DNA from: Lytechinus pictus
Lineage: Eukaryota
Direction of reading: 5' to 3'
Assembly: GCF_037042905.1 (NCBI RefSeq)
Contig: NC_087258.1
Coordinates: 27,032,001-27,096,000 of the forward strand
DNA length: 64,000 nt
The notes under the pieces: model-generated
The model's database searches: none
The model's input: only the letters and a program-made list of their open reading frames with translations
What the model was told of the DNA's origin: nothing
Part shown: positions 1 through 64,000 of the stretch, one piece after another
How the letters are laid out: each line of letters starts with the position of its first letter
Position numbering within the stretch: position 1 is the first letter of the stretch
Program-made: the position numbers and the translations under genes

Positions 1-1134
1 ATAATAATAAATGGAAACATAGTAATAAAAATAATTGTTACTAAGGAATGTATTGAGCATATTTGGGAGTACTCAATTTTGGGCTCAATTTTACCGGCTG
101 CTCTCATTGTGCCTATAATTCCTTCATTTTAACACAATCCATTTTTACAACATGGATAACAATGATCAGTGTTTGCTCAGGAATGAACGAAAATTCAAAC
201 ATTTGGTGTCACCTGATAGAGAGAACTTTAGAACACCAACCATTAAAAAAAAATTACTCATATTTAGAAATGTGATTTTGACACCTATTCTAAAATGTAT
301 TTTTTGAGCATATACAAATTAAATAAATCTTCAAAAATTTCAGGAGAGGAGGGCATCATAGAATTGAGCATATATTTATTATATTGAATCATTTATATCA
401 AGATTAAATATTCTCCCAATATCTTTACTACATAATTTTATGTTTTTATCCATTCCTATTATAACAACCTTTTGCCTAATAATTTTGACAATATTTTTCA
501 AACCAACAGATACATACATAGGTATAATACGAGAAATTCAGCCGATACTCGTACAATATATGGTCATTATTCTGTCTCAAACAATATATTTTTACATTTA
601 GGGGTGCCAGTATTCGGAATAAATTCCCTAAAAATACCAAACAATGCAAAACTCTACACAAAACCTTAAAAGACATTTGAAAATCAATTTGATGCAGAAG
701 GTATTGTTTAAATTACATTCATGTTATGTTTGCTTGTTCTGTATTTCCAGACTGCCTTTGTTTTTATTCTGTTGTTTTGTGATAATTTCAGGATCATTCA
801 TTTATAAGTTCTTTGTCACTTTTTGTGATCCTTCGACTATTCTTAAATATTCTTACTTATATTAAATGTATTTTATTTGAAATATTCATATTTCTTTATA
901 CGTATCTTTTTAAATGAAGATTGTGGTAAATGAAGTTTAATTTTTTTTAGTTTAAAGTGAATAATAGAATGTTACTGATATTTTGATATCATGTTCATAT
1001 TGGTGGAAAACAATTAATGTGACTTAGTGTGAACATTGTAATGAAAATGTACAAAGTTTATGTAAAGCAAAGTGATTTTATAATGTGATCTTCTTCGTAG
1101 GAGACAAAATATTATACTCTACATAACATAGATA

Positions 1135-1580
1135 TATTATATAGCTCATCATATCTCATATACATGTAGGCTTTGGTCAAATTCAGAAACTAATAGAAAC
1201 GTTCGCTGTGCCTAACAATATGGCTCATATATACAGCTTATCATACCTCATATAGGCTTATGATCAGATTCCAAAACTAATAGAAAAGTTCGCTAAGCCT
1301 AACAATTGTGGTTCATATATACAGGTTATCATATTTCATATAGGCTTATGATCAAATTCAGAAACTAATAGAAACGTTCGCTGTGCCTAACAATATGGCT
1401 CATATATACAGGTTATCATACCTCATATAGGCTTATGATCAGATTCCAAAACTAATAGAAAAGTTCGCTGTGCCTAACAATTATGGCTCATACATACAGC
1501 TTATCATACCTCATATAGGTTTATGATTAAATCACAAAACTAATAGAAAAGTTCGCTGTGCCTAACAATTATGACTCATA
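1135..1580. repeat. 86-88-bp tandem repeat, 5 copies
   Basis: ctaatagaaa.gttcgct.tgcctaacaat recurs at about 1190, 1276, 1364, 1452 and 1540. Confidence 0.9.
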
Positions 1581-2736
1581 ACCTGATTAGTCATTACATG
1601 ATATTGACATTTAAAACATATATTAATGGATATGTACATTCCACGATGACTATTAGAATGTGAAGAATAACACACACACACACACACACACACACCCTCA
1701 TATATATATTAAATGTATCAACTAATTCGGTAAAATTCATTGTATTTTCCTCATTATATCAGAATACCAGCCAATGTGACACAGTGTGAACATAACAAAG
1801 AAAATGTACAAATTTTACACAGTCACTGTGATATTTTGGAGCATATTTACGAAGTGATTACTTTGTGTTCTTTCATGTTAGTAGGAGATAACAGAGAATA
1901 CTTTATTTACATAATATACATGGGGTCCTCATCCTATGCATGTGATCAGATTCAATAGAAACTTTCGTTGTGCCTAATAACCTGGTATAGAAGAAGAAAC
2001 TATTATCGATATTATGACACATCACCCGATTAAATGAAGTCATTACATGATAAAATAAACAAAGACACATGGGAGCAAAATGTATCCACACTTTAAGAAA
2101 ATATGTTGATGGATATGTATATTACACGATAACCATTAGAATATAAAAAAAAACACATGTGCATTATACTGTAGTCAGATATGATTCGGGGATGGCGCGC
2201 ATACATGAACATAATATAGACCTAGAGCGCTATAGAGCCCTTTGGTACGACATTATCATCAGGTCCCTCGGAGAGGACCTTAAGCCGTCGGTTCCCTGGT
2301 TGTTTACCAACAACCGACCAATCGTATTTTCTTCGCATTCCAGTAAAATAATCCTCACCAACATACTCTATATACACAATGAAATTATTTACATTGTAGA
2401 TCCATACAGTATTAAAGGGGTCCTCAGGCTAAGAGTGACAAACGAAACACTGAAAACCAGATCAAAATTTGACAAGGATTTTTTTTTAGCATTGCGTTAC
2501 TTTGGTGAAATTATGATTACTGCTGTTATCATTGTTGAAACCTATTTTACACACATTCATTGTGATTTCATTTAATGAAATAAGAAAAGGGAAAGTTGGG
2601 ACCACACATCATCAGCCTACCTATCACTGGTCATTGCTGGCAGATAGATATTTTCACAATATATCGCTAAACTAATAAATTGAATAGTTGTTTTATCAGA
2701 TTTTGATAAAATTTTCAGCGTTTTGCCCATTTATAC

Positions 2737-2777
<41 letters not shown>

Positions 2778-3048
2778 TAATATATATTCAGATGTGACTG
2801 TTTTCAGGCTGGAGTATCCATTTTAAATATTTTTTCTGATAGTTCTATCACTTGTATGCCTCACATTATGAATTAGTTTATTATTTACATGTATGTCATT
2901 GAACATTATAAAATGTATATGAATAAACGACAAGGATTTGTATTGTAAATGCTTGTTATAAATGTATGAATATTACCTGTATTATCTTTTGTTTAGTTGG
3001 AAAGGAAACTGAATTTGAATTTGAATTTGATTTAAAAAATGGTACATG

Positions 3049-3282
3049 CACAGTTAAAAATAATATTAACAACGCTATTCACTATGTGAATCGCACAGTA
3101 GTTTTAAACATTTTAAACAAGTGTTCAAAATCTGAAACAACACTAAAGATGAAATTCAAATATTTAATTATCAATGATTTAAGCATAAGTGGTTAAGATT
3201 TTGAACACATGTTTAAACTGTTTAAACAACTCCTGTGCGATTCAAATAGTTAATAGCGTTGTTTAAATTATTTGTAACAGTG
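3049..3282. mobile_element. CAC..GTG fold-back MITE just downstream of the TRIM stop codon (also 16153-16376, 36054-36290, 54321-54555)
   Basis: Nearly whole-length imperfect inverted repeat: cacagttaaaaataat..aacaacgct..gaatcgcacag / ctgtgcgattc..agcgttgtttaaattatttgtaacagtg. Confidence 0.7.
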
Positions 3283-3324
3283 TGTTGAGACATTGTAGTA
3301 GGTGCATGGTTGAGATAATCTGGA

Positions 3325-4686
3325 TTACAGTGATACCTTGATGAAATATAACTTATCAGCACAAGCAAAGGCGAGCATGTCTGGGGAAAGGGAGACCAAA
3401 TAACACCAATAACCTAATCCCATATTAAGTGTATTGAACTCAACTCTTTCCTTCAGGTTTAGACCATCAAGATCATAGAGCCTGATCACCACCTTCCTAT
3501 CCTCAAAATCAACACTCGCTACATACACCCTGTCCTGCTCATCCACGGCAGCATACAGGTCGACATCCTCTGGAGCTTGTAGAGACTCACAAGCATTCCC
3601 ATCCCTGTCATAGACCGTCACCACGCTTGGATTTGCATTACATGAACTCGTGACGATCAAACCCGTCCTGGTAGTAGATGCCTGATCCGCCTTGTGCTTT
3701 GTTTGAACAGTGTGTTTAAGAGTGGATCCTGTCGGATCATAGATATAGACTTGTCTTGTATAGTTAGTAATGATGATTTCATCTGATTGACTTCTGTTAA
3801 GTCTGAAATCATTAGGACCGTCTCTCACGTGGATTGTTGCTTTCTTGGAGCCAAGGGGGGAATACATGTACGCTTCATTAGTATCGTAAATCGATACGCA
3901 TAAAGATCCGTCTTGTTGATAGACAATATCATTATATTTCCCGTCATTGGGTATGTTACTATACTGCTGCTTACCACCATTTGAATCAATGATATCAATA
4001 CCTTGTGCATTCCACCCATATGCGATACCCACACTGTCGTGTGAGTACCGTGTCATTCCCCACATATCTGACCGTAGATCAACACACTGAATGACTTCTA
4101 TCTTGGGATCTGATCCTGCGATGCTCCCGAGGTCAAGACGAGTATCATCTGCTGGTTTGAACCTCTTCTCCTGTGATTTCTTCTTTATGGCTGCCGTAGA
4201 AGAATGATTAGTATAATCTGAGATGCTCCCGAGGTCAAGACGAGTATCATCTGCTGGTTTGAACCTCTTCCCCTTTGCTTTCTTTGAAATTGTTGACGCA
4301 GAAGTGTGATCGGTAGCCTCCTTCAGCATGGCATCTAGTTCCTCACAGAGCAAGATATGAGCAGATAGAGTGTCTGTCTCAAGATGACCCAGTCTGTCAT
4401 TATCTACCAAAGTAATTGAACTACAAATACTCTTGATTATCTGACGATCTTTTGACTTCAAGACGTTGAGGTCGTCATCAAAACTATGCTTTAAAGCATT
4501 GATTTGGACGGTGAGATTTCGAAGATTTTCTTCCAGCTCCTTGGCCTTGATGGTGTAAGCCTGCCTGACATCATCTAGTAGTGTCTGCACTGCAGTGTGT
4601 ACCTCATGACGTTGTATTTCTATGTTTTGAATGTTCTTTTCCAGCTCTGTTTTCTTGTCAGCACATCGTTGGGCAAGGTCTTCCAC
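3325..4686 (-). CDS. TRIM copy A exon 2: coiled coil, 2x34-aa linker repeat and NHL-like beta-propeller (joined to exon 1 at 7405-8037 gives 664 aa)
   Basis: 453-aa open frame. The apparent start is GTG (Val) preceded by a splice acceptor (ttcattccttag|GTGGAA). Heptad-like N-terminus; C-terminal repeats such as IIITNY..QVYIYDPTG, VVTVYDRDG and YAAVDEQDRVYVA resemble NHL/propeller blades. Confidence 0.9.
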   Translation of the reverse strand: MEDLAQRCADKKTELEKNIQNIEIQRHEVHTAVQTLLDDVRQAYTIKAKELEENLRNLTVQINALKHSFDDDLNVLKSKDRQIIKSICSSITLVDNDRLGHLETDTLSAHILLCEELDAMLKEATDHTSASTISKKAKGKRFKPADDTRLDLGSISDYTNHSSTAAIKKKSQEKRFKPADDTRLDLGSIAGSDPKIEVIQCVDLRSDMWGMTRYSHDSVGIAYGWNAQGIDIIDSNGGKQQYSNIPNDGKYNDIVYQQDGSLCVSIYDTNEAYMYSPLGSKKATIHVRDGPNDFRLNRSQSDEIIITNYTRQVYIYDPTGSTLKHTVQTKHKADQASTTRTGLIVTSSCNANPSVVTVYDRDGNACESLQAPEDVDLYAAVDEQDRVYVASVDFEDRKVVIRLYDLDGLNLKERVEFNTLNMGLGYWCYLVSLSPDMLAFACADKLYFIKVSL

Positions 4687-6047
4687 CTAAGGAATGAAAG
4701 TTTGTATAGTACAAACAACGGTTTAGATCTGCAAATATTCCTTAAATGTGAAAATAACAAACTGTTTAAAAAGATAACTACTGCAGAATGACACGCGATA
4801 ATCAGTAAAATAAACCCATATTTACACAATTTCATGTCATTGTTACAATAACTTTAAAGAAAATCGTGGCTGACATTCAACAAAAATAATGGGAAGAAAT
4901 GCTTATATGCAACAGTATTAACAATATTGATGATGGTACGTTGCATAAGCTTATTATCAGATACAATACATTTTTGATTGATTGATAACGAATTTATTTC
5001 ATTTCAAAATTTCAACAAAATTACAAAGTAGAGCGAATTGTAATATAACGTAATGAAATGAAATGAAAACCTTCTGAAAAGCACAGCTCGTTAAAGGTTT
5101 TTTTTTTACATATTGATACAAGATACAAAGTTCAAAGTCTATCTAATACACAGATAATCATATCTTTCTTGTAAAAATTACATATAAATCCTTGTAAATT
5201 GTTAGTTTTTTTATCATATTCTCCCATAGCAAGTAAAAGATAAACAAGGCTGAATAATATTACAAGAAAGTGAAAAAGGACACACGAAACAAAGCATTAC
5301 AAGAACAGGAAATACATGTAATAGAACGGTACAAGAACAAGGCACGGCAAAAATCATTAAAGAGCAAGACATAACAAAAACTATACAAGAACTGACAAAA
5401 TATAACCAAAAACAATAAAACAAAGGACAAAAAAAGAGTAAAAGAAAACAAACAAAAAAAGCTGCACGGGTAGATAGAATGAAGAGACAGAGACGGGAAA
5501 TGAAGTGAAATAAAGAGAGGGAGAACGGGGAGAGTGGGGAAGGGAGAATAAGAAAGAATAGAAAATCCTTAAAATATCCTACTGATACTAAATTTTAGGG
5601 GTGTTATGATTATTAAAGGGATTTTGTTTTATGCCATATGAATTGTAGCCTTATTTCGTAAAGCTTGTGAAAGTGAGTTCCATGGTTTCATGCCAGAAGA
5701 TATGATAAGTTTGTTTGGAAATAATGTCATTGATCAAGATAAATGGAAAATTCCAGCAGATCTATCGTAGAGTAGTGATGAATATTTACAATTCTTGTAA
5801 CATTTTAGTAAATTTTTAATATATTTATCAATATTATAGTATCCAAATGTTGTGATTTGTTCAATCTTTTAATTTCGTCATTATTATATTCATCATCATC
5901 ACTTATTGTTGTTATTACCCTTATATTTCAAATCAACATTTCTATCTTTAATACCACTAGGTATATGGTATACAATTTGTTTTTGTTTGATGGAAGTAAA
6001 ATAAACAAATTTGAATTTAATTGAATTGAATTTGAATAGGTATACTA

Positions 6048-7057
6048 AAGTTCACGTCCACCCCAGAAAAATTATGATTGAATAAATAAATCAAACTAGC
6101 ATCTGAAAATTTCATCAAAATTGGATGTAATATGAATTGAATTGAATTTATTGGAACTTCACTGGCAATTGCCAATATTTTGTTCGAAAAATAGAAAATG
6201 ATACAATACAAATATACAATGCAAGGAATATAAGCAAATAAACAAAAACAAAATAGTATTTTGTAAAAAAAAAAGAGAAACAACTTATATATACAGATAT
6301 ACACAATAAACATAGGAATCATTTGGATAGATAATTGACAATGGATATAGAGACTGATATCCAAGAAAAGATAAAGAAACATAAAGAAAGTGAGAGAGGA
6401 GAGGGAAATAAAGAGGAAAGAAGTTCGAAAATGGAGAGAGCGGGAAAGAGAGGAAGAATGAGAAGAATGGCATTACATGTAAACTCATTGTGTAAAAATA
6501 TTGCGAATATATTACTTTAAAGTGTTTGCCGGTTGATATTTGTGTACTCAGAAATCCCCCCTAATAGCAATTATGTTTTGGATAAAAGAACAAAACAATT
6601 TAATCAAGGCTTCCGTATAATTAAAACAAATATGAGAAAGCTGTGACATTTTAAAATTTCGCGTATTTTTCACAAAACAGTGATATGCACAACTCAGTGA
6701 CATGCAAATGAGACAGTCGATGATGTCCCTCACTATTTATTTCGTTTTTTTTTATTGTTTTAATTATACAATATTTATAGTTTATAGATTTGACAATAAG
6801 GACCAACTTGACTGAACTATAAAGTATTAAAACAATACTTATTCTACATGACCGGGAGGTGTATGATGTATCAGTCTCCTCGTTTGCATACCGACCAGGA
6901 TGTGCATAAAAACTGTTTTGTGATATTAACCGAAATCTAAAATGTCATAACTTTCTTATTTATATCCGATTTCGATGAAATTTTTAGTGTTATGCTTGTC
7001 ATTTGGATGTTACTCTTTTTATTCAAATCAACTTTATGTTGGGGTAGACTTGTCCTT
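6048..7057. mobile_element. TTAA/Kolobok-like MITE in the TRIM intron (in all copies; carries an extra ~500-bp insert in A and E)
   Basis: Termini aagttcacgtccacccc / ggggtagacttgtcctt; homologs near 18960-19445, 40407-40650, 42957-43526 and 57221-58260. Confidence 0.7.
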
Positions 7058-7404
7058 AAATATTGTTAATGTTATTTACATACATGATCATTCCTATTCT
7101 TCTCAAAGTCATTTTCAGCTCTCTTCATAATCATCATCACCATCAATATTCAATTTCAGTGTTCTTCTATACAGTTGAGGTTCCATGGGAGCCAAACTTC
7201 GGGTGCCGCCCTGTTCCCCCTCCCCTCCCCCTCCCCCCCCCCCCTCCTCCTCCCCCCCCTCCTCCCATCCCCCTACCCCTCACCGATCGAGGCGTGTTTT
7301 TTTCTCATCATTTTTGTTTTATCATTGGTATTGATAGTATTTTCAGTGTCAACATTCAATTCAGAATTCTTTTCCACACTATGATCTGAAATAAATAAAA
7401 TTAC

Positions 7405-8037
7405 CTTCCGTCGCAACTCTTGTTCAAAGTCAACCTGGTTCTTAATTTCATGAGCTTTATGACCAACAAGTACACACTTGTGACAGACGTGGACCTTACA
7501 ATCCCCACAAAACATATCCCTGTTCTCTGGTTTGTGGATGGAGCACTTCTCGAAAAAATGACCAATGCTGACCTTCCCTTCGATGACATCATCCATGGAT
7601 ACAATCTCATGATCTTCAAAGACTGACAGATATTGATGACAATGCAAACATTTATCACATATGTAGTTATTACATGTTCTGCAGAATGAGACAGCATCTC
7701 CTTGAAGCTTGCAACCAGAACATTTTTGTCGCATCTCGAGGACGGCATTCATCCCACCACACTTGGCGTAGTAATCGTCTACGCATCCGTTGATGGGGAC
7801 ATTGAGGCGGAGATCATCAACACGATTGGCGGACAACTTGGTGATCTCCCTGCATAGAGGACAGACCATGTGATCAAGGTCCTGGTGGGTTAGATCGTAT
7901 TTCTTGAGGCATCGCCTACAAAATGTGTGTCCACATGAAGTCAGGATTGTCGCCTCGACAAATATATCAAGGCATAATGGACATATCAGGTTCGGTGAAG
8001 AGCTTGAAGCTTTCTCTGATTCACACTTCTCAGCCAT
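7405..8037 (-). CDS. TRIM copy A exon 1: RING (C3HC4), B-box1, B-box2
   Basis: CPLC..CGHTFCRRC..CPLC RING; CSGC..CRTCNNYICDKCLHCH..H B-box1; CSIH..CGDCKVHVCHKCVLVGHKAH B-box2. Donor CGGAAG|gtaatt at 7405/7404, phase 0 (633 nt); intron 4687-7404. Confidence 0.92.
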
Positions 8038-8264
8038 CGCTAAATCAATTTACAAACACGAGATCTAAATTCCAACAATTATGATACAGATAATATGTCT
8101 ATCAGTATTGATGCATTAAAACGTCGATCAAGTTTGGGTTACAACGTGCACTTGACTACAGATTTAACTACAAGAGTAAAACACACCCATTTCGAACACC
8201 CTATAACAAATAAACTTTGGTATTCCCAGCTACCTTTGAACTTGAGTGCGTTATGTATATATTC

Positions 8265-8820
8265 ATAATTATTTCTAGAATTATTTGGTTAATGTTTAAA
8301 CTTGAAGATACGTTAATGCCAAAGTCGATTATACTATTGTACAATTCTTTCATAATTATTATCTTATTTATCTTATGCTAATATTGCGGGGGGTTGTGGA
8401 ACCGAAAGAAATGTTAATTCCTTATTGTTACTGCATAAAAGAGCCATAAGAATTTGCACAGGTTCTTCTAACTGAGCGCTTACTGATCCAATTATTAAAA
8501 AAAAATGAACATAAAATTAATATCTGATATCATTATCTTACAAAGTGCAAATTTTATTGTAAATTATACTAATCACTTGGTTCCACGCAATTTTAATAAA
8601 ACATTCGCATGCAATTCCCAGGCTCATGAACACAATACCAGAGGTTCCAACAATTTTCATATTAGTAATCCCAAAACATTCCTTGCTTATAAATCCATTA
8701 TACATAAACAAGGACCCAATGTTTGGCATTCATTGCTTCATGAAATAAGAGAATGTTCTTCGCTTTATGAATCATAACTCATACATTTTCTTAAAGTATA
8801 TTTAGATCATTTATATTGGT
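8265..8820 (+). mobile_element. Decayed LINE RT 3' fragment upstream of copy A
   Basis: Frameshifted LYNS..LSYANI..LLHKRAIRIC...GPNVWHSL; homologous to 20645-21480; absent upstream of D and E. Confidence 0.7.
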
Positions 8821-8934
8821 ACATGTATATTGTTACACAGATTTCCAGTTCCCGATGGGGTAGGGGTTTTAGAACATCCGTACATTTTTTTCTCATGTCA
8901 TCATTTTAACCTATGTCAATATATGTACTGCCAT

Positions 8935-9380
8935 GATGGCACTCTGTTTTGCTCTTATTCAGAGTTTATATGACTATGCCAACCCTTCTTGGTTTAGTGG
9001 CATAAGCCAATCCGATCAAAAGAAGTTGAAAATTATACAGAATAAAATGGTTAGATTCATTTACTGTTCTGGTCCCAGAACCCACGTTGTACATCGAACT
9101 ATCTGGACCAGGTTTTCTTGAAGACAACAAACGATCAAAAAAAAAATTGCACCACATGCATACAATTTATCACAATAGATCGTAACATTATATTGAATCA
9201 AACTTTGATCTAGTTGCCGAATTACATAACTATCATACAAGAAATAGCCATTTCAACTTCTGCCTTCCAGAAAATGTACATAGTATTGGATACTTTACAA
9301 TGCGATAAAACATTGGAATTCTCTTCCCAATGACTAAACGGGAATAAGAATCTTTGAGAAAACATCTTTCACTCGAGAGT
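8935..9380 (+). mobile_element. Decayed LINE 3' fragment (homolog split at about 45690-46450)
   Basis: ALIQSLYDYANPSWFSG...LKIIQNKMVRFI is typical of LINE RT C-termini. Confidence 0.6.
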
Positions 9381-11600
9381 CAAACAGAAGATGCAAATTA
9401 TATGTTATACGGTTGATTTAGCAGACCATGTTCTTTCCCTGCCAGGTAATATTAGTTATTTTACATATTTTATGATTGGAATTTTTAATCGATATGTCTT
9501 TCTCATTTTCCTTCTTTTTCTCTTTGTTCCATTCTCTTCTTTTTGTTGTTATCGTTGTTGTTGCTGTCGTTGTTGTTTATCTCCTTGTTCTTTTTCTTTC
9601 TACCCTCCTTCTTCTCCCGAAGTGCTACTCCATCTTCTTCTCCTCCTCTTTCTTCTTCATCTTCTTCTTCTTCTTCTCCTCCTCCATCTTCTTCTCCTTT
9701 TTCTTCTTCTTCGTCTAAGGCTCCCATGAAAGTCCGCGGTTCGATTCCCGACCCCGCCCTTTATCTACATTGCTCTTTTTATCAAATTGCTTCGAATGAA
9801 CGAAAACTGATCCGGGTTGTTTGTAAAGAAGGGGAGCAGTGAGGTACAGATCACTGGTGTCGATCCGTGACGTCATACTATTCAAGTGGGGGGGAGGGGG
9901 ATGAAACAATAGATACCCCCCCCCCCCTTGAACAATAGATTCATCGCTTGGATTGACACCAGTGGCTTTGCTGGCTAGTATTTTTTTTGGACCGTTACGC
10001 CATATCCGGCACCCTCTAAATTTGTGGCTCATTTAACTCCACTAATCTCCTCAAGACCAAAATCTCGAGATATACAGTGACATCTGCTTTTGGAAATCCA
10101 GGAATCAATTTTCTACATATTTAAAACTCTCGGTATCCCATGCCCCGCCTCGCCCACTTCAATCTTTCAAAAAACGATCGGTGAATGCCCCTTATATACG
10201 CTCGGCGTTCCATACGCTCCATAAAAGGTGCCCTCCCCTTGATCCCCGGCTATACGTCACCACTTTATTAGCGCTAGTAAAATATATAGATTTCCATAAT
10301 AGGGAGCTTTTAGCACGTCGACGCAGAAAGCTTTCAAGGAAATAGAAAATATATTGTCAAATGCCATTCATAACAAAGATCAACCAAGAAGTCTTTGTCG
10401 AAAATTGATGAATCACAACAGTAGTTTCGTCTTGGACTCTTCGACAAACGACATGTTTTTTTTTTTTTTTTGTCAGCTCAGCCGAAACTTAGGACGAACT
10501 GCTGTTCCGGTTCACCAATTTTCGACAAAGACCTCTCAGCTGTTCATTGTCATTTGAAGGTCATTATCAATACATTTACTATGTTCTTGAATTTGTTCTA
10601 CGTCGTGGTGCTTAAACTGCCTATTGAGTTGAATTTAACTCAACCTACACTCAATAGTTCTCAGGAATACCAATCTAGCCAAGGCGATCAGTTGCATCTA
10701 GAACTTTACACTAGCGTATAGTTGCTGTATGTTTTTATCAGTTTTTCATGCTTGAACCATTAATCATCCAAAAATTTTATATTTCAAACAAGGAATATAT
10801 TATTTTCTATTGTTTAAAGTACTTAGCGCACCCCACAGAGACCAGTATGGGTGTCTTTTATGTGAACCAAATTACAGTTTCAGTATAGTGACACAAGATG
10901 GCGCTAGATACCTAAACTCGAGCCAAACATCAAGCTTTCGAAACTATCGAAGCTTTCGATTAAGGCTGCTCAATGCGAGAGCGAACACCGTCACCATTAG
11001 AAAACAAAATCTTAGCTAAAAACCTCTGAGTGCCATCTATGAAGAGATGTCTTATCTTGCCATATCGGCTTGATACCCTTTTCATGTCGACATGTTAACT
11101 TTGTAAGTTGACACAGTGACATATTAGTTTATTGCCAAGTTTACTTCTCAGAATTATCATGTCATCATGGCAACATATATCATCTTACAGTTTGGACCTA
11201 ATAAGACACTTTATCGGCATGACACTTTCTAGAAGTTGACTTAACAAGATATCTTTAGTCGCCATGACAACGACTTGTCAACATACCCTACGTCATTATG
11301 TTGACTTACAAAGTTAATAAGTCGACATATCAATAAGGCTGTTACTTGGCAAGATGCAATATATTGCCATCTCATCTGGTAGATGGTACTTTTAATCTAC
11401 CTATGATAACAACATTCCTAAACATTTCCATTTGTTTCAAGCGGATGATAATCCGGATCTTTCTTGGAAGCCCTTCCAAGATCTTCCACTTCCCATAAGC
11501 AGGAGTAAATGGACAATCGCACACAGAGTAAAAACTGACCCTTTTGTCAAAGACTTAAAAAACATAGAAGGGAAGGAAAAGGTGGACTTAAACAACAATA

Positions 11601-11796
11601 CACTCTTAAACAACTCAGTCAAATTGACTAGACCAGTAGTCAGTTGGGTACAACTGATATGTCGAGTCACACTTCTGAATTATATTCTAATCAGAAATAA
11701 CTACGACTAAAAATAATCAAATATGACTAGAATAACAGTTGCACCCAGCGGACCCTATTAACTAGTCACGTTTTACTGATTTGTTTGTATAGAGTG
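11601..11796. mobile_element. Small CACT..AGTG MITE with TA duplication
   Basis: ta|cactcttaaacaactcagt...actgatttgtttgtatagagtg|ta; absent from the paralogous site near 26190. Confidence 0.65.
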
Positions 11797-12071
11797 TACA
11801 TTTTGTGCGTTTATAAAATCAGATCAATATACAAATCTACTTGAAAATTAATACCCTCACTTTATTCTTCTTTCTTGGTCTGTTATTTTCATCTCTATCC
11901 TCTTCCTTTCGTTCTACCTTCTGCCCTTCTTTCCTTTTATCTTTCTTTCCAGCTCTATTCATTATCTATCTTTTGTCTTCTTCCTCTTCTTTCTGTTTCT
12001 CTGCTCTTTCCAATTTTCTTCATCTTATTCTATCTTTTTCATACCTTCTCCTTTCCATTCATGAGATTTCT

Positions 12072-12205
12072 NNNNNNNNNNNNNNNNNNNNNNNNNNNNN
12101 NNNNNNNNNNNNNNNNNNNNNNNNNNNNNNNNNNNNNNNNNNNNNNNNNNNNNNNNNNNNNNNNNNNNNNNNNNNNNNNNNNNNNNNNNNNNNNNNNNNN
12201 NNNNN
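12072..12205. other. Assembly gap
   Basis: Run of N. Confidence 1.
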
Positions 12206-12629
12206 CTTTATTTCGTAAAATTACGAGTTCATATTTAAAGATGGAACAAACTCAATTCAATTTAATTACATTTAGAATTTAATGAAATATTGATATCAAT
12301 AAAATCAATTCAAAATGATATATTGAAACATCGTAAGTATGCGATTTACATGGATACTAATCAATCATTTCGTTCGCTCTTAGATAGCAAGCTGTCTCAC
12401 CGTCTCTCCTCTCCTAAACTGACCATGAAATTAATTGTCTTTATGATATCACTTACTATGCAGTTTAGCTATTGTATTGGTAATATCCGATTTAAGTAAA
12501 TACAATTTTGATTTTACAGATATAAATAATTATTTCTGCATTATGGTTTGCTTTGATTTTATATATCAAAGTAATATCAAGATAATATAGAGTGTACAGA
12601 AATGAAGAATTACAAATGTGAATGTACGA

Positions 12630-13410
12630 AGAGCATGATTCCAAAAGGAGCTAAATCCACTTTTGACCAAAATTGATTTTTTGACACAAATATATGTATC
12701 TTTGACGTGGGAATTAAATGCAACATTTCGCATTTGAAAATATTTTTGGAAAGGTTAGTAAGAATTGATTGCAAATTTGAATTTTGTTCCAAAAGGAGCT
12801 AAATCCAAAACAGTTTAAAAGGAGCTAACTCCACTATGCGGTTATCTAAAATTGGTTATTGTTCCTAATTTACGTAAAGTTATGCATTCATATTTTTATG
12901 TATATGTTGTGGATACAAGTTTACACCATCAGTGCAAATTTTGCTGAAAATAACAGAATTTTACAATCTTTATGAACATTTTTGGATTTAGTTCCTTTTG
13001 GAATTAAATATTGAAAAGTCACTGTCCTGTGAAAAGATGACAAAATATCATTTTTTTTCGTGGAATTTTCAATGGATATACAACAGAAAATATGTGAAAC
13101 GTATTCTACTAGCCCTATTTATGTGTTTCGTTTTCAATTTCCAATATCAAACATGTTTGAATTGGCAAAAATTGCAATTTTACTAAGGTTTTATTTCCAA
13201 AACGTGCTAAATCCATGAAAAATAAAATTTCAAAATATTTTTTAAATTGATAATAAATGCTAGATTTTTGAAATCATGATTTAATTAATCTAAGATGATA
13301 GTACTATCATATAGATCAAAATTAAACAGCAGTGGATACGGGAAAGAGGTGAATTAAAAAACCTTGATTTACAGAAAAATACCAAGAGTGGATTTAGCTC
13401 CTTTGGAACA
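12630..13410. mobile_element. Non-autonomous DNA transposon with TIRs
   Basis: ttccaaaaggagctaaatccact ... agtggatttagctcctttggaa; absent at the paralogous site near 48560. Confidence 0.7.
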
Positions 13411-16400
13411 AAATAATACAGATGGATCACTCTATTCAGAGTCATTCATAATGATAATGTTCTTCCTAGAGAGGTCTAATGACAGTAATGAGAGAAATAA
13501 TATGACAATATACATGAATAAATGAATAAAAACGTATTTGGGTTATATATACAGTTCAAAACAAAATACTAGTAAGCATAACCCATGAACGCGTGATAAA
13601 CAAAGCATTGATAGGTATAAATATGTTTTGATTTTATATGAATGTTACTATGTTGCCTATAGCTTTCTAATTCATTCTTAAATCTGTCAATATCAGATTT
13701 CATGATATGAACACTATTTTCTTCGAGTTTACTGGTAGGCAAAGGCTGTTTAATAACGTTGGATTTCAACTGGATCTTTTTTATGATAGAACTTGACGCA
13801 AAACTCTGTACATCCTACAATTTAGTTTTAAAAAAGAAACCCAAGTGTATCCGTTAATACTGCGGGTACACTTTTTTTTTTTTCATGAAGACCGTCTCCT
13901 AGTTGGAATACATTCATAATATCGTTTGTAACATACATCATCATAACGATTCATGATATCAGGTAAATATAACTACAAATATAACAAAAATATATATATT
14001 TCTGATTGATTTACTTTAAGCCCCTCTGTACCCACAAAACAAAATCATTCTAAAAATGAAAGATTGTGGAAAGTAAAGTTTCAACTTCAATTTCAATTTA
14101 AAGTGAATAATACAGCGTGACTGATATTTTGATATCATCATGTTCATATTGAAAAAAAAAAACATAATGTGACGTAGTGTGAACATGGTGATGAAAATGT
14201 ACAAATTTTATGTTAAGCAAAGTGATTTTATACTACTGTGATCTTCCTCATAGGAGACAACATAATATACTCTGCACAATATATAGCTAATCATATCTCA
14301 TATAGGCCTGTGATTAAATTTCAAAACTAATAGAAAAGTTCGCTGTGCCGAACAATTATGGCTCATAATTTTATATACAGCTTATCATACCTCATATAGG
14401 CTTATGATCAAATTCCAAAACTAATAGAAAGGTTCGCTGTGCCTAACAATTATGAATCATTAACTGATTAGTCATTACATGATAAATAACATTTTTTTAA
14501 ATATGTTAATGGATATGTACATTCCACGATAACTATTAGAATGTAAAAAAATATATATGTATATATATACATATATATATAATGTATCAACTAATTCGGT
14601 AAAATTCATTGTATTTTCCTCATTTTATCAGAATACCACACCCAATGTAACACAGTGTGAACATAACAAAGAAAATTTTCAAATTTTACACAGTCACTGT
14701 GTTATTTTGGAGCATATTTACAAAGTGATTACATGTTTACATTGCGTTCTTTCATGTTAGTAGGAGATAATAGAGTATACTTTATATACATAATATACAT
14801 GGGATCCTCGTCCTATGCATGTGATCAAATTCAATAGAAACTTTCATTGTGCCTAATAACCTGGTATTGGAGAAGAAACTATTATCGATATTATGACACA
14901 TCACCTGATTAAATGAAGTCATTACATGATAAAATAAACAAAGACACATGGGAGCAAAATGTATCCACACTTTAAGAAAATATGTTGATGGATATGTACA
15001 TTACACGATAACTATTAGAACATGAAAAAAAACATGTGTATAAAATATACTGTAGAAGATATGGCTATGATTCGGGGATGGCGCACATACATGAAAATAA
15101 TATAGACCTAGAGCGCTATAGAGCCCTTTGGTGCGATATTGTCAGATCCCTCAGAAAGGACCTTCAGCCGACGGTTCCCTGGTTATTTACCAACAACCAA
15201 TATTGTTTTCTCAGCATTCTAGTAAATGATCCTCACCAGCAAAAGATATATACAAAGAAATTATTTACATTGTAGATCCATACAGTATTAAAGGGGTCCT
15301 CATGCTAAGGGTGACAAACAAAACAATGAAAACCTGATCAAAATTTGACAAGGATTTTTGAAGCATTGCGTTACTTTGGTGAAAGTGTTATAAGTTTGGT
15401 TACTGCTATCATCATTGTTGAAACTTATTTTACACACATGTATTGTGATGTCCTTTAATGAAATAAGAAAAGGGAAAGTTGGGACCACACATCATCAGCC
15501 CACCTATCACTGGCCATTGCTGGCATATAGCTGTTTAAACAATATATCGTTAAATTTACAAATTGAATAGTTGTTTTATCAGATTTTGATGAAATTTTCA
15601 GCGTTTTACACATTTACACTATACTGTATATATCATAATATATATTCAGATGTTATACTGTTTTCAGGCTGGAATACATATTTTAAAAGATTTTTTTTCT
15701 GATAGCTTTATCACTTCTGTGCCTCATATTATGAATCAGTTTATTATTTATGTCAATAATTATAAATGTGTATGAATAAATGACAAGGATTTGTATTGTA
15801 AATGCACAAATATTACCTGTATTATCTTTTGTTTAGTTGGAAAGGAAACTGAATTTGAATTTGAATACGAAAAAATGATGCTAAATGCACAGTTAAAAAA
15901 ATATAAACAACGCTATTTACTATTTGAATTGAACAGTAGTTGTTTAAACCTTTTAAACAAGTGCTTAAAATCGTAAACAACAAAGTTTAAATTCAAATAT
16001 TTAATGATCAATAAATATTCAAGAATATTTAATCATAGTGGTTGTATTGTAAAAGTTTGTTATAAATGTATGAAAATTACCTGCATTATCCTTTGTTTAG
16101 TTGGAAAGAAAACTAAATTTGAATTTGAATTTGAAAAAAAATATGCTACATGCACTCTTAAAAATAATTTAAACAGCGCTGTTTACTATTTGAATCGCAC
16201 AGTAGTTGTTCAGACATTTTAAATCGTAAACAACCAAGATTAAATTCAAATATTTAATTATTAATAATTTAAGCATAGTTGTTTAAGACTCGTTTTAAAC
16301 ACTTGTTTAAACTGTTTAAACAACTACTGTGCGATTCACATAGAAAACAGCATTGTTTAAATTATTTGTAACAGTGTGTTGAGACAGTGTAGTAGGTGCA

Positions 16401-16418
16401 TGGTTGAGATAATCTGGA

Positions 16419-17783
16419 TTACAGTGATACCTTGATGAAATATAAGTTATTACCACAAGCAAAGGCGAGCATGTCTGGGGAGAGGGAAACCAAGTAACAC
16501 CACCACCAACCCAATGCCATATCTAGTGCTTTGAACTCAACTCTTTCCTTCAAGTTCAGACCATCAAGATCATAGAGTCTGATCACCACCTTACTATTCC
16601 ACCTATCAACACTCGCTACATACACCCTGTCCTGCTCATCCACGGCAGCATACATGAAGACACCCCCTGGAGCTTGTAGAGACTCACCAGCATTCCCATC
16701 CCTGTCATAGACCGTCACCACGCGTGGATCGTCCCAACATGAACTCGTGACGATCAAACCCGTCCTGGTGGTAGATGCCTGATCCGCCTTGTGATTTGTT
16801 TGAACAGCGTGTTTAAGAGTGGATCCTGTCGGGTCATAGATATATACTTGGTTTCCATAGTTAGTAATGATGATTTCATCTGATGGACTTCTGTTAAGTC
16901 TGAGATTATTAGTATTGTCTCCCACCTGGATTGTTGCCTTCCTGGAGCCAAGGGGGGAGTATATATAGGCTTCTTTAGTATGGGATAGCGATACGCATAA
17001 AGATCCATCTTGTTGATAGACAAGATCATTATATTTCACGTCATTGGGTATGTTACTATACTGCTGCTTACCACCATTTGAATCAATGATATCAATACCT
17101 CGTGCATACCACCCATATACGGTACCCACACTGTCGTGTGAGTACCGTGTCATTCCGGACATATATGACCGTAGATTTACACACTGAATGACTTCTATCT
17201 TGGGGTCTGATCCTGAGATGCTCCCGAGGTCAAGACGAGTATCATCTGCTGGCTTGAACCTCTTCTCCTGTGATTTCTTCTTTATGGCTGCCGTAGAAGA
17301 ATGATCAGTATATTCTGAGATGCTCCCGAGGTCAAGACGAGTATCATCTGCTGGCTTGAATCTCTTCCCCTTTGCTTTCTTCGTAATTGCTGACGCAGAA
17401 GTTTGATCGGTAGCCTCCTTCAGCATGGCATCTAGTTCCTCACAGAGCAAGATATGAGCAGATAGAGTGTCTGTCTCAAGATGACCCAGTATAGCATTAT
17501 CTACCAAAGTAATTGAACTACAAATACTCTTGATCCTCTGACGATCTCTTGACTTCAAGACGTTGAGGTCGTCATCAAAACTTCGCTTTATAGCATTGAT
17601 TTGCTCCGTGAGATTTCGAACATTTTCTTCCAGCTCTTTGGCCTTGATGGTGTAGGCTTGCTTGACATCATCTAGTAGTGTCTGCACTGCAGTGTGTACC
17701 TCATGACGTTGTATTTCTATGTTCTGAATGTTCTTTTCCAGCTCTGTTTTCTTGTCAGCACAGCGTTGGGCAAGGTCTTCCAC
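16419..17783 (-). CDS. TRIM copy B exon 2 (coiled coil and NHL-like propeller); full protein 666 aa
   Basis: 454-aa open frame paralogous to copy A exon 2, with the same ttag|GTG acceptor. Confidence 0.9.
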   Translation of the reverse strand: MEDLAQRCADKKTELEKNIQNIEIQRHEVHTAVQTLLDDVKQAYTIKAKELEENVRNLTEQINAIKRSFDDDLNVLKSRDRQRIKSICSSITLVDNAILGHLETDTLSAHILLCEELDAMLKEATDQTSASAITKKAKGKRFKPADDTRLDLGSISEYTDHSSTAAIKKKSQEKRFKPADDTRLDLGSISGSDPKIEVIQCVNLRSYMSGMTRYSHDSVGTVYGWYARGIDIIDSNGGKQQYSNIPNDVKYNDLVYQQDGSLCVSLSHTKEAYIYSPLGSRKATIQVGDNTNNLRLNRSPSDEIIITNYGNQVYIYDPTGSTLKHAVQTNHKADQASTTRTGLIVTSSCWDDPRVVTVYDRDGNAGESLQAPGGVFMYAAVDEQDRVYVASVDRWNSKVVIRLYDLDGLNLKERVEFKALDMALGWWWCYLVSLSPDMLAFACGNNLYFIKVSL

Positions 17784-19791
17784 CTAAGGAATGAAAGTTT
17801 GAAAAGTAAAAACAACGTTTAGGTGTGCAAATATTCCTTTAATGTGAAAATAACAAATTATTTAAAAAGATACCTACTGCAATATTAACAATATTGATGA
17901 TGGTACGTTAAATAGGCTAATTATCAGATACAATACATTTTTGATTGATTGATTGATGGATTGATAACGGATTTATTTCATTTCAAAATTTCATCAAAAT
18001 TACAAAGTAAAGCGAATTGTAATATAACGTAATAAAATGAAATGGAAACCTGAAAAGCAAGCTCGTTAATAAAGGTTTCTTTCAATAAATAAGATATTGA
18101 TACAAGAAGAAAAAAATCAAAATATATAATACACAAATCATCTTATCTTTTTGTAGAAATTATATATAAATCCTTGTAAATTATTAGTTTTTTATCATTT
18201 TCCCCCAAGTAAAAGATAAAAAAGGCTAAACAATATTACAAGATATGACCACAAAAAAACTGAAAAGGATACACGAAAAAAAAACATGACGTGAGCAGAT
18301 TACAAAAAACGGTACAAGAACAAGGCAAGAAAAAACTATACAAGAACAAGACATAAACAAAATGACACAAGAACTGACAAAATATAACAAAAGCAATAAA
18401 ACAACGGACAATAAAACGAGTAAAAGAAAACAAAAGATCAAACAAACAAAGCTGCACAGGTAGATAGAATGAAAAGAGACAGAGAGGGGAAAAGAAGTGA
18501 AATAAAGGGAGGGAGGAGAGAGTGGGAAAGGGAGAATAAGAAATAATAGGAAATCCTCAAAATATCCTTCTGAAATTTTAGGGGTGTTATGATTATTAAA
18601 GGGATTTTGTTCTATGCTATGAATTGTTGTAGGCTTATTTCGTATAGCTTGTGAAAGTGAGTTCCAAGGTTTCATGCCAGAAGATATGACAAGTTTGTTT
18701 GTAAATAATGTCCTTGTTCAAGGTAAATGGAAAATTCCAGCAGATCTATAGCAGAGTAGTGATGAATGTTGAAATTTCTTGAAAACATAGAGTAAAAGTT
18801 TTAATATATTTATCAATATTATAGTATCCAAGTGTTGTGATTTGTTTTATATCAATTTAATTTCGTCATTATTATTATCTTTATTATCGTCAATTATTGT
18901 GTTTATTACACTTACATTTCAAATTAACATTTCTATCTTTAATACCAGAACAATGATGAGAGAAAAATCAAACTAGCATCTCGCTGAAAATTTCATCAAA
19001 ATCGGATGTAAAATGAGAAAGTTATGACATTTTAAATTTCGCGTATTTTTCACAAACCAGTGATATATATGCACAACTCAGTGACATGCAAATGAGACAG
19101 TCGATGATGTCCCTCACTCACTATTTATTTCTTTTTTTTTTATTGTTTTAATTATACAATATTTATAGTTTACAGATTTGACAATAAGGACCAACTTGAC
19201 TGAACTATATAGTATTAAAACAATACTTATTCTACATGGCCGGGAGGTGTATGATGTATCAGTCTCCTCGTTTGCATACCGACCAGGATGGGCATAAAAA
19301 CTGTTTTGTGAAATTAACCGAAATCTAAAATGTCATAACTTTCTTATTTATATCCGATTTCGATGAAATTTTTAGTGTTATTCTTGTCATTTGGATTTTA
19401 CTCTTTTTATTCAAATCAACTTTATGTTGGGGTAGACTTGTCCTTAAATATTGTTAATGTTATTTACATACATGATCATTCCTATTCTTCTCAAAGTCAT
19501 TTTCAGCTCTCTTCATCATCATCATCATCATCATCAATATTCAATTTCATTGTTCTTCTATACAGGTGAGGTTCCATGGGAGCCAAACTTCGGGTGCCGC
19601 CTTGTTCCCCCTCCCCTCCCCTCCCCCCCCCCTCCTCATCCCCCTCCTCCCATCACCCTACCCCTCACCGATCGAGGCGTGTTTTTTTTTCTCATCATTT
19701 TTTTTATCATTGGTATTAATAGTATTGTCAGTGTCAACATTCAATTCAGATTTCTTTTCCACACTATGATCTATTAAATAAATAAAATTAC

Positions 19792-20427
19792 CTTCCGTCG
19801 CAACTCTTGTTCAAAGTCAACCTGGTTCTTGATTTCATGAGCTTTATGACCAACAAGTACACACTTGTGACAGACTTGGACCTTACAATCCTCACAATAC
19901 ATATCCTTGTTCTCAAGTTTGTGGATGGAACACTTCTCGAATAAATGACCAATGCTGACCTTCCCTTCGATGACATCATCCATGGAGACAATCTCATGAT
20001 CTCCAAAGACTACTACAAGCTGTTGATGAGAATGCAGGCACTTATCACACATGTATAAAGTACATGTTCTGCATAATGACACGGCGTCTTTCTGAGACTT
20101 GCAAGCGGTACATTTCTGGCACATCTCAAGGACAGCATTCATCCCTCCACGCTTGGCGTGGTAATCGTCTACGCATCCGTTGATGGAGACATTGAGGCGG
20201 AGATCATCGACACGGTAGGCAGACAACTTGGTGATCTCCCTGCAGAGAGGACAGACCATGTGATCAAGGTCCTGGTGGGTAAGATCGTATTTCTTGAGGC
20301 ATCGCCTACAAAAAGTGTGTCCACATGAAGTTAAGATTGTCGCCTCGACAAATATATCAAGGCATAGCGGACATATCAGGTTCGGTGAAGAGCTTGAAGC
20401 TTTCTCTGATTCCCGCTTCTCAGCCAT
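19792..20427 (-). CDS. TRIM copy B exon 1 (RING-Bbox1-Bbox2)
   Basis: ATG at 20427, intact Zn ligands, donor AAG|gtaatt, 636 nt; intron 17784-19791. Confidence 0.92.
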
Positions 20428-20644
20428 CGCTAAATCAATTTACAAACACGAGATCTAAATTTCAACAACTTACACGCAATGTGTCTATTGATGCATCGAA
20501 ACGTCGATCAATTTTGGGTAACAACGCGTACTTGAATACAAATTCAACTACAAGAGTAAAACATACCAATTTCGAACACCCTATAACAAATAAAATTTGG
20601 TATTCCCAGCTACCTTTGAACTTTAGTGCGTTATTTATTTATTC

Positions 20645-21490
20645 ATGATTATTTCTAGAATTATTTGTATAATGTTTAAACTTGAAGATACGTTAATGCC
20701 AAAGTCTATTATACTATTGTACAATTCTTTCATATTATCTTATTTATCTTATGCTAATATTGCGTGTGGTTATGAAACCGAAAGAAATGTTAATTCCTTA
20801 TTGTTACTGCATAAAAGAGTCATACGAATTTGCACAGGTTCTCCTTACTTAGCCCATACTGATGCAATTATTTTAAAAAAAAATGATCACAAAATATCTG
20901 ATATCAATATCTTACAAAGTGCAAATTTTATGTTCAATAATAATCAATTGGTTCCACGCAGTTTTAATTCAACATTTATACGCAATACCCAGGTTCATGA
21001 ACACAATACCAGAGGTTCCAAGAATTTTCATATTAGTTATCCCAAAACATTCCTTGCTTATAAATCCATTATACATTAAGGACCCAATGTTTGGCACTCA
21101 TTGCCTCATGAAATAAAATAATGTTCTTCGCTCTATTCTTTTAAACGTAATGCCACATATATGTTCTTATTATACATTTAGATCATTTATACATGTATAT
21201 TGTTACACGGGTTTTTCAGTTCCCGATGGGGTAGGGGGTTTAGAACATCCGTACATTTTTTTCTCATGTCATCATTTTAAACCTATGTTATTTTAAATAT
21301 ATGTACTGCCATGATGGCTCTCGGGGTCTGCCTCGTCAAGACCATTCGGTCTTTTGCAGTCTCCCAAATTTCATTATGTATTTATGTATATTTAATTGTT
21401 TCATTTCCAATTAGGTATTTATCTGATATTGCATCTCGTGTTTTTAATGAATGGAATTTGAATAAACATTGATAAATGGAATTGAATTGA
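20645..21490 (+). mobile_element. Decayed LINE RT 3' fragment with UTR and (gaatt)n tail upstream of copy B
   Basis: ORF 20645-21079 LYNSFILSYLSYANIACG...LHKRVIRICTG; aataaa and tail near 21460. Confidence 0.75.
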
Positions 21491-21976
21491 TATGTGCTTT
21501 TCTCACAAATGAGTGCATTGAATACTCCTGCCAAATAGATTTGCCAAGAAAAGCAAAAGCTTGTAGAGAAGGCAAGCCCCTAAACTTAGTTTGAATACTA
21601 TGATAGGAAGAGAGATTGCAAGAGAAGGACGGTGAAAGAAAAGTTTTAGGAGAAGAGGTTGGTGGATATACGAGTGGCTAAATTTATTTTCCTAATCTTA
21701 TCTCACTACTTCAGACACTGAATTGTGCACAATGCAAATATCAAAGGTGTGTCTGGTCTTATTTGACACAAAGATGATGTGGGAGAGTGAATGTGTGAGG
21801 CCAGTGAGGGTGTGTGTGTGTGTGGGGGGTGAGGTGTGTGTGTGTATTTGAGTTATTCAATCAAATATGATTATTTACCTCTAGGACCGACCTTTATCGT
21901 CACCATCCTAAAGACCTGATCACGGCTCGAGTGTGTGAAGTCTAGTCTTCATCCTAGACACGGTAAAATTTGTTAA

Positions 21977-22585
21977 AGGGATGGTCCAGGCTGGAGTTAT
22001 TTTTATCTCAATAAATAGAGTAAAATTCACAGAGCAAAATGCTGAAAATTTTATGAAAATCAGATAACAAATAACAAGGTTATTGAATTTTAAAAATTTG
22101 CATTATTCCTGTGAAACAGTTTTAGGCATGTCTTCATAAATATTCATTAGGTGGGCTGATGATGTTGATCCCCACTTGTTCTTTTGTATTACATTACATG
22201 AAATTAGGTTTATTCAACATTTTTCTGTCAAGAACTAAAATAATTGGATTGACAACTGATTAAGTGCATTAGTTATTTATTGCCGCAACTTATTTCATCA
22301 TAATGGAGACACATCATTTACAACATGTATGAACAAAATGAAACAATCATGATTTCATGTAATAACATATTAAAGAAAAAGGAAAGTGGGAATGTGACAT
22401 CATTAGCTTACCTAATTAATATTCATGACGATGTGCATATAACTGTTTTCACAAAATAATAATAAACTTTAAAATTCAATTACTTCGTTATTTGTTATCC
22501 AATTTTGATGAAATTTTCAGCATTTTTCTTTGTAAATTTTACTCTGTTTATTTAGATATAAATATTTTCAGCCCGGACTATCCCT
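21977..22585. mobile_element. TTAA/Kolobok-like MITE
   Basis: ttaa-agggatggtccaggctg ... cagcccggactatccct-ctaa with long imperfect TIRs. Confidence 0.7.
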
Positions 22586-23858
22586 CTAAAGTATCAAATT
22601 TGAGTCTGTACTTTCAGACTGTTGTTAGATTTGATATGATGGCGTCCTTCAATATTTTGAGATGAGATCAATGAATGTACGGAGAGGGATTTCTGTCCAT
22701 AATACTACCATAAATGTACCAGCATACCTGCCAGCCACCGTTCATCTTTTTTTTATAAAGCCCGTACAACTTCAATCCATTTTAATTAATGACCATTAGT
22801 CAATAATCATTCACCGATTCACAGTAATTTCAAGAGAATTTTCGTCACGTCAGGGGGATGAGACGACCCTCTCACATTTGGTGTACAAAATTCAATTTCC
22901 GAGGGGTAGGGGCTGGCGCCCTCCCCTGGATCCCTGGCTACGTCACCACCTTATAAGCGCTAGTAAAATTCAAATATATAGATTTCCATAATAGGGAGTT
23001 TTTAGCACCACGACGCAGCAAACTTTCAAGAACATAGAAAATATATTGTCAAATGCTATTCATAACAAAGATCAACCAAGAAGTCTTTGTCGAAAATTGG
23101 TGAATCAAAACACCAGTTTCGTTTTGGACTCTCGGACAAACGACATGTTTGTCATTTTTTTTGTCAGCTCAGCCGAAACTTAGAACGAAGTGCTCTTCCG
23201 GTTCACCAATTTTCGACAAAGACCTCTAAGCTGTTCATTGTCATTTGAAGGGCATTTTCAATACATTTACTATGTTCTTGAATATGTTCTGCGTCGTGGT
23301 GCTAAAACTGCCTATTGAGTTGAATTTAACTCAACCTACACGCAATAGTTCTCAGGAATACAAACCTAGCCAATGCGATTAGTTGCATCTAGAACTTTAC
23401 ACTTGCTTATAGTTGCTGTATGTTTTTATCAGTTTTCATGTTTGAACCATTAATCATCCAAAGATTTTATATTTCAACCAAGGAATATATTATTTTCTAT
23501 TGTTTGACGTACTTAGCGCACCCCACAGAGACCATTATGGGTGTCTTTTTATGTGAAACAAATTACAGTTTCAGTATAGTGACACAAGATGGCGCTAGAC
23601 ACCTAACCCCAAGCCAAACATTGAGCTTTCGAGGCTTTCGATTAAGTCTGCTCAATACGAGAGCGGAATATCGTCACCATTCGAAAACATATCGGCTTGA
23701 TACCCTTTTCATGTCGACATGTTAACTTTGTAAGTTGACACAGTGACATATTAGTATATTGCCAAGTCAACTTCAAAAGAATTATCATGTCGTCATGGCA
23801 ACATAATCATCTTACAAAGTGGGCCTAATAAGACACTTTATCGGCATGACCCTTTCTA

Positions 23859-25731
23859 CAGTGCGTCCCCCAAAAAAACTATACACTTTTGAAATGGCTG
23901 CCAGATAAAAAATGTATTTTTTGGGGGGTGAGACTTATATATATGGAAAGCCAATAAAATCAACTTTCAAATGACCCCAAAAAGTTGGAAAACTATTCAT
24001 GCTTGAGCGAGCACTGCCCACTGAAACAAAGGGTATGAAAATAAGAGTGGGCCGGAATTAGCTTTCCAATTTCTTTTAGGTTCTTTTGTTTGGTACTTGC
24101 AAAGTTGAGGGTTAATTGGTGAATTAATGATCAGTTGTGATCAGTTTGTTGTTTGTGAAAATTTCATGCGTTATTGAATAAAAACCTAATGCATGAGTGA
24201 TCATGAATTGTAATTTTTAGTGCAGCATTTTGACTTGATCATGTGGATCTCAGCAATGTGTTCATGAGAATCAGGAGAATAGGGGGTAAGATAGGACTTG
24301 AGTAGGTGAAGTATACGTTGATGAGATAAAGGTCAACATAACATTTAGCAGCCCCTCCCTCCATCTCTACCCCCCCCCCTTCTCTCCTCCTGAGAGACTA
24401 AGCTCAGCTAGGCTTGGCAGGAATTACCCTTACAGTTTTTTTAGTGCATGGTTAGTCCTTTGGAACTTGCAAAGCTAAGGGTGTTAAGCTAAATTAATAA
24501 GTGAGATAAATTTTGGTTTCTTAGGCAAATTTCATGAGTTACTAAATTGAAATTTAATGCATGAGTGAACAGGAATTGTAATTTTAGTGTAGCATATTCA
24601 TCTTGTGGACCTCAGAAGTGTGTTTATGGGAGTCAGAGTAATGTGATCGTATCTGTTACAAGCAAGAGGGCGAGATATGCTACGACTTGGTTAAAAGGGC
24701 ATTCCTCTTCTTTTTTTCCTTTTACCAAATTAAATATCATATGTACCCTCTCCCTTCCACCTCCATTACCCAGCCCCCCCCCCTCCCCCCCCCCCCGCCC
24801 TCTCTCTCTCTCTTTCTCACGGTCTCATTTCCTGGATTGTAGCCTATACAAAACTTAACTGCCAAGATACCGGTGGCTGATGGTCAGTTGTTTTATTGAA
24901 TGATTACCAAGAAATTTACTGATTATGATGATTAATGAAATAATTTATTGACAAAAACTGAATGTTTGATTAATCACATTGCACATTGAATGAGTTTATT
25001 TACTGATAAATTCTTGATTGAATGATTGATAGGAAAAATTTGATGCCCCAATTCAGAATTTATCATTAAGTCAATATTCTGCTCTGGACTTCACGCGTAC
25101 ATGACATCAGTCTCTCAACAGGATGGGAGGGCGGGAAATAGGGAGGGGGCGGGGCAGAATGTTCTGTTGACCCTCATTCCATCAACCTACTTCTCCCACT
25201 TAAGCCCGATCTCCCCCCCCCCTATTCTCCCGACTCCCATGAACACATTGCTGAGATCCACATGATAAAGTTGAAATGCTGCCCAAAAAGAGATCCAAAT
25301 GATAAAGTTAAAATGCTGCCCAAAAAGAGATCCAAATGATAAAGTTAAAATGCTGCCCAAAAAGTGTGATTTGTGTTCACTCATGCATTAAAGTTCAATT
25401 TGATAATTTATGAAATCTGCTTAAACAACCAAAACTGGTCACGGTTGATCATTAATTTATCACAACGCCCTAAACTTTGCAAGTTCCAAAGGATTTGCCT
25501 CTCAAAAACTGACGTAAATTGGAAGGCTAATTCCAGCCCACCCTAATTTTCATACCCTTTGTTTCAGTGGGCAGTGCTCGCTCAAGCTTAAATAGTTTTC
25601 CAACTTTTTGGTGTCATTTGAAAGTTGATTCAATTGGCTTCCATATTATGTGAGTGTTTTTCCCGAAAGTGCTATATTTTTTATTTGGCAGCCATTTTAA
25701 AAGTGTATAGTTTTTTTGGGGGGACGCACTG
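23859..25731. mobile_element. Non-autonomous Tc1/mariner-type element with long TIRs and TA TSD
   Basis: ta|cagtgcgtccccc...ggggacgcactg|ta with several hundred bp of imperfect TIR; empty site ctttcta|gaag at about 11231; internal 3x37-bp repeat at 25253-25363. Confidence 0.85.
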
Positions 25732-27443
25732 TAGAACTTGACTTAACGGGATATCTTATGTCGCCATGTCAACGACTTGTCAACATACCCTACGTCACCA
25801 TGTAGACTTAAAAAGTTAATAATTTGACATAATAAGGCTGTTACTTGGCAAGATGCAATATATTTCCAACTCATCTGGTAGATGGTACTTTAAATCGTCC
25901 CATAATAACAAAATTCCTAAACATTTCTATTTTTTCAAGCGGATGATATTAATATGGAGCGGGCCGGACCTTAACAAAGGTGTTGAGTGCATCATGCTTG
26001 ATTTTAAATTTCGATATATTTTGGAAATCCTTACCACAAGTCGAGGTTAGCATAATGAGCTAGATCATTTTTTTTCCCTTTTCCCTTAAGCAGGAGTAAA
26101 TGGACAATCGCACACAGAGTAGAAACTGTGCCCTTTTGGAAAGCTTGAAAAAAACATTAAGGGAAGGCAAAGGTGGATTTAGAAAACAATACCATTTGTG
26201 TTGTCATAAAATCAGATCAATTTATATACAAATCTACTTCAAATTGATACCCTCAACTTATTCTTCTTTCTTGGTCTTTTATTTTCATCTCTATCCTCTT
26301 CCTTTCCTTCCACCTTCTGCCCTTCTTTCTTTCCAGCTCTCTTCATTATTTATCTTTTGTCTTCTCCCTCTTCTTTCTGTTTCTCTGCTCTTTCCCATTT
26401 TCTTCATCTTATTCTATCCTTTTTATTCCTTCTTCTTTCCATTCATGGGATTTCTCCCTCTCTGCGCTCCTGTTTAATGGTAGGCAAATTTTACTCATGG
26501 TCAAAAGCTGTTTAATGACGTTGGATTTCAACAGTATCGTTTTTTATTTATGATAGAAAATGACGCAAAACTCTGTACATAATCTAACAATTTACTTTTT
26601 AAAAAAGAAACCAAAATGAATTCGTTAATACAGCGGGCACATTTCATGAAGACCGTCTCCTAGATGGAATACATTCAGATCGTTTGTAACATGCATCATC
26701 ATAACGATTCATGATGTTGGGTAAATATAACTACAAATAACAAAAATGTAATTGTTTCTGATTAGTTTACTTTAAGCCCCTCTTTACCCATTAATACCCA
26801 AAATCATTCTCAAAATGAAATATTTGGACATGACACAAACTAATGACATATATACATATTAACGTTAAAAGACTAAATTGCCAATGCAAAGAATAGCTCG
26901 ACTACAATTATTTCCCCTCCAAAAATATTTACACACAAGAAAAGCTCATTTAGGACAGATAATTCAAGCATAATCCTTTAATTTCATGCAGGAAATAAAG
27001 TGTGTGGAGTCAAAATAAGAGTTGTATCAAAATGCAACTTACTTTGCAAAATTTAAACGTACTCTAAAAGAGCGCTTCTCAACCTTTTTTTTTACTCGAG
27101 GACCATTTTGATTCTCACATTTTTTTTAGGCCCACCTACCAAAATTTTAAGAAAGCGATATGATTATTGTCTCGACTCAAAGATAGACAATGATTATAAT
27201 GGGCATATTAGTGCCTATAACATTAGGTAGCCCGGCCTTTGAGCCCCTCCTCCAAACGTATACAACCATGACAACAAAAAAAGGTCAAGTCCAGCCCAGC
27301 AAAATGTTGTTTGAATAAAAAGAGAAAAATCAAACTCGCATAACACTGAAAATTTCATCAAAATCGAATGTAAAATAATAATAATATAGGGTAACGATTT
27401 AGTTGAACTTTGGTTCACAACACAAAAAACAGAAAATAACGAA

Positions 27444-27498
27444 GAGTTACCTCGAAATTTTCGGCTGCTAACTGCAACCTTCGTCAGCGATGTGACCC
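27444..27498 (-). ncRNA. Minimal type I hammerhead ribozyme in the PLE 3' pLTR, overlapping the ORF stop
   Basis: Minus strand: gggucacaucg-CUGACGA-aGGUUGC aguua GCAGCC-GAA-AAUU-U|cgagguaacuc. Stem I has 9 of 11 pairs, stem II has 6 bp, and stem III is the palindromic AAUU typical of PLE minimal hammerheads. Confidence 0.8.
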
Positions 27499-29939
27499 GA
27501 TTTGACCTTAGTGACGTAATGATCGATGATCGGGTCGTAGACATTCGGAAGCTTGTATCGCCCCCCGTCTCTGTTGAGAGAAGGTCTGAACGCCCGGATG
27601 TAGATGGCCTCTTTCACACCTCTCTCGAAGTACCGCGGCTCCCTGTCCAGCACTTGTACTTTGTTGATGTCAACACAATGGCCAGGGGATTCGATGTGGA
27701 TGTGCTGAGATACCTCGGAGGAAGTGGAGCTAGGGCGTCGGTGTTCAAGGAATCTTGTCCTAAGGGAACGTTCTGTTTCTCCTATATAAGATTCCTGACA
27801 TAGACCCTTAGTCGTCTGTCCTTGACAAGGAATCAAATAAATAGGACCGGTGATATCCTTCTTCTCTGTCTTATCTTTCGGCGCAACCAAGTACTGTCTA
27901 AGGGTCCTTGTTGGTTTGTAACACACCCTAATGCCAAATTGACTGAAATTCCTACGAAGGGCTTCCGATAATCCTTTAACGTACGGAAGTACAATCTGTC
28001 CTTTGGGTGGCTTGGGGTTGTCCTTTCTAGGCGGAGACTTTCCTTTAGCTGAGTTATCGATCTTGTTGAAGACCCAACTAGGATAGCCGCACTTGGAGAG
28101 AGCCTGTTTAACGTGTGCTTTTTCCTCAGAAACGGTGACTGGGTCTGTGATAACCGCTTCCGCTCGATGGAAAAGAGTCTTGATCACACCAAGCTTATGT
28201 TCAAGTGGGTGATTAGAGGAAAAGTTCAGGTATTGGTCGGTGTGCGTAGGTTTACGGTAAACTTTGATATCCAAGTTGCCGTCTGGTTGAATAACCGTCA
28301 AAGTGTCAAGAAATGCCAGCGACCGTCCTTCCTCACCTTCAGTGGTGAATTGAATGTCCGGATCAATCAAGTTCAGATGATCAGTAAATTCCTGCGAGAA
28401 TTCTTTCTTGAGTTTAGTGTGTGTATCATCAACATATCGAAACCACCATATTGGAGGATGAGGTGCTGACTCAAGAGCTAATTGTTCAAAATGTTCCATG
28501 TACAGATTACAAACAATGGGGGAAATTGGCGATCCCATCGCTGCTCCATGGATCTGCTGATAATATATGCCATTGTGAACAAAATAAGTACATCGCAGGC
28601 AAACATCCAACAGTTTCACAATGTGGTCCACTGATAGGCGAGTCCTATCTTTCCAAGTGTTCACGCTCTGAAGTTTGGATTGGATAATCTTCAGGGCCTT
28701 GTCAATAGGAACTGAAGTGAAAAGAGCTGTCACGTCATATGATCTCAGTTCCTCGTCTTCCTCAACACGCGCATTCTTAATACATTCAGCAAAAGATTGA
28801 GAATCAGTTACATGGTGACAAGTCTGACCAACTAAAGGTGACAAAATGTAGGCAAGATGCTTGGCACAGTTATAAGTAATTGATCCAATACTACTTACAA
28901 TCGGTCGAAGTGGAATGTTCGGTTTATGGATTTTAGGGAGACCATAAAACTTAGGAGGGGTATCTGTAGTTGGGTATAACCTGCGATATTCGTCTCTGTT
29001 GATACCACCGTCTCTCTCTATTTCTTGTAGAGCACTAACAAGTTCCTTCTTATACTTGCTTGTAGGATCCTTCGAACCAAGTTTCTTGTAAGTGTTGGTA
29101 TCATTCAAAAGAGATTCACATTTGCTATTATAATCACAAGTGTTCAGAATAACCACAGTCCTACCTTTGTCTGCTGGTAAAACTCTGATGTTCTTATCTT
29201 TCTTCAAATCGTTCAAAGCCTCAGTTTCTTCTTTGTTGAGATTGGGCTCGAGTTTTCTCGGTCGGCTCAGTAATCCAACGACTTTAGATCTCAACTCAGT
29301 AGCACTGCGTTCGTTCAACTTACGGCATGCGGTTTCCGTACTAGTGATGATGTCAACAACGGGAACCTCTGTAGGCGCTACGGAGAAATTAAGCCCTTTC
29401 ACTAACACCGACAATTCAGAATCTCTCAACAGACGATCAGAGCAGTTTTTCACCCATTTACCGATGCAATCTGACGCGATGTTTGTGTTAAAATTCCGAG
29501 AATTTTCCGCGTTTTTCTTCTCCAACAACCGAGCGAATTTGTTTTGCTGTCGTGTTTTGGAAGCCTCGTGTTCTTTGACCTGTGACCTCTCCACTCGCGT
29601 TTTCACTTCCGATATGACGTCACACGGCAATTCATTCGAAATGGCGGCATTCAAACGTTCCTTTTCACTGTTGAGAAAGTTGATCTTTCCAACTATTTGT
29701 CCAACACGTACATTTAATAAAGCTCTCTCTGCTTTGCGTAAGATGTTATCCGCTTTACCCCCCTTGACAGCGCTCGACAGTTGTAGACTCACAGGTGTGA
29801 CCCTGTTGTGTTTACAATGCAAGCTGAACCGAAGGTGGTTGCGATAACGAGCGATCTTCTGCCCAGTTCTTTCCAAATGTCTAATTCGATACAAGCAATC
29901 CTTGCCAAAATCATTACGAATACGATTATGAAAGTTCAT
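27468..29939 (-). CDS. Penelope-like element ORF: reverse transcriptase plus GIY-YIG endonuclease (823 aa, uninterrupted)
   Basis: PLE motifs KGLNF, ADKG..VV, FYGLPKIHK..PLRPIVS, SYDVTALFTSVP, GAAMGSPISP, RYVDDT, VYRKPTHTDQYL; C-terminal PIYLIPC...YIGETERSLRTRFLEH and KEAIYI..LNRD. Confidence 0.95.
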   Translation of the reverse strand: MNFHNRIRNDFGKDCLYRIRHLERTGQKIARYRNHLRFSLHCKHNRVTPVSLQLSSAVKGGKADNILRKAERALLNVRVGQIVGKINFLNSEKERLNAAISNELPCDVISEVKTRVERSQVKEHEASKTRQQNKFARLLEKKNAENSRNFNTNIASDCIGKWVKNCSDRLLRDSELSVLVKGLNFSVAPTEVPVVDIITSTETACRKLNERSATELRSKVVGLLSRPRKLEPNLNKEETEALNDLKKDKNIRVLPADKGRTVVILNTCDYNSKCESLLNDTNTYKKLGSKDPTSKYKKELVSALQEIERDGGINRDEYRRLYPTTDTPPKFYGLPKIHKPNIPLRPIVSSIGSITYNCAKHLAYILSPLVGQTCHHVTDSQSFAECIKNARVEEDEELRSYDVTALFTSVPIDKALKIIQSKLQSVNTWKDRTRLSVDHIVKLLDVCLRCTYFVHNGIYYQQIHGAAMGSPISPIVCNLYMEHFEQLALESAPHPPIWWFRYVDDTHTKLKKEFSQEFTDHLNLIDPDIQFTTEGEEGRSLAFLDTLTVIQPDGNLDIKVYRKPTHTDQYLNFSSNHPLEHKLGVIKTLFHRAEAVITDPVTVSEEKAHVKQALSKCGYPSWVFNKIDNSAKGKSPPRKDNPKPPKGQIVLPYVKGLSEALRRNFSQFGIRVCYKPTRTLRQYLVAPKDKTEKKDITGPIYLIPCQGQTTKGLCQESYIGETERSLRTRFLEHRRPSSTSSEVSQHIHIESPGHCVDINKVQVLDREPRYFERGVKEAIYIRAFRPSLNRDGGRYKLPNVYDPIIDHYVTKVKSGHIADEGCS

Positions 29940-30168
29940 CTGTGTTGGTAAAAGATAACGATTTAGTTGAACTTTGGTTCACAACACAAAAAACAGAAAA
30001 TAACGAAGAGTTACCTCGAAATTTTCGGCTGCTAACTGCAACCTTCGAAGGTTGCAGTTAGCAGCCGAAAATTTCGAGGTAACTCTTCGTTATTTTCTGT
30101 TTTTTGTGTTGTGAACCAAAGTTCAACTAAATCGTTATCTTTTACCAACACAGATGAACTTTCATAAT

Positions 30169-30338
30169 AATAATATAGGGTATTTATATTGCGCACATAT
30201 CCACCTTGTTAGGTGCTCAAGGCGCTCCTTTATTACCCGGCTAAGCTAGGCGTTCATAGCGCACACAGCTTTTTAAGGAATTCCTTCCTACCGGTACCCA
30301 TTTACCTCACCTGGGTTGAGTGCGGCACACTGTGGATC
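30169..30338 (-). mobile_element. 5'-truncated SINE with (TAT)n tail
   Basis: Interrupts the MITE; core ggtacccatttacctcacctgggttgagtgc resembles invertebrate tRNA-SINE cores; its tail was the Penelope target. Confidence 0.55.
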
Positions 30339-31543
30339 AGTTATGACATTTTAAAGTTTCGCTTATTTTTCACAAAACAGTGATATGCACAACTCAGTTC
30401 CATGCAAATGAGTCAGTCGATGATATCCATCACTCACTATTTCTTTTGTTTTTTTATTGTTTGAATTATACAATATTTTATTTTTTTACAGATATGACCA
30501 TATTAGGGACCGACTTGACTGAATCATATAGTATTAAGCAATGCTAATATCACATGTTCAGGGAGGAATTGATCGCTGTTTCACTTGACATAGAGGAGAA
30601 AATTAGAATATTTCCTATTTCATATAATAAAATACAAAAGAAATAGTGAGTGGATGACGCCATCAAGTCTCCTCATTTGCATACCAACCACGATGTGCAT
30701 ATAACTGTTTTGTGAAATTAAGCGAAAATTTAAAATGTCATAACTTTCTTATTTTACATCCGATTTTGATGAAGTTTTCAGTGTTATGCTCATTGGATTT
30801 CTCTCTTTTTAATCAAAAAAAATTTCGTTGGGGTGGACTTGTCCTTTAATAACAAGAACGCTGAATACCTTCAACATTCGACACACATTGCTTATGATTT
30901 TGCACCACTGCCAGTCATGATGAATCCAAATATAATGTATTCAGGGTCATATTTTCTTATAGTTACATTCAGAGACTTTTCAGTTTGTTTCATCCCTGGC
31001 CCTCTTTAAATGGCTTTAAAAAGGTCAACTTTGATGAAAGTATGTTTTCGTGAAATTTGAACCCAAAGCCCTGAAGCACGTTTGAAACAAACAGTTCAAG
31101 AACTAACTGCATTCGCAAAGGTCCAGTAAATGGGCGACACTTAACTAAATTCTACACAATTATGCATACATAATAAGGTTCACATCAAAGTTAGATCGAA
31201 ACCATCATAATCTGTATGCACATTGCAACATGCATAAAGCATGCTTTAGCTTTGTTTGACCCACGACCGACCGATCAAACATAACATATTTGGGCTGTCG
31301 AACAGGCCCAGGTCTGTGAAACATACTGTAGTTTTTCATCCATTTTTTCTTTCTTCTTCTGGAGCTTCTCGCGGCCCACTTGGGAGAGCTTCGCGGCCCA
31401 CCAGTGCCAGTGAGCCGCGGCCCACCGTTTGTGAAGCGCTGCTCTAAAATCTATGTCATCTGCAGAAAAGGTGTAAATTAATTCCTAGGAAATATATGCA
31501 TAATCAACTTTTAATGGTGCATGCAACCGTGAATGAATGTTAT

Positions 31544-33407
31544 GTTAGTGCCTTACATTAGTTAGTGCCTTACATAAAGGCGGTGCAAATGAACCTTCTA
31601 ATTTCAGGCCAATTTCGATATTACCTATTTTATCTAAGCTACTAGAACGTATAGTGTTTGATCAATTGTATGAATACTTGAACAGGAACAATTTGATTAA
31701 TGACTACCAATCTGGCTTTCGGCCATTACATTCTACAGCAACGGCATTACTCAATACAACAGATGAATGGCTAAAAAGCTTTGATGAAGGCAAATTAGTA
31801 TGCTCTGTCATGCTAGACTTAAAAAAAGCATTCGACACGGTTGATTTCGAATTGCTTATCCAAAAATTAAAGCAATATGGAATTGGGGATCACTCAATTG
31901 AATGGTTTACAAGTTACTTATATGGAAGATGCCAGAAAACGACAGTGCATGGTATATCATCTGATTTATTACCCATTAAATCTGGAATCCCTCAAGGGTC
32001 CATTTTAGGGCCGCTTCTTTTCATTTTACATATTAATGATCTACCTTTAGTTCTTAGAAATTGCAAAATAAGTATGTATGCAGATGACACTATTTTATAT
32101 TATGCAAGTAACAACTACTCTGATCTAGAAAACAAAATCAATGAAGATTTGCAAAATGTGAAACGATGGCTTGATCACAATAAGCTTAGTTTGAATATCA
32201 AAAAAACTGAATATATTGTCCTAGGAACTAGAAATCGACTGAAACTATTCAAATATGAATCGCTAAATATTCACATTGATGGAACCCCCCTAACAAGAGT
32301 TACCCAGTGTAAACATTTAGGAGTAATTTTAGATGAAAATCTGTCATGGGGAAAACACATTCAAAATGTGCAGAAGAAATGTAGTAGCGGTTTGTTTATG
32401 CTAAAATCGATACGAAGTATGGTTGACAAGGATACAATGATTCTAGTCTATAACGCCCTGATTTCATCTCATTTGTCATATTGTGATATAGTATGGGGAA
32501 ATTGCGGCAAATGTTTAAAAGATAACCTCCAAAAGATTCAAAATCGGGCAGCTCGCGTTATCAATAATACCGCCTGGGATTCATCCGGAAACGAAAATCT
32601 AAATGAACTAAATTGGGATACACTTGAAAAGAAAAGGAATGAAAGTGTTGCAATAATGATGTTTAACATACTCAATAACTTAGCCCCTTCATATCTAATC
32701 AATAGATTTTCCCTTAAAGAAAGATCACATAACACAAGAAGTGGGAATCTCAATTTGGAAATAATGCAAATAAAGTCTGAATCTGCAAAGCGCATGTTTA
32801 TGTACAGAGGCGCCAGTATGTGGAACTCATTACCCACTAATATTCAAGCGGCACAAACGAAACACAATTTCAAAACAGGTCTAAAGAGATTATCTGTGTG
32901 ATATGGATCACAATGACTATTTTTCTGGTTAATTTTCTGTCCCCAGTACATGTATTATTTTCCAACCATTTCATATGTTTTGCTTTTATATGGCATGAGT
33001 ATTAACTATATAAGTTTTATAATTAATTTCAGTGCATGTTTAGTTATGTTTAGTTATCATAAATTTTCCAGACATTTTTGTATGTTTAGTTTTTATCATT
33101 GATAAATCATGACTTATATTCATTTTCTTGTACTTGTTTGTCCATTATAGAAACATGTATTTACTTTGACATTTTACTTTACCATGTACACATTTAATAT
33201 TACCATGTATGCACCGCTTTGTTCCAATTTACCGATAGATATTTCATGTTGTAAATTATTGATGTTTTTGAAAACGGTATATAATTTCTTCGTCTTTTTC
33301 TTACTATCATTATTATTATTTTTCTTCTTCTTCTTTTCTTCTTCTGTTATCTTCTCTGTTGTCTTTTCTCTTTTTCGTCTCCCTCTCACTTTTCCCTTCT
33401 TCTTCTT

Positions 33408-33447
<40 letters not shown>

Positions 33448-33676
33448 CTTCTTCTTCTTCTTCTTCTCCTCCCCTCCTCTTCACGTTTCGATGATTGTCT
33501 TGTAATATTTCATTGATGCTCCTTTTCCATATATATTGTTCGTTATACACTGATTTTAAAATGTTTACTTTGTCAATTGTATGTTCCACACGGCCCCAAT
33601 GGAAATCAGTCTGTGAACTGTTTGGGCTTTTTAACCGTGTATAAATAAAATAAATCTTATCTTATCTTATCTTATC
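31544..33676 (+). mobile_element. 5'-truncated LINE (CR1/L2/Crack group) with open RT C-terminal frame 31654-32901 and 3' UTR
   Basis: NFRPISILPILSKLLE, QSGFR, DLKKAFDTVD, GIPQGSILGPLLF, YADD; tail aataaa..(cttat)n; absent at the paralogous site near 49590. Confidence 0.9.
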
Positions 33677-36332
33677 TAATTATTTCGCTTAAAAGGGGTC
33701 TTTTATCAAAGCATGTATGATAATTTTCCTCTTCCAAAGTAAATATTTCTTAATTTTCTCGATCCGTTTTCAGATTAATACTCGAATCCCTTCCCAAAGC
33801 AATACAAACCAATGATATTCAGCTAAGCGGGAAAAACGTATTTTACAATCATATTTTCTTAACTATTTTCTATTTTCTTAAACTTTGTCTGACTATTGGC
33901 GTTTACTGGTAGGCCAATTTTACTCATGGTCAAAAGCTGTTTAATGGCGTTAGATTTCGACTGGATCTTTTTTTAAATTTATTTCTGATAGAAATTGACG
34001 CAAAACCCTGTACATATTCCTACAATTTATGCAAAAAAAGAAAAAGAAAAACACTGCGGGTACAATTTTCCCTTTTTTCACGAAGCGATTCATGATATCA
34101 GGTAAAAAATATAACTACAAATATAACAAAAATATATATATTTCTGATTGATTTACTATAAGCCCCTCTGTACCCACAAAACAAAATCATTCTAAAAATG
34201 AAAGATTGTGGAAAGTAAAGTTTCAATTTCAATTTCAATTTAAAGTGAATAATACAGCGTGACTGATATTTTGATATCATCATATTCATATTGAAAAAAA
34301 AAACATAATGTGACGCAGTGTGAACATGGTGATGAAAATGTACAAATTTTATGTTAAGCAAAGTGATTTTATACTACTGTGATCTTCCTCATAGAAGACA
34401 ACATAATATACTCTGCACAATATATAGCTTATCATATCTCATATAGGCCTGTGATTAAATTAAAAAACTAATAGAAAAGTTCGCTGTGCCGAACAATTAT
34501 GGCTCATAATTTTATATACAGCTTATCATATCTCATATAGGCTTATGATCAAATTCCAAAACTAATAGAAAGGTTCGCTGTGCCTAACAATTATGAATCA
34601 TCAACTGATTAGTCATTACATGATAAATAACATTTTTTTAAATATGTTAATGGATATGTACATTCCACGATAACTATTAGAATATAAAGAACACACACAC
34701 ACACACATATATATAATATATCAACTAATTCGTTAAAATTCATTGTACTTTCCTCATTATGGTTATATCAGAATACCACACATAATGTGACACAGTGTGA
34801 ACATGACAAAGAATATGTACAAATTTTACACAGTCACTGTGTTATATTGGAACATATTTGCAAAGTGATTACATGTTTACATTGCGTTCTTTCACATTAG
34901 TATAGGAGATAACAGAGAATACTTTATTTACATAATATACATGGGGTCCTCATCCTATGCATGTGATCAAATTCAATAGAAACTTTCGTTGTGCCCAACA
35001 AACTGGAATTGGAGAAGAAACTATTATCGAAATTATGACTCATCATCTGATCAAATGAAGTCATTACATGATAAAATAAACAAAGACACATTGGAGCAAA
35101 ATGTATCCACACTTTAAGAAAATATGTTGATGGATATGTATATTACACGATAACCATTAGAATATAAAAAAAAAACACATGTGCATTATACTGTAGTCAG
35201 ATATGATTCGGGGATGGCGCACATACATGAACATAATATAGACCTAGAGCGCTAGAGCCCTTTGGTACGACGTTATCATCAGGTCCCTCGGAGAGGACCT
35301 TAAGCCGTCGGTTCCCTGGTTGTTTACCAACAACCAACCAATATTGTTTTCTCAGCATTCCAGTAAATAATCCTCACCAACATACTCTATATACACAAAT
35401 AAATTATTTACATTGTATAGATCCATACAGTAATGAAGGGGTCCTCAGGCAAAGAGTGATAAACAAAACACTGAAAACCAGATCAAAATTTGACAAGGAT
35501 TTTTCAAGCATTGCGTTACTTTGGTGAAATTATTGTCGGAATGGTTACTGCTATCATCAATGTTGAAACTTATTTTACACACATGTATTGTGATGTCCTT
35601 TAATAAAATAAGGAAAGGGAAAGTTGGGACCACACATCATCAGCCCACCTATCACTGGCCATTGCTTGCAGATAGCTATTTTCACTACATATCGCTAAAC
35701 TAACAAATTGAATAGTTGTTTTATCAGATTTTGATGAAATTTTCAGCGTTTTGCCCATTTATACTGTACATGTATATATCACAATATATATTCAGATGTT
35801 ACTGTTTTCAGGCTGGAGTATCCATTTTTAAATATTTTTTATGATAGTTCTATCACTTGTATGCCTCACATTATGAATTAGTTTATTATTTACATGTATG
35901 TCATTGAACATTATAAAATGTATATGAATAAACGACAAGGATTTGTATTGTAAATGCCTGTTATAAATGTATTAATATTACCTGAATTATCTTTCGTTTA
36001 GTTGGAAAGAAAACTTAATTTGAATTTGAATTTGATTTAAAAAATGCTTCATGCACAGTTAAAAATAATATTAACAACGCTATTCACTATGTGAATCGCA
36101 CAGTAGTTTTTTTAAACATTTTAAACAAGTGTTCAAAATCTGAAACAACACTAAAGATTAAATTCAAATATTTAATTATCATTGATTTAAGCATAAGTGG
36201 TTAAGATTTTGAACACATGTTTAAACTGTTTAAACAACTCCTGTGCGATTCACATAGTAAACAGCGTTGTTTAAATTATTTGTAACAGTGTGTTGAGACA
36301 TTGTAGTAGGTGCATGGTTGAGATAATCTGGA

Positions 36333-37697
36333 TTACAGTGATACCTTGATGAAATATAACTTATCGAAACATGCAAAGGCGAGCATGTATGGGGAGAGGG
36401 AGACCAAGTAACACCACTCCCAACCCAATGTCATATCAAGTGCTTTGAACTCAACTCTTTCCTTCAGGTTCAGACCATCAAGATCATAGAGCCTGATCAC
36501 CACCTTCCTATTCTGCCAATCAACACTCGCTACATACACCCTGTCCTGCTCATCCACGGCAGCATACAGGTAGACATCCTTTGGAGTTTGTAGAGACTCA
36601 CCAGCATTCCCATCCCTGCCATAGACCGTCACCACGCTTGGATTGCCCCAACATGAACTCGTGACGATCAAACCCGTCCTGGTGGTAGATGCCTGATCCG
36701 CCTTGTGTTTTGTTTGAACAGTGTGTTTAAGAGTGGATCCTGTCGGGTCATAGATATATACTTGGTTTCCATAGTTAGTAATGATGATTTCATCTGATGG
36801 ACTTCTGTTAAGTCTGAGATTATTAGTATTGTCTCCCACATGGATTGTTGCCTTCCTGGAGCCAAGGGGGGAGTATATGTAGGCTTCTTTAGTACCGTGA
36901 AGCGATACGCATAAAGATCCATCTTGTTGACAGACAAGATCATAATATTCCCCGTCATTGGGTATGTTACTATACTGCTGCTTACCACCATTTGAATCAA
37001 TGATTTCAATACCATGTGCAAACCTCCCATATACGATACCCACACTGTTATGTGAGTACCGTGTCATTCCCAACATAATTGACCGTAGATTAACGCACTG
37101 AATGACTTCCATCTTGGGGTCTGATCCTGAGATGCTCCCGAGGTCAAGACGAGTATCATTTGCTGGCTTGAACCTCTTCTCCTGTGATTTCTTCTTTATG
37201 GCTGCCGTAGATGGATGATCTGTATATTCTGAGATGCTCCCGAGGTCAAGACGAGTATCATCTGCTGGTTTGAACCTCTTCCCCTTTGCTTTCTTTGTAA
37301 TTGCTGACGCAGAAGTGTGATCGGTAGCCTCCTTCAGCATGGCTTCTAGTTCCTCACAGAGCAAGATATGAGCAGATAGAGTGTCTGTCTCAAGATGACC
37401 CAGTCTGTCATTATCTACCAAAGTAATTGAACTACAAATACTCTTGATCCTCTGACGATCTTTTGACTTCAAGACATTGAGGTCGTCATCAAAACTATGC
37501 TTTAAGGCATTTATTTGGTCGTTGAGATTTCGAAGATTTTCTTCCAGCTCCTCGGCCTTGATGGTGTAGGCTTGCTTGACATCATCTAGTAGTGTCTGCA
37601 CTGCAGTGTGTACCTCATTACGTTGTATTTCTATGTTTTGAATGTTCTTTTCCAGCTCTGTTTTCTTGTCAGCAGAGCGTTGGTCAAGGTCTTCCAC
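36333..37697 (-). CDS. TRIM exon 2 copy C: intact frame but no adjacent exon 1 of its own; could be spliced to exon 1 at 44107-44742
   Basis: 454-aa open frame with intact acceptor. Its upstream intron sequence (37698-40650) ends by fusing to the middle of another exon 2 instead of reaching an exon 1. Confidence 0.7.
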   Translation of the reverse strand: MEDLDQRSADKKTELEKNIQNIEIQRNEVHTAVQTLLDDVKQAYTIKAEELEENLRNLNDQINALKHSFDDDLNVLKSKDRQRIKSICSSITLVDNDRLGHLETDTLSAHILLCEELEAMLKEATDHTSASAITKKAKGKRFKPADDTRLDLGSISEYTDHPSTAAIKKKSQEKRFKPANDTRLDLGSISGSDPKMEVIQCVNLRSIMLGMTRYSHNSVGIVYGRFAHGIEIIDSNGGKQQYSNIPNDGEYYDLVCQQDGSLCVSLHGTKEAYIYSPLGSRKATIHVGDNTNNLRLNRSPSDEIIITNYGNQVYIYDPTGSTLKHTVQTKHKADQASTTRTGLIVTSSCWGNPSVVTVYGRDGNAGESLQTPKDVYLYAAVDEQDRVYVASVDWQNRKVVIRLYDLDGLNLKERVEFKALDMTLGWEWCYLVSLSPYMLAFACFDKLYFIKVSL

Positions 37698-37988
37698 CTA
37701 AGGAATGAAAGTTTGAAAAGTAAAAACAATGATTTAGATCTGCAAATATTCCTCTAATTTAAAAATAACAAACTATTTAAAAAGATAACTACTGCAGAAT
37801 GACACGCGATAATCAGTAAAAGAAACCCCATATTTACACAATTTCATGTCATTGTTACAATAACTTTAAAGAAAATCGTGGCTGACATTGAACAAAATAA
37901 TAGGAAGAAATGCATTATATGCAACAATATTAACAATATTGATGATGGTACGTTAAATAAGCTTATTATCAGATACAATACATTTTTG

Positions 37989-38330
37989 GATGTTGTTTGA
38001 AGGTTTGCATGGTGGTATGTACAATCGCTGATGTGGCTTACGGTACACCATGTGAAGTGTTATAGAAACAGTGGATAGAAGAAGAGAAGGAATGGATAGG
38101 CGAGAAAGTCGAGATTTGAGAGCAGAGTATTCTTTCTTGAAAGTAGTCCTGAAAAGGATTGTAAACCAGGAAAGATTGATGAGTAGTAGAGCTAGTGAGG
38201 AGATGCTGGCTTGAGCCGGCGAGTAGAGATGATGAGTAGTAGAGAGACTCGACGTTTCGGGCAGGTTGACTGTCCGTCTTCTGAAGACGGACAGTCAACC
38301 TGCCCGAAACGTCGATAACGACGATAACGA
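37989..38330. mobile_element. Remnant pLTR of a second Penelope-like family in the copy C intron, with terminal fold-back and hammerhead core
   Basis: Absent from paralogous introns. 33-bp inverted repeat at 38249-38315 containing CUGAAGA-cGGACAG ucaac CUGCCC-GAA-ACGU-C (plus strand 38281-38313). Confidence 0.7.
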
Positions 38331-38699
38331 ATAACGAATTTATTACATTTCAAAATTTCAACACAATTACAAAGGAGAGCGAATTGTAATATAACGTAAT
38401 GAAATGAAATGGAAACCTTCTGAAAAGCACAGCTCGTTAATGAAGGTTTTTTTTTCAATAAATAAGACATATTGATACAAGATACAAAGTTCAAAATCTA
38501 TCTAATACACAAATCATCATATCTTTCTAGTAGAAATTAAACATAAATCCTTGTTAATTATTATTTTTTTATCATATTCTCCTATAGCAAGTAAAATATA
38601 AACAAGGCTGAATAATCATAATAATATTACAAGAAAGTGAAAAAGGACACACGAAACAAAACATTACAAGAACAGGAAATACAGGTAAAAGAACGGTAC

Positions 38700-39760
38700 G
38701 TCTCGGCCCCTTATTGTTTATGTACACAAGTAGACTTCTTTACGGTATAACAAGAGAGTTTCCAAGTATCACTTCCCACTGCTATGCAGACGACACACAA
38801 CTATACTTATCTTTCTCCCCAAATGCACCACGAGATGATAAATCATTAGAAGATTGTGTGGCATATATTAAAACCTGGATGCTTCAAAATAAGTTAATGT
38901 TGAATGATAGAAAAACTGATTTTTTAGTCATTGGTACCCCACGTCCGGTTTCTAAATTTGGGGGCTATAGCTTAACTGTTGGCTTTTCGGTTATACATAT
39001 AACTCCATCAGATAAAGCCAGAAACCTTGGTGTAGTCTTTGATACCCACTTAAGAATGGAATCAAAAATCAACAATGTTTGTAAATCCGCTTATTTTATG
39101 ATCTATAACTTGAGACGTATCCGTAATTTTTTTTATCAAGACACCATGAAAACTATTGTTCTCGCTTGTATCACAAGTAAATTGGATTATTGTAATAGTG
39201 TTCTCTATGAATTACCCGATTCTCAAATAAGCAAACTGCAGAGAGTGCAAAACACATGTGCACGTTTGATATGTCGTCTTCCCAAATTCTCTCCTGTCAC
39301 CCCATTATTGAGAGAATTACACTGGCTACCTGTCCGGCAAAGAATCACATAGATCCTAATGATAGTCTTTAAAGGTCTTAATGGTCAGGCCCCAAGTTAT
39401 ATCTCAGATCTCTTGAAATTGAAATCCCGATCTCATGACCATGCATCACCTATACGTAGCTCACAAGATACACTCACACTGCAAGTACCCCCACACAAGA
39501 CTAAAGCAACACTAGGAGGTCATTTCTGATAGGTCATTTCTGATGTAGGTCATAGGTCATTTCTGATGTCAGCCCCACGACTATGGAACAAACTTCCCCT
39601 CAACATTAGGAATTCAACAAATTTACATAAGTTCAAGTTAAAATTAAAGACCTATATATTCCAATTGTATGTACAGCACCTAGGAAGCTCCTGCAGCGCA
39701 ATAGAATATATATAAATAGTTGTTGCGCTATATAAATGCATATTATTATATTATTATTAT
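38700..39760 (+). mobile_element. 5'-truncated L2-type LINE in the copy C intron (antisense to TRIM)
   Basis: YADDTQLYLSF, RNLGVVFD, LDYCNSVL, LHWLPVRQRI then stop; (tat)n tail; inserted at gaacggtac|aagaac, which is uninterrupted in paralogous introns. Confidence 0.88.
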
Positions 39761-40650
39761 TACAAGAACAAAGCATGGCAAAGACTATACAAGACCAAGA
39801 CATAAAAGAAACTATACAAGAACTGACAGAATTTAACAAAAACAGTAAAACAAATGACAAAAAAAAAAACGAGTAAGAGAAAGCAAACAAAAACAAAGCT
39901 GCACGGGTAGATAGAATGAAGAGACAGAGAGGGGAAAAGAAGTGAAATAAAGGGAGGGTGAAGGGAGAGAGTGGGGGAGAAAAAGAAAGAATAGAAGATC
40001 CTCAAAATATCCTAATAATACTGAATAATAGGGGTGTTGTGATTATCAATGGGATTTTGTTTTATGCTACGAATTGTAGGCTTATTTTGTAAAGCTTGTG
40101 AAAGTGAGTTCCAAGGTTTCATGCCAGAAGATATGAATTGTTTGTTTGTATATAATGTCCTTATTCTAGGTAAATGGAAAAGTCCAGCAGCTCATGTAGG
40201 GTGGTGATGAATGTTAAATTTTTCTTGAAAACAAAGAGTACAAGTTTTAATATATTTATCAATACGATTTCCAAGTGTTTTGATTTGTTTTTCTATCTTT
40301 TAATTTCGTAAATATTATTATCTTTATTATCATCACTTATTGTGTTGATTACCGTTACATTTCAAATTAACATTTCTATATTTAATACCATTACATGTAG
40401 GTATATTAACGGTCACATCCATCCCAAAAAATTATGATTGATTTGAATAAATAGAGAAATTCAAACTAGTATCACACTGAAAATTTTATCAAAATCGGAT
40501 GTAAAATGAGAAAGTTATGACATTTTAAAATTTCGCGTATTTTTCACAAAACAGTGATATGCACAACTCAGTGACATGCAAATGAGAGAGTCGATGATGT
40601 CCCTCACTCGCTATTTCTTTTGTTGTTTTTTATTGTTTGAATTGTTCAAT

Positions 40651-41676
40651 ACCCGTCCTGGTGGTAGATGCCTGATCCGCCTTGTGTTTTGTTTGAACAG
40701 TGTGTTTAAGAGTGGATCCTGTCGGGTCATAGATATATACTTGGTTTCCATAGTTAGTAATGATGATTTCATCTGATGGACTTCTGTTAAGTCTGAGATT
40801 ATTAGTATTGTCTCCCACATGGATTGTTGCCTTCCTGGAGCCAAGGGGGGAGTATATGTAGGCTTCTTTAGTACCGTGAAGCGATACGCATAAAGATCCA
40901 TCTTGTTGACAGACAAGATCATAATATTCCCTGTCATTGGGTATGTTACTATACTGCTGCTTACTACCATTTGAATCAATGATATCAATACCTTGTGCAT
41001 ACCACCCATATACGATACCCACACTGTTATGTGAGTGCCGTGTCATTCCCAACATATATGACCGTAGATTAACGCACTGAATGACTTCCATCTTGGGATC
41101 TGATCCTGAGATGCTCCCGAGGTCAAGACGAGTATCATTTGCTGGCTTGAACCTCTTCTCCTGTGATTTCTTCTTTATGGCTGCCGTAGATGGATGATCA
41201 GTATATTATGCGATGCTCCCGAGGTCGAGACGAGTATTATCAGCTGGCTTGAACCTCTTCCCCTTTGATTTCTTCGTAATTGCTGACGCAGAAGTGTGAT
41301 CGGTAGCCTCCTTCAGCATATCATCTAGTTCCTCACAGAGCAAGATATGAGCAGATAGAGTGTCTGTCTCAAGATGACCTAGTCTGTCATTATCTACCAA
41401 TGTTATTGAACTACAAATACTCTTGATCCTCTGACGATCTTTTGACTTCAAGACGTTGAGGTCGTCATCAAAACTATGCTTTAAGGCATTTATTTGGTCG
41501 GTGAGATTTCGAAGATTTTCTTCCAGCTCCTTGGCCTTGATGGTGTAAGCCTGCCTGACATCATCTAGTAGTGTCTGCACTGCAGTGTGTACCTCATGAC
41601 GTTGTATTTCTATGTTCTGAATGTTCTTTTCCAGCTCTGTTTTCTTGTCAGCACAGCGCTGGGCAAGGTCTTCCAC
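40651..41676 (-). pseudogene. TRIM exon 2 copy D: premature stop (GAA>TAA at 41206-41208) and 3' truncation at about 40651
   Basis: Reads ...DLGSIA*YTDHPST versus DLGSISEYTDHPST in copy C. Homology ends after ASTTRTG, where intron sequence (attgttcaat) is joined. Confidence 0.85.
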
Positions 41677-43737
41677 CTAAGGAATGAAAGTTTGAAAAGT
41701 AAAAACAACGATTTAGATCTGCAAATATTCCTTAACTGTGAAAATATAAATTATTTAAAAAGATAACTACTGCAGACTAACATGCGATAATCAGTAAAAG
41801 AACCCCATACTTACATAATGTCATGTCATTGTTACAATAACTATAAAGAAAATAGTTTATGACATTAAAAAAAAAATTAGGAAGAAATTATATACAACAA
41901 TATTGATGATGGCGCGTTGAATAAGCTAATTATCATATTCAATATATTTTTATTGATTGATTTGATTGATTGATAACGGATTTATTTCATTTTAAGATTT
42001 CATCAAAATTTAGAGCGAATTGTAATACATTGAATTAAAATTAAATGGAAACATGAAAAGCAAGCTCGTTAATGAAGGTTTCCTTCAATAAATAAGACAT
42101 ATTGATACAAGATTTTAAAAAAATCCTAATACATATAATATACAAACATTTTTGTATAAATTAGATATAAATCCTTAAAAATTATTAGTTTATTATCATA
42201 TTCTCCCGAGTAAAGACAAACAAGGCTGAATATTACAAGATATGACAAAAAAATGAAAGGGACACACGAAATAAAACGTTACGAAAACAGCAAATAATAG
42301 AACGGTACAAGAACAAGGCATGACAAAAAAACTATACAAGAGCAATACATGACAAAAACTTTACAACAGACAAAATATAACAAAAACCATAAAAAAGGAC
42401 AAAAAACGAGAAAAGAAAGGAAAAAAAGGTGCACAGATAGATAAAATGAAAAGAGATAGAGACGGGAAAAGAAGTGAAATAAAGGGAGGAAAGAGAGAGA
42501 GAGAGAGGGTGGGAAAGAATAAGAAAGAATAGAAGATCCTCAAATTTGTTAAAATATCCTAAGAATACTAAATAATAGGGGTGTTGTGATTATCAATGGG
42601 ATTTTGTTTTATGCTATGAATTGTAGGCTTATTTTGTAAAGCTTGTGAAAGTGAGTTCCAAGGTTTCATGCCAGAAGATATGAATTGTTTGTTTATATAT
42701 AATGTCCTTACTCTAGGTAAATGGAAAAGTCCAGCAGATCATGTAGGGTGGTTATGAATGTTAAATTTTTTTTTTAAACAAAGAGTACAAGTTTTAATAT
42801 ATTTATCAATACGATTTCCAAGTGTTTTGATTTGTTTTTCTATCTTTTAATTTCGTCAATATTATTATCTTTATTATCATCACTTATTGTGTTGATTACC
42901 CTTACATTTCAAATTAACATTTCTATATTTAATACCATTACATGTAGGTATATTAACGGTCACGTCCATCCCCCAAAAATATGATTGATTAGAATAAATA
43001 GAGAAATTCAAACTAGTATCACACTGAAAATTTCATCAAAATCGGATGTAAAATGAGAAAGTTATGACATTTTAAAATTTCGCGTATTTTTCACAAAACA
43101 GTGATATGCACAACTCAGTGACATGCAAATGAGAGAGTCGATGATGTCCCTCACTCGCTATTTCTTTTGTTGTTTTTTATTGTTTGAATTGTACAATATT
43201 TCATATCTTACAGATTTGACAATAAGGATCCCCTGACTGAGCCAAATAGTATTAAAATAATGCTTATTCTACATGGCCGGGAGGAATTATACAAGATAAA
43301 AAAAAAAAAAGTGAACATGGCGAATGGATGATGTATCGGTCTCCTCATTTGCATACCGACCAGGATATGCATAATAACTGTTTTGTGAAATTAACCGAAA
43401 TTTAAAATGTCAGAACTTTCTTATTTATATCCGATTTCGATGAGATTTCCATTGTTATGCTTGTTGGATTTTTCTCGTTTTGTTCAAATCAACTTGATAG
43501 GTCCATGGTTGGGGGAACTTGTCCTTAAATATTGTTTATGTTATTTACGTACAGTCATGATCACTCCTATTCCTCTCAAAGCCATTTTCAGCTCTTTTCG
43601 TTATCATCATCAATATTCAATTTTAGTGTTCTTTTATAGGTGAGGATCCATGGGAGTCAAACTTCAGGTGCCGCCTTGACCCCCATCCTTCCTCCCCCTC
43701 CTCCTCCACTCCCCTTTCCCTACCCCTCACCGAGATG

Positions 43738-43992
43738 CACTCTTAAAAAATATTAGGTAAAAATGCTCCACGAGGGTAATTATATGTCCAACCAACATTG
43801 CGCATTTCTTTTGAGGATTTTTATTTATACAGTGTAATTAAAAATTGTGCCCATTCTTAAGTAATTGCTGCTTATTTTTTCAACCTTACTGGACAATATG
43901 CTTCCCGCATTGGGTAAAGTACTGCCCCAAATTGGTTGGAAACATACTTACCATCGTGCTGGTTAAAACCTTACCCAATATTTGTTTACAGT
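43738..43992. mobile_element. Small CACT-type MITE in the copy D intron
   Basis: cactcttaaaaaatattaggtaa ... ttacccaatatttgtttacagt; absent from the A, B and E introns. Confidence 0.6.
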
Positions 43993-44106
43993 TTGTTTAT
44001 TCTTATCATTTATTTTTTTCATCATCGACATCAATATTATTATCAGTGTCAATATTCAATTCAGAGTTCTTTTCCACACTATGATCTATTAAATTAATAA
44101 AATTAC

Positions 44107-44742
44107 CTTCCGTCGCAACTCCTGTTCAAAGTCAACCTGGTTCTTGATTTCATGAGCTTTATGACCAACAAGTACACACTTGTGACAGACGTGGACCTTA
44201 CAATCCTCACAAAACATATCCTTGTTCTCTGGTTTGTGGACGGAGCACTTCTCGAATAAATCACCAATGCTGACCTTTCCTTCGATGACATCATCCATGG
44301 AGACAATCTCATGACCGTCAAACAACGTGGTAAGATGTTGATGGCAATGTAAGCACTCATCACACATATAACAATTACATGTTCTGCAGAATGACACGGC
44401 GTCTTTCTGAGACTTGCAAGCGGTGCATTTCTGGCACATCCCGAGGACAGCATTCATCCCTCCACACTTGGCGTGGTAATCGTCTACGCATCCGTTGATG
44501 GAGATATTGAGGCGGAGATCATCGACACGGTTGGGGGACAACTTGATGATCTCCCTGCAGAGAGGACAGACCATGTGATCAAGGTCCTGGTGGGTTAGAT
44601 CGTATTTATTGAGGCATCGCCTACAAAATGTGTGTCCACATGAAGTCAGGATTGTCGCCTCGACAAATATATCTAGACATAATGGACATATCAGGTTCGG
44701 TGAAGAGCTTGAAGCTTTCTCTGATTCACGCTTCTCAGCCAT
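44107..44742 (-). CDS. TRIM copy D exon 1 (RING-Bbox1-Bbox2)
   Basis: Intact ATG, Zn ligands and AAG|gtaatt donor; 636 nt. Confidence 0.88.
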
Positions 44743-46660
44743 CGCTAAATGAATTTAAAACACGAGACCTAAATTCCAACGAATATAAAGCATATGTATA
44801 TCAGTATTGATGCATTGAAACGTCAAGTTCGGGTTAGAACGCAGTGATACAACTGGCTTCAAGCTATTGCTGCTGTGTACTTCAATACAAATTCAACTAC
44901 AATGGTAAAAACACACCCAATTCGAACTTCCTATAAGAAGTACCGGGTATTCCCAGATACCTTTGAACTTGATCGCGTTATGTATTTATTCATCATGTTC
45001 ATTGATTTGTGCTTTTTACACAAATGAGTGCATTGATTACTCCTGTCAAGTTACCTTGAACAATACCATTCCATGAACAATTTCAAGCACTTCAAATTGG
45101 GGAACTTATTTTCGGTTGTGTTTATATTCAATTTAATTCTTTATTCCATTTCCATTCAAAACATAATACAAAGTAATATAAAGTAATACAAATCAAATTC
45201 AATTTTACAGACGAGTATTCTCACTTCGTAAAACAAAAACAAAAAGCAGTATATTATTTAGCATAAATGGAAATGAGGGGGGTCCACTAAAAAGCAAAGC
45301 TTGTAAAGTGTGGATCCCCCTTGGAAATGAAAAAAATATAATCGACTTGTTCATATATGCGTTTATATACAGGAAAGAAAAAAGAGAAGGAACAAAAAGG
45401 TCGAAATCATATTGATGTAAACATGATTACAGAACAAAGTGCAAAGCTATTCACACAAAGAGGTCTTCGCTGTGAAGGATGTGCTGCGCAATAGACAGAA
45501 GAAAAAGCAGAAAGAGAGGGAATATGTGTGTGTGCGTGTGTGTGTGAGGGTGTGTATGTGTGTGTGATTAATGATTTTAAACTAAAAAAGTTTGAAATGT
45601 TCAATAATTCATTCTATCACTCAGCATTTACCAATACACATGCTTAAACAGAGAATACGTCTTGCGTTCTGATCCATGCAGGTATCATTCTCTGTTTTGC
45701 TCTTATTCAGCTAAGTTTATTTGAGTATCCGCCCTCTCACACGGTAAAAAATATCGTAATTTGAATGATGATTCAAGAGAAAAATAAGGCTAGTGACGAA
45801 TTTTTAGCATGTGTGAAACCAAACTAAAATCCCGAACGTTAATCGCAATTAGGAATTAAAATTCTACCCCGGAGGTGAATTCCAGTCAAGTTTCACTCAA
45901 ATTACGGTACGAATTTTACGTGTGAAAGGCTTGTCCTCCAAAAATGTTTTTGGGGCGGAGCTTATAATGTTTCCTATCAAGCACTTCAATAGAAAACACA
46001 CATTATTGTCATCACTGATCTGAATAATGTTCAGATAAGTGATTGTCATGCACTTATCGTATCGATGCAGTGCTTTGATTGACAAGTCACCGATGACACA
46101 TACCGCCTTCTCTATAGGGAATTCGATTCATATAACAGTTTTCGAGTGAGCGTGTGAAAGGTCCAATGATTTTAAAGACAAATTGCAATCATACAGTGAT
46201 AATTCAAGATTCATGTGTTGAAAAATTTGAAAATTATACAGAATAAAATGATTATATTCATTAATTGTTCTGGTCCCAGAATCCACGTTGGCTACCGAAC
46301 TCTCTGTAGCAGATCAAAACAGCTCATTTTGCACCACGTGCATAAAAAATCATCACAGTAGATCGTAACAATATATTGGACCAAACTTTAATCTAGTTAC
46401 CGAATTACATAACACTATCATTCAAGAAATAGCCATTTCAACTTCTGCTTCATGATGCAGAAGGCGCCGCTAGACAAAAAAAAAAGGAAAAGAAGAAGAA
46501 AGTGAGAGAACAGGAGAAAGACCAATATAAAAGAGAAAGACAAAGTTAGTAACGTAAGATAAAGTAGAAAATATTTCGAAAACCTGTGCCACCGACCAAA
46601 ACTTACAGTGGGTCCCGCTTAATTCTAACATTGATATTGGACAGAAGGGGGGATTTTCTG

Positions 46661-47290
46661 GAAGTAATTGTCCAGGAGGTAATAGTCGTCGGGGGTTATT
46701 ATCCAGGGGTAATTGTCCTCGGGGGTAATTGTCCGGGGGTAGTTGTCCGGGGGGTAATTATCCGGGTGGTAGTTGCCCAGGGGTAATTGTACGGGGGGTA
46801 GTTGTCCGGGGGGTAATTGTCCGGGGGTAGTTGTCCGGGGGGTAATTGTCCGGGGATAATTGTCCTCGGGGGGTAATTTTCCTCAGGGGGTAATTGTCCG
46901 GGGGGTAGTTGTCCGGGGGGTAGTTGTCCGGGGGGTAATTTTCCGGGGGGTAATTGTCCTCGGGGGGTAATTTTCCGGGGGTAATTGTCCGGGGTTAGTT
47001 GTCTGGGGGGTAATTGTCCGGGGTTAGTTGTCCGGGGGGTAATTGTCCGGGGGTAATTGTCCTCGGGGGGTAATTGTCCTCAGGGGGTAATTGTCCGGGG
47101 GGTAGTTGACCGGGGGGTAGTTGTCCGGGGGTAATTGTCCGGGGGGTAATTGTCCTCGGGGGGTAATTGTCCTCAGGGGGTAATTGTCCGGGGGGTAGTT
47201 GTCCTCGGGGGTAATTGTCCTCGGGGGTAATTGTCCGGGGGTAGTTGTCCGGGGGGGTAGTTGTCCAGGGGGTAATTGTCCTAGAACCGA
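46661..47290. repeat. G-rich minisatellite (G4-6 TArTTGTCC[TC])n
   Basis: About 40 tandem 14-18-bp units. Confidence 0.95.
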
Positions 47291-47484
47291 TGAGCCCATC
47301 GGTCTCTTGCCCCGCTTTGGTACGTTAAAAAAAAGGCGCATCAAGTGCTAGGGGGGGGGGACATCCTGCCCGTCAGCCAAAATAAATTCTTGGGGAATAT
47401 TTCGGTCAGGCAGGGTATTTTTTTAGATTAAACAACAAAATGGTGCTATATGTCTGCGCATGCATTAAATTTACACACAAAGGC

Positions 47485-47530
47485 GATGTGCCTTGGCCGA
47501 GTGGTCTAAGGCTCCCGACTACTGAACGTG
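47485..47530 (+). mobile_element. tRNA-derived SINE head fragment (related fragment with B box at 9712-9760)
   Basis: A box TGGCCGAGTGGtctaaggc; GGTTCGATTCC at about 9738; no complete cloverleaf. Confidence 0.45.
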
Positions 47531-47824
47531 GGGAAATTCATTTGCTTACTTTACCAGCATTGTGATAGTGCATGAATGTATTCTGAATTTAGACTGTGTT
47601 CTAAAATTTGCATATTCTTAGAGAACTTGAAGACATGAATGTGATACTGCATTATTCAATATGTGTACATGCATATATTTTGTCGTTATTCATTATTGTC
47701 GTTTTTTAAGGTTCGGGTGGGGCCTCAAACACCCATTTACATAGAACCGTGCCTCAATTAGCACGGTGGTCAAACTAGGGGGAGGGGACAAGTTCTCCAC
47801 CCCTTCCCCCCAAAAAAAAAAAAA

Positions 47825-47856
<32 letters not shown>

Positions 47857-50059
47857 TAATAACTAATAAAAATAAATAAAATGTGAAATAAAATAAGATA
47901 AAATAAATAAATGGATAAATAAATAATAAGGGTGGGAGCACAATAGGACATGCCTTCCAAATATTTGGAATTCTATTTCGGTTGATTTATTTTTGAGAAT
48001 CGTATACGTGTAATAACTTTTCATACACGTCAGACAATGCTTAAAGTGAAAATTACCCCCCCCCCCTCTCCCCCACCGTCTCTCTTTCTCTCTTCTCTCT
48101 CTCTATATACCTCGCTCACTCTCTGATTGTCTCTATCTCTCCTGTTTTCGTAAACTTACGCGTTCGTATTTAAAGATGGAACAAACTTAATTGAATTTGA
48201 TTACTTTCAGAATTTAATGAAATCTAGATATCAATAGAATCAATTCAAAATGATAATTGAAACTTCGTAAGTATGCAATTTACATGGATACTAATCAATA
48301 ATTTTGTTTGCAAGCTGTCTCACCGTCTCTCCTCTCCTAAACTAATGATAAAATCACTTGTCTTTTTGATATCTAATACTATGCAGCTGTAGCATTTGTG
48401 GTGGTAATACCACATTTAAGTAAATACAACTTTGACTTCGTAGATTGAAATCATTATTTCCGCATTATGGTTTGGTTTGATTTTATATATCAAAGTAATA
48501 TCAAGATAATATATAGTGTACAGACATAAAGAATTACAAATGCGAATGTTAACATACATGTACAAGATACAGATGGATCACTCTATTCAGAGTCATTCAT
48601 AATGATGATGTTCTTCATATAGAGATCTAATCACAGTAATGAGAGAAATAATATGACAATAAACAAGAATAAATGAATAAAAACGTATTTTGTTATACAA
48701 TTCAAAACAAAATACTAATAAGCATAACCCATGAACGCGTGATAAACAAAGCATAGTATAAGAAGTGTTTTCTTCGTATGTTTTGATCTCATATGGTCCC
48801 TATAGCTTTCCAATTCATTCTTAAATCTGTCAATATTAGATTTCATGATATGAACACTATTCTCTCCTAATTTTGTCGAACTGTGCTAGCTTCATGGTAG
48901 GCAAATTTTACTCAAGGTCAAAAGCTGTAATAAAGTTGGATTTCAACTGGATTTTTTTTTCTATTTTTATTTACGATAGAAATGGCCGCAAAACTCTGTA
49001 CATGATCCTACAATTTACTTTAAAAAAAGAAACCCAAATTTATCCTTTAATACTACGGGTACATTTCATCGTTTCATGAAGACCGTCTCCTAGATGGTAT
49101 ACATTCATAATATCGTTTGTAACATGCATCATCATAGCGATTTGTGACATCGGGTAAATATAACTATAAATATAACCAAAACAAAAATGCATATAATTAT
49201 TTCTGATTAATTTACCTTAAGCCCCTCTTTACCCACAAAACAAAATCATTCTGAAAATGAAATACATTTACATGACACATATACATAATGACATTTAAAA
49301 GACTAAATTGCCAATGCAAAGAATAACTCGACTACATTTATTTCCCCTCAAAGAATATTTACACACAAGAAAAGCTCATTTAGGACAGAAACGTACAAGC
49401 ATAATCCTTTAATTTCATGCAGAAAATACAGTATTGAATCAAAATTAAAGTTCTATTAACATGCCACCTACTTTGCAAAGTTTAAACATACACTAAAATG
49501 TATGTTATCTGCAGACGATGTGTAAATTAATTTTTAGGAAATATATGTATATTCAACTTTCAACTTATGATGCATGCGACCATGTATGATTGTTGTGAAT
49601 TTCGCTTAAAAGGGATCTTTTTATCAAAGCATGTTTGATGATTTCCTCTTGCAAAATGAATATTTGTTCATTTTTCTCTATCCGTTTTCAGATTGATACT
49701 CGAATCGCTTCCCAAAGCAATACAAATCAATGTTATTCAGCTAAACGAAAATAAACAAGTTTCTAACAATCATAATAATAAATGGAAACATAATTTAAAA
49801 CAATTGTTTGTAAGGAATGCGATGAGCGTATCATTTCATTCGGTGGTAGACTGCTGCCCTCGTTGTGCCTAATTTTAGCACAAACCATTTCCTTTACACC
49901 ATGGATAAAAAAGATCAGTGTTTGCTCAGGCATGGAAAATATGCATATATTTGGTGACGCCTGATAGAGAGGGCTTTCGAGCATCAACCATTATTGAAAC
50001 AAGGAAAATCTTCAAACTTAAATAAATCTTCCGACATTCCGAGAGATGAGGGCATCATA

Positions 50060-50400
50060 GAATTGAACATATATTTAGTTTTAAATCATTTATCTCAAGA
50101 TTAAACATTCTTTCAATCTTCTCACTCCATAATGTTCAATCATCTGTTTTCATGCATTTCTATTATAACAACCTTTTGCCTAATAATTTTGACAATATTT
50201 TTCAAACCAACAGAGATATACATAGGTATAATACGAGAAATTCAGCCAATACTCTCGCAATATGCGGTCATTATTCTTTCTCAAACAATATATTTTCATT
50301 TAGGGGTCCTATTATTTGGAATAAGCTCCCTCAAAATATTGCATACTTTACAAAGCCTCAAAAGACATTTGAAAATCCATTTCATGCTGAAAGTATAATA
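50060..50400 (+). mobile_element. Decayed LINE 3' fragment (paralog at about 380-690)
   Basis: NLLPNNFDNIFQTNRDIHRYNTR...FRGPIIWNKLP is a LINE C-terminal motif. Confidence 0.6.
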
Positions 50401-51021
50401 CTTATTGTATACTGATATAGATTTAATTTTATTCATGTTATTTGTTTGTTTGTTTGTTCTGTATTTCCAGACTGCATTTGTTTTATTATGTTGTTTTGTG
50501 TTAATTTCAGGATCATTCATTTACATGTATATGTTTTTTGTCAATTTTTTGTGATCCTGCCACTATTTTTAAACGTTCTTACTTATGTTATAATGTATTT
50601 TGTTTTAGATATTCATTTTTCTTCGTTTTCTTCATTTATTTTTCATGAAGATTGTGGTAAATAAAGTTTAAATTTCAATCTAAATTGAATAATACAGCGT
50701 GACTGATATTTTGATATCATTAAGTTCATATTAAAAAACACATAATGTAACATAGTGTGAACATGATAATGAAAATGTACAAATTTTGTGTTAAGCAAAG
50801 TGATGTTATATAGTGATCTTCCTCGTAGGAGACAACATATTATACTCTACATAATATATAGCTTATCATATCTCATATAGGCTTATGATTAAATCACAAC
50901 ACTAATAGAAAAGTTCGCTGTGCCTAACAATTATCATTCGTCACCTGATTAGTCATTACACGATAAATAACATTTATGAAAATATGGTAATGGATATGTA
51001 CATTCTATGATAACTATAAGA

Positions 51022-51157
51022 NNNNNNNNNNNNNNNNNNNNNNNNNNNNNNNNNNNNNNNNNNNNNNNNNNNNNNNNNNNNNNNNNNNNNNNNNNNNNNN
51101 NNNNNNNNNNNNNNNNNNNNNNNNNNNNNNNNNNNNNNNNNNNNNNNNNNNNNNNNN
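51022..51157. other. Assembly gap
   Basis: Run of N. Confidence 1.
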
Positions 51158-51299
51158 AGTTAACACTTAGAAAAAAATCATATAAAATCATACATTTATA
51201 ATATACTGAAGATTTTTCCTCATTTAAACATTTAAACGGATCCATTTAATTTAATGACGTTGTAACTGTCGAAAAATATTTCCGCTTGAGTGAGCACCA

Positions 51300-52725
51300 T
51301 TTACTTTTGAAAAGTTAGTGAAAAATGATTCGCGCAGAACTTTGAAATAGTTATGTGAATAAAAGTAGACCTTAATCATGAAGAACACGTTGAATTTAGC
51401 TAGTAAAATTGATTTGAAGGTATCTTTTACCTTTTTAACTTGTTTCCTTGCCCAAAACACTTCGAAGAGTCAATTGCACCCCACCCCACTCCCCCACACA
51501 CACAGAGGCCATCGTGACGTTATTTGCTTTACACTGAGCTGTGATTTACATGAAATGGCTTAGGCTTGATTTTCATTTTGTTAATCATTGTCAAGCTTGG
51601 AAAAAGTGTGGAGAAACAGGTATTAAATGAAAAATGAAATGTAAACCCACTTTAAATGATAAAAACTAAGTGAAAAAATGCTGGGGATGTGTGACATAAA
51701 CTTTTGTTCAGATTTAGTTATGTCCTTAGATCCAGCTGGCACAAAAGGGAAAGGTTGTGCTTACTAAGTGTTGGAATTTTAATTTGGGTGGCAAAATTTT
51801 TACAAAATGCTTGAACGTATCCATTTATTACAACTGACAAAAAGTGCAATGGGAAATGTGAAATGTTTCGCAGAGTAACTTTGATTTCGCCCTTTCCCCT
51901 TGACACAGCGTGAACACGAGCATTTCTGCGAGCTTTACAAAAATAGACAATGCTCACTGAAGTGTAACATTCTGTCAAAACTTTTGAAAAGTTAGTGAAA
52001 AATGATTCGCGCAGAACTTTGAAATAGTTATGCGAATAAAAGTAGATCATGAAGAACACATGGAATTTAGCTAGTGAATTGATTTTAAGACATCTTTTAC
52101 CTTATTTAACTTGCTTCCTTGCCCAAAACACTTCGAAGAGTGCCATTGCGCCCCACACACCGATGTCATCGCAACGATATTTGCGTTACACTGAGCTGTG
52201 ATTTTCATTTTGTTAATCATTGTCAAGCTTTGGAAAAGTGTGGAGAAACAAGTATTAAATGAAAAATGAAATGTAAACCCACTTTAAATGATAAAAACTT
52301 AGTGAAAAAATGTTGGAAATGTCTGATATAAGCTTTTGTTTAGATTTAGTTATGTCCTACGATCCAGCTGGCACAAAAGGTTAAAGGTTATGCTTACTAC
52401 GTGTTGAAATTTCAATTTTGGTGGCAAAATTGTTACAAAATGCTTGAATGTATCCGTCTTATTTCAATTGACTAAAAGTGCAAGTGCAAGTGTATGAGAA
52501 ATGTGTCGCAGGGTAAGTCTGATTTCACCCTTTCCCATTGACACAGCTTGAAAACGAACATTTCTGCGCAAACAGATTTCTGCGAGCTTTACAAAAATGG
52601 ACGGTGCTCATTCAAGTGTAAATTCTGTCAAAATTTTTACTTCATTGGATAGACGAGACCCAAGTCCAAGTACATATGTTAAAAAATTACCCACATGTTG
52701 TATACTTTTTTAAATTTCCAATGTA
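51300..52725. repeat. About 680-bp direct duplication within a transposon fragment next to an assembly gap
   Basis: acttttgaaaagttagtgaaaaatgattcgcgcagaac at about 51303 and 51980, with homology continuing along both units. Confidence 0.7.
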
Positions 52726-54597
52726 TCAACTAATTCGTTTTAATGCATTGTATTTTCCTAATTATATCAGAATACCCGCCAATGTGACACAGTGTGAAAA
52801 TAATAAAAAAGTGCAAAATTTTACACAGTCACTGTGTAAAGTGATTACATGTTCACATTGTGTTCTTTCATGTAAAAGAGGGAGTGAACTGTGTGTGGTC
52901 TCTCATTGACTGTGTTATAAACACATAGATTTAAAATATACGTTATCAAATATCTACTAATACTACAGAGAATGAATTGTATTTGTATAGAGAAAATTAA
53001 TGTTTTGAGAGGAAAAATAATTGGTTCGCTACTTGGTAAACATAATCATTGCAGTATAAATGTATTGAATAGTTAATTAGCATGTTATCATTCAAGTGGG
53101 TCTATATTATTAGACTACACTAGCATTATTGGTCAGGAAACTGGCCAGGTATGAGTAGTTGAGGACTCGAGATGGCGCTATTGGTTTATATCTGCTTTAA
53201 TAGGAGATAACAAAAGAAATACATGGTATCCTCATCTTATGCATATTGTCAAACTCAATAGAAACTTTCGTTGTGCCTATTAAACAACCTGGTATTGGAC
53301 AAGAAATGATTATCCAAATTATGACTCATCTCCTGATTAAATGAAGTCATTACATGATAAAATAAACAACAATGACACATGAGAACAAAATGTATTCACA
53401 CTTTAAGAAAATATGTTAAAATGGATATGTACATTACACGATAAAAAAAACACATGTTCATTATACTGTAGATAGATATGGCTATGACTCGTGGATGAAA
53501 ATACATAAAAATAATATAGGCCAAGAGCACTAAAGCCCTCTGGTACGATATTATCATCAGGTCCCTCGGAGAGGACCTGAAGGCTTCGGTTCCCTGGTTA
53601 TTTACCAACACTTACCAATATTGTTTTCTCAGCATTCTAGTAAATGATCCTCACCAGCAAAACATATATACAAAGAAATTATTTACATTGTAGATCCATA
53701 TAGTAATAAAGGGGTCCCCACGCTGAGTGACAAACAAAACAATGAAAACCTGATCAAAATTTGACAAGGATTTTTTAAGCATTGCGTTACTTTGGTGTTA
53801 TAAGATTGGTTACTGCTATCATCATTGTTGAAACTTATTTTACACACATCTATTGTGATGTCCTTTAATAAAATAAGAAAAGGGAAAGTTTGGACCACAC
53901 ATCATCAGCCCACCTATTCACTGGCCATTGCTTGCAGATTGCTATTTTCACAATATATCGCTAAACGAACAAATTGAATAGTTGTTTTATCAGATTTTGA
54001 TGAAATTTTCAGCGTTTTGCCCATTTATACTGTACATGTATATATCATAATATATATTCAGATGTGACTGTTTTCAGGCTGGAGTATCCATTTTAAAATA
54101 TTTTTTCTGATAGTTCTATCACTTGTATGCCTCACATTATGAATTAGTTTATTATTTACATGTATGTCATTGAACATTATAAAATGTATATGAATAAATG
54201 ACAAGGATTTGTATTGTAAATGCTTGTTATAAATGTATGAATATTACCTGTATTATATTTTGTTTAGTTGGAAAGAAAACTGAATTTGAATTTGAATTTC
54301 GATTAAAATAATGCCACATGCACAGTTAAAAATAATATTAACAACGCTATTCACTATGTGAATTGCACAGTAGTTTTTAAACATTTTAAACAAGTGTTCA
54401 AAATCTGAAACAACACTAAATATTAAATACAAATATTTAATTATCAATGATTTAAGCATAAGTGGTTAAGATTTTGAACACATGTTTAAACTGTTTAAAC
54501 AACTCCTGTGCGATTCACATAGTGAACAGCGTTGTTTAAATTATTTGTAACTGTGTGTTGAGACATTGTAGTAGGTGCATGGTTGAGATAATCTGGA

Positions 54598-55860
54598 TTA
54601 CAGTGATACCTTGATGAAATATAACTTCATCCAACAAGCAAAGGCGAGCATGTCTGGGGAGAGGGAGACCAAGTAACACCAATGCCAACCCAATGTCATA
54701 TTAAGTGCTTTGAACTCAACTTTTTTCTTCAGGTTCAGACCATCAAGATCATAGAGCCTGATCACCACCTTCCTATTCTGCCAATCAACACTCGCTACAT
54801 ACACCCTGTCCTGCTCATCCACGGCAGCATACAGGTGGACATCCTTTGGAGCTTGTAGAGACTCACCAGCATTCCCATCCCTGTCATAGACCGTCACCAC
54901 GCGAGGATCGGCGTGACATGAACTCGTGACGTACAAACCCGTCCTGGTGGTAGATGCCTGATCCGCCTTGTGATTTGTTTGAACAGTGTGTTTAAGAGTG
55001 GATCCTGTCGGGTCATAGATATATACTTGGTTGTCACCGTTAGTAATGATGATTTCATCTGATTGACTTCTGTTAACACTGAGATCATTAGTACCGTCTC
55101 TCACGTGGATTGTTGCTTTCCTGGAGCCAAGGGGGGAGTATATATAGGCTTCTTTAGTATGGTATAGCGATACGCATAAAGATCCGTCTTGTTGATAGAC
55201 AAGATCCTTATATTTCCTGTCATTGGGTATGTTACTATACTGCTGCTTACCACCATTTGAATCAATGATATCAATACAATGTGCAATCCACCCATATACG
55301 ATACCCACACTGTCGTGTGAGTACCGTGTCATTCCGGACATATATGACCGTAGATTTACACACTGAATGACTTTTATCTTGGGGTCTGATCCTGAGATGC
55401 TCCCGAGGTCAAGACGAGTATCATCAGCTGGGTTGAACCTCTTCCCCTTTGATTTCTTCGTAATTGCTGACGCAGAAGTGTGATCGGTAGCCTCCTTCAG
55501 CATATCATCGAGTTCCTCACAGAGCAAGATATGAGCAGATAGAGTGTCTGTCTCAAGATGACCTAGTCTGTCATTATCTACCAATGTTATTGAACTACAA
55601 ATACTCTTGATCCTCTGACGATCTTTTGACTTCAAGACGTTGAGGTCGTCATCAAAACTATGCTTTAAGGCATTTATTTGGTCGGTGAGATTTCGAAGAT
55701 TTTCTTCCAGCTCCTTGGCCTTGATGGTGTAAGCCTGCCTGACATCATCTAGTAGTGTCTGCACTGCAGTGTGTACCTCATGACGTTGTATTTCTATGTT
55801 TTGAATGTTCTTTTCCAGCTCTGTTTTCTTGTCAGCACATCGTTGGGCAAGGTCTTCCAC
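54598..55860 (-). CDS. TRIM copy E exon 2 (single linker repeat); full protein 632 aa
   Basis: 420-aa open frame; lacks one 102-nt linker repeat relative to A/B/C; same acceptor. Confidence 0.9.
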   Translation of the reverse strand: MEDLAQRCADKKTELEKNIQNIEIQRHEVHTAVQTLLDDVRQAYTIKAKELEENLRNLTDQINALKHSFDDDLNVLKSKDRQRIKSICSSITLVDNDRLGHLETDTLSAHILLCEELDDMLKEATDHTSASAITKKSKGKRFNPADDTRLDLGSISGSDPKIKVIQCVNLRSYMSGMTRYSHDSVGIVYGWIAHCIDIIDSNGGKQQYSNIPNDRKYKDLVYQQDGSLCVSLYHTKEAYIYSPLGSRKATIHVRDGTNDLSVNRSQSDEIIITNGDNQVYIYDPTGSTLKHTVQTNHKADQASTTRTGLYVTSSCHADPRVVTVYDRDGNAGESLQAPKDVHLYAAVDEQDRVYVASVDWQNRKVVIRLYDLDGLNLKKKVEFKALNMTLGWHWCYLVSLSPDMLAFACWMKLYFIKVSL

Positions 55861-58594
55861 CTAAGGAATGAAAGTTTGAATAGTACAAACAACGGTTTAG
55901 ATCTGCAAATATTCCTTAAATGTGAAAATAACAAACTATTTAAAAAGATAACAACTGCAGAATGACACGCGATAATCAGTAAAAGAAACCCCATATTTAC
56001 ACAATTTCATGTCATTGCTACAATAACTTTAAAGAAAATCGTGGCTGACATTCAACAAAAATAATGGGAAGAAATGCATTATATGCAACAGTATTAACAA
56101 TATTGATGATGGTACGTTACATAAGCTAATTATCAGATACAATACATTTTTGATTGATTGATAACGAGTTTATTTCATTTCAAAATTTCAACAAAATTAC
56201 AAAGTAGAGCGAATTGTAATATAACGTAATTAAATGAAATGTAAACCTTCTGAAAAGCACAGCTCGTTAAAGGTTTTTTTTTACATATTGATACAAGATA
56301 CAAAGTTCAAAGTCTATCTAATACACAGATCATCATATCTTTCTTGTAAAAATTACATATAAATCCTTGTAAATTGTTAGTTTTTTATCATATTCTCCCA
56401 TAGCAAGTAAAATATAAACAAGGCTGAATAATATTACAAAAAAGTGAAAAGGACACACGAAAGAAAGCATTACGAGAACAGGAAATACAGGTAATAGAAC
56501 GGTACAAGAACAAGGCACGGCAAAAATTATAAAAGAACAAGACATAACAAAAACTATACAAGAACTGACAAAATATAACAAAAACAATAAAACAAAGGAC
56601 AAAAAAAGAGTAAAAGAAAACAAACAAAAAAAAGCTGCACGGGTAGATAGAATGAAGAGACAGAGACGGGAAATGAAGTGAAATAAAGAGAGGAAGAAGG
56701 GAGAGAGTGGGGAAAGGAGAATAAGAAAGAATAGGAAATCCTCGAAATATCCTACTGATACTAAATTTTAGGGGTTCTATGATTATTAAAGGGATTTTGT
56801 TTTATGCTATATGAATTGTAGGCTTATTTCATAAAGCTTGTGAAAGTGAGTTCCATGGTTTCATGCCAGAAGATATGACAAGTTTGTTTGGAAATAATGT
56901 CATTGTTCAAGATAAATGGAAAATTCCAGCAGATCTATCGTAGAGTAGTGATGAATATTTACATTTCTTGTAACATTTTAGTAAATTTTTAATATATTTA
57001 TCAATATTATAGTATCCAAATGTTGTGATTTTTTAAATCTTTTAATTTCGTCATTATTATATTCATCATCATCACTTATTGTTTTTATTACCCTTATATT
57101 TCAAATCAACATTTCTATCTTTAATACCACTAGGTATATGGTATACAATTTGTTTTTGTTTGATGGAAGTAAAATAAACAAATTTGAATTGAATTGAATT
57201 GAATTTGAATAGGTATACTAAAGGTCACGTCCACCCCAGAAAAATTATGATTGAAGAAATAAATCAAACTAGCATCTGAAAATTTCATCAAATTGGATGT
57301 AATATGAATTGAATTGAATTGAATTTATTGGAACTTCACTGGCAATTGCCAATATTTTGTACGAAACAAGAAGTAGAAAATGATACAATACAAATATACA
57401 ATGCAAGGAATATAAGCAAATAAACAAAAACAAAATAGTATTTTGTAAAAAGAAAAAAAAAAAAAAAAAAGAGAAACAACTTATATATACAGATATACAC
57501 AATAAACATAGGAATCATTTGGATAGATAATTGACAATGGATATAGAGACTGATATCCAAGAAAAGATAAAGAAACATAAAGAAAGTGAGAGAGGAGAGG
57601 GAAATAAAGATGAAAGAAGTTCGAAAATGGAGAGAGCGGGAAAGAGAGGAAGAATGAGAAGAATGGCATTACATGTAAACTTATTGTGTAAAAATATTGC
57701 GAATATATTACTTTAAAGTGTTTGCCGGTTGATATTTTTGTGCTCAGAAATCCCCCCTAATAGCAATTATGTTTTGGATAAAAGAACAAAACAATTTAAT
57801 CAAGGCTTCCGTATAATTAAAACAAATATGAGAAAGCTGTGACATTTTAAAATTTCGCGTATTTTTCACAAAACAGTGATATGCACAACTCAGTGACATG
57901 CAAATGAGACAGTCGATGATGTCCCTCACTATTTATTTCGTTTTTTTTTAATTGTTTTAATTATACAATATTTATAGTTTACAGATTTGACAATAAGGAC
58001 CAACTTGACTGAACTATATAGTATTAAAACAATACTTATTCTACATGGCCGGGAGTTGTATGATGTATCAGTCTCCTCGTTTGCATACCGACCAGGATGT
58101 GCATAAAAAACTGTTTTGTGAAATCAACCGAAATCTAAAATGTCATAACTTTCTTATCTATATCCGATTTCGATGAAATTTTTAGTGTTATGCTTGTTGG
58201 ATTTTTCTCGTTTTGTTCAAATCAACTTGATAGGTCCATGGTTGGGGGGAACTTGTCCTTAAATATTGTTTATGTTATTTACGTACAGTCATGATCACTC
58301 CTATTCCTCTCAAAGCCATTTTCAGCTCTTTTCGTTATCATTATCAATATACAATTCAGTGTTCTTCTACAGGTGAGGATTCATAGGAGCCAAACTTCAG
58401 GTGCCGCCTTGTCCCAACCCGCCCCCCCCCCATCCTTCCTCCCCCTCCTCCTCCTCCTCCCTCCCCTTCCCCTCACCGATCGAGAAGTTTATTCTCATCA
58501 TATTTTTATCATCGGCATCAATATTATTATCAGTGTTAATATTCAATTTAGTGTTTTTTTTTCACACCATGATCTAGTAAATAAATAAAATTAC

Positions 58595-59230
58595 CTTCCG
58601 TCGCAACTCTTGTTCAAAGTCAACCTGGTTCTTGATTTCATGAGCTTTATGACCAACAAGTACGCACTTGTGACAGACTTGGACCTTACAATCCTCACAA
58701 AACATATCCTTGTTCTCAAGTTTGTGGATGGAACACTTCTCGAATAAATGACCAATGCTGACCTTCCCTTCGATGACATCATCCATGGATACAATCTCAT
58801 GATCTCCAAAGACTACTACAAGCTGTTGATGAGAATGCAGGCACTTATCACACATGTATAAAGTACATGTTCTGCAGAATGACACGGCGTCTTTCTGAGA
58901 CTTGCAAGCGGTACATTTCTGGCACATCTCAAGGACAGCATTCATCCCTCCACGCTTGGCGTGGTAATCGTCTACGCATCCGTTGATGGAGACATTGAGG
59001 CGGAGATCATCGACACGATTGGCAGACAACTTGGTGATCTCCCTGCAGAGAGGACAGACCATGTGATCAAGGTCCTGGTGGGTTAGATCGTATTTCTTGA
59101 GGCATCGCCTACAAAATGTGTGTCCACATGAAGTCAGGATTGTTGCCTCAACAAATATATCAAGACATAATGGACATATCAGGTTCGGTGAAGAGCTTGA
59201 TGCTTTCTCTGATTCACGCTTCTCAGCCAT
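58595..59230 (-). CDS. TRIM copy E exon 1 (RING-Bbox1-Bbox2)
   Basis: Intact ATG, Zn ligands and donor; 636 nt; intron 55861-58594. Confidence 0.92.
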
Positions 59231-59399
59231 CGCTAAATCAATTTAAAACACGAGATCTAAATTCCAACGAATATAAAGCATATGTATATCAGTATTGATG
59301 CATTGAAACGTCAAGTTCGGGTTAGAACGCAGTAACTGATACAACTGGCTCCAAGCTATTGCTGCTGCGTACTACAATACGAGTTCAACTACAATAGTA

Positions 59400-59462
59400 A
59401 AAACACACCCAATTCGAACTTCCTATAAATAGTACCGGGTATTCCCAGTTACCTTTGAACCT
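59400..59462 (-). promoter_or_regulatory. Candidate TRIM proximal promoter: kappaB-like site next to a TATA-like box
   Basis: Minus strand aagttcaaagg-like..GGGAATACCC ggtac TATTTATAGG..GGGTGTG about 200 nt upstream of the ATG; block retained upstream of all four exon 1 copies. Confidence 0.3.
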
Positions 59463-60599
59463 AAGTGCGTTATGTATTCATTCATCGATACGTGCTTTTC
59501 ACACATGATCAAGTTCAAGCACTTAAAAATGGGGAACTTATTTTTGGTTGTGTTTATATGTGTATGTTTCATGATTTTAAACTAAAAAAGTTTGAAATGG
59601 GCAATAATTCCTCCCATTACTCAGCATTAACCTATACATGCTTAAACAGAGAATACCTCAATTTATTCAATTCTTTATTCCATTTCCATTCAAAACATGA
59701 CACAAAGTAATATAAATCAAATACAGTTTTACAGACGAGCAACTTCGAAAAACATAAAGCAAAAACAGTATAAAATTGAGCATAAATGGAAATGAGGGGG
59801 GTCCACCAGAAGCAAAGCTTTTAAAGTGTGGATCCCCCTTGAAAATGAAGAAAATATTGTCGACTTATTCATACATGCGTATTGTTACGATACTGCAACC
59901 AATGCCAATAAAAATTTAGTTTAAAAATTTGATTTCCTTTTATAATTTCAGGAAATAGATCAATTTTGACTTGTTTAGTGTATGCACTAAATAAGTCAAA
60001 AATAAATAATGATATTACATCTCTTGAAGTGTCAGTTCTGATTATCCAAGTTGGCTGGCAAAGGTTCCCTAAATGAATGTTCACAATGCTGGCGATGATG
60101 AAATTAATTTTGAAACACGATGAATAATAAGAGTCACTGTAACGAGTTGAAAAGTCTGTGAAGACGATGTTGATGGTGATTAACAGTCAATTTCAGCAAT
60201 CCATGGGTTGATAAGCGTTCATTAAAACAGGTTGATGAACTCGATGAGAACTGAAAATTCCTCTCTCAAAGTAACTGCAAACAGTTCATTGGTGGCGTGC
60301 AAATAATTTCACAGAAGATATATGTTGTATTCCAGTTGGAAATAAACTATGCACTGACGTAGTGACGTAAAGTCTGGTGTGAAACTCTGAGTTCTGATCT
60401 CATAATTATGATGAAGAAACTGCCAAATCAATACAAAATTATATAAAACAAATATAGGTTGAAAACAAATGATTTCTGTAAACATGAAACAATTAGAAAG
60501 CTTAAGTGATTATGTGCTTCTGAGGGTCTTCACTCCATAGCAGGGTATTAAATTCATTAAAGAAAAAAAAATATGTAGTAATGATCTCAACTTAATTAA

Positions 60600-60977
60600 A
60601 GGTATTGTTTAACTTTGTGAGCAGCCGTTTTAAAAAATTCTTAAACCAAGATGAAACATGTGTACAAGTGCATGTATTAGAACTAATAAACCCTGAAAAC
60701 AACCATTATTGAGAAAGAAAAGCTAAAACTACAAGGCAAACCCCGATTTTGTAAATAGGCGTCTACTAGACGCCTAAATAGTACACATAAGTGTATGGGA
60801 TGAAATTAAGGTGGTGTTTCCGGTCACTTTAGTTTTCAATTTTTGAAGCACTTAATAATTATTTTCGAACACAATTTTTTCTGGGCTTCATTTTTGTAAC
60901 ATATCACAGACACAGGTGACAAGTGTGACCTTCTAGCTCAGATTTTTTTAAAGTCAAATCAATGTTAAACAATCACT
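60600..60977. mobile_element. TTAA-flanked MITE
   Basis: ttaa-aggtattgtttaac ... gttaaacaatcact-ttaa. Confidence 0.6.
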
Positions 60978-61863
60978 TTAAAGTAAAATATAACGGACCA
61001 GTTCATAATTATGTTCTTGAAAAGCGCGAATAAACTCTAAAACGTAGCTGATTCTCGTAGAAGGTAGGTAGACTTTGTGTCCGATGATCAAGTCCATATA
61101 TCCAGTGCCTTTCGATCACGGCCAATGTCTCATCACTTCGATGATGGGTTTAAAAGCTAGCCTAGGTATATACGGCTGTAAAAATAATTACAGGGCAATA
61201 ATAAGCAAGGGCATCAATGATTAAAATTCCCTACGCAAATAATTTTATATATTAGTTAAAATTTCTAAAGCCTGGTCACGTATAGTATTTATACAAGCAC
61301 ACATGATAAAATTCAACTATACGAGTTTGAATAATTCCTTCCTTATACAGTTCAAACAAAATAGCAAATATAACTTTAAATCCAATGTCACCAAAAGTCG
61401 CTTAAATATCATGCTCATAATCAAAGCTGTTTTGAAAATAACTCATCTTCAGACCTTAACCTTCTTATACTATTTCGTTAACAAAAAAAATGGTGTACCA
61501 AATAATGTAAAGAAAATTAAATGACAATTTGTTACAAAATACAGACTGTCAGCCATTAAAAGTTTAATCTAAAATGGCCGATTGATTTTCGAAAAGTAAC
61601 TAACCATCCCTCTAAATTTGTCGATTTGTCGATTATCTAAACGTAATTCCCTAAAACATTCCTTTTGAATGTAAAGCAAGAAAAATACAGTGTACGTCCT
61701 TTTCAAAATACAATAATATAAAGATGAATTCCTTCAGTCCAAAATGAATAAATAATACAAAGTTATGATATTCCAGGGTTGATTTAAAACATTGTAACAA
61801 CATTCGGTTACAAACTTACAGTTATTTCTGGTTATCGGAGATCCCGTTGCCTGTCGCATCGGC

Positions 61864-63304
61864 CAGGCGCGTAGCCAGGGGGGGGGGGAGCGGTGGGGGC
61901 GGTCGCCCCCCCCCAAAAAAAAAAAAACGTCCCCAAAAAGCAAAAAAAAGAAGGGGAAAAAGAGAGGAGAAAAGGAAAAGCGAGGGGAGGGAAGGGAAGA
62001 AATGTAGCTTTGTGTGTTTTTCTTTTTATTCTTCCTTTTTTTTCTCAAAAACGAAACTCCTTCATTCTTGCTCTAAATTTAGTTGTATGAATTTTGCTTC
62101 CGCGCTACGCGCGGTTAAATGACAATATTGCAGTTCTCCTTTGTTTCCCTCACCCTTTCTCTAACCCTGTTTTTCCACCTCAGCTATATGTGTTTCTTGT
62201 CAGTTAAAATTCAAATGTATACATTAGGGCATGGAATTAGAGAAAGGTTAGGCCGAAGTATATCTTTTTGAAGTTGTATTTTTTTTTTCAAATTGATCGC
62301 GCAACTTCTGGTCGGGTCGGCTCCGGGAGGGTAAAATCTTTATATCAATATCTGCCGTCACCTCCATATAGGCAATACTTTTCAGCTCATTACTAAACAA
62401 CAATAATTTGGGGGCAAACGGGTTCCTAATTTAAAAGGGGAAGGTATAAAATTCGTCGTAATAAATAACAAAAAAATACAATATTTGTTATCAAATGATA
62501 TTAAACTTCATGTCATTTCCCTGCACATTAATTTCCTGTCCTGTTTTGCGCCCTCAGTTTGAAATTGTGAATGACACTTAAGTTTCTTTATCATTTTAAA
62601 TGAAGCGCATCAGGATAAGTCAAAGAAATTATACATCATCCTGTTTTATATAATTTCATTAAATCAAAGAAGTTTCAACTTTTTGCGCACTATTTTCCTT
62701 CTAATGAAGTTCAATAATCTTAGAATATTAATTTAATTAGAGCCGATGGGGGTATTAGAGATATCTGCATTTGATGAAACGTCCGCCCTTTGAAATTTTC
62801 AGAGTTTTATTGCTCTGCGCGGGGAGGAAGAGTTAAGATATGCACTGTGGCGGTCTGTCACTAAATTATTTGTAATAAAATCTGATCTTTCAAAGATAAG
62901 TATTCAATATAACTTAGAGCATACCCTTTTCTCGGGTCCCTTTTCTTTGCAAAAAAAAATGATAGAACGCTTTAAGTTCCGCGCTTCGCGCAGGGTTAGT
63001 ATTATTTTAATTTCCTCCATTCTATCCCTTTTTTGTGCGTTCACAATCACTTTTGAAAACAAGGTTCAAAATCACAATACAGTCAACTGAATAGGAGCTG
63101 ATATGGGTATTAGAAAAAAGAGAGACGGCTCCTTTTCATTTTAATTTATGAAACACCGAAAGCTTCGCGCTTCGCAAGGGAGGGGGAAACTCCCCCTCCC
63201 TGCACCCACCCCCTAGGGAGCGCGCTTCGCGCGCTCTGTAAGTGTTGGCACGCTTCGCGTGCATTTACCGCCCCCTCCAAAATGAAATCCTGGCTACGCG
63301 GTTG
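61864..63304. mobile_element. hAT-like non-autonomous element
   Basis: TIRs caggcgcgtagccagg / cctggctacgcggttg; subterminal gcgcttcgcgc repeats; TSD unclear. Confidence 0.6.
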
Positions 63305-64000
63305 TCGCGTCCTGAAAGGATCACGTCAACCGCCGACAATCTGCCCATTCGAGCTCCAAATAACAGCAAGAAGGTTGGCTAGAAATAATTGGGAAAATAT
63401 ACGCTAACACGCACATCCAGTTTCCCTCTCATAAGCAGTCAGACCCCTTTCCCTTGGGTTGGCAAAACAGGACTTTCTCCAAAAGCGGCGAGAATTGCTT
63501 CTGCCTACATTCGCTTCTCTCCTTTCCACCACACATAGAATCGCGCAACCAATAACAAATCTGACAAATCACGTACCCGTCATAAAACCACATGACCACT
63601 TCTCGTTCGTTCACACTCCATTGCCCTCACATAGCAATGAAGAAAAGAAAAATTCGATTGAGTCGAATTACAAGAAATTCGCGCGAAAACAGTAACAAAA
63701 CTGATTAACGGCGGAGCTCTTATAAAAGAACAAATATGCATTCGAAAACTTGCCTGGTAATTAAGGAGAAATCAAAAAGCTCTGGGTAAAGCAGTAAATA
63801 CTTTAGTAAGGGGAGAACAAAAACTTCAGTGCATTTTATATTGACACTCAGTAAAATTAATTTATTAGACTTAAATTAATTTGTAGACAAAATAGCTAAT
63901 CCTATGAATATCCTTTAAGAGGAAATAACTAAATAAATGAATGTAATTGCTCTTCTACAATTCTTATATATACAATTATATATATATATATATATATATA

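Follow-up and report, generated by a model that had tools for sequence, protein, structure and literature searches.

What could a tandem array of sea-urchin TRIM genes recognize, when its copies share nearly identical frameworks and differ in short, periodic patches? The array lies in a 64,000-nucleotide stretch of the Lytechinus pictus genome (the window), which a preliminary description had proposed to hold a candidate family of diversifying intracellular immune receptors. Four intact TRIM genes or exon sets and one broken partial copy are found there, all on the minus strand, with two coding exons per gene as judged from open reading frames and splice motifs (Table 1). The four intact exon 2 reading frames lie where the preliminary description had placed them, but the array runs past the end it had proposed (55390), reaching 59230 with exon 1 of gene E. 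The linker of gene A carries a 34-aa duplication, and exon 2 of gene E is without this repeat. Copy C lacks a separate exon 1: tblastn detects none between it and fragment D, and the sole exon 1 available to it is the one upstream of both. Copy D carries an in-frame stop in its linker, is truncated after propeller residue ~150, and is covered by tblastn over residues 1-343 only. No exon or intron of the gene models spans either assembly gap, so the reading frames are unaffected. The array is rich in retroelements, including an apparently intact Penelope-like ORF; a LINE reverse transcriptase fragment (38714-39352, plus strand; RVT_1 match) lies in the partial intron of copy C, and an abundant foldback repeat occupies ~5979-7100 in the intron of gene A.

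Table 1. Features of the TRIM array, in window positions
Feature	Position	Strand	Basis
Gene A coding exon 1: RING, B-box 1, B-box 2	7405..8037	-	211-codon ORF, Pfam
Gene A exon 1 donor, AAG/GTAATT	7405/7404	-	junction confirmed by spliced contig
Gene A intron, 2718 nt, GT..AG, phase 0	4687..7404	-	skipped exactly by RNA contig
Gene A coding exon 2: predicted coiled coil, linker, six-bladed propeller, stop	3325..4686	-	453-aa ORF after CCTTAG
Gene A propeller, 261 aa, 12 hypervariable loops	3325..4110	-	AF2 model, patch mapping
Gene A patches P1-P4	4060-4071, 4003-4014, 3931-3942, 3880-3891	-	
Gene A patches P5-P8	3802-3825, 3754-3762, 3685-3699, 3625-3639	-	
Gene A patches P9-P12	3556-3570, 3493-3510, 3406-3420, 3352-3360	-	
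Gene B coding exon 1	19792..20427	-	ORF, donor motif; tblastn 88% to exon 1 of A
Gene B coding exon 2	16419..17783; propeller 16419-17204	-	454-aa ORF, acceptor at 17784
Copy C intact exon 2	36333..37697; propeller 36333-37118	-	454-aa ORF
Copy D, broken partial exon 2	40630..41676	-	translation, tblastn
Exon 1 upstream of D and C	44107..44742	-	ORF, donor motif, intact RING and B-box cysteines
Gene E coding exon 1	58595..59230	-	ORF, donor motif
Gene E coding exon 2, 420 aa	54598..55860; propeller 54598-55383	-	ORF, alignment, acceptor at 55861
Assembly gap, intergenic, exon 1 of A to exon 2 of B	12072..12205	.	N run
Assembly gap, intergenic, exon 1 at 44107-44742 to exon 2 of E	51022..51157	.	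N run

A spliced transcript is detected. Contigs from RNA run X1 span the exons of gene A and the exact exon 1-exon 2 junction (4686/7405, GT..AG ends), and unique bins of the intron have zero depth in RNA. Gene A reaches read depths of 0.2-1.3 in three raw RNA runs, which is low. The window and the spliced contig diverge by 2-5%, so the contig may represent an allele or a close paralog.

The encoded proteins begin with a RING and two B-boxes, continue with a long predicted coiled coil and a flexible linker, and end in a six-bladed propeller. The RING (residues 19-62) is matched by the Pfam models PF13445 (E 5.5e-9) and PF00097 (E 9e-8), and none of the four exon 1 copies has lost a C3HC4 cysteine or the histidine. 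One B-box (residues 164-199) matches PF00643 at E 4e-6, and a B-box-1-like match to PF25287 (residues 102-135, E 4.5e-4) lies below the Pfam cutoff. Modelled by AF2 as a monomer, a full-length homolog has a continuous helix at 201-307 and further helices at 316-350, with a pLDDT of only 60-70, followed by a disordered linker and a confident propeller; the coiled coil is predicted to span ~105 residues. Pfam finds no SPRY or PRY match on the window proteins, whose C-terminal domain is the propeller. With a RING dN/dS of 0.07, the effector is indeed constant, as first supposed.

The AF2 model of the propeller is confident (pLDDT 95.4, pTM 0.92) and comprises 24 strands in six blades. Structure searches place it closest to NHL domains, with TMq values of 0.80 to Brat (1q7f) and Mei-P26 (7nyq) and 0.73-0.77 to TRIM2/3 (TRIM3 0.77); seven-bladed WD40 propellers score lower (0.6-0.7). 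RNA-bound Brat (4zlr) and TRIM71 are among the matches, and the C-terminus of TRIM56 is the top structural match in Swiss-Prot (TM 0.78-0.79). At the sequence level the likeness to the NHL regulators is low (12-16% identity). The Pfam NHL model (PF01436) has no match on the window proteins with the E cutoff set at either 0.01 or 1, and only two of 44 family members reach E 0.012. A family profile matches the NHL domains of TRIM2 (E 7e-12), Brat (8e-10), TRIM71 (1e-5) and also TRIM3, as well as WD40 proteins (a repetitive WD40 protein at 8e-27, WDR5 at 1e-5), and the closest Atlas clusters carry PF01436. The earlier label "NHL-like" is borne out by fold and, less specifically, by the family profile, but not by the Pfam NHL model.

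Alignment of the four intact exon 2 copies shows the near-identical frameworks and short periodic patches noted in the preliminary description, and its motifs can be read directly from the A/B/C/E sequences (e.g. RS[DMW/YMS/IML/YMS]G, YG[WNAQ/WYAR/RFAH/WIAH] and AC[ADK/GNN/FDK/WMK]L), as can its example codons at residue 158 (AAT/TGG/TGG/CAC) and residue 251 (GCT/GGT/TTC/TGG). The patches number 12 rather than about 11. The twelfth (model residues 138-142), in the D-A loop that leads into blade 4, hardly varies in the window's four copies but occurs as 18 variants among 27 paralogs genome-wide. Each patch occurs as 12-25 motifs, and every one of the 27 paralogs carries a unique motif combination. 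The patches occur two per blade, all in alternate (odd-numbered) D-A and B-C loops, and hence are common to one face of the confident six-bladed model, as had been proposed; this face is called the top face on the basis of strand order and of the "YD-x-x-G" turns conserved in strand C, rather than of measured coordinates. Among 31 sites with at least five residue types, 22 to 31 fall in odd-numbered loops, depending on how loop edges are defined, and none in even-numbered loops (Fisher p 1e-6 to 1e-10). Of the codons that differ in the variable loops, 28% do so at 2-3 bases, versus 13-16% elsewhere. The patches had been called rich in W/Y/F/H. Trp is enriched ~15-fold and Tyr ~2-fold at hypervariable sites, but Phe and His only weakly; Lys, Asp and Glu are enriched as well.

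Codon models, run in our own implementations (neither PAML nor HyPhy), separate the two faces. Across regions dS is equal (0.105-0.12) and dN is 0.022 in the coiled coil versus 0.101 in the propeller; dN/dS is ~0.25 in the coiled coil. In variable-face loops dN/dS is 1.64 among 28 paralogs and 2.12 among the window's four, compared with 0.34-0.39 in opposite-face loops and 0.38 in strands. For the propeller, M2a is preferred over M1a (LRT 468.7; omega 6.1 at 19.5% of sites), a single-tree value of the kind that rampant recombination inflates; this is mitigated by two-blade segments analysed on their own trees (LRT 97-171 each) and by a tree-free comparison of 13 disjoint pairs (pN/pS 1.50 in variable-face loops, p = 0.0012, versus 0.46-0.50 elsewhere). 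The same models give an LRT of 0.1 in the control (coiled coil plus linker). A FEL-like test finds 23 positively selected sites in the propeller and 0 in the control; in the count by loop, none of 22 positively selected sites is in even-numbered loops. The RING, B-boxes, coiled coil, strands and loops of one face are under purifying selection. Strong diversifying selection acts on the 12 D-A and B-C loops of the other face, with the site-wise dN/dS above 1 that the preliminary description had anticipated. Neither this check nor the other two it had set for refutation, on the face of the variable residues and on expression, spoke against its proposal.

The window samples a larger family. At least 60 close paralogs occur in tandem clusters genome-wide; ~60 full-length propeller exons reach at least 65% identity, and 57 of these are free of stop codons. 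Trees of different segments conflict, and AU tests reject the trees of other segments (delta lnL 130-450), which indicates that paralogs exchange pieces through recombination or gene conversion. Hypervariability falls at the same positions in two other urchins, with Spearman coefficients of 0.70 for L. variegatus and 0.50 for S. purpuratus.

We put a probability of about 0.6 on the reading that this large tandem family of predicted cytosolic TRIM E3 ligases is a germline-encoded intracellular recognition repertoire, probably directed at pathogens or transposons. The variable propeller face would be the putative ligand-binding surface, and each module may deliver a target that changes rapidly to a ubiquitin-ligase effector that does not. 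The likeliest targets would be parts of viruses, of other intracellular pathogens or of transposons, by a logic analogous to that of TRIM5alpha and the fish finTRIMs with a propeller in place of B30.2. Of the roles that can be inferred, defence is the most likely. There is perhaps an even chance that the family amounts to an undescribed arm of echinoid innate immunity, in which at least 60 TRIM ligases, bearing 12-loop combinations re-assorted by selection and segmental exchange, ubiquitinate pathogen or transposon products.

Diversifying selection alone does not name the opponent, and the variable face could instead track endogenous or selfish partners in some other conflict, such as DNA-damage or transposon surveillance in long-lived cells, allorecognition, or germline or reproductive conflict. 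The abundance of retroelements in the array would suit such a role, as would the induction of homologous TRIM-like genes in S. purpuratus coelomocytes by UVB. According to PMC13043383, TRIM45/71/33/56-like genes are among the most up-regulated in UVB-treated phagocytes, and of six identifiers of homologs at least one, LOC115921689 (61% identity), appears in the differential-expression list. This induction is also the one experimental link to an immune role, an indirect one through homologs in immune cells, and it reflects genotoxic stress, not infection. The paper mentions ~140 genes annotated as TRIM. We consider this explanation unlikely: its partners are putative only, transposon defence overlaps with the recognition repertoire favored here, and a cytosolic RING ligase is ill suited to gamete or allorecognition, given that the N-terminus of gene A is polar and its sole hydrophobic window is the first RING knuckle.

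Less probable still is that these proteins are ordinary TRIM-NHL post-transcriptional regulators, binding RNA like Brat and LIN-41/TRIM71 and subfunctionalised onto different endogenous mRNAs. Their top structural matches are RNA-binding NHL domains, including those of the Brat-RNA complex and TRIM71, and the aromatics and Lys enriched at hypervariable sites are typical of RNA contacts. However, Asp and Glu are enriched there too, identity to the regulators is low, and the Pfam NHL model is unmatched. An omega of ~6 at ~20% of sites, in ~60 paralogs and at the same positions in three species, points to a continuing arms race rather than to subfunctions becoming fixed. An RNA ligand, for example viral RNA, would in any case be compatible with the recognition repertoire.

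The patches might also be neutrally drifting loops, or hot spots of mutation or gene conversion, without selection for diversity; loops do tolerate substitutions, and gene conversion between paralogs is real here. Yet neutral drift predicts omega near 1, whereas the variable-face class has omega 2.04 (different from 1 at p = 7e-9), the selected class ~6 and the opposite-face loops far less. A hot spot would raise dS as well, but dS is 0.163 in variable loops against 0.161-0.177 in the other structural classes. With 57 of 60 propeller exons intact besides, this explanation is disfavoured as very improbable. An assembly artefact, with collapsed or duplicated haplotypes posing as paralogs, is barely credible, although sea urchins are highly heterozygous, the array has two gaps and two exon 2 copies elsewhere in the genome (L024 and L025) are identical. 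Both gaps are intergenic, divergence among the window copies is 7-17% across exons, introns and flanks, their transposon insertions and linker lengths are not the same, and the independent assemblies of L. variegatus and S. purpuratus have comparable annotated arrays.

Several known systems share parts of this design. TRIM5alpha and TRIM22 of primates and finTRIM/btr of teleosts likewise join a RING-B-box-coiled-coil effector to a C-terminal recognition domain inside the cell, with positively selected surface loops and tandem gene arrays (PMC3137616). Theirs is a vertebrate lineage with 3-4 variable loops on a B30.2 (PRY-SPRY) domain, in contrast to 12 on the six-bladed propeller of the echinoderm family, and antiviral function is demonstrated for TRIM5alpha and putative for the urchin proteins. 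TRIM56 has the same RING-B-box-coiled-coil-propeller order and aligns over its full length at TM 0.78-0.79, but it is single-copy, 14-15% identical and without a reported hypervariable face, and the likeness seen is structural. Antiviral and nucleic-acid-sensing roles of TRIM56 are reported in work that PMC13043383 cites. Class VII TRIM-NHL proteins (Brat, Mei-P26, TRIM2/3, TRIM32, TRIM71/LIN-41) share the six-bladed fold (TMq 0.73-0.80) but are conserved single-copy developmental regulators, unlike the multiplied urchin family, which lacks a filamin domain and is unmatched by Pfam NHL. They bind ligand on the top face of the propeller. In the fungal STAND proteins HET-E, HET-D and HET-R (HNWD), the D-A and B-C propeller loops are hypervariable under diversifying selection, with repeats and paralogs shuffled by recombination. 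The urchin family is hypervariable in the same loops, and HET-E-1 ranks eighth among its structural matches; the HNWD proteins are however fungal allorecognition factors with WD40 repeats, a NACHT NTPase and a HET death domain, where the urchin effector is a TRIM ligase.

The expanded innate receptor families of sea urchins are treated by Hibino et al. 2006, as cited in PMC3137616. Urchin TLR, NLR, SRCR and Sp185/333 resemble the TRIM family as large tandem families of the same organisms with rapidly diversifying recognition surfaces, and differ from it in protein architecture. A TRIM-propeller family was not found described among them in our literature search, and to our knowledge none is known.

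Sea urchins are the classic example of animals that lack adaptive immunity and have hugely expanded innate receptors (TLR, NLR, SRCR), all of which, as far as we know, use LRR or SRCR recognition surfaces. Lytechinus pictus is genetically tractable, so the idea is directly testable. If the recognition repertoire is real, it would add an intracellular, ubiquitin-coupled system to urchin innate immunity: a propeller-based analogue of TRIM5 and the finTRIMs that would also give the hypervariable WD40 receptors of fungi a counterpart among animals. The pairing of a constant E3 ligase with a fast-evolving binding domain would then have arisen independently on a different fold, and nature would have supplied a library of propeller binders in which 12 loops can be designed.

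The TRIM exons of the window all lie on the minus strand, as judged by ORF listing, translation and tblastn, and share a conserved donor closing exon 1 (AAG/GTAATT, slash at the splice point) and a conserved phase 0 acceptor before exon 2 (CCTTAG/G). A, B and E are two-exon genes. Copy D carries an in-frame stop within its linker and is truncated past propeller residue ~150, and copy C has an intact exon 2 but lacks an exon 1; the closest one lies upstream of D. The resulting chimeric locus runs from exon 1 through an intron, the broken exon 2 and a partial intron to the intact exon 2. This arrangement resembles the outcome of a deletion or of unequal exchange between adjacent copies, and expression of copy C would require splicing to bypass the broken exon of D. 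Both assembly gaps are intergenic and touch no exon or intron, so they do not break the gene models; the uncertainty they bring is limited to spacing and, possibly, a hidden copy. Near the left end stands a sixth exon 2 acceptor motif, and any exon that it served would pass the end of the window. Since tblastn and a splice-motif scan found no exon 1 between this motif and gene A, it is probably an isolated fragment.

Features of the TRIM array and of related loci (window positions unless a contig is named)
Feature	Position	Strand	Evidence or remark
Exon 1, gene A	7405-8037	-	ORF, tblastn
Exon 1, gene B	19792-20427	-	ORF, tblastn
Exon 1, upstream of D	44107-44742	-	ORF, tblastn
Exon 1, gene E	58595-59230	-	ORF, tblastn
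Exon 2, gene A	3325-4686	-	ORF, tblastn
Exon 2, gene B	16419-17783	-	ORF, tblastn
Exon 2, copy C	36333-37697	-	ORF, tblastn
Exon 2, copy D	40630-41676	-	ORF, tblastn
Exon 2, gene E	54598-55860	-	ORF, tblastn
Gene A intron, predicted	4687-7404 (2718 nt)	-	donor/acceptor motifs
Linker duplication, gene A	about 4111-4290
Chimeric locus	36333-44742
LINE RT fragment, partial intron of copy C	38714-39352	+	within chimeric locus
Sixth exon 2 acceptor motif	41-50
Assembly gaps	12072-12205; 51022-51157	.	intergenic
Abundant repeat, gene A intron	about 5979-7100		very high depth
Purine-rich G/A run, gene A intron	7209-7271		just within intron, downstream of donor
Unbroken 823-aa ORF	27468-29939	-	weak reverse-transcriptase match; C-terminal GIY-YIG-like motif
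LINE-type reverse-transcriptase ORF, long B-C spacer	31654-32901	+	RVT_1, E 5e-30
Tandem clusters of the family	C14 20.69-21.14 Mb; C14 26.85-27.11 Mb (window included); C18; C9; C21		six-frame genome search
Exon 2 of paralog L024	C14:20764050-20764832
Exon 2 of paralog L025	C14:20775103-20775885

Retroelement ORFs fill the spacers between the TRIM copies, among them the 823-aa ORF, which looks like a Penelope-like retroelement. The abundant repeat of the gene A intron is covered very deeply by RNA runs and contigs alike, and numerous joints between ~6130 and ~6960 are of the "opposite strands" type. Together these suggest a transposable element of the foldback or inverted-repeat kind, with transcription from some site in the genome. 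The neighboring purine-rich run was skipped as a repeat in read mapping.

Splicing of gene A, or of a very close relative, is documented by a public sequencing run (X1), a contig of which joins position 4686 to 7405 on the minus strand, skipping exactly 2718 nt with GT..AG ends. Depth is 15-44 over the gene A exons, and unique intron sequence is uncovered; the run was classed as RNA by an automatic guess, which this exon-only coverage and the junction favor. The same two observations indicate that the gene A model is right. As the contigs diverge from the window by 2-5%, the transcribed locus may be gene A itself, one of its alleles or a very close paralog. Within that divergence, expression is seen, a point on which the preliminary description had staked its reading. 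In three ribo-depleted raw RNA runs (X21-X23), exon depth is 0.2-1.3x, which points to low expression in those samples, and no junction reads were found at this depth.

Exon 1 encodes RING and B-box domains (Pfam). In the full-length model of a homolog, a continuous helix at residues 201-307, a coiled coil predicted with moderate confidence, is followed by more helices, a disordered linker and a confident propeller. The linker that joins coiled coil to propeller is basic and disordered, and in A, B and C, but not in E, it contains a 34-residue tandem duplication with the motif K-R-F-K-P-A-D-D-T-R-L-D-L-G-S-I. Long (~454 aa) and short (~420 aa) forms of exon 2 are both present in every genomic cluster. 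The predicted gene A protein, of 664 aa, has a polar N-terminus and a sole hydrophobic window, the first zinc knuckle of the RING, features consistent with a cytosolic location.

The gene A propeller was modeled with a pLDDT of 95.4 and a pTM of 0.92 from an alignment of 44 family members. Its top matches among solved structures are six-bladed NHL domains, namely Brat and Mei-P26 (TMq 0.80), TRIM2/3 (0.73-0.77) and Thin, and its top Swiss-Prot model match is the C-terminus of TRIM56 (TM 0.78-0.79). The family profile matches the NHL sequences of TRIM2, Brat, TRIM3 and TRIM71 (E 7e-12 to 1e-5), and also WD40 proteins. The NHL-like propeller proposed earlier thus holds by fold and by profile but not by the Pfam NHL model, which gives no score on the window's proteins; the label therefore rests on fold and profile, not on curated membership.

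Hypervariability was analyzed in 28 intact exon 2 sequences out of the 30 closest loci in the same genome. Single columns with up to 9 residue types adjoin invariant ones. Mapped onto the model's DSSP string, the variable positions occupy 12 loops, each second loop of the chain and two per blade. The loops between them are conserved, including the D-x-x-G turns after a strand-ending "YD". Periodic patches are therefore real, as first described, but number 12 and not 11: the twelfth (residues 138-142) has nearly no variation among the window's four copies. Between 12 and 25 distinct motifs occur per patch in a set of 27 non-identical paralogs, no two of which carry the same combination. At hypervariable sites, W (15-fold), Y, K, E, D and G are overrepresented, whereas V, L, I, M and P are underrepresented.

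Because the strands within each blade run antiparallel, every second loop lies on one face. The N-terminal strand closes the last blade and "YD-x-x-G" marks strand C and the C-D turn, which identifies the variable loops as D-A and B-C. The face carrying these loops is by convention the top face, the ligand face of NHL and WD40 domains. Loop alternation in the DSSP string, the blade motif and the repeat topology together suggest that the variable loops would form this top face. On the model, 16-21 of 22 positively selected sites lie in variable-face loops and none in opposite-face loops (a 23rd selected column is a gap in gene A), as do 22-31 of 31 sites with at least 5 residue types, again with none opposite. 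The counts shift with the definition of loop edges but the contrast does not (Fisher p 1e-5 to 1e-10). The one-faced arrangement with two patches per blade, anticipated from the sequence, is thus reproduced on the predicted structure.

Selection differs sharply between the parts of the protein. Within the window's cluster, dS is alike in coiled coil, linker and propeller (0.105-0.12), whereas dN rises from 0.022 in the coiled coil to 0.101 in the propeller. With loop and strand classes set from structure, not from variability, dN/dS is 0.07 in the RING, 0.29 in the B-boxes, 0.21-0.29 in the coiled coil, 0.38 in propeller strands and 0.34 in opposite-face loops, and reaches 1.64 in variable-face loops of the 28 paralogs and 2.12 in those of the window's four copies. 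The RING thus appears, from its sequence, to be the constant effector that had been proposed beside the variable propeller. Codon models (custom code, GY94-type, F3x4) assign the variable-face class an omega of 2.04, above 1 at p = 7e-9, which excludes simple relaxation of constraint. Mutation hot spots or conversion from divergent donors are ruled out, because dS is flat over the structural classes (0.16-0.18). For the whole propeller, M2a is preferred over M1a with an LRT of 468.7, and 19.5% of sites have an omega of 6.1. By an FEL-like test, 23 propeller sites but no site of coiled coil plus linker are under positive selection; the empirical-Bayes version gives 44 versus 2.

A single tree for the whole propeller was dropped as sole basis for these tests: in AU tests, none of the two-blade segments, nor the coiled coil, accepts the tree of another (delta lnL 130-450). 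Since the segment histories conflict, selection was tested again per segment and without trees. On their own trees, the two-blade segments give M1a/M2a LRTs of 97, 112 and 171 with omega of 5.5-7.8; for coiled coil plus linker, the control, the LRT is 0.1. Counting without any tree, over 13 disjoint nearest pairs, puts pN/pS at 1.50 in variable-face loops (binomial p = 0.0012) versus 0.46 and 0.50 elsewhere. The excess of dN over dS expected from the preliminary description therefore persists in both treatments.

Some of the conflicts have high bootstrap in a region without positive selection, which shows that paralogs exchange segments. Paralog L003, for example, pairs with L005 in the coiled coil (99% support) and with L001 and L002 in the propeller (99%). 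Among the window copies, B matches E at patch 1 and C at patches 5 and 6; patch 10 is common to C and E. Segment exchange re-assorts loop variants. Two further paralogs, L024 and L025, lie 11 kb apart with identical exon 2 sequences and zero branch lengths, a sign of very recent duplication or conversion unless the assembly itself duplicated the locus.

A six-frame search found 130 propeller matches genome-wide, ~60 of them full-length at >=65% identity and 57 of these stop-free, all counts being lower bounds. The family suspected from the window thus comprises at least about 60 full-length propeller exons, arranged in tandem clusters. Together with this search, the analysis of loci L011-L030 confirms that the other clusters are of one family with the window's genes. 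The nearest database proteins come from Lytechinus pictus, L. variegatus and Strongylocentrotus purpuratus and bear automatic names such as "TRIM71-like" and "TRIM45-like". The most variable positions coincide in 44 L. variegatus paralogs (Spearman 0.70) and in 20 S. purpuratus paralogs (Spearman 0.50), so the constant scaffold with its 12 variable loops is older than the split of these genera.

A conserved predicted E3-type effector, a diversifying face, a large shuffled repertoire and transcription are thereby established. The variable face would bind ligands that are themselves fast-evolving. A parallel with TRIM5alpha and the fish finTRIMs makes intracellular defence the most parsimonious reading, directed at viruses or other intracellular parasites, or at transposons. 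Rival readings invoke a different type of genetic conflict, regulation of endogenous RNA, neutral loops or an assembly artefact.

Indirect support for the defence reading comes from a 2026 paper (PMC13043383), where ~140 S. purpuratus genes are annotated as TRIM and TRIM45-, TRIM71-, TRIM33- and TRIM56-like genes are among the most up-regulated in coelomocytes after UVB. The induced genes carry the same automatic names as the urchin TRIM-propeller homologs. At least one of six S. purpuratus homolog identifiers, LOC115921689 with 61% identity, occurs among the rows listed in its supplementary tables, where it stands in the differential-expression table. Such induction is a stress response of immune cells and does not prove that pathogens are recognized.

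A full-text literature search, largely of open-access journals, turned up no account of a TRIM propeller with hypervariable loops in echinoderms. Positive selection on the recognition loops of TRIM families is known already; the urchin family is new in its fold for recognition, in how many variable loops it has and how they are arranged, and in its lineage.

What the first reader, a model, noticed from the sequence alone, without database searches (positions are those of the whole stretch)
36333..44742. One exon 1 with two alternative exon 2s: possible full-length versus propeller-less (RBCC-only) isoform switch
Seen: the order is exon 1 (44107-44742), intron, exon 2D (stop at 41206, cut at about 40651), the distal part of the intron again, then intact exon 2C. 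The junction attgttcaat|acccgtcc joins intron sequence (equivalent to about 43197) to mid-exon 2. This fits an intragenic tandem duplication or a deletion between two genes. Both acceptors are intact and phase 0. Splicing to 2D gives a 368-aa RING-B-B-coiled-coil protein ending exactly before the recognition domain; skipping to 2C (6.4-kb intron) gives 666 aa. Known: TRIM5 isoforms lacking the C-terminal domain act as dominant negatives through coiled-coil dimerisation. Caveat: 2C has changes at otherwise invariant sites (DLDQRS, YGRDG, SPYML) and TE insertions in its intron, so the locus may simply be decaying.
Basis: partly seen in the sequence, partly recalled or inferred. Interest (0 to 1): 0.7.

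Follow-up and report, generated by a model that had tools for sequence, protein, structure and literature searches.

The report
Sea-urchin TRIM gene with duplicated last exon
One gene in a sea-urchin array of TRIM-type ubiquitin ligases carries an extra, cut-off and stop-bearing copy of its last exon inside its intron; this could yield a short ligase without its target-binding propeller, but no RNA evidence shows that it does, so it looks like an ordinary rearrangement by-product.

Summary
The described anatomy is real in the assembly (Lytechinus pictus, GCA_037042905.1). On the minus strand lie exon 1 (44107-44742: RING and B-boxes), an intron, a truncated exon 2D (41676 down to 40651, with a single TAA at 41208-41206), a second copy of the distal intron with a reverse-transcriptase insertion, and an intact exon 2C (37697-36333). 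The two acceptors are identical from -32 to +12. The join at 40651 is non-homologous, with 1 nt of microhomology.

Folding shows that exon 2 encodes a long helix, a disordered linker and a six-bladed NHL-like propeller. The 2D stop lies in the linker, and 2D ends after about 3.5 blades.

RefSeq models only exon 1 + 2C (XP_063965558.1, 666 aa). One raw RNA run has no reads on these exons. Contigs from three other runs carry paralogue letters at two sites where gene C differs from its window neighbours. One spliced contig fits exon 1 joined to 2D but is not locus-specific. The isoform switch is therefore untested.

2C shows no excess decay. 2D is a gene-conversion mosaic, partly like gene E and partly like 2C. 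A neighbouring array gene has a 99.3%-identical 2.1-kb intron duplication, so such events recur here.

The scan had already noted TRIM arrays and propeller-less TRIM genes elsewhere in this genome.

The parts
44107..44742 (-). Exon 1: ATG, RING finger, B-box region, 212 codons, donor AAG|gtaatt in phase 0
   Evidence: ORF and donor. Pfam zf-RING_UBOX 3.7e-09 and zf-B_box 9.6e-08. Identical to residues 1-212 of XP_063965558.1.
41677..44106 (-). Intron between exon 1 and exon 2D (2,430 nt). Its part 41677-43198 belongs to the D-side copy of the duplicated unit. A high-copy repeat lies at about 42985-43290.
   Evidence: Self-BLAST. Very high read depth at 42860-43259.
41206..41676 (-). Exon 2D, open part: acceptor ccttag|GTG at 41676, 156 codons (coiled-coil helix plus start of the linker), TAA at 41208-41206
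   Evidence: AlphaFold model: helix 2-139, residues 140-156 disordered. The stretch 41251-41650 is 0.5% from gene E and 4% from 2C.
40651..41205 (-). Exon 2D remainder after the stop. It is in frame with no further stop and covers the second linker repeat and propeller residues up to exon-2 codon 342 (about 3.5 of 6 blades).
   Evidence: Strand map of the propeller model. 40651-40931 is identical to 36672-36952.
40650..40652 (.). Non-homologous join of the intron (equivalent to 43198) to mid-exon 2 (equivalent to 36672), with 1 nt of microhomology
   Evidence: Base-by-base comparison. BLAST end points.
40629..40634 (-). AATAAA hexamer 17 nt past the join, inherited from the intron (the same motif lies at the equivalent place in the parent intron, about 43176-43181). 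A possible but unproven poly(A) signal for an exon 1-2D transcript.
   Evidence: Motif scan.
37698..40650 (-). C-side copy of the intron (acceptor-proximal, middle and distal parts up to the equivalent of 43198). Together with the 2D region it makes the 6,409-nt intron of the RefSeq model.
38700..39760 (+). Retroelement fragment (reverse-transcriptase C-terminal part) inserted in the C-side intron copy, antisense to the gene
   Evidence: Gap in the alignment to the introns of A, E and the D side. Pfam RVT_1 2.6e-05, below Pfam's gathering score.
36333..37697 (-). Exon 2C: intact terminal exon of 454 codons (coiled coil, two 34-aa linker repeats, six-bladed NHL-like propeller)
   Evidence: Identical to residues 213-666 of XP_063965558.1. 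Propeller model pLDDT 93, best PDB matches are the NHL domains of Thin, TRIM2 and Brat.

Best explanation
This is a rearranged member of a tandem array of two-exon TRIM-like genes (RING, B-boxes, coiled coil, NHL-like propeller) in the sea urchin Lytechinus pictus.

A non-homologous join placed a second, incomplete copy of the terminal exon, together with part of the intron, between exon 1 and the intact terminal exon. The join has 1 nt of microhomology, as in end joining or replication template switching. It arose either as an intragenic tandem duplication or as a deletion that fused two neighbouring array genes.

The extra exon (2D) is a gene fragment. It lacks the last 2.5 propeller blades and its own 3' end, and it carries one nonsense codon in the linker. 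It looks fresh because gene conversion from gene E-like and 2C-like donors keeps overwriting it.

Shown: the anatomy, the fold, the mosaic pattern, and that RefSeq models only exon 1 + 2C.

Inferred: if the gene is transcribed, the nearer acceptor (2D) competes on equal terms with 2C. The rearrangement would then lower full-length output and give a 368-aa RING-B-box-coiled-coil by-product from a last-exon stop, which would not be an exon-junction NMD target. I read this as a structural accident of a fast-changing array, not an evolved, regulated switch.
For: - Anatomy and join.
- Array of four further exon pairs on the same strand.
- Species and RefSeq model.
- Mosaic: 2D at 41251-41650 is 0.5% from gene E and 4% from 2C. 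40651-40931 is identical to 2C. The mid-intron copies differ by 21-22%, while the C-side copy is 7-13% from A and E.
- Recurrence: a 2.1-kb, 99.3%-identical tandem duplication lies in the intron of the neighbouring LOC129275617.
- Fold: propeller pLDDT 93, NHL matches at TM 0.72-0.77. Helix 2-139 followed by a disordered tail where the stop lies.
- The acceptors differ by one base at -33.
- 2C is not decaying: 9 deviations at 325 conserved columns, and 20 of 114 relatives have as many or more. Its private changes are 9 non-synonymous to 3 synonymous, against 13:5 for B and 8:2 for E.
Against: - No locus-specific transcript was seen, so neither use of 2D nor use of 2C is shown.
- The claim that the nearer acceptor competes rests on general splicing kinetics. 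2D lacks its native 3' end, which could weaken terminal-exon definition and favour 2C.
- The near-identity of both copies right at the join (281 identical nt on one side, 1 mismatch in 164 nt on the other) is not explained by this account.
- The join itself is not confirmed by independent reads.
Confidence: 0.55

Rival explanations
1. Evolved isoform switch. Exon 1 is spliced either to 2D, giving a 368-aa propeller-less protein that dimerises through the coiled coil with full-length paralogues and damps or redirects them, or to 2C, giving the 666-aa ligase. The choice is regulated.
For: - Two equal phase-0 acceptors.
- The stop sits in the disordered linker after the complete predicted helix, so the short product keeps a whole RBCC module.
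- Annotated RBCC-only relatives of 359-371 aa that end in the same linker exist in three sea urchins.
- A truncated TRIM5alpha is reported as dominant negative (PMC3304089).
- A 128-nt contig in run X19 joins 44105/7 to 41674/6. No differences were reported at the sites that separate 2D from 2C, A, B and E.
Against: - No annotated short product exists for this gene.
- A raw RNA run shows zero depth.
- At 44608 and 44674 every contig in three runs carries the paralogue letter, so the spliced contig may come from another of the dozens of paralogues.
- 2D keeps 185 useless in-frame codons after the stop and ends at a random join, as expected of a fragment rather than a shaped exon.
- A single nonsense change is what chance decay gives.
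Confidence: 0.12
2. Silent or dying locus. The rearrangement, perhaps a deletion that removed one gene's 3' half and the next gene's promoter and exon 1, left a unit that is not transcribed. The RefSeq model is a homology-driven prediction.
For: - No locus-specific RNA in four runs.
- No transcript assembly encodes the exact 666-aa product.
- Mid-intron copies are 21-22% apart, as between different genes, which fits a two-gene fusion.
- Gene C has somewhat more changes at conserved sites than the family median, 9 against 4.
Against: - Exon 1, both acceptors and 2C are all intact, with no frameshift or stop in 666 codons.
- The change load is within the family range, and the non-synonymous to synonymous ratio is like that of the neighbours.
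- The sampled RNA may simply be the wrong tissue. In S. purpuratus, TRIM45-like and TRIM71-like genes are induced in coelomocytes after UVB (PMC13043383).
Confidence: 0.2
3. Assembly artefact. The extra copy is a falsely duplicated haplotype or paralogue, and the true locus has one exon 2.
For: - The join is not confirmed by any independent read here.
- The two copies are nearly identical only next to the join and very different in the middle, an odd pattern.
- Sea-urchin genomes are highly heterozygous (my own knowledge).
Against: - The join is non-homologous, with 1 nt shared and no N run. An overlap- or graph-based assembler does not produce such a join without reads that carry it (inference).
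- A second kb-scale tandem duplication in a neighbouring gene argues for a real mutational process.
- The D-side mid-intron is 16-22% from every other copy in the window, so it is a distinct sequence that must lie somewhere.
Confidence: 0.1

Closest known systems
Truncated TRIM5 forms lacking a complete PRYSPRY domain (for example the human R332X allele; the short splice forms are from my own knowledge)
   Same: The RING, B-box and coiled coil are kept and the C-terminal recognition domain is lost. The product comes from the same promoter as the full-length form. A dominant-negative effect is reported for the truncated allele (PMC3304089).
   Different: In TRIM5 the short forms come from normal exons or a point mutation. 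Here the short form would come from a duplicated, cut-off terminal exon. The recognition domain is a propeller, not SPRY. No expression or interaction has been shown.
TRIMCyp of owl monkey and macaques (cited in the reference list of PMC3304089; the mechanism is from my own knowledge)
   Same: A structural mutation places a new terminal coding segment with its own acceptor inside a TRIM gene, so that the original recognition exon is skipped or competes.
   Different: TRIMCyp gains a new binding domain by retrotransposition. Here nothing is gained: the new exon is a broken copy of the old one.
Stand-alone RBCC-only TRIM paralogues of sea urchins (P0125 L. pictus 362 aa, P0128 and P0141 S. purpuratus, P0143 L. 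variegatus; earlier scan note s1-329234)
   Same: They share the same N-terminal architecture, and they end in the same linker after the coiled coil, aligning to residues 1-355..372 of the 666-aa protein.
   Different: They are separate genes, 49-88% identical, some with tails of their own. The 2D product would be an allele-specific by-product that shares exon 1 with a full-length form.
TRIM-NHL proteins (TRIM2, TRIM3, TRIM71/Lin41, Brat, Thin)
   Same: RBCC followed by a six-bladed propeller. The best structural matches have TM 0.72-0.77.
   Different: Only 13-17% identity, and no Pfam NHL repeat hit. There is no filamin domain. A two-copy 34-aa linker repeat stands in its place. The family is a large lineage-specific tandem array.

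Membership tests
TRIM / RBCC proteins | N-terminal RING finger | tested here: met
   Pfam zf-RING_UBOX 3.7e-09 and zf-C3HC4 9.8e-08 on exon 1, residues 19-62.
TRIM / RBCC proteins | B-box zinc finger(s) after the RING | tested here: met
   Pfam zf-B_box 9.6e-08, two stretches, the best at residues 165-200.
TRIM / RBCC proteins | Coiled coil after the B-box | tested here: met
   AlphaFold model of the first 156 residues of exon 2D: one helix over residues 2-139, pLDDT above 90 for residues 1-80. Dimerisation was not tested.
TRIM-NHL subfamily | NHL repeats recognisable by sequence (Pfam NHL) | tested here: not met
   No NHL hit at E <= 0.1 on exon 2C.
TRIM-NHL subfamily | Six-bladed beta-propeller of the NHL type at the C-terminus | tested here: met
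   Model pLDDT 93.1, pTM 0.90, 23 strands. The top PDB matches are the NHL domains of Thin, TRIM2 and Brat, E 5e-11 to 3e-10, TM 0.72-0.77.
Alternative terminal-exon isoform pair | Two usable acceptors downstream of one donor | tested here: met
   Identical acceptor sequences at 41676 and 37697, same phase.
Alternative terminal-exon isoform pair | Transcripts that use each acceptor from this locus | tested here: inconclusive
   Raw RNA run X22 has zero depth on the exons. Contigs of X1, X12 and X19 carry paralogue letters at 44608 and 44674. One spliced contig is compatible with exon 1 joined to 2D but is not locus-specific.
Alternative terminal-exon isoform pair | A functional poly(A) site for the proximal terminal exon | tested here: inconclusive
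   An AATAAA lies at 40634, 17 nt past the join, and is also present in the parent intron. No 3'-end reads were seen.
Gene fragment / pseudo-exon from partial duplication | Truncated relative to intact copies and carrying a disabling change | tested here: met
   It ends at codon 342 of 454 and has a TAA at codon 157, where the paralogues have GAA or GAT.

The most novel reading that the evidence does not exclude
The locus is a snapshot of how propeller-less TRIM genes are born. A partial duplication of the terminal exon plus one nonsense change in the linker turns a full-length array member into a producer of a 368-aa RBCC-only protein. That product ends where the established RBCC-only sea-urchin paralogues end, still shares exon 1 with a full-length product, and could act on the array's ligases through coiled-coil pairing.
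Probability: 0.15. Interest if true: 0.55.

Novelty: new member of a known kind. Interest (0 to 1): 0.3.

Why it matters
If the short form is made, this would be a natural case in which a structural mutation, not evolved splicing signals, creates a recognition-domain-less partner for a diversified family of candidate immune ligases. It would also suggest a route to the stand-alone propeller-less TRIM genes seen in sea urchins. As the evidence stands, it mainly documents how fast these arrays are reshuffled by partial duplications, gene conversion and retroelement insertions. It also warns that the RefSeq 666-aa model skips an equally good, nearer acceptor.

Tried and rejected
- Reads. The older runs are kept as 50-200-nt contigs, so the 40651 join could not be bridged. 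Because reads are laid on this stretch alone, paralogues of 97% identity or more cross-map, and depth on the exons is therefore not evidence for this gene. The 6,000-letter limit kept the exon 1 donor and the 2C acceptor out of one call, so use of 2C was not tested at all.\n- Exact-ORF look-up. A look-up of the ORF that spans the join (40633-41091) found nothing in public assemblies. This is uninformative, because gene callers may choose other starts.\n- Conversion donor. I searched for a donor of the divergent D-side mid-intron in two further array loci (L002, L003). Only about 85% identity was found.\n- Decay of 2C. I tested and rejected this idea.\n- Donor sites. A crude scan between the 2D stop and the 2C acceptor found no strong consensus donor, so I did not pursue a three-exon transcript.\n- Literature. 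A search on the L. pictus assembly method gave nothing usable.\n- Joined product. I did not build, search or fold the joined exon 1 + 2D product.
Full report
**What the window is**

The window holds a tandem array of two-exon genes, all on the minus strand.
- Gene A: exon 1 at 7405-8037, exon 2 at 3325-4686.
- Gene B: exon 1 at 19792-20427, exon 2 at 16419-17783.
- The locus in question: exon 1 at 44107-44742.
- Gene E: exon 1 at 58595-59230, exon 2 at 54598-55860.

A word-based protein search gives 80-100% identical Lytechinus pictus proteins named TRIM45-, TRIM71- or TRIM36-like. It also finds many relatives in L. variegatus and Strongylocentrotus purpuratus. Genes B and E equal XP_063965655.1 and XP_054768103.2 exactly. 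The window lies on CM073239.1 of GCA_037042905.1, where record coordinate = window coordinate + 27,032,000.

**Check of the observation**

- Exon 1 is 212 codons, from the ATG at 44742 to the donor AAG|gtaatt at 44107/44106.
- The same acceptor, ccttag|GTGGAAGACC, stands at 41676 and at 37697. The two flanks differ by one base at -33.
- From 41676 the frame is open for 156 codons, up to the TAA at 41208-41206. That is the only stop in the 342 codons down to 40651. The paralogues have GAA or GAT there.
- At 40651 homology to exon 2 ends. The sequence continues as a copy of the intron, equivalent to 43198, with a single shared A at the join.
- The unit 40651-43198 matches 36672-40651. The second copy is interrupted at about 38700-39760 by a reverse-transcriptase fragment on the other strand.
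- Exon 2C (36333-37697) is open for 454 codons.

**What the exons encode**

- Exon 1 carries a RING finger and B-box(es).
- Exon 2 has no significant Pfam hit, so I folded two parts of it with family alignments.
- The first 156 residues (the 2D reading) give one long helix over residues 2-139, followed by a disordered tail.
- The last 262 residues of the 2C product give a confident model (pLDDT 93, pTM 0.90) of 23 strands.
- The best matches of that model among solved structures are the NHL propellers of Thin, TRIM2, Brat, TRIM3 and Lin41, at TM 0.72-0.77 and 13-17% identity.
- Between helix and propeller lie two copies of a 34-residue repeat. Gene E has one copy.
- The 2D stop falls in the first repeat, 17 residues after the helix and about 38 codons before the first propeller strand.
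- The join cuts the propeller after model residue 150, about 3.5 of 6 blades.

A product of exon 1 plus 2D would be a complete RING-B-box-coiled-coil module with a short floppy tail.

**What annotation says**

- XP_063965558.1 (LOC129275627, 666 aa) is exactly exon 1 plus exon 2C.
- The gene call spans 36333-44742, and nothing else is called on 2D.
- The name carries no isoform label.
- A search restricted to proteins of 117-371 aa finds no product of exon 1 plus 2D.
- That search does show annotated RBCC-only relatives of 359-371 aa in all three urchins. They align to residues 1-355..372 of the 666-aa protein, so they end in the same linker. An earlier scan note (s1-329234) describes such a cluster elsewhere in this genome.

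**RNA and DNA reads**

No run holds more than 18% of the sampled words of the locus. I laid four runs on 38860-44850 at 97% likeness.
- Raw RNA run X22 (about 12.9 million records read) has no depth on exon 1 and essentially none on 2D. Its reads lie only on repeats.
- Contigs of X12 and X19 cover the exons but not the unique intron, so they behave as RNA. X1 covers both.
- At 44608 (A; its three window neighbours have C) and 44674 (T; neighbours have A), every contig covering the site carries the paralogue letter: X1, X12 and X19 at 44608, X1 and X12 at 44674. The exon coverage is therefore cross-mapping from relatives.
- One 128-nt X19 contig joins 44155-44105 to 41674-41598, which is the predicted exon 1 to exon 2 splice. 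It has three differences, none reported at the sites that separate 2D from 2C, A, B and E, or exon 1 from that of A, B and E.
- That contig is compatible with a true exon 1-2D transcript. However, the same run shows no contig with this gene's letter at 44608, and dozens of paralogues lie outside the window. I do not count it as locus-specific.
- None of the pieces or joints listed spans 40651 (most pieces were not shown). Use of the 2C acceptor could not be examined, because donor and 2C acceptor do not fit into one 6,000-letter call.

**History of the rearrangement**

The two unit copies are not plain sisters.

| D-side stretch | Comparison | Difference |
|---|---|---|
| 40651-40931 | vs 2C | identical |
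| 40851-41650 | vs C-side copy | 3.5-5% |
| 41251-41650 | vs gene E | 0.5% |
| 41851-42450 (mid-intron) | vs C-side copy | 21-22% |
| 42651-43050 | vs C-side copy | 3.5-4% |
| 43051-43198 | vs C-side copy | 0.7% |

In the mid-intron the C-side copy is 7-13% from A and E, while the D-side copy is 16-22% from all four other copies.

This patchwork is what frequent gene conversion in an array produces. It explains why a fragment with no function still has only one stop. It also leaves both origins open: a tandem duplication whose interior was later overwritten, or a deletion that fused an upstream gene D (exon 1, intron, 5' part of exon 2) to the intron and exon 2 of a downstream gene C. The mid-intron divergence favours the second origin. 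The near-identity on both sides of the join favours a recent event. I could not resolve this, and it is logged as unexplained.

Two further array loci were fetched. Neither holds a donor for the D-side mid-intron. One of them, LOC129275617, carries a 2.1-kb tandem duplication inside its intron at 99.3% identity. Kb-scale intragenic duplication is therefore a recurrent, ongoing process here, which also argues against an isolated assembly error.

**Is 2C decaying?**

- Against 114 full-length relatives, the 666-aa protein deviates at 9 of 325 columns that are at least 95% conserved. The family median is 4, and 20 of 114 members have as many or more.
- Among the five exon-2 copies in the window, the private codon changes (non-synonymous:synonymous) are 9:3 for 2C, 13:5 for B, 8:2 for E and 18:10 for A.
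- The RING and B-box cysteines and histidines are in place (reading of the sequence).

There is no special sign of decay.

**How it most likely works**

Shown: one donor, two equal acceptors, a nearer terminal exon that stops in the linker, and a farther intact one.

Inferred:
- With equal acceptor and branch-site sequences, the nearer site should be used at least part of the time.
- The stop would then lie in the last exon and escape junction-dependent decay.
- An AATAAA 17 nt past the join could end the transcript.
- The outcome would be less full-length ligase and some RBCC-only protein.

Whether that protein does anything is open. Truncated TRIM5alpha can act as a dominant negative (PMC3304089), and RBCC-only paralogues exist, so a function is conceivable. 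But nothing in the sequence marks 2D as shaped for it: it keeps 185 in-frame codons of broken propeller after the stop and ends at an arbitrary join.

In S. purpuratus, TRIM45-, TRIM71- and TRIM33-like genes are induced in coelomocytes after UVB (PMC13043383). Those cells are where one should look for expression.

**Verdict**

- My best reading is a rearrangement by-product in a fast-evolving TRIM-NHL-like array (0.55).
- The rivals are a silent locus (0.2), a true switch (0.12) and an assembly artefact (0.1).
- It is a new member of a known kind and of modest interest.

Noticed in passing
L002:10830-15029 (CM073239.1, about 32 kb beyond exon 1 of this gene, outside the window): The neighbouring array gene LOC129275617 (XP_063965851.1) has a 2.1-kb tandem duplication wholly inside its intron: 10830-12931 against 12930-15029, 99.3% identical. 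Genes A, B, E and the P0124 gene have no intragenic direct repeat of 150 nt or more.
   Followed up: partly
window 40504-40931 with 43051-43198 and 36672-36952: The two copies of the duplicated unit are nearly identical only next to the join: 281 identical nt on the exon side and 1 mismatch in 164 nt on the intron side. In the middle of the unit they are 21-22% apart. No simple history explains why both identical tracts abut the join.
   Followed up: partly
window 37124-37326, 41103-41305; gene E 54598-55860: A 102-nt (34-residue) tandem repeat in the linker between coiled coil and propeller is present twice in A, B, 2C and 2D but once in gene E (420 against 453-454 codons). This is copy-number variation of a disordered linker within the array.
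   Followed up: no
window 3325-4686 and 7405-8037 (gene A): Both exons of gene A are open (453 and 211 codons, with the same donor). No protein identical to them turned up: the closest cluster representatives are 91.6% (exon 2) and 96.7% (exon 1), and the two of those clusters that I checked (P0010, P0009) have one member each. Gene A may be unannotated or called a pseudogene.
   Followed up: partly
window 27468-29939 (-) and 31654-32901 (+): Two retroelement ORFs lie in the long spacer between genes B and C. One is an uninterrupted 823-aa ORF called as a gene in the record (DUF8422, weak RVT_1, HTH_animal). The other is a 415-aa reverse-transcriptase ORF (RVT_1 4.8e-30).
   Followed up: partly
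window 42985-43290 and 40438-40651; also 30339-30851, 6628-7031, 19300-19419: A high-copy repeat, with depth in the tens of thousands in all four runs, sits in the intron of every array gene. The intron breakpoint (43198) lies inside it, not at its end.
   Followed up: no
window 5972-6628 and 57145-57824: The introns of genes A and E carry about 650-680 nt that B and both copies at the C/D locus lack. This is a shared indel that groups B, C and D against A and E in that part of the intron.
   Followed up: no
P0121 (XP_063965257.1, 214 aa, same chromosome, outside the window): An annotated L. pictus protein that is an exon-1-only read-through product (RING and B-boxes, ending just past the donor position) clusters with the full-length family.
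   Followed up: no
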